Notes under the pieces: generated by a model | Told to the model about the DNA's origin: nothing | What the model saw: only the letters and a program-made list of their open reading frames with translations | Database searches by the model: none | Shown here: piece by piece, positions 1 to 48,330 of the stretch | Layout of the letters: every line of letters begins with the position of its first letter | Numbering within the stretch: position 1 is the first letter of the stretch | Program-made: the position numbers and the translations under genes | Sequence record: DRR723986_3491 | Length of the DNA stretch: 48,330 nucleotides | Reading direction: 5' to 3' (one strand)

Positions 1-57
1 CAGGTACTGCACCACGTTGTAGGTGAAGGAGTCGTAGTTGTCGATCATCAGGATCAT
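1..57 (-). CDS. trpG: anthranilate synthase component II (5' end only, runs off window)
   Basis: Reverse strand reads [19 protein letters not shown], the classic TrpG/PabA N-terminus. Its ATG overlaps the trpE stop (ATGA). Confidence 0.95.
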
Positions 58-1544
58 GCCGATGCCTCCCCCGCCAGTACCATGGCCGCGGCGCGGAACA
101 TGGCGCGCGCCTTGTTCTTGGTTTCCTTCCACTCCAGCCGCGGCACGGAATCCGCCACCACGCCACCGCCAGCCTGCACATACAGCCTGCCGTCCTTGAT
201 TACCGCGGTGCGGATGGCAATGGCCGTATCCATGTCGCCGGCCCAGGAGATATAGCCGACTGCGCCGCCATAGACGCCGCGCTTGACCGGTTCCAGTTCG
301 TCGATGATTTCCATGGCGCGAATCTTGGGGGCGCCGCTGAGGGTGCCCGCCGGCAGCGTGGCACGCAGTACATCGATCGCCGACCTGCCCGCTTTCAGGC
401 GGCCGGTGACGTTGGACACGATGTGCATCACGTGGGAGTAGCGCTCCACCACCATCTTGTCGGTCAGCTCGACCGTGCCAATCTCGGCAATCCGGCCGAC
501 GTCGTTGCGCCCGAGATCGATCAGCATCAGGTGCTCGGCAATCTCCTTCGGGTCCGCCAGCAGTTCGGCTTCCATCGCCTTGTCCTCGTCCTCGGTATGG
601 CCACGGCGCCGGGTGCCGGCGATCGGGCGCACCGTGACCTCGCCTTTCTCGAGGCGCGCCAGGATTTCCGGCGACGAGCCCACGATATGGAAATCTTCCA
701 GATCGAGGTAGTACATATAGGGCGAGGGATTGAGGTTGCGCAGCGCCCGATACAGGTTCAGCGGCGGCGCAGTGAAGGGCACGCTCATGCGCTGGGAGGG
801 CACCACCTGCATCACGTCGCCCGCGAGCACGTATTCCTTCACCTTGTCGACCGCAGCTTCATACATCGCCTGGGTGAAATGCGACTCCGCCTGGCTTTCC
901 AGCTCGACATTGTCGGCGGCGTCCAGGGCGACATCCGCCAGCGGCGGCATTGGCTGCGGCAGGCGCGCGACCAGCTCCTTCAGCCGGGCCCGGGCCACAG
1001 CATAGGCATCTTCAATCGCGGGATCGGCATTGACCACCAGGCGGATGGTGCCCGACAGGTTATCGAACACCAGCACCTCGTCGGACAGCATCAGCAGGAT
1101 ATCCGGCGTACCCAGCTCATCGGGCGGCACGGTGGGCGCCAGCCGGGGCTCGACATAGCGCACCGTATCGTAGGCGAAGTAGCCCACCAGGCCGCCGTGG
1201 AAAACCGGCAGTTCCGCTATCGGGGCCGCCCGATAGCGGGCCTGGAACGCCTCCGCGTAGGCCAGCGGGTCAGCAACCTCCTCGGCCTGCGCCAGTTCGC
1301 CATCCACCCAGGTTTCCGCCCGGTGGCCAAAGACTTTCAACAGGGTTTTGCAGGGCAGGCCGATGATGGAGTAACGGCCCCATTTTTCGCCGCCCTGCAC
1401 GGATTCGAAGAAGTAGGAATAAGCGCCTTCCGCCAGCTTGCGGTAGGCACTGATCGGCGTTTCCAGATCGGCCAGTACTTCGATACTGACCGGTATGCGG
1501 TTATAACCCTGCGCTGCCAGCGCAGAAAAAGCCTCAGGGTTCAT
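54..1544 (-). CDS. trpE: anthranilate synthase component I
   Basis: 496 aa with [42 protein letters not shown] and [10 protein letters not shown] motifs. Confidence 0.97.
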
Positions 1545-1596
1545 GGGAGGTCCTCGGAGAATGAAAAGGCGTATTCAGGTCGCGACGGCACTCTGG

Positions 1597-1632
1597 CTAC
1601 CATCGCCAGCAGGTGACCTCGCGCATCGACAT
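1597..1632 (-). CDS. putative trp leader peptide MSMREVTCWRW
   Basis: Minus strand ATG TCG ATG CGC GAG GTC ACC TGC TGG CGA TGG TAG. It has two Trp codons (W-R-W) and ends 52 nt upstream of trpE. Confidence 0.7.
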   Translation of the reverse strand: MSMREVTCWRW

Positions 1633-1692
1633 CAGGTCGACGCTGTTACGCCCGGCTGTGAACACAGCACGCTCCGAATTGAGTAAACCCAC

Positions 1693-1720
1693 ATTGTACC
1701 GCTACCGGGTGGCATGGCAA
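1693..1720 (-). promoter_or_regulatory. putative sigma70 promoter for leader/trpE
   Basis: Minus strand TTGCCA-N16-TACAAT in the rpe-trpE gap. Confidence 0.55.
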
Positions 1721-1755
1721 GCAAAGCGGCAGGGGCGCTGCCGGTCTCCCAGGGC

Positions 1756-2424
1756 TCAGACCGTGGCAAGCCTTGCGCGCATCTCGGCAATGACCGCCGC
1801 GTAGTCCGGCTGGTTGAAGATGGCGGAACCGGCGACAAAGGTGTCCGCCCCCGCTGCGGCGATTTCGGCAATATTGGCCGCCGACACACCGCCGTCGACT
1901 TCCAGCCGGATATCCCGTCCGGAGGCATCAATCAATGCCCGCGCTGCGCGCAGCTTGTCGAGGGTCGCCGGAATGAAGGACTGGCCGCCGAAGCCCGGGT
2001 TTACCGACATCAGCAGGATCATATCCACCTTGTCCAGCACGTAGTCCAGGGCCTCGAGACCGAGGTGCGGGTTGAATACCAGCCCCGCCTTGCAGCCCGC
2101 GTCGCGAATCATCTGCAGCGAGCGATCCACATGGGTGGAGGCATCGGGATGGAAGGTGATGTAGCTGGCTCCCGCCTCGGCGAAGTCCCCGATCAGCCGG
2201 TCCACCGGGCTGACCATCAGATGCACATCGATCGGCGCGGTAATCCCGTGCTTGCGCAGCGCGCTGCACACCATCGGACCAATCGTCAGGTTGGGCACGT
2301 AGTGATTGTCCATCACGTCGAAATGGACGATGTCGGCACCGGCAGCCAGAACGGCGTCCACTTCCTCGCCCAGACGGGCGAAGTCGGCTGACAGGATGGA
2401 AGGTGCAATGAGGTAGTCGGCCAT
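1756..2424 (-). CDS. rpe: ribulose-phosphate 3-epimerase
   Basis: [34 protein letters not shown] and EVDGG motifs. Confidence 0.97.
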
Positions 2425-2513
2425 GGTGGGTTCCGTCGCGGGCGAATGCGCCTAGTTTAACGGCTATCGATTAGGGGTACACCTGTTGCAGGCCATATCG
2501 CCACCCCGCCCGG

Positions 2514-4225
<1,712 letters not shown>

Positions 4226-4397
4226 GGGCGTCTCCCGCCGGGGGTTTGCGAATTCACCCGCAGTCTAACCAACAGCGGCGCTGCGGGGCCAGCCGGTTTC
4301 CAAATCCTGCGCGGCAAGCGGCCACCCGGCGCGGCCAATTTTTTCAGACAAGCCCCGGTCGATGGATTATCATCCGCGACTACTATAAGGCAGACCG

Positions 4398-6821
4398 ATG
4401 CGCCCCATGACACCGGCCCCGGCCACTTACCCACAGTCCCTCCCCGCTTTTCCACTGCGCCGAATTGCTGCCGCCGTCTGCATGGCGCTGGCGTTCGCTG
4501 CCGGACCCGGCGCTCATGCCGCCGACGAGAAGCTGGAAGAAACCGTGATCAAGCCCGGGCGTATCGACTGGGTGCCGATCCGCGAGGTGCCCGAAGCGCT
4601 GCGCGACCGCCAGTGCATCAACTGCGGCGGACGCTACATCGATCCCCTGGCCGGTGAGGACACCGGCGCAGCGCCGGAACTGTCGGATATCGAGGCCAGC
4701 GCCAGCCGCACCGAACTGCGCGGCGACACCGTCTATCTTGAGGGCGGCGTGGCCGTGACGCAGGGCTATCGACGCCTGCGCGGCGACCGGGCCACCATCG
4801 ATCGCAGCCAGCGGTCCGCCACCCTGTCCGGCAATATCGAGCTGCGCGAGCCCGGCGTACTGATGCGGGGGGAGCGCGCTGAAATTTACGCCCGCTCCGG
4901 CGAAGCCTCACTCGAGCAAAGCGAGTTCGTGCTGCATGCCAACAAGCTGCGCGGCACCGCCGACACCCTGCGCCGCGACGAGGCAGGCCTGATTCACGTC
5001 GAGCAGGGCTCGCTGAGCTACTGCCCGCCGGGGGATTCAGACTGGCTGCTGCGGGCCGACGATATCGAACTGGATCTGGAAGACGGTCTGGGCACGGCCC
5101 GGGGCGCCAAGCTCGACGTGGCTGGAGTGCCGGTGTTCTACATCCCCTGGCTGGCCTTCCCGCTGGATGACCGGCGCCGTACGGGCCTGCTGTGGCCCGA
5201 TATCGGCAGCGATACCCGCGGCGGGCTCGACCTCTCGGTGCCGGTGTACATCAATGCCGCACCGAATTACGACCTGCTCTATGTGCCACGCTTCATCCAG
5301 GAGCGCGGTATCAACCATGAACTGGACGCGCGCTACCTGGGGGAGCACATCGGCCTGTGGCGGGTCGGGGGCGCCTACCTCGCCGATGACGACCGCTACA
5401 AGGACGAGTTCCCGGAGGACAACAACCCCGACCGCTGGCTCGCCAACCTGCGCCACAACGGCCTGTTCGACCAGCGCTGGCGCTCGCGGGTCGACTACAG
5501 CAAGGCCAGCGACGTCAATTACCTGAAAGACCTGGAAACCTCCAGCATCGACACCAAGCGCGAGACCAGCCTGCTGCAGCTCGCCTCGCTGGACTACCTC
5601 GGTGACCGCTGGCTGGTGGGTATGGACGTGCAGCAGTACCAGTCGCTGGCGGACGATATCAACGACGACTACAAGAAGCTGCCGCAGATCACCGGCCAGT
5701 ACCGGGGAGATCGCACTCCCTTCGAGATCGACCCCATCCTGCTGGCCCAGTACTCAAATTTCGACAGTGACGAGGACCGGGTGCGCGGCGAACGGATCTA
5801 CAGCGAGGCGGGCCTCACCTACCCGATGCTGTGGGAGTTCGGCTTCCTGAGGCCCACCGCCAAGTACCGCTACCTGCAGTACGACCTGGATCGCGAGCTG
5901 GTACCCGAGGAAAACACCCCATCGGCGGGTGCCACCATGCTCAACCTCGACGGCGGCCTGTACTTCGAGCGGCGCACCGAACTGGCCGGCCTCGGCCTGC
6001 TGCAAACCCTGGAGCCCCGGGTTTACTACCTGTACAGCGAATACGAGGACCAGCAGGACCAGCCCGACTTCGACAGCGCCGAGCTCACCTTCAGCTACAA
6101 CCAGCTGTTCCGGGAAACCCGCTTTTCCGGCCGCGACCGCATCGATGACGCCAACCAGCTGTCGCTGGGCCTGACCACCCGCTTCATTTCCGACGAGGAT
6201 GGGCGCGAGCAGTTCAATGCCAGCCTGGGCCAGATTTTCTACTTCAAGGACCGGGAGGTTCGCCTGAGCCCGGTAGCCCCGCCATTGGACCAGTCCGGCT
6301 CCGAGCTGGCCGGTGAGCTGAACTTCTACCCCAACGACCGGCTCAGCCTGCGCACCAACCTGCAGTACGACCCCTATACCGGCAACACCAACGCCGGCAA
6401 CTTCCAGGTCAATTACCGGCCCGGCGACAAGGCGGTGTATAACGTCGGCTACTCCTACCGCCGCCCCCTGACCCTCACCCGCCTGCAGGACCCCACAGAG
6501 CAGGCGCACGTATCGGCCTACGTCCCGATGGGCAACAACTGGAGCGTATTTGCCAGCTGGAACTACTCCATCGAGCAACAGCGCAGCGTGGAAGACATGG
6601 TCGGTATCGAGTACGATAGCTGCTGTTGGCGGGTGCGCCTGGTGCACCTGCGCTATTTCGATACCGTCCCCGGCCAGATTCCCGATTTCAGCGACCCGGA
6701 CCTGGAGCGGGAACATTCCACCCAGTTCCAGATCGTACTGAAAGGCATGGGCGGCTTCGGCGGCCGTGTGGAAGGCCTTATGGAAGACATGATCCGAGGT
6801 TTTGAAGAACGTGAACTCTGA
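4398..6821 (+). CDS. lptD: LPS assembly outer-membrane protein LptD
   Basis: 807 aa with signal peptide, OstA-like N-terminus, QTLEPR, RFSGRDRIDDANQ and YDSCCW motifs. Start codon uncertain. Confidence 0.95.
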   Translation: MRPMTPAPATYPQSLPAFPLRRIAAAVCMALAFAAGPGAHAADEKLEETVIKPGRIDWVPIREVPEALRDRQCINCGGRYIDPLAGEDTGAAPELSDIEASASRTELRGDTVYLEGGVAVTQGYRRLRGDRATIDRSQRSATLSGNIELREPGVLMRGERAEIYARSGEASLEQSEFVLHANKLRGTADTLRRDEAGLIHVEQGSLSYCPPGDSDWLLRADDIELDLEDGLGTARGAKLDVAGVPVFYIPWLAFPLDDRRRTGLLWPDIGSDTRGGLDLSVPVYINAAPNYDLLYVPRFIQERGINHELDARYLGEHIGLWRVGGAYLADDDRYKDEFPEDNNPDRWLANLRHNGLFDQRWRSRVDYSKASDVNYLKDLETSSIDTKRETSLLQLASLDYLGDRWLVGMDVQQYQSLADDINDDYKKLPQITGQYRGDRTPFEIDPILLAQYSNFDSDEDRVRGERIYSEAGLTYPMLWEFGFLRPTAKYRYLQYDLDRELVPEENTPSAGATMLNLDGGLYFERRTELAGLGLLQTLEPRVYYLYSEYEDQQDQPDFDSAELTFSYNQLFRETRFSGRDRIDDANQLSLGLTTRFISDEDGREQFNASLGQIFYFKDREVRLSPVAPPLDQSGSELAGELNFYPNDRLSLRTNLQYDPYTGNTNAGNFQVNYRPGDKAVYNVGYSYRRPLTLTRLQDPTEQAHVSAYVPMGNNWSVFASWNYSIEQQRSVEDMVGIEYDSCCWRVRLVHLRYFDTVPGQIPDFSDPDLEREHSTQFQIVLKGMGGFGGRVEGLMEDMIRGFEEREL

Positions 6822-6857
6822 TGAAAGGCCGCAGCTTCATCAGGATTTACTTTCTAC

Positions 6858-8771
6858 ATGAAAATAGTCCACTTGCTGAAAACGAGCCGCTATTTTCTAA
6901 GTAAGCTACTGCTGGCAGCGATCCTCGTTAGTATATTCGTTCCGTTTAGCCCAGCCATGCCCGCAGATGGACTGGATTTCTCATGGGTTTTCGCTCTCAA
7001 CGCGGCTCACGCTGCAGAGCTTGTTTTCGGAAGGGATCTTGTCTTTTCCTTCGGCCCATACAGCGCCGTCTATACAAAGAGCTACCACCCGGCAACCGAT
7101 TTCCTGATGCTTTTTGGAGGCGCAGTAGTTGCACTTGGGTACTTTTTCTCACTAGCAATAATTGCAGGCCAAAAACCAGCCGGGCACGAACGGTTCGACT
7201 GGATATACATCCTGGCACTCGCAGTCGCGTTCGGCTGCGCGAGTATCTCACACGATGCCCTGCTGGCTTACTTGCCACTGCTCGTTGCATTTGCCTTACT
7301 TGGCCAATGGCACCAAAAACCAACACCTCCTGATACTTTGGTCAAGCGGCACCAGATTTATTGGCTCCTTTGGATTCCGATTGGGCTCTTGCCGCTGATC
7401 AAGAGCTCGCTACTCCCCTCTTGCCTCGCGAGCATTGTGATCGTGAGCACGTATTGTTTACTGAAACGAAAATGGGCGACGGCACTACTTCCTGTGGCCA
7501 TCACTGCGAGCTCACTGGTTATCTTCTGGCTAGTGGCAAATCAGCCCACAGGCGCCTTGCCATTGTTTTTCAAAAATTCGCTATTAGTAATTGCCGGCTA
7601 TTCCTCTGCTATGGCACTGCCGGGCAATAGAGGCGAGATCGTTGCCTTTGTATTGGTTGCAAGTATTTGCTTGTTCATCTTGCTCACACAGCGTCAACCG
7701 CAAAGACTCTACCGCTACCTTCTACTGGTGCTGTTATCCGCCTATTATTTCCTAATGTTTAAGGCCGCTTTCGTTCGTCACGATGGGCACGCCCTGATTG
7801 GTGCGGGCGCCCTCTTACTGACGGCAATCCTTTTCCCGATATCGCTCGGGTTTCGCACCGCGATAGTGCAGCTATCGATATCGATAATCGCGTACATTTA
7901 CATCGGCTCTGCTTACACAGACCACAGCCCGAAAAGTTTGGTCACGAATATACAGCGCAACTTGACTTCATCCAGCATGGGGATCTACCACCGCCTTACC
8001 AATCCAAACTGGCTAACCTCACGTTATGAAAACGCCGTCACACGTATAGCCAATACTTATCCATTACCTGAACTTCCCGGCACTTCGGATATCTACGCAT
8101 ACCAACAATCACGCTTACTCGCCAGTGCGAATAACTGGAATCCAAGACCAGGCTTGCAAAGCTATGCTGCCTACACTGAAAGCTTATCCAGACTTGATCG
8201 AAGCCATCTCGCCGGGTCTACCGCGCCAGATAACATCTTTTTCCGGGTTGAAACAATAGACCGGCGCTTTCCACCTCAAGATAGTGGTTCGAGCTGGCCA
8301 CTAATCCTTCAGAGATATCGACCCGCGGGGGTTTACGGTGAATACGTTCATCTTAGCCTCAATGATGCGACAAGCAGTGAAGTATCAACGCTTCCGCTCG
8401 GTAATTACGGGTGCCGACTGGGCCAGCGCATACCAGTACCGAGGACGGAGCTTCCGCTTTACGTAAAATTCGATTTCCACAAAACCTTGATAGGCCACCT
8501 ATCGGAGACTTTGTTCAAAATTTCTCCACTGCTGATTGTAGTGGACACCCTTTCGGGGGAGAGACACATATTCAGACTTGTAGCTGGCTTGGCGAAAGCT
8601 GGCTTTGTTCTTTCACCGATGGTGCTGAACACAAATGACTTTCTGGGCTTGGCTACCGGGGAAAAGCCACCTGAATCCAGGTCAGTGACTGCCATCACTG
8701 TTCTCCCCTATGGATGGAGTGGATTCTGGAAAGAAGAATGCGCGATAGCGTTTGAAGCGCTACAGAAGTGA
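6858..8771 (+). CDS. polytopic membrane protein, putative GT-C glycosyltransferase (pentofuranosyltransferase candidate)
   Basis: About 11-13 hydrophobic segments in the first ~350 aa. GLDFSW...GRDLVFSFGPY acidic motif in the loop after TM1; soluble C-terminal domain. Visibly lower GC than its flanks. Confidence 0.55.
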   Translation: MKIVHLLKTSRYFLSKLLLAAILVSIFVPFSPAMPADGLDFSWVFALNAAHAAELVFGRDLVFSFGPYSAVYTKSYHPATDFLMLFGGAVVALGYFFSLAIIAGQKPAGHERFDWIYILALAVAFGCASISHDALLAYLPLLVAFALLGQWHQKPTPPDTLVKRHQIYWLLWIPIGLLPLIKSSLLPSCLASIVIVSTYCLLKRKWATALLPVAITASSLVIFWLVANQPTGALPLFFKNSLLVIAGYSSAMALPGNRGEIVAFVLVASICLFILLTQRQPQRLYRYLLLVLLSAYYFLMFKAAFVRHDGHALIGAGALLLTAILFPISLGFRTAIVQLSISIIAYIYIGSAYTDHSPKSLVTNIQRNLTSSSMGIYHRLTNPNWLTSRYENAVTRIANTYPLPELPGTSDIYAYQQSRLLASANNWNPRPGLQSYAAYTESLSRLDRSHLAGSTAPDNIFFRVETIDRRFPPQDSGSSWPLILQRYRPAGVYGEYVHLSLNDATSSEVSTLPLGNYGCRLGQRIPVPRTELPLYVKFDFHKTLIGHLSETLFKISPLLIVVDTLSGERHIFRLVAGLAKAGFVLSPMVLNTNDFLGLATGEKPPESRSVTAITVLPYGWSGFWKEECAIAFEALQK

Positions 8772-8777
8772 TCCACC

Positions 8778-8810
8778 ATCTGGCAAAACCGACTGTTTTA
8801 CCAGATTTTC
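8778..8810 (+). terminator. inverted repeat after the inserted membrane gene; weak terminator or processing hairpin
   Basis: ATCTGGCAAAAC-cgact-GTTTTACCAGAT (11/12 pairs) followed by TTTC. Confidence 0.35.
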
Positions 8811-8907
8811 GCCCTGAACAACCCGTCGCTATACGTAACCAGTTCCATGGATTGGTAACTCTATTTCCAGTACCCTACACCTGTTCAACACTCGAGATTT
8901 CATTGCC

Positions 8908-10182
8908 GTGTTCTATAGACGACTTTTACTTCTAGCAGGCCTTGCCGCGACCCTGCTGGTCACTCCGCTGGCCAATGCCGCCACCGAACTGCTCGATCAG
9001 GTGGTGGCCATCGTCGACGACGATGTGATCACCGCCAGTGAACTGCGCGAGCGCCTGAACATGGTCACCGAGGCGCTGCAGGCCCGCGGCGGCGAGCTAC
9101 CGCCGGAAGATGAACTGATCCGGGAGACCCTGGACCGGCTGATCCTGGAGAGCATCCAGCTGCAGATGGGTAACCGGGTGGGTGTGCGCATCTCCGACGC
9201 CCAGCTCGACGCTTCCATGCAGCGCATCGCAAGTCAGAACCGCATGAACCTAGACCAGTTCAAGGTCGCGCTGGAGGCCGAGGGACGCTCCTACGCCGGG
9301 ATGCGCGAACAGATCCGCCGCGAGATGGTGCTGCAGCGGGTACAGGCGGGCAACGTCAACCGGGAGGTGGAAATTACCGACCAGGAAGTGAGCAACTTCA
9401 TGGCCACCGAGGAAGGCCAGAAGATGACCCAGCCCGAGTACCGGATCATCCAGGCCCTGCTGGAAGTCTCACCTGATGACAGTGAGTCCGAGACCGCCAA
9501 CAAGGAAGCCTTCGTCGATCGCCTGCTGGCCCAAATCGACAACGGCGCCAGCTTCGAGGAAGTGATCAGCACCGCGGGACGCTACAGCTTCACCGGCGGC
9601 GACCTGGGCTGGCGCAAGCTCAACGACCTGCCCAGCATGTTTACCGACATCGCCCCAACCCTGGAGCAGGGTGAAACCGGCAAGGTGAAGAGCGCCAGTG
9701 GGTTCCACCTGGTGTTCATGGCGGCGAAGCGCGGCGGGCAGCAGATCGTGCCCCAGACCAAGGCGCGGCATATCCTGGTCAGCCCCTCCGAAATCCTGAC
9801 TGACAAGGAAGCCGAGGAACTGGTAGCTGAACTGAAAGCGCGCGCCGAAGCGGGCGAGGATTTCGCCGAGCTGGCCAGGGAGTACTCAGAAGACATCGGC
9901 TCCGCCCAGGAAGGCGGCGACCTGGGCTGGACCAGTCCGGGACAGATGGTGCCCGAGTTCGATAACACCATGGACTCCACCGAGATCGGCGAGATTTCCG
10001 ATCCGGTGCGCAGCCAGTTTGGCTGGCACATTGTCGAGGTGACAGACCGGCGCGAGAAAGACATGACCGTGGAAGCCCAGCGCTCGGTTATCCGCGAATA
10101 CCTGCACAGCCGCAAGTACGAAGAAGAGCTGGACGCCTGGCTGCGCAAGATCCGCGACGAAGCCTTCGTCGACATCAAGTAA
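8908..10182 (+). CDS. surA: periplasmic chaperone/PPIase SurA
   Basis: [14 protein letters not shown]-terminus, two parvulin domains (GGDLGW twice, ARHIL, SQFGWHI) and C-terminal IRDEAFVDI. Confidence 0.96.
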
Positions 10183-10187
10183 GCCCC

Positions 10188-11165
10188 ATGGCCACCCCGC
10201 GCATCGCTATCACCGCCGGGGAACCGGCGGGGATCGGGCCGGACATCCTGCTGGCGATTGCGCAACAGGCCTGGCCCGCCGAGTTGGTCGCAATAGCCGA
10301 CCAGGGCCTGCTGGCGCGGCGAGCCGCACTGCTGGGGCTGCCGATCACCCTGCGCCCCTTTGACCCCGCCAGGGAACCTCGCCCGCACCAGCCGGGTGAG
10401 CTGGCGATAGCACCCGTAAACCTGGCAGAGACCGAGACCCCCGGCAGGCTCAATCCCCGCAACGCGGCCTACGTTGTCGCTACCCTGCAACAGGCGGTGG
10501 ACGGCTGCCTGGCGGGAGACTTCGCGGCCATGGTCACAGCGCCGGTGCAGAAGTCGATCATCAATGACGCGGGCATCCCGTTCTCGGGCCACACCGAATT
10601 CCTCGCCGCCGCGACCCAGACCACACGAGTGGTCATGCTGCTGGCCGCCGGCGAGCTGCGGGTCGCGCTGGCCACCACCCACCTGCCCCTGTCGGCGGTG
10701 CCCGCGGCGATCACCCCCACCCTGCTACGGGAAACACTGACCATTCTGCACGCCGACCTGCATGACAAGTTCGGCATCACCCAACCACGCATCGCGGTGC
10801 TGGGCCTGAACCCCCACGCCGGTGAAGGCGGCCACCTCGGGCGCGAGGAACTGGACACCATCATCCCGACCCTGGACGCCCTGCGAAATGAGGGCATGCG
10901 ACTACAGGGCCCACTGCCCGCCGATACCGCCTTCAACCCAAAAGTGCTGGATAACAACGACGCCGTGCTCGCCATGTACCACGATCAGGGCCTGCCGGTA
11001 CTCAAGTATGCGGGCTTCGGCCAGGCGGTGAATGTAACCCTGGGGCTACCGATCGTACGCACCTCGGTGGATCACGGGACGGCGCTGGAGCTGGCGGGGA
11101 CAGGTGAGGCGCAGGCGGGGAGTTTGGGGGCGGCGTTGGAGCTGGCTATTCGGTTAACAGCCTGA
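10188..11165 (+). CDS. pdxA: 4-hydroxythreonine-4-phosphate dehydrogenase
   Basis: [30 protein letters not shown] and RTSVDHGTA motifs. Confidence 0.97.
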
Positions 11166-11247
11166 TTGCGCATTGAGGTCTACAGTGATGGCAGCCCACC
11201 CGGATATCCATTAACCTGACCCCGCATGTGCGAACGCCAAATTCAAA

Positions 11248-12687
11248 ATGATGACTGATCTCCCTCCCCTGGCAGTAGACCTGGACGGCACGCTGGTGCT
11301 GACCGATACCCTGCACGAATCGGCGATCAAGCTCATTCGGGTTCGCCCTCTCGCGCTATTCCAATTGCCCTTCTGGCTGCTGCGCGGCAAAGCCTACCTC
11401 AAGGAGCGGCTAAACGCGCTCGTCCTGCCCGCTGCCGACCTGCTGCCTTACAATGAACCCCTCGTCGACTGGTTGCGCGAACAGAAGGCCAGCGGCAGGG
11501 AGCTGGTGCTGTGCACTGCCGCCAGCGAAGCGATGGGTAACGCTGTTGCGGCGCATACTGGTTTGTTTGACGAGGTGATAGCCAGCAGCGCAGACCACAA
11601 TATGAAGGGTGCCAACAAACGGGCTGCCCTGCAGGAGCGGTTCCCGGATACCGGCTTTAGCTACGCCGGCGATACAGGCGCTGACCTGGCTGTCTGGGAC
11701 GGCGCCCAGAGTGCCGTCGTTGTCGGCAATTCCACGTCGTTTACTGAAAAAGTAGCCAGCAGGTGCACGGTGGAGCATACCGTTCCCACGCCGCAGCGCG
11801 GGCTCAAAGACCTGCTGAAGTTGCTCCGGGTTCACCAGTGGGCAAAGAACACGCTTATCTTCATGCCGGCGGTAGCGGCTCACCAGATCAGTACGGACAA
11901 TCTACTGACCCTGTGCGTGGCCTTCCTGGCGTTCAGCCTGTGCTCATCCTCCGTGTACATCGCCAACGACCTGCTGGACCTCGAGAATGATCGCCGCCAT
12001 CCACGCAAACGAGAACGGCCTTTTGCCTCCGGAAAGCTCGCCATCACCGGGGGACTGTTACTGCTGCCACTGCTGCTTGTCAGCAGTGCTTTGCTCTCGT
12101 TCTACACAGGACAGGCCTTCGCCTGGGCACTGCTGACCTACTTTGTGCTCACATCGCTGTATTCGCTGTTCCTGAAAAAAATTGTGTTGCTGGACTGCCT
12201 GACCCTGGCCGCACTCTATACCCTGCGCATTATCGCCGGTGCGGCAGCGCTCTCCCTCGGCATCTCATTCTGGATACTGTCATTCTCGGTGTTCCTGTTC
12301 CTCTCGCTGGCCTTCGTGAAGCGCTACGTTGAATTGGAGGAAACGACCCAGGAGGCGGGTACCGATGTCTTGCATGGGCGCGGCTACCGCAGCGGCGACA
12401 GCAGCATTATCCAGGGCATGGGCATCGCCGCGGGCTTTGTGGCGGTGCTGGTACTGGCGCTCTATATCGACAGTACCGCAAGTGCACAACTCTATCGGGC
12501 GCCCGAGATCGTCTGGGGCGCTGTGGCTGTCCTGCTCTACTGGATCAGCTGGATCTGGTTGAAAGCCCACCGCGGCGAAATGCACGACGACCCAGTCGTC
12601 TTCGCAGTAACTGATCCCATAAGCCTGGTTTGCGGCTTTCTGTTCGTCGCGGTCGTGTTTCTCGGGACAACGGGATTCAGCCTGTGA
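11248..12687 (+). CDS. HAD phosphatase-UbiA fusion; polyprenyl-phosphate phosphoribosyltransferase (Rv3806c/NoeC-like)
   Basis: N-terminal HAD motif DLDGTL and YAGD. C-terminal UbiA domain with LRVHQWAKN, YIANDLLDLENDRRHPRKRERPFASG, AFVKRYVEL and HDDPVVFA. Confidence 0.88.
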   Translation: MMTDLPPLAVDLDGTLVLTDTLHESAIKLIRVRPLALFQLPFWLLRGKAYLKERLNALVLPAADLLPYNEPLVDWLREQKASGRELVLCTAASEAMGNAVAAHTGLFDEVIASSADHNMKGANKRAALQERFPDTGFSYAGDTGADLAVWDGAQSAVVVGNSTSFTEKVASRCTVEHTVPTPQRGLKDLLKLLRVHQWAKNTLIFMPAVAAHQISTDNLLTLCVAFLAFSLCSSSVYIANDLLDLENDRRHPRKRERPFASGKLAITGGLLLLPLLLVSSALLSFYTGQAFAWALLTYFVLTSLYSLFLKKIVLLDCLTLAALYTLRIIAGAAALSLGISFWILSFSVFLFLSLAFVKRYVELEETTQEAGTDVLHGRGYRSGDSSIIQGMGIAAGFVAVLVLALYIDSTASAQLYRAPEIVWGAVAVLLYWISWIWLKAHRGEMHDDPVVFAVTDPISLVCGFLFVAVVFLGTTGFSL

Positions 12688-13979
12688 AACTGTCATCCTG
12701 GGGTCGCCTGAGTCACGGCGATTACCCAATCCATTTGCCCGGGCGCGACAACGCCCCCCTCCCGGATGCGGACCGCTCGCCTGGTGCAATCGCATTCGGT
12801 ATGGGCCGCAGCTACGGCGACGCCTGTCTGAACCCGGGTGGCACGATTTGCCTGACACGCTCACTGGACCGCTTTATCCACTTCGACTCCAGCAGCGGCG
12901 AGTTGGTCTGCGAGGCGGGAGTCACCCTGGGGGAGATCCAGACCCATTTCGCTCCCCAGGGCTGGCTGCTTCCAGTGACCCCGGGTACGCAGTTCGTAAC
13001 CGTGGGAGGCGCTATCGCCAACGATGTGCACGGCAAGAATCACCATCGGGCGGGCTGTTTTGGCAATCACCTTAACTGGCTGCTGCTTGATCGCAGCGAC
13101 GGGCACTCACTGCGCTGTTCCATCACGGAGAACGCCGACTACTTCGCAGCGACCATCGGCGGTCTCGGGCTCACCGGAATAATCAAGCAGGCATCGCTTA
13201 CCCTGCGCCCCGTGAACTCTGCCTGGATGGACACGGAAACCATCGCATTCGACGACCTCGACACCTTCTTCGGCCTGAGTGCGTCGTCGGAGGTCGACTG
13301 GGAATACGCCGTCTCCTGGATCGACTGCAGCTCGGCAAAACGCCAGCGCGGTATCTTTATCCGCGCGAACCACAGTGACGATGGCCGGATGGAGGCGCCG
13401 CCTGGGCGCAAACTGACTGTACCCTTCAGCCCTCCGCTGTCACCGGTCAACCGGCTTACGGTGGCCGCGTTCAACGAACTCTACTACCGAAGCCAGCAAC
13501 GAAAGCCGGGGCTCGCAGCAAGCCACTACAGCGATTACTTCTATCCGCTGGATGGCATCCTCCACTGGAATCGACTCTATGGCCCAAAGGGCTTTCACCA
13601 GTATCAACTGGTTGTGCCGCACGCGGATGGAGCCACAATCATTAAAGCGCTGATCGAGACGGTCTCCCGCTCCGGAATGGGCTCGTTTCTGTCGGTGCTG
13701 AAAACCTTCGGCGACGTGCCTTCACCCGGCATGCTGAGCTTCCCCATGCCGGGCGTCACACTTGCCCTCGATTTTCCCAACCGGGGAGAGCGATCAGAGC
13801 GGCTTTTCCGTCAGCTCGATGCACTGGTGGCCGAGGCCGGCGGACGCCTGTACCCGGCCAAGGATGCCCGCATGCCGGCTTCTTTGTTTGCCGCAGGTTA
13901 TCCAGAACTACAGACATTTCTGGGTCTGCGGGACAGCGGCCTCAGTTCCGGTCTCTCGCGCCGCCTCGTGGGGAGCTGA
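12684..13979 (+). CDS. DprE1-like FAD-dependent polyprenylphosphoryl-ribose 2'-oxidase
   Basis: GMGRSYGD, PVTPGTQFVTVGGAIANDVHGKNHH, LSFPMPG..LDFP and GGRLYPAKD motifs. GTG start overlaps the upstream stop (GTGA). Confidence 0.88.
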   Translation: MKLSSWGRLSHGDYPIHLPGRDNAPLPDADRSPGAIAFGMGRSYGDACLNPGGTICLTRSLDRFIHFDSSSGELVCEAGVTLGEIQTHFAPQGWLLPVTPGTQFVTVGGAIANDVHGKNHHRAGCFGNHLNWLLLDRSDGHSLRCSITENADYFAATIGGLGLTGIIKQASLTLRPVNSAWMDTETIAFDDLDTFFGLSASSEVDWEYAVSWIDCSSAKRQRGIFIRANHSDDGRMEAPPGRKLTVPFSPPLSPVNRLTVAAFNELYYRSQQRKPGLAASHYSDYFYPLDGILHWNRLYGPKGFHQYQLVVPHADGATIIKALIETVSRSGMGSFLSVLKTFGDVPSPGMLSFPMPGVTLALDFPNRGERSERLFRQLDALVAEAGGRLYPAKDARMPASLFAAGYPELQTFLGLRDSGLSSGLSRRLVGS

Positions 13980-13985
13980 ATAGTT

Positions 13986-14729
13986 GTGAAACATATCGTC
14001 ATTGTTGGTGCCACCTCCCTGATTGCAGAGCACTGCGCTCGACTGTGGCTCGCTGAGGGGCCGGCGGAGCTGACCCTGGTCGCACGAAGCGCAGAGCGGG
14101 CCAGCGCCATCAGCGCCGACCTGCAGGTTCGCAGCCCAGGTTCCACCATTCACACGGTGGCCACCGACTTCCTCGACCCGGAAGCTATTGCGGAAGTCGT
14201 CACCGGAATCGATGCGCGATCACCGATAGACGTGGCACTGATCGCCCACGGCTCACTGCCTCACCAGGATGCCTGCCAGAACGATCTCAAGGCAGCCGCG
14301 ACCGAACTCCACATCAACGGCGTCTCGCCGGTGCTGTTTGCCGAGGCCTTCGCCGGCCCCATGCAGGCTCGCGGGGCCGGCCAGGTTGCGCTCATCGGCT
14401 CAGTTGCCGGTGATCGAGGCCGCAAGTCCAATTACGTGTATGGCTCCGCAAAGGGCATGATCGAGCGTTATGCGCAGGGTCTGCAACACCGCCTTGCGGC
14501 TACGGATGTGAGCGTGTCACTGATCAAGCCCGGGCCCACACGCACCCCCATGACTACTCACCTTGACGAGAGCGGCCCAGCACTGGCTGACGTGGAATCG
14601 GTGGCACGGGCAATCGTTACTGCATTGAACAAGCGCCGGCCCGTCATCTATGCCCCTGGCAAGTGGTGGTTAATCATGATGGTTATCCGTCACCTGCCGC
14701 GCTTCATCTTTAATCGGTTGGATATCTAA
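13986..14729 (+). CDS. DprE2-like short-chain reductase
   Basis: GATSLIA and GSVAGDRGRKSNYVYGSAK motifs, typical of the DprE2-type SDR; directly after the DprE1 homolog. Confidence 0.85.
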   Translation: MKHIVIVGATSLIAEHCARLWLAEGPAELTLVARSAERASAISADLQVRSPGSTIHTVATDFLDPEAIAEVVTGIDARSPIDVALIAHGSLPHQDACQNDLKAAATELHINGVSPVLFAEAFAGPMQARGAGQVALIGSVAGDRGRKSNYVYGSAKGMIERYAQGLQHRLAATDVSVSLIKPGPTRTPMTTHLDESGPALADVESVARAIVTALNKRRPVIYAPGKWWLIMMVIRHLPRFIFNRLDI

Positions 14730-15664
14730 TGCGCGGAAAAATCATCCTGCCCGGCGGTGCCGGACTGGTCGGCCAGAACCTGGTCCCGCGGCTGAAGGCG
14801 CGGGGCTACCGTGAGATCGTGGTGATCGACAAGCACACACACAACCTCGAGGTGCTCCGTGCCTGTCATCCGGATATCACCTGCGAAGCTGCGGACCTGT
14901 CGGTGGCAGGTGACTGGCAACGCCATTTTGAGGGTGCTGCCGCGGTGGTGATGCTGCAGGCCCAGATTGGCGGGCTTGACCCGGCTGAGTTCACCGACAA
15001 CAACGAGACGGCAACGACCAACATCCTCACAGCGATGACAAGCGCGGGCGTGGAACAACTGGTGCATATCAGTTCCTCGGTCGTGGCCTCCGTGGCCGAT
15101 GACCTGTACACCCGGAGCAAGATAGCCCAGGAGAACATCGTCCTGGCAAGCGGCTTCAGTTGCCCCATCCTGCGACCCACCCTGATGTTCGGCTGGTTTG
15201 ATCGCAAGCATCTCGGCTGGCTGTCACGCTTTATGCAGAAGGTGCCAGTATTCCCGATACCGGGCAGCGGTAAGTATATGCGCCAGCCCCTGTACGCCGG
15301 TGACTTCTGCAATATCATTATCAGCTGCCTGGAGCGGCCTGAGATCAACGGTATCTTTAATATCTCGGGGCAGGAACGGATCGACTACATCGACCTGATC
15401 CGTGCAGTAAAGAAAGCCACAGGCGCCAGGGCGCTGATATTGCGCATCCCCTATTGGCTGTTTCACTGGCTATTGTTGACCTGGAGCCTGTTTGACCGTA
15501 ATCCGCCCTTTACCACCGAGCAGCTGGCGGCGCTGACCGCCGGTGACGAATTCGAGGTGATAGACTGGCCGGGTATTTTCGCTGTCAGGAGCACTCCGCT
15601 GGCGGAGGCCCTGGACGAGACCTTCAATCACCCCGAATACAGCAAGGTAAGCCTGGAGTTCTAG
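14729..15664 (+). CDS. NAD-dependent epimerase/dehydratase family (extended SDR)
   Basis: GGAGLVG Rossmann motif, HISSS and YTRSK (YxxxK). Translationally coupled to the upstream gene (TAATG). Confidence 0.8.
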   Translation: MRGKIILPGGAGLVGQNLVPRLKARGYREIVVIDKHTHNLEVLRACHPDITCEAADLSVAGDWQRHFEGAAAVVMLQAQIGGLDPAEFTDNNETATTNILTAMTSAGVEQLVHISSSVVASVADDLYTRSKIAQENIVLASGFSCPILRPTLMFGWFDRKHLGWLSRFMQKVPVFPIPGSGKYMRQPLYAGDFCNIIISCLERPEINGIFNISGQERIDYIDLIRAVKKATGARALILRIPYWLFHWLLLTWSLFDRNPPFTTEQLAALTAGDEFEVIDWPGIFAVRSTPLAEALDETFNHPEYSKVSLEF

Positions 15665-15665
15665 C

Positions 15666-16955
15666 GTGGGAGAACGTATCGCAGTGCTGGGCGCCGGGCC
15701 CATGGGTCTGGCCGCCGCTTTCCAATTGGTACAGGACGGCCACCAGCCGGTGATTTTCGAGGCCGATGACCGGGTCGGCGGAATGACCGCGTGCTTCGAT
15801 TTTTCAGGCGTCCAGATTGAGCGTTTCTATCATTTCCACTGTACCTCGGACACCGGTTTCCTGCAGATGCTGGACGAACTGGGCATTGCCGATCGGATGC
15901 GCTGGCGCGAAACCCGCATGGGCTACTGGTACGGCGGGCGCCTGCAGCGCTGGGGCAATCCGATTGCCCTGCTGACCTTTCGCGGGCTGTCGCTGGTCGC
16001 CAAGGTCCGCTACGGCCTGATGGCATTCATGGCCACACGGCGTAACGACTGGTCAGACCTGGACCGGGTGGAGGCCACCGCATGGGTCAAGCGCTGGGTG
16101 GGTGACGAGGCCTACGAAATCCTGTGGCGCAAGCTTTTCGAGTACAAGTTCTACCACTTCACCGGCAACCTGTCGGCGGCCTGGATCTGGAGCAGAATCA
16201 GGCGCCTGGGGCGCTCTCGCTATAACCTGTTTAAGGAAAAGCTCGGCTATCTGGAAGGTGGATCCCAGACCCTGCTTGACGCGATGGAACAACACCTGCG
16301 ACAGCACGGCGCTGATTTCCGCCTGGGAGCGCCCGCCCAGCGAGTGGTGATGACCGGGGAACGGGTAACAGGCATTCAGACCGAGTCCGGGGTGGAAAGC
16401 TTCGATAAGGTGATCAGCACCATTCCCCTGCCCTATGTGCCGGGGGTAATGCCGGACCTGCCAACGAATATTCTTGATCGGTTCCGCTCGGTGAACAATA
16501 TCGCCGTGGTCTGTGTGATCGCCAAGCTTGCACAACCGCTCAGTGACAACTTCTGGGTCAACACCAACGATGATGACATGGATATTCCCGGACTGGTGGA
16601 ATACAGCAACCTGCGACCGCTAGATAATGCGGTGGTCTATGTGCCTTTTTACATGCCAGGCGACCATCCCAAGTACGCGGAGCCCAACGAGGCGTTCACA
16701 GACAGGGTCAAGCGTTACCTGATGCGGATCAATCCAGCACTCACTGAGGCTGATTTTCTCGATATTCGCGCTAGCCGCTATCGTTTTGCCCAGCCGATCT
16801 GCGAGCCGGGCTTCCTCGACAAGCTGCCCCCGGTGAAACTGCCCGTCGAAGGCCTGTGGGTTGCTGATACCGCCTATTATTACCCCGAGGACCGCGGCAT
16901 CTCGGAGAGTATCGACTTTGGCCGGCAGATGGCGCGGGATGCGACAGCATGCTGA
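15666..16955 (+). CDS. FAD-dependent oxidoreductase (amine oxidase/protoporphyrinogen oxidase-like)
   Basis: GAGPMGLAAA FAD-binding motif, EADDRVGG, ERFYH, LGYLEGG and YYPEDRG motifs. Confidence 0.8.
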   Translation: MGERIAVLGAGPMGLAAAFQLVQDGHQPVIFEADDRVGGMTACFDFSGVQIERFYHFHCTSDTGFLQMLDELGIADRMRWRETRMGYWYGGRLQRWGNPIALLTFRGLSLVAKVRYGLMAFMATRRNDWSDLDRVEATAWVKRWVGDEAYEILWRKLFEYKFYHFTGNLSAAWIWSRIRRLGRSRYNLFKEKLGYLEGGSQTLLDAMEQHLRQHGADFRLGAPAQRVVMTGERVTGIQTESGVESFDKVISTIPLPYVPGVMPDLPTNILDRFRSVNNIAVVCVIAKLAQPLSDNFWVNTNDDDMDIPGLVEYSNLRPLDNAVVYVPFYMPGDHPKYAEPNEAFTDRVKRYLMRINPALTEADFLDIRASRYRFAQPICEPGFLDKLPPVKLPVEGLWVADTAYYYPEDRGISESIDFGRQMARDATAC

Positions 16956-17365
16956 GACACTTCGTCAGCTGGCAATTTATGGGATTTCTCGGCGTTGGCA
17001 TTACCGCCGCGTTCCTGCACTGGCTCGCGCGTATCCTGCTAAGCCTTTGGCTGCCCTTCAGTGTGGCCGTACTCACCGCCTACGGCGTGGGTATGGCGGT
17101 AGCGTTCATTCTGAACAGCCTGTACGTCTTCCCAACGTCTACCGAACCCAGACCAACACAGATCAAACGCTTCGTCATAATAAACCTCGGGTTTCTTCCG
17201 GTCGTTTGGCTCTGTTCCCTGCTCTTCCTGCGGGCGCTCGAAACGCTCGGCATTCCTGTTTATCGTGAAGCACTGGCACACGGTATGGCGATAGCCATTC
17301 CCATGCTGGCGACCTTCCTGCTGTACAAATTTTTTGCGTTCCGCGAGGGATCCGATGGAAAGTAA
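16949..17365 (+). CDS. GtrA-family polyprenyl-phosphosugar flippase
   Basis: 138 aa with four TM segments and F.LN..YVF and YKFFAF patterns. Confidence 0.82.
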   Translation: MLRHFVSWQFMGFLGVGITAAFLHWLARILLSLWLPFSVAVLTAYGVGMAVAFILNSLYVFPTSTEPRPTQIKRFVIINLGFLPVVWLCSLLFLRALETLGIPVYREALAHGMAIAIPMLATFLLYKFFAFREGSDGK

Positions 17366-18020
17366 AGAACTCTCAGAACTGTATCGAATACGCTTCCCCA
17401 AAGAGGAACTGGCGCGGAAGAATGCCATTTGGCGGGTGATCTGCGAGGACTATCTACAGCGCCTGGTCAAACCCACGGATACCGTGGTTGATATCGCCTG
17501 CGGCTATGGCGAATTCCTCAATAATATCCAGGCCACACGTAAAATTGGCGTCGATTTGAACCCAGAGGCTGCGGGCTTTCTGGATAAGGAGGTCGAGTTT
17601 CACAACTCGAGTGCTCTCAATGTAGCCGACATCGCCGATGGCGAGGCTGATATTGTGTTTACCTCGAACTTTCTTGAGCATTTACCGAATAAAGAGGCGC
17701 TGAACGAATTGCTGGGCAGTATCCGGCAGGCGCTCAAACCCGGTGGCAGGTATCTGATCCTCGGCCCGAACCTCCGATACCTGCCAGGTGCCTACTGGGA
17801 CTTCTATGACCACCATCTGGGGCTGACCCACCTGTCCCTGTCAGAGGCCCTCCAACTGCACGGTTATGAGATAGAGCAGTGCATAGCCAAGTTCCTGCCC
17901 TATACAACGCAAGGCGCGCTGCCAACCCACCATGCCCTGGTAAAGCTGTACCTCAAGGTACCACTCGCCTGGCGGTTATTGGGGAAACAGTTTTTCATCG
18001 TGGCAAAGCGAGCTGAATGA
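17355..18020 (+). CDS. class I SAM-dependent methyltransferase
   Basis: VVDIACGYG, SNFLEHL and LKPGG motifs. ATG at 17355 follows GAGGGA. Confidence 0.85.
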   Translation: MESKELSELYRIRFPKEELARKNAIWRVICEDYLQRLVKPTDTVVDIACGYGEFLNNIQATRKIGVDLNPEAAGFLDKEVEFHNSSALNVADIADGEADIVFTSNFLEHLPNKEALNELLGSIRQALKPGGRYLILGPNLRYLPGAYWDFYDHHLGLTHLSLSEALQLHGYEIEQCIAKFLPYTTQGALPTHHALVKLYLKVPLAWRLLGKQFFIVAKRAE

Positions 18021-18060
18021 CAGACTGTGACCAAAGACGGGCCCCGCTACACACGGCCGG

Positions 18061-18089
18061 TTTACACTGCAGTCGACTGAATCTAGAAT
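18061..18089 (+). promoter_or_regulatory. putative sigma70 promoter for the 18122 gene
   Basis: TTTACA-N17-TAGAAT. The spacer contains the palindrome CAGTCGACTG. Confidence 0.6.
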
Positions 18090-18121
18090 CGCCCTTCCCC
18101 CCGCGCAGCTAAAGAGCCCTG

Positions 18122-19987
18122 ATGGCAGACGACATCAACATTTCCTATTCCTTTCAATCCGACTCGGCCGCCGCCGCCCCAGAGGATCAGACCCTGATCG
18201 CCTTCACCAACTGCGAGCGGGTCGACCTCGGGCCGATGGGCACCCTACTGATCAACCGCAACAACGGCCGGCAGACGATCGTCGCCCACGAGGTGGCAAC
18301 GGCACTGACCTACTGCACCACATTCCAACCGCTGGCCGAGCATGCGCGGGTACTCACCACGACCATCCCCCAACTGCAGGGGCAACTGGAAAACGTGATT
18401 CAAGTGCTCAAGTCGGTGCGCGAGGCTGGCCTGATGCTTAAGGCCACTGAGATCCTGGGCCGGCTGCAGCAAAGCACAGAACAAACCAGCCCTGCCCCGA
18501 CCCGCGTGTTTGCGATCACCTGTGATCGCCCCGCCGCGGTCGAACGCCTGCTCGACAGCCTGTTGCGCATTGGCAACCTTGGTGGGCACGACGAACTGGT
18601 GCTGGTCGATGACTCCCGGGACCCAGCCAATGCCGAACGCAACCGTGAGGCAGTAGCTCGCTTCAATCTCAGCAGCGCAAAAACCCTGCGCTATGTAGGT
18701 GCCGCGGCACAGCAGCAACTCCTGGACTCGCTGATCGCCGCCATGCCCGAACAGGAGACGGGCATCCGCTTTCTTATCGATCGTCAACGCTGGGCAGAGC
18801 AGCCGACCTACGGCCTGGCCCGCAATATCTGCCTATTGCTGTCGGTGGGTTACCGGGCCATCGTCATGGACGACGATATCCTGTGCCAGGCGGTACGCTC
18901 ACCCGCCAGCCAGGCTGGCCTGGCTTTCGGCAGCATCCTTAACCGGGAAGCTTATTTCTTTGGCGACGAGCAGGCTTTGATGCAGCACGCCGCACCCGCT
19001 GACGGCGACGCCCTGACCGGTATCGCAAAGGGCCTGGGCTCGCCGCTGGCGAGACTTGCAGACAGCATGCAGAGCGGCCCCATCGCGGCTGGATCGTTAC
19101 AGGGCGCCAATGCCGCCTTCATCGATACGCTGCGGGCCGATTCACGCATCCTGGCTTCCCAGTGCGGCTCCTGGGGCGACCCCGGAACCGGGGACAGCCA
19201 CTGGCTTCTGCACCTGGACCCGTACTCTGTCGGCCGCATGCTGGATGCGCCGGGGGGGCTCTCGGCAACACTCGAGAACCGCCTCTGTGGCTTGAGCCAC
19301 AGCCGCACCACTGTTTCCAAGACCGCCGTGATGTCGCAGCTTACCGGGCTGGACAACAGCGCGTTGCTGCCTCCCTACTTCCCCGCCTTCCGCGGGGAAG
19401 ATGCCCTGTTCGCCAGTATGCTGGCCTGGGTACACCCCCGGTCTGCGGTGATCAACCATAATTGGGCAGTACCACACCTTCCGCTGGAGAATCGCAGCGA
19501 CCGCGGGGCTCGCGCTCCCATCGCCGCGCAAGGTGGCCTGGGTACTGCGGCGCGTTACCTCAGTGACCAGATTGACTTTAGCCAGGCCGGGAGCGAAGAA
19601 GCGCGCCTGGCCCAACTGGCTGACGAGCTCCGATCCCTGGCGGAAGCACCGGCTGAGTGGTTATCCACCGCGTTCCGGGCAGAGCTGGCCAGAGAGCACA
19701 CCGATCAGATGCAACTCATTGGGCGCCAGCAGGGCATTGCCCCGCAACTGGAAAGCCGAAACTGGGAGGCCTACCTGCAGCGTGCGGGGCAGGAGGTGCA
19801 GCAGGCGCTGGTGGAATCGCAGCACCTGAAACAGATCTGGCAAGCCGATGCACAGTTGAGCGAGGCTGAGGCCGCACAGCAGACGCAGCAAGCCTGCAAA
19901 CTGTTCGCCGACGCCTTGCAAGGTTGGGCCAGCGTAAGGGAGAGCAGCCGTGGCATCGCGCTGCAGCTACTTCAGTCCGCAGGCTGA
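18122..19987 (+). CDS. hypothetical protein with GT-A-like glycosyltransferase domain
   Basis: ITCDRP, LVLVDDS, YGLARN, VMDDD and RGED motifs appear in GT-A order; extra ~120 aa N-terminal domain and helical C-terminus. Confidence 0.55.
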   Translation: MADDINISYSFQSDSAAAAPEDQTLIAFTNCERVDLGPMGTLLINRNNGRQTIVAHEVATALTYCTTFQPLAEHARVLTTTIPQLQGQLENVIQVLKSVREAGLMLKATEILGRLQQSTEQTSPAPTRVFAITCDRPAAVERLLDSLLRIGNLGGHDELVLVDDSRDPANAERNREAVARFNLSSAKTLRYVGAAAQQQLLDSLIAAMPEQETGIRFLIDRQRWAEQPTYGLARNICLLLSVGYRAIVMDDDILCQAVRSPASQAGLAFGSILNREAYFFGDEQALMQHAAPADGDALTGIAKGLGSPLARLADSMQSGPIAAGSLQGANAAFIDTLRADSRILASQCGSWGDPGTGDSHWLLHLDPYSVGRMLDAPGGLSATLENRLCGLSHSRTTVSKTAVMSQLTGLDNSALLPPYFPAFRGEDALFASMLAWVHPRSAVINHNWAVPHLPLENRSDRGARAPIAAQGGLGTAARYLSDQIDFSQAGSEEARLAQLADELRSLAEAPAEWLSTAFRAELAREHTDQMQLIGRQQGIAPQLESRNWEAYLQRAGQEVQQALVESQHLKQIWQADAQLSEAEAAQQTQQACKLFADALQGWASVRESSRGIALQLLQSAG

Positions 19988-20131
19988 CCGCAACCTATAC
20001 TGCTGCGGTTTACCCGTTCGACAGCTTCCAGTAGGCTCACCGAATACCGCGCAACATTCTTCGGTATGGCACCCATCACGGATCGATAGGGAGAGCCCTG
20101 GCATCAACAGTCCCATGGAGCCTTTGATTTA

Positions 20132-22750
20132 ATGGCGAGCTTCCTGCCGAGCTTGTTCCTGCCCTGGTTATGCGGGTTCCTGATTCTCAGGACCCTGGAA
20201 CACCGCTTGCAACCCGAACGCCCCATTCACCTGAGCCGGCAACTGGGTTATGCGTTTTTTGTAGGTTATGCCGGCGTAGCCGCCGTGCTCTACTCTGTTG
20301 ATTACCTGGCGGGAACGCTCGCCCTAGCGCCGATCATCGCTATCCTTGTGGTGCTGGCGCTGAGCGCTGCGGCGGTGGATCGGCTCTGGAAGACAGCTCC
20401 CAATCCACCCGCCGTGGTCCACGGGCCAGCGATCAGCAATCGCCCTGGCCTCACGCTCTACTGGCTTGCCCTTGGGCTCATCGTGCTCCACCTGGCATTG
20501 TCAGCCGTCGAGATTTACTACCGGCCCACGTATGCCTGGGATGCCTGGACCACCTGGGTTTACCGCGCAAAGGCCTGGTACTTCGAGGGCGAGCTTTTCC
20601 AGCTGAGCACTCCGGACGACTGGCTCACCGCCCCGGTTGCCGAGCCGCACACCATGGCGGCTTACCACTACCCTACGTTGCCCTCGGTTATTCACCTGTG
20701 GGCGGCTATCGGGCTGGGCGCCTGGAGTGACACCTGGGTGAACGCTCCCGTGCTGCTGTGCGGTATCGCACTGGCACTGGCCGTGTACGGGGCCTGTCGG
20801 GAAACCGGGTTAAGTCCCGCAGCCAGTATGATCGCGGCCTATCTCCTACTTTCCCTGCCAATCGTGGGCGCCCATATCGCCCTGGGCGGCTACGCCGACA
20901 TCTGGCTGGCGGGATTCACCGGACTGGGATTTATTGCACTGATCAGAGGGTTGATTGGACCCGACCGATACCAGCTTGCGCTGGGCACGGCGTTTCTTGC
21001 GCTCGGCTGTACGGTCAAGGACGAGGGCCTGGCCTGGCTGCTTCTCGGGATACTGCTGGCCATAATCACATTGCTCTCCCAATCCCGCAGGCTTCGCGTG
21101 GTCCTGGCGATCATTGTAGTGGCGCCGCTGGCACTCTGGTTACTCGGCTACCAGGCACTCGAATTACCGCTGCTCGGGAAATTGGGCGTTGATGACGGTT
21201 ACCTCTACATACCATTGCTGAGCAGCTACCAGCTAACCAGCTTCAACGTGCTACCCATCTACGCCAGAAGCTTCCTTGAACGCGGTAGCTGGCATCAGCT
21301 CTGGACTTTGACCGCACTGGCGCTGGCGCTGCTGCCAGTTACTCGATCGAAACGTAGCGCCGCAATCATCGCTGCTTTCTACCTGCTTTTTTCCAGTGCC
21401 CAGCTGCTGATCTTCGGCGCAACGGAAAAAGCCGTGTTCGCCGAGCTCAATACGGCAATAAACCGGCTCTTGATCCACTTCCTGCCGGTGCAGGTCTTCC
21501 TGCTCGCACTGGTATTTTGGGGAGTGGTCAATCGCACGGCAGCAGCCAGGTCTTCCGATGGCAATAATGGCGACCACCATCCCCTACTGGCCTGGTCACT
21601 GGCCGCGGCCTTCGCCCTTAACATTGTTGTTACGGGAATCTACATTGCCGTGAGCGCCAGCACAGGGAGCGGCGCACATCCCGCACCCGGCAGCTTAACA
21701 TTCCCACCATCCCAGTTTTCTCCTGCGATAGGTGGCGGTTACATTGAGAACGACCGGCTGGTTATCAACCGCTTCGACCAGGAAATGGCAATCGCCAGCC
21801 TGCCGGTACCCGGCATCGACACAGCGCACTATCCCGCATTGGCCTATGACCTGGCGATCGAAGGGGGTGGCACCGCCATGTTCTTCTGGCGAAATCGCGA
21901 TGAGCCGGGCGATATTCATATGACGCTGATCGACCCAGGCAATCACAGCACCCTCTACCTCGGTAGCCATCCAGCCTGGGGACAGATAATCACTGAACTG
22001 GGCATCGTTGCCTATGGCAATGAGCAGAGCAGCTACAGACTGAGTCGTCTCGCCTTGCAGGAGATCGGCGATGCCAACCTGGCCCAGATTATTGTTGACG
22101 ACTGGTTTACCCATGAACCAGTCACCCTGAAGTTTATCAACTGGATTGACACCGGACGGCAGCTGCAACTGGTGACCTTGCCTGGCTTTCTCGCTGCTTT
22201 TTTGTTGCTCCTTGCCCTGATTCTGGTGATTACCGGCATGGTCACGAAAGCGCCCCGGGGTTCGTTACTCCGGGTATTCCTTACCGGCGCGCTCATCGCG
22301 TGGCTGCTTTCTGACGCGGCATGGCTCAGAAACCGCCTGGTGCAGGCCGTGGATACCTATCAAAGCTATAGCCCCGGTGGTGACCCGCCTGTTAACCAGC
22401 GCGCCAGTGAGGGCTTCCCCTTCGAACAGAAATCCGGTCTTGTACAGGCTGCCGTGGTGGACCCAGAGGCAGGCGTCATTATCGTGGGGCAGACAGAGCG
22501 CGTCCGGTTTGAGACCGCGCGCCTCGGGTTTACCCTGCTGCCGCTGGAGACCCTGGCTGAACACCAGGGTATCAGGGCCTTACCCAAGGACTGGCGGGGG
22601 TATGTACTGGTGGTGCGAGATTCACGACGAGCCAACGCCGACGTGCTAGCGGAGCTGAAGGCGCACTACCCCGGCGCCATCGATATCGTGCTCGATCAGG
22701 AAGACATCATTCTGGCCCGCGCAGGCTCCACCGGGGAGGCCAGCCCATGA
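20132..22750 (+). CDS. large polytopic membrane protein, putative GT-C glycosyltransferase
   Basis: Many TM segments, loop motif RPTYAWDAWTTW..RAKAW, YPTL, GYAD and KDEGL; beta-rich periplasmic insert. Confidence 0.55.
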   Translation: MASFLPSLFLPWLCGFLILRTLEHRLQPERPIHLSRQLGYAFFVGYAGVAAVLYSVDYLAGTLALAPIIAILVVLALSAAAVDRLWKTAPNPPAVVHGPAISNRPGLTLYWLALGLIVLHLALSAVEIYYRPTYAWDAWTTWVYRAKAWYFEGELFQLSTPDDWLTAPVAEPHTMAAYHYPTLPSVIHLWAAIGLGAWSDTWVNAPVLLCGIALALAVYGACRETGLSPAASMIAAYLLLSLPIVGAHIALGGYADIWLAGFTGLGFIALIRGLIGPDRYQLALGTAFLALGCTVKDEGLAWLLLGILLAIITLLSQSRRLRVVLAIIVVAPLALWLLGYQALELPLLGKLGVDDGYLYIPLLSSYQLTSFNVLPIYARSFLERGSWHQLWTLTALALALLPVTRSKRSAAIIAAFYLLFSSAQLLIFGATEKAVFAELNTAINRLLIHFLPVQVFLLALVFWGVVNRTAAARSSDGNNGDHHPLLAWSLAAAFALNIVVTGIYIAVSASTGSGAHPAPGSLTFPPSQFSPAIGGGYIENDRLVINRFDQEMAIASLPVPGIDTAHYPALAYDLAIEGGGTAMFFWRNRDEPGDIHMTLIDPGNHSTLYLGSHPAWGQIITELGIVAYGNEQSSYRLSRLALQEIGDANLAQIIVDDWFTHEPVTLKFINWIDTGRQLQLVTLPGFLAAFLLLLALILVITGMVTKAPRGSLLRVFLTGALIAWLLSDAAWLRNRLVQAVDTYQSYSPGGDPPVNQRASEGFPFEQKSGLVQAAVVDPEAGVIIVGQTERVRFETARLGFTLLPLETLAEHQGIRALPKDWRGYVLVVRDSRRANADVLAELKAHYPGAIDIVLDQEDIILARAGSTGEASP

Positions 22751-23898
22751 AAGTGCTGCACATTGGCAAGTATTTCCCCCCTTACCGGGGCGGTATGGAG
22801 ACCTACCAGAGGGATCTGATGGTAGCGCTGGGATCACACGGGGTGGATTGCACCGGATTGGTGCATCGCTCCGAGATCAGTCTGCGCTCCACCCGGGAAC
22901 AGTACCGGGAAGGTGACTCGTCATTTGGCGTCACCCGCGCCGCGGTCTGGGCGCGACTGCTGTTCACCCCGATCAGCCCGACGTTTCCGCTCCTGCTGCG
23001 CCAGATGATCCGCCGGGAACAGCCCGATATCCTCCACCTGCACATGCCCAATGTCTCGGTGTTCTGGGCCCTGCTACTACCGAGCGCCCGCAGGCTACCC
23101 TGGGTGGTTCACTGGCAGTCGGACGTACTGGCGTCTGAGCATCACCTGGGACTCAAGCTGTTTTACGCGCTGTATAAGCCGTTTGAGAGCGCCGTGCTAA
23201 AGCGCTGCCGTAAAGTCATCGCCAGCTCGCCCCCCTACCTGGCATCGAGCAAAACGCTGGCACGGTTCCGTGACAAATGCACCGTTATCCCGCTTGGCAT
23301 CCGGCCGTTCCAGGCCAATCAGGCGCCATACCCCCCCAGCGCAAGCGACTCCGCCGAGCCACTGAAGGTACTCGCGGTAGGCCGGCTCGCCTACTACAAG
23401 GGTTTCAAGTACCTCGTGCGCGCCATGGCGGAAGTACCCAACGCACGGCTGGACCTGGTCGGCAGCGGGGAGCAGGAGAGCGAGCTGAGATCACTGATTG
23501 CCAAAGAGGGGCTTTCCGACCGGGTGACCCTGCACGGCCAGCTGGGAGACGAGGAGCTCTGCGCACTGTTGACCAGCTGCGATTGCCTGTGCCTGCCGTC
23601 CATAGAGCGGACAGAGAGCTTCGGAGTGGTCCTGTTGGAGGCCATGAGCTGCGGCAAACCTTGCCTGGTCACGGCCGTGCCCGGTTCCGGGATGAGTTGG
23701 GTGGTGGATGACGGGCAGACCGGACGGGTCGTGACGCCCGCCAGTTCAAGTGATATCGCCGCCGTATTGGGACACTTTGCCGAGGATCGTGATACCATGC
23801 ACGCCTTGGGAGAAGGCGGTAGAGACAAGTTCCTGCGCCAATTTCACATAGATCAATCTGCCGCGAAGGTCGCCTCATTATACGAGTCGATTGGATGA
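22747..23898 (+). CDS. GT4 glycosyltransferase (WbpZ/WbdC-like adaptor transferase)
   Basis: MKVLHIGKYFPP..GG, VGRLAYYKG and PSIERTESFGVVLLEAM motifs. Confidence 0.8.
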   Translation: MKVLHIGKYFPPYRGGMETYQRDLMVALGSHGVDCTGLVHRSEISLRSTREQYREGDSSFGVTRAAVWARLLFTPISPTFPLLLRQMIRREQPDILHLHMPNVSVFWALLLPSARRLPWVVHWQSDVLASEHHLGLKLFYALYKPFESAVLKRCRKVIASSPPYLASSKTLARFRDKCTVIPLGIRPFQANQAPYPPSASDSAEPLKVLAVGRLAYYKGFKYLVRAMAEVPNARLDLVGSGEQESELRSLIAKEGLSDRVTLHGQLGDEELCALLTSCDCLCLPSIERTESFGVVLLEAMSCGKPCLVTAVPGSGMSWVVDDGQTGRVVTPASSSDIAAVLGHFAEDRDTMHALGEGGRDKFLRQFHIDQSAAKVASLYESIG

Positions 23899-24654
23899 GT
23901 GGCGGCAAAGCGTGGCACCGGTATGTCCATGACATCCACACCCTCACGTGACGATTTCCCCACTAACACGGTGGTGTTGATTCCCGCACTCAACGAGGCC
24001 GATGTGATTGGCGCCGTCGTGGCCGATATCCGGCGTCGATATCAACTCCCGGTTATCGTGATTGACGACGCAAGCAGCGATAGCACTATTCATGAAGCCG
24101 AGCGAGCAGGCGCGACCGTCATCCCCCTGTTGACCCGGCTAGGCGCCTGGGGCGCCACCCAGACGGGCCTGCGCTATGCCATGCGACACGGCTATGACCT
24201 CGCCATCAGCATGGATGCCGATGGCCAACACAATGCTTCGGACCTGGCGAACCTCGTGCGCCCGGTAGCCAAAGGAGAGGCCGATGTCAGCATCGGCGCC
24301 TGCACCCGCAGGGGTTCTCTGCTGAGACGAGTGGCGTGGGTAATGATGAAGCGCTCCTCCGGGCTGGCACTCGAGGACGTGACCTCCGGCTTCCGCGCCT
24401 ATAACCGCCGGGCGATCCGACTACTGGCCAACTGGCGCGCAACCTTGCTTGACTACCAGGATATCGGTGTACTTTTGCTCCTGCAGTCCCGTGGTCTGCG
24501 CCTGGTAGACGTACCGGTAATCATGCAGGAGCGGCAAAATGGCAAATCCCGGGTATTCCAATCCTGGCTGATGGTGGGCTATTACATGTGCCACACCCTG
24601 TTACTCGGCGCCTCAAAGCGCCAGCGTAGTGCGGCCGCCGGGGGCGGTATCTAG
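23899..24654 (+). CDS. GT2 polyprenyl-phosphate sugar synthase (Dpm1/GacI/PpgS-like)
   Basis: IPALNE, IDDASSDST, MDADGQH, DVTSGFR and R..GKS motifs; no TM tail. Start may be ATG 23923 or 23929. Confidence 0.8.
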   Translation: MAAKRGTGMSMTSTPSRDDFPTNTVVLIPALNEADVIGAVVADIRRRYQLPVIVIDDASSDSTIHEAERAGATVIPLLTRLGAWGATQTGLRYAMRHGYDLAISMDADGQHNASDLANLVRPVAKGEADVSIGACTRRGSLLRRVAWVMMKRSSGLALEDVTSGFRAYNRRAIRLLANWRATLLDYQDIGVLLLLQSRGLRLVDVPVIMQERQNGKSRVFQSWLMVGYYMCHTLLLGASKRQRSAAAGGGI

Positions 24655-24657
24655 CGC

Positions 24658-26061
<1,404 letters not shown>

Positions 26062-26062
<1 letters not shown>

Positions 26063-26976
26063 TGCCACAGGGCAAGACCTTATTGGTCACGGGGGCGTCC
26101 GGTTTCACCGGGTGTCACCTGATCAGCGCGGCACAGGCGCAGGGCTATCACTGTGTCGCCCTGTGCTCGCATCCTGAGGAAACTGTACCCGGCGCGGAGC
26201 AACGCGTCATCGCCAATCTGCTCGACAGGAGCGCCCTTGAAGCCGCCGTCCTGCAGGCAAATGCCAGCCACGTGATTCACCTCGCGGCAATTTCATTTGT
26301 CGCGCATGAATGCACCAGCGAGCTCTACCAGGTGAACCTGGTAGGCACCCTGAACCTGCTGGATGCCTTACGAAGCGCTGGCAGCGTGCCGGATAAAGTG
26401 ATCCTGGCCAGTAGCGCGAATATCTACGGCAATACCGGCAGCCTCCCTATAACCGAAGAAACTCCCGTACAGCCCGTCAATCACTACGGCGTATCCAAGT
26501 ACGCGATGGAACAAGCGGCGGCCCTGTACACGGAGCTGCCTATCGTTACTGTACGCCCCTTCAACTACACCGGGGTTGGCCAGAGCAGCAACTTCCTGAT
26601 ACCCAAGATCGTCAACGCTTTCCGCAGCGGCAAACAAACCCTGGAGCTGGGCAACCTGGACGTGGCGCGCGACTTTTCTGACGTCCGGGACGTGGTGCAC
26701 GCTTATCTAAGGCTACTCGAGGCGCCAATACAGCATCGCGTATACAACACCTGTTCGGGCAAAGCGACAAGCCTGATGGAGATCGTCAACATACTCGAGT
26801 CACTCGCGGGCTATGACATCGCGGTAAGCACCAACCCGGCCTTTGTGCGCTCGGATGAGATAAAGGTGCTTTACGGCTCCCCGGCCAGGCTGGAGTCATG
26901 CATCGGCCAATTTCAGCAGTTTCCGCTGGCAGAGACGCTGGCGTGGATGCTGAGCAACGGCAATGGGTCGCCTTGA
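26062..26976 (+). CDS. rmd: GDP-4-keto-6-deoxy-D-mannose reductase (GDP-D-rhamnose synthesis)
   Basis: TGASGFTG, HLAAISFV, SSANIYG, HYGVSK, RPFNYTG and GNLDVARDFSDVRD motifs; coupled to gmd. Confidence 0.75.
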
Positions 26977-28174
26977 AATGCGACTGGTGATGGGCGGCGA
27001 GTCACTGCAGGGGCCACTCACAGGTATAGGGCAGTATGCCTGTCACCTGGCAAAAGAGATGCTGGCGAGGGAAGATCTCGAAGACTTCCAGTTTTTCGTT
27101 CACGGGCGCCTGCACAGCCCACAGGAATTGATGACGCCTTCCGCTCCCATAGCACAAAAGAACAGCGCCACTGGTCCTCGACCATTTAATATCAACCAAC
27201 TTGTGGGCAACATACGATCCATTGTCGCAAAGAGTACAACCGCGGTTGCCGTCTACGAGTGGTTGATGCCAATCATGGAACGCAGAGCGCTGCGCCATTA
27301 CGCGAAAGATGACGTCTTTCACTCACCCAATTACATGCTGCCCGATTTTCCCGGTAGAAGAATCGTCTCCATCCTCGACTTGTCCACCTACCGCTTTCCG
27401 GAGCAGCACCCTGAAGCCCGCGTTAGCTTCGTGAACCAACACATCGAGCGCGCCATAGAATCTGCTGATCACATTATTACCATCAGCAATCTCGTAAAGA
27501 ATGAAATTGTCGAGCGATTTGCCTTCCCGGCCGAGCGCATTACTGTAACCTATCTCGGCGCTGACGAGGCTTTCAGGCCGCTGACTGATGCGGCGTTTGA
27601 CGAGAAGAGCCGCGGGACGAACCTCGTTTACAAGGGTTACTTTCTGTTCGTTTCCAGCATCGAACCCCGCAAAAACCTCAGCCGCTTGCTGGATGCCTAC
27701 CTCGAGTACAGAGAAGGCGCCGAAGGCCCAGCGATACCCCTGATCGTTACCGGCATACCAGGCTGGAAGAGTGATAATGAGCACCAACGGCTCAAGCATT
27801 TGGAAGCACGGGGCATGGTGCGCTATCTGGGCTACGTGAGTCAGGAGATGCTGCCAATCCTTATTGCGGGCGCAACCGCATTGGTGTATCCCTCACTTTA
27901 TGAGGGTTTTGGCTTACCGGTACTCGAGGCCATGCAGAGTGGCACCGCCGTCATTACCTCTCGAGGAACCTCGATGGCAGAGATAGGCGGTGACGCCGTA
28001 AGGCTGGTTGACGCCGAGAGCGTCGACTCCATCGCTATGGCCATCGCAGAACTAAGCAAAGCGACTGACGCGCGCGATAGTTTGGAAAAGAAGGGATTGC
28101 AACAGGCGCAACTTTTCAGCTGGAGCCGCTGTGCGGAGGAAACTTTCTCTGCCTACATGCGAACCGTCAATTGA
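26963..28174 (+). CDS. GT4 glycosyltransferase (WbpY/WbdB-like)
   Basis: PLTGIGQY, SIEPRKN and PSLYEGFGLPVLEAM motifs. Alternative start ATG 26978. Confidence 0.85.
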   Translation: MGRLEMRLVMGGESLQGPLTGIGQYACHLAKEMLAREDLEDFQFFVHGRLHSPQELMTPSAPIAQKNSATGPRPFNINQLVGNIRSIVAKSTTAVAVYEWLMPIMERRALRHYAKDDVFHSPNYMLPDFPGRRIVSILDLSTYRFPEQHPEARVSFVNQHIERAIESADHIITISNLVKNEIVERFAFPAERITVTYLGADEAFRPLTDAAFDEKSRGTNLVYKGYFLFVSSIEPRKNLSRLLDAYLEYREGAEGPAIPLIVTGIPGWKSDNEHQRLKHLEARGMVRYLGYVSQEMLPILIAGATALVYPSLYEGFGLPVLEAMQSGTAVITSRGTSMAEIGGDAVRLVDAESVDSIAMAIAELSKATDARDSLEKKGLQQAQLFSWSRCAEETFSAYMRTVN

Positions 28175-28251
28175 CCTGAGACTACGGCATTGAATCACTT
28201 ACGAAGAACAATGACGCAAGGCCGAACCGGATCAGTTGCGGAGCTACATGC

Positions 28252-29046
28252 ATGCCCTTAATGCTCAAAGCTCTCTGGCAGTACCGCCACTTTATATTGC
28301 GCTCGATACGGAACGAATTCACGTCACGCTTTGCTCGCAGCAAGTTCGGTGGAGCATGGGCAATCCTCAACCCATTGGCGCAAGTGGCGATTTATGCCTT
28401 GATACTATCTAATTTACTCCAAGCTAAACTCCCCGGTATCGACAGCCAGTATTCATTTGCGATTTACCTGACTGCGGGCATGCTCTGCTTCAACTTGTTT
28501 TCTGAAATAGTATCGCGCGGCCTTAACGTATTTATTGCCAATGGCAACTTGATAAAGAAGGCCATGTTCCCCAAGGTGGTATTACCCGCGATCATGGTTG
28601 GCAGCTGCTTACTGGACAACGTTCTGTTATTTGTGGCCATATTAATCATCTTCGCACTACTGGGGCATATGCCGGGCATTGAGATAGTCTGGCTGCCGTT
28701 GCTGGCCGCGGTAATCACAACCTTCGCCTTGGCAATAGGCCTTATCCTCGGCATTCTTAACGTATTCTTGCGGGATATCGCACAGGTAGTACCTATCATC
28801 TTACAAGTCCTATTCTGGTTCACCCCAATCGTATACCCAGTATCAATCATACCGGAGAGGTACCATCACTACCTGTATCTCAATCCGCTGTATCCACTGG
28901 TGAGTTCTTACCAGAACATCTTGGTTTTTTCGGAAAAACCTGAACTGTTATCTGTTGCCGTGATAACGCTGGCGAGCCTGCTATTGTTGATACTTGCCCT
29001 TTTCCTGTTCTTCAGGGCATCGGAAGAAATGGCTGACGTGTTATGA
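28252..29046 (+). CDS. wzm: O-antigen ABC transporter permease
   Basis: Six TM segments, G..WAILNPL, RDIAQ and FWFTPIVYP...LNPL motifs. Confidence 0.92.
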   Translation: MPLMLKALWQYRHFILRSIRNEFTSRFARSKFGGAWAILNPLAQVAIYALILSNLLQAKLPGIDSQYSFAIYLTAGMLCFNLFSEIVSRGLNVFIANGNLIKKAMFPKVVLPAIMVGSCLLDNVLLFVAILIIFALLGHMPGIEIVWLPLLAAVITTFALAIGLILGILNVFLRDIAQVVPIILQVLFWFTPIVYPVSIIPERYHHYLYLNPLYPLVSSYQNILVFSEKPELLSVAVITLASLLLLILALFLFFRASEEMADVL

Positions 29047-30329
29047 CGGCGCTTAGTGTGCGGAATATAGGCAAGTCATTCCGGAGTTACCGCTCCGAGC
29101 TCGACCGTTTTGCGGGCTGGTTTGGACTGCGATCAAAGTCCGCAGAAGAGCATTGGATTTTGCGTAATATTAATTTTGATGTTCACCCTGGCGAGGCCAT
29201 CGGCATCGTCGGCCAGAATGGCGCAGGGAAAAGCACCTTACTAAAAATCATAACCGGAACGCTTTCCCCGACTGAAGGCTCTGTACAAATCAATGGCAGA
29301 GTGGCCGCGATTCTGGAATTGGGCATGGGCTTTAACGGTGAACTCACAGGAAGAGAAAATGCGTTTCATGCCGCAGGACTCATGGGCTTTGATCAGCAAC
29401 AGATCAAACACGTTATGCCGGAGATCGAAGAATTTGCTGAGATTGGCGAATACTTCGATGAGCCCATGCGCATATACTCCAGTGGCATGCATATGCGTGT
29501 GGCCTTCGCTGTTGCAACGGCTTACCGACCTGAATTGCTTATTATCGATGAAGCTTTGTCCGTTGGTGACGCTGCCTTTGCTCGAAAGTGCTTTCAGCGT
29601 ATCGAGCAGTTTCTCGAATCAGGGACCACGCTACTTTTCGTCAGCCACGATGTAGAATCTGTAAAGAGGCTCTGTGAAAAAGCAGTGTTCATCAAGAGCG
29701 GCGAACTCTCTAAATTTGGTAACGTGAAGGCTGTTTGTGATGCTTACGAAAAAAGCCTTTTTTGCGGAGTAGAACATGAAGAAATCAGCGACGAAGAGAA
29801 CACTGCCCTTATTGATCCGTCTCTTATTTCGAATACTATAGAAAACAAATATGGAGATGGAGCGGCTCGCATCGAAGTTGTTAAATTTTTTGATCAGCTG
29901 TCCCGACCAATCAATCTGCTATCTTCTCAGAAAGAATTTCAGGTAGTTATGGAGGTATTTTTTGTTGATGACTGCCGTGGCGTTGTGTTTGGGATGATGC
30001 TAAAAACAATAGAGGGAATACCGGTCTACGCGACACACACCACGGAGCATGACGTTAGGAACTGTTTCAGAGCCGGCGAGCGCATAAAAATGACTTTTTT
30101 CCTCGAGAATAATTTGGCCCCGGGTGTCTACTGCCTGAATGTTGGGGTTACACATAGTGTGTTAAACGAAAATCGGCACGCTGAACGCCGGCTAGACTGT
30201 TTAATGCTGAAGGTTACATGCAACTCAGATCAAAGAGTTGTCTCCGGTTATGCGAATTTGCGGGGCCAATTCATTCTAAGTAGCTCACCATCGACAATTC
30301 ATTCATCGCTGGCATCGGGCGAGCCTTGA
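29043..30329 (+). CDS. wzt: O-antigen ABC transporter ATPase with C-terminal carbohydrate-binding module
   Basis: GQNGAGKST, YSSGM, IIDEALSVGD and VSHD motifs; ~170 aa Wzt_C-type extension (YGDG.ARI...LAPGVY). Confidence 0.92.
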   Translation: MTALSVRNIGKSFRSYRSELDRFAGWFGLRSKSAEEHWILRNINFDVHPGEAIGIVGQNGAGKSTLLKIITGTLSPTEGSVQINGRVAAILELGMGFNGELTGRENAFHAAGLMGFDQQQIKHVMPEIEEFAEIGEYFDEPMRIYSSGMHMRVAFAVATAYRPELLIIDEALSVGDAAFARKCFQRIEQFLESGTTLLFVSHDVESVKRLCEKAVFIKSGELSKFGNVKAVCDAYEKSLFCGVEHEEISDEENTALIDPSLISNTIENKYGDGAARIEVVKFFDQLSRPINLLSSQKEFQVVMEVFFVDDCRGVVFGMMLKTIEGIPVYATHTTEHDVRNCFRAGERIKMTFFLENNLAPGVYCLNVGVTHSVLNENRHAERRLDCLMLKVTCNSDQRVVSGYANLRGQFILSSSPSTIHSSLASGEP

Positions 30330-31027
30330 TGATCCTTGTAATAGCAGGAATGTACAGGAGTGGGTCGACGTTTACTTTCAATGTAGCGAAAGAGCTACTT
30401 GGTGGTGCTGAAAAGACCACCTGGGAAAGCGCAAATTCTATCAGTGACCAATATCAACCTGACAATGAAAGTGCTAAACACATATTAAAATCGCATGAGC
30501 CGGACGAGACAATCACAAAAAAAATCGTCACCGGTGAAACAAAATGTATTTGCACGATAAGAAGACCGGAAGATGCAGCTCTGTCCTTAATGAGAATTTT
30601 TGATTTTGATCTAGACGTGTCCTGCGACATGATCGCCCGGTGGTGTAAATGGCACCGAAAAGTTGCCCCTTACTGCCTTAACATAGAGTTCCAAGAGATT
30701 GAAACTGAAGCTAGAAATACTATTAGAAAAATAAACGAATTTTTGAAAACGGACCGGCCCTTCATTGAGCAATATCGTATCTGGAGGAATTACCGTAAAT
30801 CTGCAGTATTGTCTTATAGCAATGCAATAGATCGAGCATCAGAAAGAACAGAGGACTTTGGTTTCAGTTTTTATGATCGTGAAACATTCTTTCATCGACA
30901 GCATGTTACGTCGTTAAAGTCGGCTAAGGCTATAGAGCATCTCACAGCCCATCAGCTTGCCGCCATGCGATCAAAATTCGAGAAATATATCGATCATACT
31001 GGAGATTACAAATGGCCCGAATCATAA
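30326..31027 (+). CDS. sulfotransferase-like P-loop protein
   Basis: N-terminal AGMYRSGST (5'-PSB-like loop), KSH, and IRRPEDAALS (3'-PB-like R...S). Confidence 0.6.
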   Translation: MMILVIAGMYRSGSTFTFNVAKELLGGAEKTTWESANSISDQYQPDNESAKHILKSHEPDETITKKIVTGETKCICTIRRPEDAALSLMRIFDFDLDVSCDMIARWCKWHRKVAPYCLNIEFQEIETEARNTIRKINEFLKTDRPFIEQYRIWRNYRKSAVLSYSNAIDRASERTEDFGFSFYDRETFFHRQHVTSLKSAKAIEHLTAHQLAAMRSKFEKYIDHTGDYKWPES

Positions 31028-31499
31028 GGCATGGTCCATGTAATCTTTAGAAAGGCAAAGTCCATTCTTGGTTATAGATTTGCTTGTATCTGGTAGAGGA
31101 GCAATGAAAAATATAGATACCAAGGGTTAGCACCATCCGATGCGGTTTGGGTTTGAAACACTTAATGCAGCGGCGAGGATTTTTAACATAGTTAACACTG
31201 ATCAACCTCTTTTTGCCCGCAGTCAGTGGAACGATGCAAAGTTTAGTATTGAGAGAAATGGGATAACGTGAACTTTAATTTTTCTCCGTACTCGTTTATA
31301 GACATACGGCAAGTTATAGAATCTGACTGAAGAAAAACTAGTATGCAGTAGGCTCGTAGGAGGAAGTAGTAACCTTAGGAATAGAAATCTTTACCCTTTC
31401 TCCATTTTTCCTTTTGCTGCACTAACATGCTCCGTCTAGAGAACTGGCTCAAATATAGGTGTATTTCCTTCAAACAGTTGTTCTATTGGATTTTCCATA

Positions 31500-32846
31500 A
31501 TGATAGTTTCCTACGCACAGAATTTCGAAGATATCATGCTCTGGCGAGCACTGAAAGATGTTGAAAACGGCTTCTATATCGACGTCGGAGCAAATGATCC
31601 TGTGGCGCACTCTGTAACCAAATTATTTTACGATTCGGGGTGGCACGGGATAAATATTGAGCCAGTTGAGCAGTGGCATAGTTTACTCGTGAAGGACAGA
31701 CCACGGGACATAAACCTAAAAATAGCAGCGGGAGACGAGGTGCGGAGTGCGGAATTTTTTGGCTTTCCAGACACAGGATTAAGCACTCTCGATGAGACCG
31801 TAGCACAGCGGCATCGGACCAATACCAACCTCGTTATGCAGCAGCAATCTGTCGATGTAAGGCCTCTGGCAGAGATATGCGCACACTATTGCCCTATACA
31901 AATTCATTTCTTAAAGATAGATGTTGAAGGCGCGGAAGGTGACGTTCTAAAAGGGATGGACTTCAAAAGATTCCGCCCCTGGATCTTGATAATTGAATCA
32001 AATCTACCGCTGCAAGCAAGTCGCACTAAACAACCCTGGGAAGAAGCGCTTGAACGAGATGCATATAGTTTTGTTTACTATGATGGGCTGAATAATTTCT
32101 ATATTGCAAACGAAAAGTACACAAGCCTGCGAGATCACTTCTCCGCACCGCCTAACGTTTTCGATAGTTTTAAACCACACGAACTAGTAGTTTCTGAGTT
32201 GATGCATAAGGAATTAGAAGATCAATATCGCTCTCTGCAAGAAAATACAGATCGAGAAATTAAGGCGCTGGTAGAGAGACTAGATTATGTGTCAGGCGAG
32301 TTTACAGCAAATAAATCGGAGAAAGAGAAATTAAGAGCAGAGTTCAATCTCATCTACCATAAAAGTTTGCGAGAAAATGGTCAGTTAAGAAACGAAGTCG
32401 ATCGCTTAACTCATAGCTGGAGAAAAACTCTGGCAGATAACGATTCGTTGAGAATGCAAATTTCCGCGCTGGCCAAAAGAGATTCAGAATCTCGTATACA
32501 GCTAGATGCTATGTTAGGCAGCCTTTCCTGGAAGGTAACTTCACCCTTGCGGCGGATTGCACTGCTTTTGGCAACGCGTTACCACGAACTACGTCTGCAG
32601 AGCTCTCGCGTGTTTGACAGGATTCTCCGTTGGGGGATGGGGCATTCGCGCTTGGTAAAGCTCGTTCATTTTTTTCTGAAACCCTTTCCCGGATCAGAGC
32701 TGGCTCTAACTAGGAGAGCAGCAAGCGCAATGGGTGAGACTACGGTTAACAGCCCACCAGCGGTATGGGAGCTTAACGATCGAGCCAACAGGATTTATGC
32801 TGCGTTAAAGACAGCGGTCGAGACAAAGAGAGATCAGCTGCAGTGA
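31500..32846 (+). CDS. FkbM-family methyltransferase with coiled coil (WbdD-like chain terminator architecture)
   Basis: SYAQNFED, YIDVGAND, GINIEP and LKIDVEGAE motifs; heptad-rich helix ending in SLSWKVTSPLR. Confidence 0.82.
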   Translation: MIVSYAQNFEDIMLWRALKDVENGFYIDVGANDPVAHSVTKLFYDSGWHGINIEPVEQWHSLLVKDRPRDINLKIAAGDEVRSAEFFGFPDTGLSTLDETVAQRHRTNTNLVMQQQSVDVRPLAEICAHYCPIQIHFLKIDVEGAEGDVLKGMDFKRFRPWILIIESNLPLQASRTKQPWEEALERDAYSFVYYDGLNNFYIANEKYTSLRDHFSAPPNVFDSFKPHELVVSELMHKELEDQYRSLQENTDREIKALVERLDYVSGEFTANKSEKEKLRAEFNLIYHKSLRENGQLRNEVDRLTHSWRKTLADNDSLRMQISALAKRDSESRIQLDAMLGSLSWKVTSPLRRIALLLATRYHELRLQSSRVFDRILRWGMGHSRLVKLVHFFLKPFPGSELALTRRAASAMGETTVNSPPAVWELNDRANRIYAALKTAVETKRDQLQ

Positions 32847-34201
32847 TTCGATTGCTAATCGACATGCAAGGAGCACAGACTGATAGCCGATTCCGCGGCA
32901 TAGGCAGATATGTGACAAGCTTCGTTCACGCGATCATAGACTCCCAAGATGATATAGAGGTCTTCTTGGCGGTAAATGGAAATCTCGCAGAAGGGGCAGA
33001 GTATGTGCGAGATAGATTCCGTGGGGCTAGTCCAAAGATCAAGATCACTGAGTGGTTTGCTCCTGATCAGATTGCTTTTGACTATTGGAGGAGGGACTGC
33101 GCTGAACTTATAAAGAAGCACTTTTTCCAATCAATAAACCCTGACTTTGTTTTGATTACTAGTTTATTTGAAGGCCTTCCCTCCTTGGTTTCGATTGATG
33201 ACTTCGATCCACAAATTCCCTCGGGCGTTATTGTCTATGATCTGATTCCAGCTACTGATCCAGGTAGATACCTGGATCACGACCCCGCCTATAAAGAAGA
33301 CTATTACCGCAAGTTGAGCATGCTCCCAAAGGCGAGTGCGCTGTTTACAATATCTGAATATGCCAAGTCGGAAATAGTTAACGTTACTGAATTGTCAAAT
33401 GAACGTGTTTTCAATATATCTGCGGCAGTCAGCGAAAAGCTAATCTCCTCAAGCGCGGGAACGGTTGGCGCGCCATCCGAACTACCTCCGCGTCTGTTAG
33501 ATCGCGAGTTTTTGATGTACGCCGGGGGCTTCGAGCATCGAAAGAACGTTGAGATACTCGTCCGATCCTACGCTCTTTTAGATGAAGAAGCCCGAGAACT
33601 CTACCCGCTGGTTTTAGCCGGAAAAATCGAATTTGGCCGCAAAAAGGAATTAATGGAACTCGCAAGGGAGTTCGGTGTTAAGAGGAACGAGGTTATATTC
33701 ACAGAATTTTTAAGTGATGACTCGTTAATGTGGCTCTACCGAAAGTGCCACTTGTTTATATTCCCCTCACTTCATGAAGGTTTTGGCTTGCCCGTGTTGG
33801 AGGCCATGTCTTTAGGAGCTCCCGTAATCGCTTCAAACTCGTCCAGCCTTCCAGAAATTGTTGCGCTCCAGAGTGCTCTTTTTGATCCTACTGATGAAGT
33901 AGCATTGGCCAAAAAGATAAATAGAGTCCTCACCGATAGCAACTATCGCAACGACCTACTTAATAATTCGGCAGACAGGTCACAATATTTTTCATGGAGC
34001 ATCAGCGCCGGTAAAGCACTCCAGGTTATCTCTCGTCTTGTTGAAAATTTTCGTGACCCCAATGGTTCACCGGCTAATTTTGACTTTTTTAAGCTGTGTA
34101 ACGACATCGCGTCAATTGATATAGCACCTCCATCTGAGGAAGACTTGCTAGAAACATCGTTTCAGATTGAGAGAACATTCCATGACCACATTATTTTCTA
34201 A
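32843..34201 (+). CDS. GT4 glycosyltransferase (WbdA/WbpX-like, single domain)
   Basis: IDMQGAQTDSRFRGIGRY N-terminus as in WbdA, YDLIP, RKN and PSLHEGFGLPVLEAM motifs. Confidence 0.85.
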   Translation: MIRLLIDMQGAQTDSRFRGIGRYVTSFVHAIIDSQDDIEVFLAVNGNLAEGAEYVRDRFRGASPKIKITEWFAPDQIAFDYWRRDCAELIKKHFFQSINPDFVLITSLFEGLPSLVSIDDFDPQIPSGVIVYDLIPATDPGRYLDHDPAYKEDYYRKLSMLPKASALFTISEYAKSEIVNVTELSNERVFNISAAVSEKLISSSAGTVGAPSELPPRLLDREFLMYAGGFEHRKNVEILVRSYALLDEEARELYPLVLAGKIEFGRKKELMELAREFGVKRNEVIFTEFLSDDSLMWLYRKCHLFIFPSLHEGFGLPVLEAMSLGAPVIASNSSSLPEIVALQSALFDPTDEVALAKKINRVLTDSNYRNDLLNNSADRSQYFSWSISAGKALQVISRLVENFRDPNGSPANFDFFKLCNDIASIDIAPPSEEDLLETSFQIERTFHDHIIF

Positions 34202-35024
34202 TAGAGTGCCTGACTTTAGTCGAGCAAAAGATCCTCATACCTTTGGATCCTGCCTCTGCCGTGAGCAGCATTTTCACATGCCGTTGTACACATACTGGTG
34301 CCGGGCCTTGAAAGAGGCTCCACGTTTTCACAGAAAACAATGGGAGTTTGTATTCATTTGTCAGTCACTATATGAGAGAGGCTATCTAAAAGAGGGCTTG
34401 TCTGCCTTGGGCTTTGGCGTCGGAAGAGAACCTTTGGCGTCGTTGATGGCAAGTTATGGAATCAGTGTGCTAGCAACAGATCTGGAGTTTGAGAAAGCGG
34501 CGGAGCTTGGCTGGGTTGCTACAGACCAACATGCAACTGCAGTTGGTCACCTTAACGAACAGGGTATCTGCTCAGAGGATCTTTTTAAGAAAAATGTGTC
34601 GTATCAGAGCGTTAATATGAACGATATTCCTTCGGACATCGGGTCGTTCGATATATGCTGGTCGTCTTGTGCTTTCGAACATTTGGGTTCAATTCAGCTG
34701 GGACTGGATTTTGTTGTCAATTCGAGCCGGCTTCTCAAACCTGGCGGAATTGCTGTCCACACTACGGAATTCAATCTCACTTCTAATGATCACACTCTGG
34801 ATAACAACCCCAGCTTTGTCATTTTCAGGAAGAAAGATATTGAGTTGTTGCAAGAGCGACTCGTTTCTGAGGGTTTTGACGTTGAAGTTATAGATTACAG
34901 TTCGGGACATGATGAGTTGGAGAGCTATATAGACCTACCACCGTACGTGGATGAGCCACATTTGCGCCTGGAACTCGCCGGTAAGTATAGCTCGACATCA
35001 ATAGGGTTGATCATCAGAAATTGA
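34182..35024 (+). CDS. class I SAM-dependent methyltransferase
   Basis: HRKQWEF, LGFGVGREP, WSSCAFEHLG and LKPGGIAVHTTE motifs. ATG 34182 preferred over TTG 34167. Confidence 0.75.
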   Translation: MTTLFSNRVPDFSRAKDPHTFGSCLCREQHFHMPLYTYWCRALKEAPRFHRKQWEFVFICQSLYERGYLKEGLSALGFGVGREPLASLMASYGISVLATDLEFEKAAELGWVATDQHATAVGHLNEQGICSEDLFKKNVSYQSVNMNDIPSDIGSFDICWSSCAFEHLGSIQLGLDFVVNSSRLLKPGGIAVHTTEFNLTSNDHTLDNNPSFVIFRKKDIELLQERLVSEGFDVEVIDYSSGHDELESYIDLPPYVDEPHLRLELAGKYSSTSIGLIIRN

Positions 35025-35042
35025 CCTGGCGACTCTTTACCG

Positions 35043-35067
35043 AGGTCGAGTAAAGGCTGCTCGACCT
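35043..35067. terminator. hairpin between convergent genes
   Basis: AGGTCGAGTA-aaggc-TGCTCGACCT, a 10-bp stem with one G-U pair, 18 nt after the stop; no strong U tract. Confidence 0.35.
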
Positions 35068-35234
35068 GTTCAGAACTTAAGCTGATTGAGGCTCTGCAGA
35101 CGATTGCTAAATATCAAGGTCGAAGATATCTGTTGGAATGCAGATAAAGGAGGAAGTGACGTTCTGGATGAACGTACTCTGGTCAGAGCTTGAACCATTA
35201 ATCCAAACAAAGTACTGAGAATGAACAACCCGCT

Positions 35235-35966
35235 TCACTCGCGCTTAATCCTTTTTGGCTTTCCAAGAGCAGACTTATACTTATCAAGGACCCGTCTTGT
35301 CTCACCTTGCGCTTCGATCCTTCCCTGATCAATCCACACCGCCCGGTCACAGATCTCGCTGATCTGGTTGTCCATATGTGACACGAACACCACGGTTTGC
35401 TCCCCCGAGATGCGCTGCTTCATGGCGGCTTCCGCCTTGCCCCTGAAGGCGGCATCGCCAACGCTGAGCACCTCATCGATCAGCAGGATGTCCACGTGGG
35501 TCACCAGCGCGGCGGAAAAGCCGAGGCGCGAGCGCATCCCTGAGGAATAGGTCTTCACCGGCTCATCGAAGGACGCACCCAACTCGGAAAAGGCCTGGAT
35601 CTCGTCGAGATAGCCCTCAGCCTGCGCCGTGCTGCAGCCCTGCAAAATAGCGGACAGCCGGGCGTTGTCCCGGCCCGACAGCTCCGGCTTGAAGCCCAGG
35701 CCCAGGGACAACAGCGCAGCGGTCTTGCCGGGGTGCCGCCAAACCTCCCCTCGGGTTGGTGCCAGAATGCCGGCCATCAGGCGCAGCATCGTGGTTTTAC
35801 CCACGCCGTTGCGACCGATAATCCCCAGTGTTTCACCCTCGTACACCTGCAGTGACACATCGTCCAGTACCGTATGGACACCGCTCTCGTAAGCGCCACC
35901 CCGGGCCTGGTAACTGTGGCTCACGTGTTCCAGTGCGAGCATAACGGTTGCCTGTGTATCGCTCAT
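35235..35966 (-). CDS. polysaccharide ABC transporter ATPase without CBM (Wzt/KpsT/TagH-like)
   Basis: GRNGVGKTT, YSSGM, LIDEVLSVGD and VSH motifs; 243 aa. Confidence 0.88.
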   Translation of the reverse strand: MSDTQATVMLALEHVSHSYQARGGAYESGVHTVLDDVSLQVYEGETLGIIGRNGVGKTTMLRLMAGILAPTRGEVWRHPGKTAALLSLGLGFKPELSGRDNARLSAILQGCSTAQAEGYLDEIQAFSELGASFDEPVKTYSSGMRSRLGFSAALVTHVDILLIDEVLSVGDAAFRGKAEAAMKQRISGEQTVVFVSHMDNQISEICDRAVWIDQGRIEAQGETRRVLDKYKSALGKPKRIKRE

Positions 35967-36739
35967 CAGGTGATCGCCTTCAGCGCCAGGTACTGGCTCT
36001 TCTGCCGCATCAGCAGGACCATGCCCGCAAACAGGGCGGCAAACGCGAGCCCAATCACCGCCAGGTGCAGCAGGTCGGGGGCCAGGCCTTCGATCAGCAC
36101 CTGCCGGTAGGCATCAAGGATGAAAGCCAGCGGGTTGAGGGCCAGCACCAGATCCGTTTTTGCCGGGTCACCCAGGCCGCGCACATCCCAGAAGATGCCC
36201 GAGGTGAACAGCAGGAAGGTCATCGCCAGCGAAATCAGCATGCTGAAATCGCGGACCACGCATACGAGAAAAGCACCGACCATCGCGCAGCCGCAGATCA
36301 TCAGGTAGTTCACCAAAATGATCGGCAGCACCCAGAGCCAGGTAAAAGAAGGCATATACCCCTTGACCATCAGCACCCCGGCCAGCAGGGCGAACACCGC
36401 CGCCTGCTTATACAGGCCTTCCTGGATAACCGCCATGGGGAACAAGGTCTTGGGTACGTGGATTTTGCCTATCAGGCCCCGGCTGCCGACGATGCTATTC
36501 GAGGCGGCGGTCACGCTCTTGGAAAACCAGATAAAGCTGAGCTTGCCGACCATCAGGAAGATGAGGAAGTCGGCGCGCCGTGAGTCGAGCACGATGTTGA
36601 ACACCACGTAGAACACCGCCACATACAGCAGCGGCTCCAGCACCCACCAGATGTAGCCAAGAAAATAGCGCGACGCATCGGCCCGCAGGTTCATGCGAGC
36701 CAGGGTGTCCATCAGGCGGAAGAAGTGGCTGAGCGTCAT
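35966..36739 (-). CDS. polysaccharide ABC transporter permease (Wzm/TagG-like)
   Basis: LGYIWWVLEPL, RDF, FTSGIFW and LNPL motifs; coupled to the ATPase gene (TGATG). Confidence 0.88.
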   Translation of the reverse strand: MTLSHFFRLMDTLARMNLRADASRYFLGYIWWVLEPLLYVAVFYVVFNIVLDSRRADFLIFLMVGKLSFIWFSKSVTAASNSIVGSRGLIGKIHVPKTLFPMAVIQEGLYKQAAVFALLAGVLMVKGYMPSFTWLWVLPIILVNYLMICGCAMVGAFLVCVVRDFSMLISLAMTFLLFTSGIFWDVRGLGDPAKTDLVLALNPLAFILDAYRQVLIEGLAPDLLHLAVIGLAFAALFAGMVLLMRQKSQYLALKAIT

Positions 36740-36948
36740 TGAGGGCTAGGGATTGAATCGGGTCGGTGGTTCACAGTGGCCAGTTTAGCAAGATTCCGGG
36801 CCGGAGCGCGCGGTTTCTCTGATACCTCCCGCCAGGACTTGTAGCCGCCTGCGGGTGATGCCGGCGCTGGCCGGTTCCGATGTTCCCTGCGACACACGCT
36901 TTGCTTAGCCTTGAACCTGCAGCAAGTGAGGTGCCAGGAGAATCAGCC

Positions 36949-37323
36949 ATGTCGACGGTGGAGATAGATGTGCTAGCCTACGCGAAATCGCTGGAGGATG
37001 CGGGGTTCAACCGCATCCAGGCAGAGGCCATCGCGAGGGGTAATTCCACCATGCTGGCACAACACTTTGATTCCCTGGTAACGCAGGCGCATTTCGACCT
37101 GGCCGGGGAGCGGTTCGAACGGGAGTTTGAGCAGGTCAGTCGTCGATTTGAGGAAGTAGATAGCCGCCTCGACCGCGTGGACCAGCGCCTGCAGGCCATT
37201 GAAACCCGCCTCGGCGGCCTCGACACCATGAAATCCCAGGTCACCGTGCTGACCTGGATGATGGGTCTGGTAATCCTGGTTCTGGTGGTTCCACAATTGC
37301 AGGCTTGGTTCTCACCCGCCTGA
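36949..37323 (+). CDS. DUF1640/CCDC90-like coiled-coil protein with C-terminal TM anchor
   Basis: D.LAYAKSLEDAGF...QAEAI head, heptad stalk and TM tail (LTWMMGLVILVLVV). AGGAG RBS before ATG 36949. Confidence 0.7.
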   Translation: MSTVEIDVLAYAKSLEDAGFNRIQAEAIARGNSTMLAQHFDSLVTQAHFDLAGERFEREFEQVSRRFEEVDSRLDRVDQRLQAIETRLGGLDTMKSQVTVLTWMMGLVILVLVVPQLQAWFSPA

Positions 37324-37351
37324 CCCAACCCTAGCCGGAGTCACCCTCATC

Positions 37352-38146
37352 GTGCCACCCAGACCGGGCCATATTCCCCGCAAACGCTTCGGCCAGAATT
37401 TCCTCCAGGACCCGGGGGTCATCGGCCAGATCGCCAATGCGATTCATCCGCAGGCGGACGATCACCTGGTAGAAATTGGTCCGGGCCAGGGTGCACTCAC
37501 CGAGGCCCTGGTCGGTTCCGGCTGCCGGCTGGATGTGATCGAGCTCGACCGCGACCTCGTGGTGGGCCTGCTGGCAGCGTTCAGCATTTACAAAGGGTTC
37601 AAACTGCACAGTGCCGATGCCCTCACATTTGACTACGGCTCGCTGGTCACCGGGGGAGCGCCGCTGCGGGTGGTTGGCAACCTGCCCTATAACATCTCCA
37701 CCCCGCTGATCTTCAAGCTGCTCGAAAACGCCAGCCTGATCAAGGACATGCACTTCATGCTCCAGCTGGAAGTAGTGCAACGACTGGCGGCGGAGCCCGG
37801 CAGCAAACACTGGGGGCGGCTGGGCATCATGGCCCAGTACCACTGCGCGGTAGAGCACCTGTTCGATGTGCCGCCGGAAGCTTTTTACCCGCCGCCGAAA
37901 GTGCAGTCGGCCATTGTGCGTCTGGTTCCCCGGGTCCAGTCCCCCTGGGAGCCCTGCGATGAGGCCCGGCTGCGCAAAGTGGTGCAGGCGGCCTTCGCCC
38001 AGCGCCGGAAAACTTTGCGCAATAACCTCAAAGGCCTTATAACTGACGCCGAGCTGGAAGCCCTGGGGATCGACCCGGGCGCGCGGGCAGAGACACTCTC
38101 CCTGCCCCGGTTCATCGCCCTGGCCAACACGATCGCGAACCCATGA
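37352..38146 (+). CDS. rsmA: 16S rRNA A1518/A1519 dimethyltransferase
   Basis: RKRFGQNFL, EIGPGQGALT, NLPYNIST, PPPKVQS and QRRKTLRN motifs. Confidence 0.97.
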   Translation: MPPRPGHIPRKRFGQNFLQDPGVIGQIANAIHPQADDHLVEIGPGQGALTEALVGSGCRLDVIELDRDLVVGLLAAFSIYKGFKLHSADALTFDYGSLVTGGAPLRVVGNLPYNISTPLIFKLLENASLIKDMHFMLQLEVVQRLAAEPGSKHWGRLGIMAQYHCAVEHLFDVPPEAFYPPPKVQSAIVRLVPRVQSPWEPCDEARLRKVVQAAFAQRRKTLRNNLKGLITDAELEALGIDPGARAETLSLPRFIALANTIANP

Positions 38147-38565
38147 GCACAAGCGCAACAACCGCCTTCAACCCCGAGCAAGTGTCCGTCGAGGTGATCA
38201 CCACCTACCTCCCCCGCCACTCCCGGCCCGAGGAACACCACTTCACCTTCGCCTACACCATCACCATCAGCAATAACAGCGACCGGCCCGTACAATTGCT
38301 GTCCCGCCGCTGGCTGATCACCGACGGCGACGGCAAGGTGCAAGAGGTGCGCGGCGAGGGCGTGGTCGGTGAGCAGCCGGTGATCGAGCCCGGCGACCAC
38401 TTCCGCTATACCAGCGGCGCATCGATCGCGACACCTGTCGGCTTCATGGAAGGCAGCTACTTCATGGTCCTGCGGGACGAGGAAACGCAGGCGTCAGCCG
38501 AGAGCGCCGAATTCCAGGTGCCCATACCCGCCTTCTCGCTGCACCAGCCGCGGGCAGTTCACTAG
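38143..38565 (+). CDS. apaG: ApaG protein
   Basis: FAYTITI, QLLSRRWLITD, GEGVVGEQP and YTSG motifs. Confidence 0.95.
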   Translation: MSTSATTAFNPEQVSVEVITTYLPRHSRPEEHHFTFAYTITISNNSDRPVQLLSRRWLITDGDGKVQEVRGEGVVGEQPVIEPGDHFRYTSGASIATPVGFMEGSYFMVLRDEETQASAESAEFQVPIPAFSLHQPRAVH

Positions 38566-38576
38566 GGTCACGGGGC

Positions 38577-39443
38577 GTGAGCACCTACGTTGTCGGCGAC
38601 GTGCAGGGCTGCCTGCAACCCCTCAAGTGCCTGCTCAAGTCAGTTAGCTTCAACCCCGACCGGGACCGGCTCTGGTCCGTTGGCGACATAGTCAATCGCG
38701 GCCCCAAGTGCCTGAAGACCCTGCGCTGGTTCTACGAGCGCCGCGACCATATCGTGATGGTATTGGGCAACCACGACCTGCACCTGCTGGCAGTGGCTGC
38801 GGGGGCCAGGGCGCCCAGCCGCTCAGACACCCTCGACAAGATTCTCAAGGCGCCGGACCGCAATGTGCTCATCGAGTGGCTGCATCACCAACCGCTGCTG
38901 CATCAGGAGCACGGCTATACCATGGTGCACGCCGGCATCCCGCCACAGTGGTCAGTGGACGAGGCCGCTGGCTATGCCCGCGAGGTGGAGCAGGTTCTGC
39001 GAGGCCCGGATTGCGTGGCCTACCTGCGCGATATGTACGGTAATGAGCCCATCGTCTGGTCCGATGACCTGGAAGGCACAACGCGGCTGCGGGTGATCAC
39101 CAACTACCTGACCCGGATGCGCTACTGCACCAAGAAAGGCAAGCTCGACCTGATCAGCAAGGGTCCCAGCCCGGACCCGGCCGCGCTCAACGGCCTGAAC
39201 AAGGTGTCCGCCTGGTTCTCCCACCCGGACCGCAAGACGATCAACGACAAGATCCTGTTCGGCCACTGGGCCTCACTGGACGGCAAGACCGACAATCCCA
39301 AGGTGATCGGCCTGGACACCGGTTGTGTCTGGGGCGGCTCAATGTCGCTGTACGAGTTGGAAACCGGCACCTGGACACGCTGCCAGTGCAAGAAGGGCCG
39401 CTGCGCGGATGCGGTGGCTGTCTCACCACCGCGCCCCGCCTAG
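38577..39443 (+). CDS. apaH: symmetrical Ap4A hydrolase
   Basis: GDVQGC, GDIVNRGP, LGNHD, HAGIPP, FGHWA and LDTGCVWG motifs. Confidence 0.96.
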   Translation: MSTYVVGDVQGCLQPLKCLLKSVSFNPDRDRLWSVGDIVNRGPKCLKTLRWFYERRDHIVMVLGNHDLHLLAVAAGARAPSRSDTLDKILKAPDRNVLIEWLHHQPLLHQEHGYTMVHAGIPPQWSVDEAAGYAREVEQVLRGPDCVAYLRDMYGNEPIVWSDDLEGTTRLRVITNYLTRMRYCTKKGKLDLISKGPSPDPAALNGLNKVSAWFSHPDRKTINDKILFGHWASLDGKTDNPKVIGLDTGCVWGGSMSLYELETGTWTRCQCKKGRCADAVAVSPPRPA

Positions 39444-40462
39444 GCCACGTAGCCCTCGGGGTTGCCGACCTGCCAGCGCCAGGCATCAGCACACATCTGC
39501 GCCACATCCCGTCGCGCTTCCCAGCCCAACCGGTCTTTCGCCAGCGAGGGGTCGGCCCAGTACTGGGCGATATCCCCGGGACGGCGAGCGACGATCTCGT
39601 AGGGCACCGGCCGGCCGCAGGCCTGGCTGAAAGCCGCCACCAGCTCGAGCACACTCACCCCGCGACCCGTCCCCAGGTTGACCGGGAGGTAACCGCCACT
39701 GGCAAGCAGGTGGGACAGGGCCGCCACATGGCCTTCAGCCAGATCCATCACATGGATATAGTCGCGCACCCCGGTGCCGTCCCGGGTCGGGTAGTCACCG
39801 CCGAATACCTGTAATACCGGCCGCCGCCCCACCGCCACCTGACTGACAAACGGCATCAGGTTGTTGGGCACACCGCGCGGATCCTCCCCGATCAGCCCAC
39901 TCTCATGCGCCCCGACCGGGTTGAAGTAGCGCAGGGCAGCAATGTTCCAGGCCGCATCGGCGGCATGAAGATCGCGCAGGACCTCCTCCACCATCGCCTT
40001 GCTGCGCCCGTAGGGGTTCTCGGCATTGAACGGAAACGACTCGACCATCGGGTTGCTGGGCGGCTCGCCGTAGACCGTGGCGGAGGAAGAGAAAATCAAC
40101 GAGCGACAATCAGCGGCGTCCATGGCCTCCAGCAAGGTCATGGTGCCGCCCACATTGGTCCGGTAATAGCGCAGCGGCTCCGCCACCGACTCCCCTACCG
40201 CCTTGAGCCCGGCGAAGTGGACTACCGCAGCGATGTCGTGATCCGCAAACACGGCGTCCAGTGCCCCGCAGTCCAGCACATCGCCCTCGATGAAGTCCGG
40301 TCGGGTGCCGGTAATCCGCTCCAAGCGGTTCAGCACCTCCGGGTGGCTGTTGCTGAGGTTATCGAAAATCACCGGCTGAAAGCCGCGCTCGATAAGCGCG
40401 ACGCAGGTGTGCGAGCCGATGTAGCCGGCGCCGCCGGTGACGAGAATGCTGGATGACGGCAT
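39440..40462 (-). CDS. galE: UDP-glucose 4-epimerase
   Basis: TGGAGYIGSH, HFAGLKAVGES, SSSATVYG, YGRSK and LRYFNPVGAH motifs. Start set at MPSSS. Confidence 0.93.
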   Translation of the reverse strand: MPSSSILVTGGAGYIGSHTCVALIERGFQPVIFDNLSNSHPEVLNRLERITGTRPDFIEGDVLDCGALDAVFADHDIAAVVHFAGLKAVGESVAEPLRYYRTNVGGTMTLLEAMDAADCRSLIFSSSATVYGEPPSNPMVESFPFNAENPYGRSKAMVEEVLRDLHAADAAWNIAALRYFNPVGAHESGLIGEDPRGVPNNLMPFVSQVAVGRRPVLQVFGGDYPTRDGTGVRDYIHVMDLAEGHVAALSHLLASGGYLPVNLGTGRGVSVLELVAAFSQACGRPVPYEIVARRPGDIAQYWADPSLAKDRLGWEARRDVAQMCADAWRWQVGNPEGYVA

Positions 40463-40565
40463 GAGCTGCCCGGGTTGTGCAATCAGTCGACGAAGATAAC
40501 GCGCCGCACAGGGCATGACAATTCAGCAGTTGGCGGCCCGCCAAGCTCCTCTGTACACTCGCCGC

Positions 40566-41792
40566 ATGAAAACCTACCTGGTCGGCGGCGCGGTGCGCGA
40601 TGATTTGCTCGGCTACCCGGTCACCGAGCGCGACTGGGTGGTGGTTGGCGCCACTCCGGAAGACCTGTTCGCCTTGGGCTACCGGCAGGTGGGCAAGGAC
40701 TTCCCGGTATTCCTGCACCCCGACACGAAAGAGGAATACGCCCTCGCCCGCACCGAGCGCAAACAGGGTCACGGCTATACCGGCTTCGAGGTGCATTACG
40801 ATCCCTCGGTGACTCTGGAGGAAGACCTCGAGCGCCGTGACCTGACGGTCAATGCCATGGCCAGGGCCGAAGACGGCACCCTGGTTGACCCTTATGGCGG
40901 CCAGGATGATCTCGAGGCGCGGGTATTACGCCATGTATCAGACGCCTTCGTCGAGGATCCCCTGCGGGTGCTGCGCGTGGCCCGCTTCGCCGCCCGCTAT
41001 GCACACCAGGGCTTTACCGTCGCCCCCGAAACCATCGCCCTGATGGGCGAGATCGTCGCCCAGAATGAGCTGGCCTACCTGCCCGCCGAGCGCCTGTGGG
41101 TGGAATTCGAACGGGCCCTGGGTGAGCGCGATCCCGATGTGTTTATCGAGGTGCTGCGAGCATGCGGCGCTCTGGAAGCCCTGCTGCCCGAAATAAACGC
41201 CCTGTTCGGCGTGCCCCAGGTCGCGGAACACCACCCGGAAATCGATACCGGGCTGCACACCCTGATGGCCCTGCGTCAGGCCACGCGGCTCTCACCCGAT
41301 ACGGATGTGCGCTTCGCCGTGCTGATGCACGATCTGGGTAAGGGCCTCACCCCCGAGGCCGACTGGCCGCGGCACATCGCCCACGAACACACCGGTCTGG
41401 CGCTGGTCAATCGGGTTTGCGAGCGGCTCAGGGTACCCACGCGCCACCGTGACCTCGCGCGCAAGGCCTGCGAGTACCATACGCACTGCCACCGGGCGCT
41501 GGAATTGAAAGGCGCAACCATTCTCAAGCTGCTGAACGCCACCGACGCCCTGCGCAACCCGGACCGCTTCGAGGCCTTCCTCCTGGCCTGCGAGGCGGAT
41601 GCCCTTGGTCGGTTGGGGCTTGAGGAGCGTGATTACCCGCAGGCCGATTACCTGCGTCAGGCATTGGCGACTGCGAACGCGGTAACGGCGGCGGATTTCC
41701 AGGCCGCGGGGCTGTCTGGCAAGCAGTTGGGGGAGGCAATCAGCGCTGAGCGGGTCAGGCGCCTGGAGGCGCAGCGGCCAAACGCCAGGTAG
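40566..41792 (+). CDS. cca: multifunctional CCA-adding enzyme (with HD domain)
   Basis: [36 protein letters not shown] and HDLGK motifs. Confidence 0.97.
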
Positions 41793-41810
41793 GGCCGCAA
41801 GCGGTCAAGG

Positions 41811-43136
41811 TCAGGCCTTGATCACCTTGTCATTCGCTTCGCGGTAGCGGCCCCGGCTGTCCACAATCAGGCGGGCGTGTTCGAGTATCAAGCCGTAATC
41901 GAAGTCATCGTGATCGGTAACCAGCACCACCGCGTCGAAGCTGGCGAGATTCTCCGCGCTCAGTTCCTCGCTGCTCAGGTCAAAGCTGTAGTCGCGCTTG
42001 GCGGGGAAGGTCGGCACATGGGGGTCCGCATAGGCGATCCTGGCACCGCGGTCGGCCAGCAGCGCGAGAATCTCCACCGCCGGTGACTCGCGGGTATCAC
42101 CCACGTTCTTTTTATACGCCAGCCCCAGCACCAATACCCGGCTGCCGTTGACCGCTTTGCCTGCCTCGTTGAGGCCATCGATCAGCTTGGCAACCACGTA
42201 GGCCGGCATCGCCCGGTTCACCTGCCCGGAAAGCTCGATGAAGCGGGTATCAACGCCGTACTGGCGCGCCTTCCAGGTCAGGTAGAACGGGTCGATGGGG
42301 ATGCAGTGCCCGCCGAGACCGGGACCCGGGTAATACGGCGTAAAGCCGAAGGGCTTGGTGGCGGCGGCGTCCACCACCTCGAAGATATCGATGCCCATCC
42401 GGTCGGCGACCAGCTTCATCTCGTTTACCAGGCCGATGTTCACCGCCCGGTGGATGTTCTCCAGCAATTTGGTCATCTCCGCGGCGTCCGTGGAGCTGAG
42501 AGGCACTACCTGGTCGATTACCGTCGAGTACAGCGCCGTGCCCGCCGCGAGGCAGTTGGCGGTGATCCCGCCCACCAGTTTGGGGATGGTGTGGGTGGTG
42601 AAGTCCGCGTTGCCTGGATCTTCCCGCTCCGGCGAATAGACCACGAAAAAGTCCTGCCCCACCGTGAGTCCCGCCGCCTCGGCCCGGGGTACCACTTCCT
42701 CCCGGGTGGTACCGGGATAGGTAGTGCTTTCCAGCGACAGCACCTGCCCGGCGCGCAAGTGCGGCGCCAGCGTATCGAGGGTGGAGGTCACGAAGCTGAG
42801 GTCGGGTTCCAGCTGCCGGTTCAGCGGGGTCGGCACACAGATGATGATCGCGTCGCACTCCGCAGCCCGGCTGAAGTCGGTGCTGGCTTCCAGGCCGGCG
42901 TCCCGGGCCTGCGCCACAGCCTCACCCGGGATGTGATCGATATAGCTGTCGCCGGCGTTCAGTATCGCCACCTTCGCCGGGTCGATATCCAGGCCCAGCA
43001 CCCGGAAACCGCAGCCGGCAAAGCGCAGCGACAGCGGCAGGCCCACATAGCCCAGGCCGACGATGCAGATGCTCGCCTCGCGCCTGGCCAGCTTGTCCCT
43101 CAATGATGCCAACTCGTCCACTATCGTCTCCGTCAT
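41811..43136 (-). CDS. UDP-N-acetyl-D-glucosamine 6-dehydrogenase (WbpA-like nucleotide sugar dehydrogenase)
   Basis: [43 protein letters not shown] and D.RESP motifs. Confidence 0.85.
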
Positions 43137-43154
43137 ACGGCCTGCAACTGCCGC

Positions 43155-43667
43155 TCAACCGGCAGAAATCGCCCTGCCCCGCCAGTCAAAGGCCACCCGG
43201 GTCAGCGGCTGGGCAGCTTGATCATAGCCTTGCCACAGCGCGGCGTAAGTCTCCCCCATCTGAGGGTGGCAAACGGTCGGCGCCAGCTCCGCCAGCGGCC
43301 GCAGCACAAAGGCGTTCTGCACAATCTCACCGCGCGGCAGCTCAACCCCGTCCACGGTGCCTACCAGCTCACCATAAGTGAGGATGTCGATATCGAGCTG
43401 GCGGGCGCTGAACCGGGTCGCATTCACGGGCCGGCCGTGTTCGAACTCGATCTGGCGCAGGGCTTGTTGCAGCTCACCCACGGTGAGCCCGGTCTCGATC
43501 CTCACCACCAGGTTGAGGAAGGGCTGCCCGTCGAAGCCGATCGCCGCGCTTTCGTAAACCGGCGACAGGGTGAGTTCGCCGAACAGGCCCGCGATGGCGT
43601 CCAGGCCAGCGGTGATGTAGCGCTCGCGCTCAATATTGCTGCCAACCCCAAGGTATACCGTCGCCAT
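43155..43667 (-). CDS. folK: 6-hydroxymethyl-7,8-dihydropterin pyrophosphokinase
   Basis: YLGVGSN, FLN, R.LDIDIL and AFVLRPL motifs. Confidence 0.92.
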   Translation of the reverse strand: MATVYLGVGSNIERERYITAGLDAIAGLFGELTLSPVYESAAIGFDGQPFLNLVVRIETGLTVGELQQALRQIEFEHGRPVNATRFSARQLDIDILTYGELVGTVDGVELPRGEIVQNAFVLRPLAELAPTVCHPQMGETYAALWQGYDQAAQPLTRVAFDWRGRAISAG

Positions 43668-44023
43668 CAGGATCGCTCGCCCCGCTCGATGATCACACCG
43701 ACGGTGGTCGCTGCTGCCACGGCGCCGGGCTTGCTGAGCCGCAAGCGCACCCAGGGCACCCCGAATTCGCCCATCACTATTTCGGTGACTCGCTCCGCCA
43801 GGGTCTCAATCAGCTGGAACTCACTGGCTTCTATAAAGGACAGCAGCCGCTTCGACACCTCGGCATAGTCCAGCGCATCGGCCACCGCATCGGTGGCAGC
43901 GCCCGCCCGGGTATCAGAGGCCATCTCCAGATCGAGCACCACGGTCTGGCGGATGCCGCGTTCCCAGTCGTAAACGCCAATCACCGTCTCCGCGCGCAGT
44001 TCACTGATAAACACCGTATCCAT
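43667..44023 (-). CDS. folB: dihydroneopterin aldolase
   Basis: Real start MDTVFI at 44023; IGVYDWER, LDY, LIETLAE and KPGAV motifs. Confidence 0.95.
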   Translation of the reverse strand: MDTVFISELRAETVIGVYDWERGIRQTVVLDLEMASDTRAGAATDAVADALDYAEVSKRLLSFIEASEFQLIETLAERVTEIVMGEFGVPWVRLRLSKPGAVAAATTVGVIIERGERS

Positions 44024-45066
44024 CAGGCGGCACTCCCGGTGAGAATCGGCGGCAGCTCGGTCATTGGCCAGCGCGGCCGCACCGCCGCCTCCGGCCCGTC
44101 GACCTGCCCGGCCGCCAGGCGCTGGGCACCGGCATAGGCAATCATCGCGCCGTTGTCGGTACAGAACTGCGGCGCCGGGTAGAACACCTGGGCGCCTTTC
44201 TTGCCCAGGGCGGTCTGCAGTCGGGCCCGCAGATTGCGATTGGCGCTGACCCCACCGGCCATCACCAGGGTTTTCAGGCCTTCCTGCTCCAAAGCGCGGC
44301 GACACTTGATCACCAGGGTCGCCACTACCGCCTCCTCGAAGGCGCGGGCGATATCGGCCTTGTCCTGCTCGCTGAGGCCACCGTCGTCCTCGCAGGCCTT
44401 GACCGTGTTGAGGGTGAAGGTCTTGAGCCCGCTGAAGCTGAAGTCCAGCCCCGGGCGATTGACCATGGGCCGCGGGAAGTCGAAGCGCTCCGGGTCACCG
44501 CTCTCGGCCAGACGGGCAATATGCGGCCCGCCCGGATAGGGCAGGCCGAGCATCTTGGCGGCCTTGTCGAAAGCCTCACCGGCGGCATCGTCCAGCGACT
44601 CCCCGAGCATGGTGTACTGGCCGATCCCGTCCACCCGTACCAGCTGGGTGTGCCCGCCGGAGACCAACAGGGCGACAAAGGGGAAATCCGGGTGCGAATC
44701 CTCCAGCATGGGCGCCAGCAGGTGGCCTTCCATATGGTGCACGCCCAGGGCGGGAATACCCCAGGTCCAGGCCAGGGACCGGGCCAGGGTCGCGCCGACC
44801 ATCAGCGCGCCCACCAGGCCGGGGCCGGCGGTGTAGGCCACACCCTCGATCTCGCGCGCGCTCACCCCCGCCTCGCTCAGCACCTGTTGCAGCAGCGGCA
44901 GGGTTTTGCGCACGTGGTCGCGGGAGGCCAGTTCCGGCACCACCCCGCCATATTCCACGTGGATATCCACCTGGCTGAACAGGGCGTGGGCCAGCAGGCC
45001 CCGCTGCGTGTCATACAGGGCCACGCCGGTCTCATCACAGGAGGTTTCAAGGCCGAGGATCAGCAT
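44023..45066 (-). CDS. tsaD: tRNA N6-threonylcarbamoyltransferase TsaD
   Basis: [35 protein letters not shown] and TDNGAMIA motifs. Confidence 0.97.
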
Positions 45067-45156
45067 CAGGGCGGTCGTTAGCTCAAAGCAGGGCATGATA
45101 CTGCCCGGCCCTGTGGCAGGCCAGCACAGTGGCCAGAAATTACCGGTTTTCGACCT

Positions 45157-45185
45157 TTGCAAATTCGGGGCCGGGAGGATAGAAT
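45157..45185 (+). promoter_or_regulatory. sigma70 promoter of rpsU operon
   Basis: TTGCAA-N17-TAGAAT followed by the GC-rich discriminator GCGCGCCC, typical of stringent-response promoters. Confidence 0.7.
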
Positions 45186-45264
45186 GCGCGCCCTTTCAGG
45201 CGTTGACTGCCCATTTTGTGTGTCTGCGCCTTTTACAAACAGGACAGGTAGAGAGTTACAGTTA

Positions 45265-45480
45265 ATGCCGCATATCAAGCTTAAGGAAAACGAGCCGTTT
45301 GACGTTGCCCTGCGTCGCTTCAAGCGCTCCTGCGAAAAAGCCGGTGTTCTGGCGGAAGTGCGCAAGCGTGAGCACTACGAGAAGCCGACCACCATTCGCA
45401 AGCGCGCCGCCGCTGCCGCCGTCAAGCGTCACCTGAAGAAGGTTTCCCGCGAGAACCGCAAGCGCGTACGTCTGTACTAG
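45265..45480 (+). CDS. rpsU: 30S ribosomal protein S21
   Basis: 71 aa [27 protein letters not shown]...YEKPT...RLY. Confidence 0.97.
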
Positions 45481-45498
45481 GCGTACGCCGACCCCTCC

Positions 45499-45954
45499 GT
45501 GAGCGACCAATCCCTCAAGGAAGCCATCAAGGCGGAAATGAAATCCGCCATGCGGGCCAAGGACAAGGAGCGGTTGCTGACCATTCGGCTGATCCAGGCC
45601 GAATTCAAGCGAATCGAAGTAGACGAGCGCATCGAGATCGATGACGAGCGCGCCCTGGCGGTGCTCGACAAGATGGTCAAGCAGCGCCGCGACTCAGCCC
45701 AGCAGTACGAGGCCGCAGGCCGCGAAGAGCTGGCCGCCACCGAGAACGCCGAAATCGCCGTCATCCAGGAATTTCTGCCCGCCCAGCTGGGCGAGGACGA
45801 ACTGGCCGCCATGGTCGATGCCGCCATCGCCGCAGCAGGCGGCAGCGGAATGCAGGCCATGGGCGCGGTCATGGGGCAACTCAAGCCCCAACTCGCCGGC
45901 CGCGCCGACATGGGCGCCGTGAGCAAGCTGGTCAAGGCGAAGCTCGCCGGCTAA
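45499..45954 (+). CDS. GatB/YqeY domain protein
   Basis: MKSAMRAKDKERL, KQRRDS, FLPAQL, MG.VMG and GRADM motifs; between rpsU and dnaG. Confidence 0.92.
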   Translation: MSDQSLKEAIKAEMKSAMRAKDKERLLTIRLIQAEFKRIEVDERIEIDDERALAVLDKMVKQRRDSAQQYEAAGREELAATENAEIAVIQEFLPAQLGEDELAAMVDAAIAAAGGSGMQAMGAVMGQLKPQLAGRADMGAVSKLVKAKLAG

Positions 45955-46066
45955 CCCGCCGCCGCTTTCGGCAGCGGAACCCTCATCTCCACTAAACAAT
46001 CCCCGGGCGGCGTGTGACAATACGCTGCTGAGCTGTTGCACCACCCGAACCGAGAACCCGGGCCCC

Positions 46067-47950
46067 ATGGCAGGACGTATTCCACAAAAATTCCTCGACG
46101 ACCTGCTCGACAGGGTCGATATCGTGGAAGTGGTGGACCGGCGGGTCAAACTGAAGAAGGCGGGTAAGAACTACTCCGCCCGCTGCCCCTTCCACGAGGA
46201 AAAAACCCCCTCCTTCACGGTCAACGGCGACAAGCAGTTCTACTATTGCTTCGGCTGCGGCGCCGGCGGCAATGCCCTCGGCTTCGTGATGGACTACGAG
46301 AACGTGGACTTCCCGCAGGCCGTGGAAACCCTGGCCGCCAGTGTGGGTCTGGACGTGCCCCGCGAGCAGGCCCGGCGCGGTCCCGGCGGCGAAGCCGTCC
46401 CCGAGCAGAGCAACAAGCCCCTGTACGACCTGCTGGAGCAGGCAGCGAATTACTACAAGCGCCAGCTGCGGGAACACCCCGCCGCGCCGCGGGCGGTGGA
46501 TTACCTCAAGGGGCGCGGGTTGACCGGGGTAGTCGCCCGGGAATTCGACCTCGGCTTCGCCCCACCCGGCTGGGATAACCTGCTCAATGCGCTGGGCACC
46601 AGTGACGAGGCCCGGCAGCAGCTGCTCAAGACCGGAATGGTGGTGGAAAACGACAGCGGCCGGATCTACGACCGCTTCCGGGACCGGGTGGTATTCCCGA
46701 TCCGCGACCAGCGTGGGCGGGTGATCGCCTTCGGTGGCCGGGTGCTGGGAGACGACAAGCCCAAGTACCTCAACTCCCCGGAGACCGAGATTTTCCACAA
46801 GGGCCGTGAACTCTACGGGCTCTATCAGGCCCGCCAGGCGAATCGCAAGCTGGAGCGCATCCTGGTGGTGGAAGGCTACATGGACGTGATTGCCCTGGCC
46901 CAGCACGGAATCAGCAATGCCACCGCCACCCTCGGTACCGCCACCAGTGCCACCCACCTGCAGCGCATCTACCGCCAGTGTCCGGAAGTGGTGTTTTGTT
47001 TTGACGGCGACGAGGCCGGGCGCAAGGCCGCGTTCCGGGCCCTGGAAGCGGCCATCCCCTGCATGGAAGACGGGCGCCAGGCGCGCTTCCTGTTCCTGCC
47101 CGAGGGGGAAGACCCGGACACCGTGGTGCGCGACAAGGGTCCGGAGCAGTTCAACACCCTGGTCGAGCGCGCCCAGCCGCTGGAGACCTTCCTGTTCGAT
47201 GCCCTGGCCGAGGGTATCGATATCAGCAGCATGGATGGCCGTGCCCGCTACAGTAAACGGGTGCTGCCCTACCTGCGGCAGCTGCCGGAGGGGGTATTCC
47301 GGGAGCTGATGTTCCGCGACCTGGCCGAGCGCACCGGTCTGGAACTGGCCAGCCTGATGCAGCTGCAGGCGCCGCCACCCCCCACCCCCGAGCCGCCACC
47401 CCCGGACTACGAGGGGGATTACGGCCCACCGCCCACCGAGCACGATCTCCCGGAAGACCCCGGCATCCAGCCGCGCCAGCGCAGCGTGCTGGAAAAGGCC
47501 CGGGCGGGTTATGCCAACATCGCCCAGAGTGCTATTGCCCTGCTCCTGCACCAGCCGGGCATTGCCGGCCTGGCTGACCTCGAGCAGCTGGCCGGGCTGG
47601 AAGGCGAGGATATCCAGCTGCTGCGGGACGTTCTCACCCTGCTGCACCTGCGACCGGATTCCAACACCGCTATGCTGCTGGGGCACTGGTACGGTACCCC
47701 GGAGGGCGAGTTGCTCAACCGCCTGGCCGGCCAGGAGCGACTTATTCCCACTGAGGGTATCGAGCAGCAGTTCGTCGATACAGTGGATGTGCTCTCGCAG
47801 CTGCCTCATCGATCAAAAATCGACGAGCAAGTCGACAAACTGAAACGCGCCGACTACGCTCAAATGAGCCACAGTGAGAAACAGCGATTGAGGGAGCTGC
47901 TGCAGCAAAAAGCGCAGCTGGACGCCCAGCGCAACCCGCGCAAACGCTGA
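46067..47950 (+). CDS. dnaG: DNA primase
   Basis: CPFH...CFGC zinc finger, DRFRDR, KYLNSPET, EGYMD and FDGDEAG TOPRIM motifs. Confidence 0.98.
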   Translation: MAGRIPQKFLDDLLDRVDIVEVVDRRVKLKKAGKNYSARCPFHEEKTPSFTVNGDKQFYYCFGCGAGGNALGFVMDYENVDFPQAVETLAASVGLDVPREQARRGPGGEAVPEQSNKPLYDLLEQAANYYKRQLREHPAAPRAVDYLKGRGLTGVVAREFDLGFAPPGWDNLLNALGTSDEARQQLLKTGMVVENDSGRIYDRFRDRVVFPIRDQRGRVIAFGGRVLGDDKPKYLNSPETEIFHKGRELYGLYQARQANRKLERILVVEGYMDVIALAQHGISNATATLGTATSATHLQRIYRQCPEVVFCFDGDEAGRKAAFRALEAAIPCMEDGRQARFLFLPEGEDPDTVVRDKGPEQFNTLVERAQPLETFLFDALAEGIDISSMDGRARYSKRVLPYLRQLPEGVFRELMFRDLAERTGLELASLMQLQAPPPPTPEPPPPDYEGDYGPPPTEHDLPEDPGIQPRQRSVLEKARAGYANIAQSAIALLLHQPGIAGLADLEQLAGLEGEDIQLLRDVLTLLHLRPDSNTAMLLGHWYGTPEGELLNRLAGQERLIPTEGIEQQFVDTVDVLSQLPHRSKIDEQVDKLKRADYAQMSHSEKQRLRELLQQKAQLDAQRNPRKR

Positions 47951-48042
47951 TCCGGGCAATGTCCCGGGGAGCGTCATCCGGGGCGTCTGATGAGGTAAAA
48001 TGGCGAGATTCCGGCCCCGGATAAGGCTCGATAAGCGCCGGA

Positions 48043-48071
48043 CTGGAAAATTCGACCAAATGCCCCCATCT
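48043..48071 (+). promoter_or_regulatory. putative sigma32 (RpoH) promoter upstream of rpoD
   Basis: CTGGAAA-N14-CCCCATCT compared with the consensus CTTGAAA-N13-17-CCCCATNT. Confidence 0.6.
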
Positions 48072-48165
48072 AAGGCTAAATACCCGGCCTGAAGTAGTTA
48101 ACTTGCTGCCAATCCGGTTATAATCGCCGGCTAATTTTTTTTTGCTATTTCAAAGGTTTCTCTCG

Positions 48166-48330
48166 ATGAACGACGTCGTTCAACAGCAGTCCCGCCTCAA
48201 GGCACTTATCGCCAAGGGCAAGGAACAAGGCTACCTGACCTACTCGGAGGTGAACGACCACCTGCCGGAGGACATCTCCGATCCGGATCAGGTCGAAGAC
48301 ATCATCCAGATGATCAACGACATGGGCATC
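48166..48330 (+). CDS. rpoD: RNA polymerase sigma70 factor (5' end only)
   Basis: MNDVVQQQSRLKALIAKGKEQGYLTYSEVNDHLPEDISDPDQVEDIIQMINDMGI is region 1.1; follows dnaG. Confidence 0.97.
   Translation, partial: MNDVVQQQSRLKALIAKGKEQGYLTYSEVNDHLPEDISDPDQVEDIIQMINDMGI

Follow-up and report, generated by a model that had tools for sequence, protein, structure and literature searches.

The common polysaccharide antigen of Pseudomonas aeruginosa is a D-rhamnan whose genes include gmd, rmd, wzm, wzt, WbpX/Y/Z, and methyltransferases. Like the locus described here, it combines a GDP-D-rhamnose supply, three GT4 enzymes, ABC export, and associated methyltransferases. To our knowledge, its locus carries no polyprenyl-phosphate donor synthases or GT-C genes. 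A published account of this D-rhamnan antigen is available (PMC3560663). The O1/O2 O antigen of Citrobacter youngae, characterized in 2024, is a D-Rha/Man polymer with a periplasmic pentofuranose system (Kelly et al., PNAS 2024, PMC11127046). Its locus comprises gmd/rmd, Wzm/Wzt-CBM, a coiled-coil terminator, and a three-component pentofuranose system. Figure S12 of the same paper mentions "more elaborate systems" in Xanthomonas citri and Bacillus sp., with an NAD(P) epimerase, an NAD(P)/FAD oxidoreductase, an FAD oxidoreductase, an SDR, a PRP-PPPRS, an SMR transporter, and a GT-C. In the GacI/GacJ/GacL system of Streptococcus pyogenes and the PpgS/Rv3632 pair of Mycobacterium tuberculosis, a GT2 polyprenyl-phosphate HexNAc synthase is found beside a three-helix DUF2304 activator (GacJ and Rv3632 are the DUF2304 proteins), and the Gac system uses a polytopic GT-C to decorate an ABC-exported rhamnan (10.1101/180810).

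The window analyzed here, a stretch of 48,330 nucleotides, is from an uncultured marine Halieaceae bacterium. It contains a glycan island of ~26 kb between pdxA and ksgA, an interval that is a family-typical hot spot for insertion in Halieaceae. One further island gene (6858–8771) sits apart, between lptD and surA; surA and pdxA (8908–11165) also fall within 6858–36739 and are housekeeping genes. ORFs were called and searched against Pfam and NCBIfam profiles (45 ORFs scanned), and 80 related loci were compared, with flanks of 10 kb. Glycan genes are on the plus strand unless stated otherwise. The island is a mosaic of four separable, independently mobile modules: a rhamnan core, an eight-gene pentose system, a GacI/GacJ-type cassette (cassette B), and a second ABC exporter. 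Each kind has a studied counterpart or an earlier mention. With slightly better than even confidence, we read it as a mosaic island for a surface polysaccharide, most likely an O antigen, and in this reading a capped D-rhamnose chain is accompanied by two periplasmic decoration modules and the second exporter. The first-pass annotation had proposed cytoplasmic building and capping, export by Wzm/Wzt-CBM, and periplasmic branching. This mechanism is plausible, as each step has a characterized prototype and the analysis shows the defining domains and motifs, the folds, and how the genes are linked; the sugars, their acceptors, and the landing of both decorations on the rhamnan are what we infer from them. 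Every gene type that it listed is found at 6858–36739, on the strands given, according to the ORFs, Pfam, and NCBIfam, its WbpZ/WbpY/WbdA-like genes at the level of the GT4 family. Its statement that no characterized locus has this combination is outdated, because the C. youngae O1/O2 locus already joins a pentofuranose system acting in the periplasm to a D-Rha/Man O antigen (PMC11127046).

The core is made up of GDP-D-rhamnose, GT4, Wzm/Wzt-CBM, and FkbM-methyltransferase genes, and this island shares gmd/rmd, GT4 enzymes, Wzm/Wzt-CBM, and a methyltransferase-type terminator with C. youngae O1/O2. The GDP-D-rhamnose supply is gmd (25001–26062; TIGR01472, 469 bits, cut-off 415) and an rmd-like gene (26062–26976), whose best named PDB relatives are the Rmd enzymes 6x3b and 2pk3; together, Gmd and Rmd would produce GDP-D-rhamnose. 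GT4b (26963–28174; PF00534, 94.5 bits) is conserved after rmd and is a candidate rhamnosyltransferase. The gmd-rmd-GT4b order is kept in loci L001, L033, L037, L040, and L057. GT4b and GT4c (32843–34201; PF00534, 113.4 bits), perhaps with GT4a, would act in the cytoplasm to build, on undecaprenyl diphosphate, a chain that contains D-rhamnose; its backbone may be a pure rhamnan. A low-GC block begins at wzm/wzt (GC3 of 0.60 and 0.48, respectively), which encode the Wzm permease (28252–29046; PF01061) and a Wzt ATPase with a C-terminal carbohydrate-binding domain (29043–30329; PF00005; PF14524 (Wzt_C), 81 bits, cut-off 30.4).

The FkbM-type methyltransferase (31500–32846; PF05050, 88.3 bits, residues 28–170) has a long helical C-terminal tail of ~230 residues and is a candidate chain terminator, where C. 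youngae has a WbdD-like one. Its homologs adjoin wzt in L037 and L045. The coiled-coil terminator of the first-pass annotation corresponds to this FkbM protein with its long tail, but the coiled coil itself is weak: a crude script finds one heptad-like stretch (295–327), which counts against the model. This enzyme would modify the non-reducing end, perhaps with the sulfotransferase-like protein or methyltransferase MT285, and the CBM of Wzt would recognize the modified end for export of the chain by Wzm/Wzt. The sulfotransferase-like protein (30326–31027; PF00685 (Sulfotransfer_1), 30.9 bits, cut-off 22) has a P-loop-like GMYRSGST at its N-terminus and no significant PDB matches. Neither its gene nor that of MT285 (34167–35024; PF08241, 31.5 bits) occurs in any of the 80 related loci. 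GT4c and MT285 form the variable low-GC end of the island (GC 0.45).

The window contains neither an initiating phosphoglycosyltransferase nor a WaaL ligase, which counts against the model; attachment to LPS is therefore putative. The product could instead be a capsule or an exopolysaccharide, a reading for which the absence of waaL, wecA/wbpL, and core genes from the window, the only sequence covered, can be cited. We consider it unlikely, since the 45 scanned ORFs include no KpsC/S/D/E-type or Wza-type export gene, and a Wzt with Wzt_C plus a terminator is the O-polysaccharide pattern (PMC11127046).

The pentose system has eight genes: PRP-PPPRS, the DprE1/E2-like pair, a second SDR/flavoenzyme pair, GtrA, a methyltransferase, and the GT-C at 6858–8771. 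Its gene set is the one given for the "more elaborate systems" in Figure S12 of PMC11127046. The first gene of the cassette (11248–12687; NF006088, 634.5 bits, cut-off 351) encodes a fused HAD phosphoribose phosphatase and UbiA polyprenyl-phosphate phosphoribosyltransferase of the PRP-PPPRS type. It has the HAD motif DLDGT at residue 11, and the spacing of N240/D241/D244/D248 is that of C. youngae ORF15 (PMC11127046). The fusion and the spacing of this Asp-rich motif are shared with C. youngae, as are a small flippase, a GT-C transferase, and an SDR epimerase setting the pentose. This is one of the two lipid-donor synthases that had been listed; the other, a GT2 at 23899–24654 followed by DUF2304 at 24658–25032, is present in cassette B. 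The DprE1-like FAD oxidase (12630–13979; NF053785, 342 bits, cut-off 500) and the DprE2-like SDR reductase (13986–14729; NF053786, 176 bits, cut-off 250) are homologs that score under the equivalog cut-offs, which, as for the GT2, counts against the model. They are followed by the second SDR, Epim311 (14729–15664; PF01370, 75.8 bits; GxxGxxG at residue 9 and YxxxK at residue 127), and an amine-oxidase/CrtI-type flavoenzyme, FADox429 (15666–16955; NF005560, 548 bits, cut-off 252). The latter two are the best-conserved pair of the cassette (46–70% identity in 11 relatives). A GtrA-family putative flippase (16949–17365; PF04138, 47.6 bits) and the class I methyltransferase MT228 (17334–18020) complete it. 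In C. youngae, by contrast, the flippase is of the ORF14 type, and this island differs further in having both the DprE1/2-like pair and the second SDR/flavoenzyme pair, plus a methyltransferase.

PRP-PPPRS would convert PRPP to polyprenyl-P-ribofuranose, which the DprE1/DprE2-like enzymes and the second flavoenzyme/SDR pair would epimerize. GtrA would flip the resulting polyprenyl-P-pentose, the GT-C at 6858–8771 would move the pentose onto a glycan in the periplasm, and MT228 probably methylates it. MT228 had been assigned to capping; it belongs instead to the pentose cassette, with a collinear homolog in Burkholderia stagnalis (64% identity) and another in L124 (66%). Nor does the label "actinobacterial-style" suit this chemistry, since 67 of the 401 Gammaproteobacteria genomes sampled carry DprE1-like genes. 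The DprE1/DprE2-like genes and the second SDR/flavoenzyme pair (12630–16955), GtrA, and GTA621, a fourth cytoplasmic glycosyltransferase, were not on the first-pass list.

The GT-C of this system, TM637 (6858–8771), has no match in Pfam or NCBIfam. Its AF2 model (pLDDT 90.8) supports a GT-C fold of an unnamed family: the top Foldseek matches are EmbB, EmbC, EmbA, AftD, ArnT, and AftA (E down to 1.3e-6). Residue D40, just after TM1, is invariant and corresponds in position to the catalytic Asp of GT-C enzymes. Unlike the C. youngae transferase, TM637 has none of four conserved GT136 motifs (Figure S7 of PMC11127046), and its C-terminal domain is mixed alpha/beta. We propose that it is the transferase of the pentose module. 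On a B. stagnalis plasmid, all eight pentose-module genes are collinear, which supports this pairing. TM637 homologs adjoin the extended pentose cassette or fall within it in L143, L149, and L144. In L149, a Burkholderiales genome, the homolog is embedded in the cassette, and on a Rhizobium tumorigenes plasmid it is ≤2.5 kb away. Against the model, the TM637 family was found in none of the four Halieaceae genomes searched, and in L094, the closest isolate examined, the extended cassette occurs by itself, well away from the rhamnan genes and with no neighboring GT-C. The isolated cassette of L094 can also be taken to mean that the pentose system glycosylates not a polysaccharide but a protein, for example a pilin, or another envelope component, as TfpW D-arabinofuranosylates the group IV pilin of P. 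aeruginosa. DprE-dependent protein glycosylation has precedent (10.1101/2020.04.19.049825; PMC11127046), the B. stagnalis cassette sits beside isonitrile genes, and the TM637 gene is displaced from the island and differs in GC content (a low 0.50). However, the window has no pilin gene, the pentose cassette here lies within a glycan island, and TM637 homologs directly follow wzm/wzt in L083 and lie near wzt in L150, a location that also speaks for the preferred model. This alternative is, in our view, very unlikely.

The preferred model assigns the second decoration to cassette B. Its GT-C, GTC872 (20132–22750; 872 aa), likewise has no Pfam match, and the AF2 model (pLDDT 85.7) supports a GT-C fold, so that both GT-C candidates of the first-pass annotation are borne out by AlphaFold models. 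VIA-align superimposes it on STT3 (Z 16.9, rmsd 5.6, 467 aligned) and ArnT (Z 14.7, rmsd 5.5, 426 aligned). The invariant D137, in a WDAW motif, begins the segment aligned with the N-terminal start of ArnT and STT3, again in the place of the catalytic Asp of GT-C enzymes. The GT-C part is followed by a periplasmic CBM-like beta-sandwich (~515–650), for which CBM29/CBM86/CBM36 modules reach Z ~12, two more TM helices, and a C-terminal alpha/beta domain. Compared with a GacL-type GT-C, GTC872 adds three N-terminal helices, the CBM-like domain, and the further C-terminal domain. The GT2 polyprenyl-phosphate sugar synthase (23899–24654; PF00535, 61.9 bits) and its DUF2304 partner (24658–25032; PF10066, 66.7 bits) are of the GacI/GacJ or PpgS/Rv3632 type. 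The best NCBIfam match of the GT2 is PpgS (86 bits, below the cut-off of 370), and its sole PDB relatives are ArnC enzymes. The pair would form a polyprenyl-P-hexose, probably HexNAc, that GTC872, aided by its CBM-like domain, would transfer in the periplasm. Unlike in the Gac and PpgS systems, the host is Gram-negative, the rhamnose is D rather than L, and a GT4 and a divergent GT-A are additional members of the cassette. The cassette has no Wzx-type flippase (GacK), and no dedicated flippase was seen in it, which is against the model. The cytoplasmic GT4a (22747–23898; PF00534, 125.6 bits) occurs together with the GT2 and DUF2304 genes in 55 of 80 loci. The divergent GT-A-like protein GTA621 (18122–19987), soluble and cytoplasmic, has no Pfam match itself and is assigned from family-level matches: of 16 aligned members, four match PF00535 (best E 1.3e-7) and five match DUF6271 weakly. 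Its DD and DDD motifs are invariant, and it travels with cassette B (16 of the 80 related loci).

GT2 and DUF2304 genes lie within 10 kb of a GTC872 homolog in 62 of 80 loci, which supports pairing them with this GT-C, versus only eight with gmd and rmd nearby. Elsewhere the cassette stands beside other glycosyltransferase genes or other sugar pathways (nonulosonate, dTDP-rhamnose), so its acceptor need not be rhamnan. These counts allow for two glycans: a capped D-rhamnan (gmd/rmd, GT4b, GT4c, FkbM, Wzm/Wzt-CBM) and a second, family-conserved glycan made or decorated by cassette B and the second, CBM-less exporter. The latter, a Wzm/Wzt-like pair on the minus strand (35235–36739; PF00005, PF01061; NF050108 and NF050109 below cut-offs), is found in 13 of 80 related loci and adjoins a GTC872 homolog and ksgA in L001, L002, L033, and L036; GTA621 and GT4a, moreover, are cytoplasmic glycosyltransferases with no assigned step. 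Against this, cassette B directly adjoins gmd/rmd or wzm/wzt in L037, L040, L045, and L057, where a second exporter is absent within 10 kb, although the flanks compared reach only that far, and decoration modules of the three-component kind can often be transferred from one backbone to another (PMC11127046). We regard two glycans as possible, if doubtful.

For the single decorated chain that we favor, the first-pass annotation had named independent segregation of the modules as contrary evidence, and the modules do segregate independently among the 80 related loci, which weakens that picture in part. Cassette B is joined to the DprE core in only one of them (L004). Four Halieaceae loci (L037, L001, L033, and L004) share the pdxA/ksgA insertion site, with identities of 32–72% for cassette B, 80–81% for gmd, 60–61% for rmd, and 72–74% for wzm; among them, the DprE core is added only in L004. 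Unlike here, TM637, the sulfotransferase, MT285, and the second epimerase pair are all absent from them within 10 kb. The Halieaceae isolate L037 is collinear with this island over pdxA, GT-C, GT4a, GT2, DUF2304, gmd, rmd, GT4b, wzm, wzt, FkbM, and GT4c. The second exporter forms the fourth module of the island. This CBM-less Wzm/Wzt-like pair at 35235–36739 is an addition to the earlier gene list.

The window has a GC content of about 65% and carries the conserved gene order trpE, murU, amgK, lptD, surA, pdxA, ksgA, apaG, apaH, galE, cca, a sugar dehydrogenase gene, folK, folB, tsaD and dnaG. Two insertions break this housekeeping order. One is a single gene at 6858-8771 between lptD and surA (GC 0.50), and the other is a block of about 26 kb at 11248-37323 between pdxA and ksgA. 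GC3 forms a mosaic, with values of about 0.82 in the housekeeping genes, 0.63-0.78 at 11.2-28.2 kb and 0.39-0.60 at 28.2-35.0 kb. No tRNA genes were found at the island borders. The closest named homologs of LptD come from a Halieaceae MAG (70%) and Parahaliea mediterranea (69%), and the best unnamed match is 77% identical. Because the best matches lie at 69-77% and the named ones are from Halieaceae, the host is taken to be an uncultured member of this family without a close sequenced relative. We compared the island with 80 loci encoding relatives of its 872-aa GT-C (the best 80 of 230 confirmed stretches). In 14 of them pdxA or ksgA lies within 10 kb, and the pdxA/ksgA interval is a recurrent site of such loci in Halieaceae. 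The short lptD-surA interval (6821-8908) is a second insertion site: it holds the low-GC gene of a 637-aa GT-C here, and the divergent GT-A of the 872-aa GT-C cassette in a Halieaceae locus (L032:5305-7191). Just outside the island, galE (39440-40516, minus strand; TIGR01179, 443 bits) and a nucleotide-sugar dehydrogenase gene (41811-43136, minus strand; TIGR03026, 416 bits) flank cca and might provide UDP-Gal(NAc) or a uronic acid.

All gene classes named in the first-pass annotation were found in the window by ORF calls and family searches. Gmd matches the GDP-mannose 4,6-dehydratase model TIGR01472 with 469.4 bits against a cut-off of 415. The top-scoring PDB match of the 26062-26976 product is 4lw8, an unnamed 'putative epimerase' (246 bits); its top named matches are 6x3b, a GDP-6-deoxy-D-mannose reductase (131 bits), and 2pk3, Rmd (128 bits), with the next classes at 86 bits or less. 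We assigned it as a GDP-4-keto-6-deoxy-D-mannose reductase (Rmd) of predicted product stereochemistry. Gmd and Rmd, together with three GT4 enzymes, would build a D-rhamnan backbone. Wzm and Wzt were identified with PF01061 (87.9 bits) and PF00005 (84.4 bits), and residues 267-405 of Wzt form a C-terminal carbohydrate-binding domain (PF14524 Wzt_C, 81 bits against a cut-off of 30.4). The candidate terminator has an FkbM methyltransferase domain and one heptad-like stretch (295-327) above the 99.9% shuffle threshold of a crude script. A gene at 30326-31027 encodes a putative sulfotransferase, with a domain above the family threshold (PF00685, 30.9 bits against 22) and an N-terminal GMYRSGST loop recognised by eye; its PDB matches are insignificant (E 0.2 or worse). 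The chain would carry a methyl and perhaps a sulfate cap, read by the carbohydrate-binding domain of Wzt. Between the sulfotransferase and FkbM genes, 473 bp (31027-31500) in the lowest-GC part of the island contain no ORF of at least 100 aa.

Apart from its FkbM-type candidate terminator, this set resembles the O1/O2 loci of Citrobacter youngae described by Kelly et al. (PMC11127046), where a D-Rha/Man backbone is made from gmd/rmd and GT4 enzymes, a coiled-coil WbdD-like enzyme caps the chain and a CBM-bearing Wzm/Wzt pair exports it. Among the 45 ORFs scanned in the window we found no initiating phosphoglycosyltransferase of the WecA/WbpL type and no Wzx, Wzy, WaaL or Kps-type genes. A Halieaceae isolate (L037) shares the gene order of the window from the 872-aa GT-C, by way of GT4a, GT2 and DUF2304, as far as GT4c, with identities of 81% for gmd, 60% for rmd, 60% for GT4b, 72% for wzm, 51% for wzt, 45% for FkbM and 33% for GT4c. 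Export of a capped, D-Rha-containing polymer by Wzm/Wzt is, in our judgement, highly probable. A literature search, too loose for a test, brought up no published Halieaceae LPS structure.

The second part of the island is a pentose cassette. Its PRP-PPPRS scores 634.5 bits against NF006088 (cut-off 351) and carries DLDGT, the nucleophile motif of HAD enzymes, at residue 11. Residues N240, D241, D244 and D248 reproduce the N-D-x-x-D-x-x-x-D spacing that is described as required for activity in the C. youngae enzyme (PMC11127046). The DprE1-like and DprE2-like proteins are clear homologs below the equivalog cut-offs (NF053785, 342 bits against 500; NF053786, 176 bits against 250), and we therefore say that the pair works like DprE1/DprE2 and do not claim identity. 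A second SDR (14729-15664) also belongs to the pentose genes and is similar to SDRs of the NDUFA9 and epimerase types. Next to it is encoded a flavoenzyme of the amine-oxidase/CrtI type (15666-16955; NF005560, 548 bits), and GtrA and a methyltransferase (MT228) come after these. No other part of the cassette is as well conserved as this SDR/flavoenzyme pair, with identities of 46-70%. GtrA, the small membrane protein of the cassette, matches PF04138 with 47.6 bits against 26.1 and is a putative flippase. In C. youngae, the same report describes an alpha-pentofuranose added in the periplasm by PRP-PPPRS, a small flippase and a GT-C with a CBM, with an SDR epimerase converting Ribf to Xylf. It associates DprE1/E2 homologs with Araf-containing glycans, for example in Stenotrophomonas maltophilia. 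Its Figure S12 presents multi-epimerase 'more elaborate systems' from Xanthomonas citri and a Bacillus, the significance of which 'warrants investigation'. The gene labels of the window cassette match those of these systems. We judge it likely that the pentose system decorates some periplasmic glycan. Searched against a phage collection, PRP-PPPRS gave one partial match, to an unannotated 6.6-kb record.

By analogy with DprE1/DprE2, the second SDR/flavoenzyme pair could epimerise a second carbon, which in combination with epimerisation at C2 would lead to lyxofuranose. A polyprenyl-P-ribofuranose would then be epimerised twice by oxidation and reduction, at C2 and then at C3, to give D-lyxofuranose, possibly O-methylated. 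According to PMC11127046, no solved carbohydrate structure contains this sugar. That the eight genes (the cassette together with the 637-aa GT-C) make and transfer a pentose without a known biosynthetic route, or one never seen in a glycan, is a long shot; if it were true, the GT-C would found a new CAZy family. In a weaker variant, the cassette supplies L-xylose. The O antigen of Ralstonia solanacearum is reported to carry this sugar as a non-stoichiometric side branch (PMC10450222), and R. solanacearum is among the NCBI names listed for homologs of the 637-aa GT-C. We also considered the flavoenzyme as a ring mutase of the UDP-galactopyranose mutase type. None of its 44 PDB matches is a mutase; they comprise amine oxidases, phytoene desaturase and protoporphyrinogen oxidase and for the most part cover the FAD-binding N-terminal region. 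The idea survives solely as a weak variant.

The 637-aa GT-C (6858-8771) has 283 homologs at E ≤0.001, from sources including Ralstonia solanacearum, Pseudomonas nunensis, Pantoea and Porticoccaceae. The best of them are 33-38% identical and are named 'hypothetical protein' at most. The AlphaFold model has a pLDDT of 90.8, and its top Foldseek matches are EmbB, EmbC, EmbA, AftD, ArnT and AftA (E 1.3e-6 to 4e-3, probability about 1.0), with TM-scores that are low because of the domain arrangement. Asp40, directly past helix 1, is invariant. A search with the family profile gave no sequence-level relatives in the PDB. The C. youngae GT-C (ORF12) founds family GT136 (PMC11127046). None of the four conserved motif strings of that family (GDG..EY, W-H-E, N-G-R-Y and P-Y-P-R), as printed in the alignment of Figure S7 of that report, occurs in the 637-aa protein. 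Judged by these printed strings, it probably belongs to a GT-C family other than GT136.

In the window, surA and pdxA separate this GT-C from the pentose cassette; its homologs are linked to donor genes in three other loci (L143, L149 and L144). A Burkholderia stagnalis plasmid carries eight genes collinear with the window set, with identities of 35% for the GT-C, 64% for MT228, 44% for PRP-PPPRS, 43% for the DprE1-like and 47% for the DprE2-like protein, 65% for the SDR, 64% for the flavoenzyme and 30% for GtrA. The homolog in the Burkholderiales genome of L149 sits between the DprE2-like gene and the SDR. On a Rhizobium tumorigenes plasmid a six-gene pentose cassette is followed 2.4 kb on by a 27%-identical homolog. 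In genome G110 the homolog comes right after wecA, wzm and wzt, with the pentose cassette on a separate contig. On account of these four arrangements, we assign the 637-aa GT-C to the pentose genes. The G110 locus (L083, G110:C1, 6037-13158), in a small genome of 40% GC, comprises a wecA-like transferase, an ankyrin protein, wzm, wzt (no CBM), the homolog and an unknown 429-aa protein, with no polymerising GT nearby.

The family is rare, with holders in 2 of 400 Gammaproteobacteria and 4 of 401 Burkholderiales genomes sampled, too few for a test of its association with DprE1 by genome sampling; all four Halieaceae genomes searched were negative. Both gammaproteobacterial holders also carry a DprE1-like gene, which is weak evidence because the base rate is 67 of 401 sampled Gammaproteobacteria genomes (E ≤1e-60, 38-56% identity; one of the 67 flagged as unpublished). 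We also considered a common origin of the 637-aa and 872-aa GT-Cs; the hhalign probability is 0.8%, and they were therefore treated as separate families. The island contains two uncharacterised GT-C families.

The 872-aa GT-C (20132-22750) has 55 relatives at E ≤0.001, and its best homolog, 46% identical, is from Halioglobus MAGs (5.8 billion clustered proteins searched). Its AlphaFold model, built on an alignment of 30 sequences, reaches a pLDDT of 85.7. It aligns with STT3 (Z 16.9, rmsd 5.6, 467 aligned) and ArnT (Z 14.7, rmsd 5.5, 426 aligned), and also with Pmt4, PglB and the Emb proteins; Foldseek agrees on GT-C enzymes. Residues of about 515-650 form a beta-sandwich matching CBM29, CBM86, CBM36 and CBM11 (Z about 12, rmsd 2.4-3.1). 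A WDAW motif contains the invariant Asp137. Since the structural alignments begin near residue 100, this residue lies at the position of the catalytic Asp of GT-C enzymes, after the first helix.

We searched the 80 loci with all 29 window proteins (tblastn, E ≤1e-10, coverage at least 50%, one best assignment per region). Full 10-kb flanks are present in just 43 of them, so that all tallies are floors. In 62 loci both GT2 and DUF2304 lie no more than 10 kb from the GT-C homolog, and in 55 they are joined by GT4a (22747-23898 in the window). From these tallies the 872-aa GT-C belongs with GT2/DUF2304, usually also with GT4a. The divergent GT-A, GTA621, was found in 16 of the 80 loci, the second exporter pair in 13, gmd with rmd in 8, the wzm/wzt pair in 5 and the PRP-PPPRS/DprE1/DprE2 core in 1, whereas the 637-aa GT-C, second SDR, flavoenzyme, GtrA, MT228, sulfotransferase and the methyltransferase MT285 (34167-35024) were each found in none. 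The five-gene cassette (divergent GT-A, GT4, GT2, DUF2304 and a GT-C with a CBM-like domain; hereafter cassette B) is common in marine Gammaproteobacteria and uncharacterised. Elsewhere its neighbours are nonulosonate genes in L005, dTDP-rhamnose genes in L030, and other GTs with a sulfotransferase in L052.

The GT2 and DUF2304 genes (23899-25032) lie 3 bases apart and match PF00535 (61.9 bits) and PF10066 (66.7 bits). The best NCBIfam match of the GT2 is PpgS, at 86 bits far below the cut-off of 370, and its PDB relatives are ArnC enzymes only; on these grounds it is classed as a polyprenyl-phosphate sugar synthase. Rush et al. (10.1101/180810) describe GacI as making GlcNAc-P-undecaprenol, the DUF2304 protein GacJ as stimulating GacI, and the GT-C GacL as transferring GlcNAc to the streptococcal rhamnan, with Rv3632 as the GacJ counterpart for PpgS. 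As in the GacI/GacJ/GacL system, the window GT2 adjoins a DUF2304 gene and is linked to a GT-C. From the two characterised DUF2304-assisted enzymes, its donor sugar may be a HexNAc. Cassette B differs in lacking a dedicated Wzx-type flippase, with no Wzx/MOP-family match among 28 proteins scanned; GtrA of the pentose module or the second ABC exporter might stand in. GTA621 (18122-19987) has no Pfam match. Four of 16 aligned members of its family match Glycos_transf_2 (best E 1.3e-7) and 5 of 16 match DUF6271 weakly, and the family is classed by these profiles as a divergent GT-A. Its profile found no relatives among PDB sequences (one match at E 0.62), and the ESM Atlas gave unnamed clusters, plus DUF6271 at 0.84 as a lead only.

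A second Wzm/Wzt-like exporter, lacking a CBM, is encoded by a gene pair on the minus strand at 35235-36739. The main rival to decoration of the rhamnan is a second glycan, served by this exporter and cassette B. The first-pass annotation had proposed a single D-rhamnan decorated by both systems. That model is supported in part. Two of its elements are probable, the exported capped polymer and, slightly less so, the pentose on a periplasmic glycan; that both decorations land on the same rhamnan seems doubtful. Family memberships, folds and motifs are observed, as is the linkage of each GT-C to one donor module; the acceptors of both GT-Cs we infer. Between the second exporter and ksgA, a 147-aa protein (36880-37323, plus strand) has a strong heptad signal at residues 73-116, a C-terminal TM helix and weak matches, below cut-off, to the coiled-coil families DUF7310 and CCDC90-like; a 31% match occurs in just 1 of the 80 loci.

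The modules of the island segregate independently in relatives, which speaks in part against the whole-locus model: the whole set recurs in none of the 80 loci, and cassette B with the DprE core in one, a Halioglobus MAG (L004) that is the sole other locus joining both donor systems. The modules are independently mobile. The system is a rare combination of known kinds and not a new kind. Among 24 DprE1-like loci with flanks, 8 also have the SDR, flavoenzyme and GtrA, and a ninth ends inside the SDR. Sampled genomes in which the eight-gene extended cassette reappears include those of Halieaceae, Burkholderia and Rhizobium. The L037 genome has the six-gene cassette on a different contig, surrounded by unrelated genes and with no GT-C beside it. 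The locus is a marine, uncultured example of an ABC-type O-polysaccharide island that houses two different periplasmic glycosylation systems; its cassettes, each independently mobile, have gathered at a fixed hot spot of the chromosome. Gene linkage now connects a widespread, unnamed GT-C family with the multi-epimerase pentose cassettes pointed out as unexplained by Kelly et al., which defines an eight-gene unit for expression and assay.

Further arrangements were seen around the DprE genes. A Halieaceae isolate (L094, G002:C2, 8583-14674) has the six-gene cassette alone between TetR, tyrosine-phosphatase, AurF-like and AraC genes. The 8 kb around it contain neither a GT-C nor a glycan gene, and the genome yielded no homolog of the 637-aa GT-C. 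In the Halioglobus MAG (L004, also L095; 219-10649), the three-gene DprE core directly adjoins, in convergent orientation, the 872-aa GT-C homolog and cassette B. Other large polytopic proteins with 9-13 predicted TM helices and no Pfam match stand beside DprE genes (L092:4986-6623, L093:7948-9720, L132 and L136), which suggests that several unnamed GT-C families use pentose donors.
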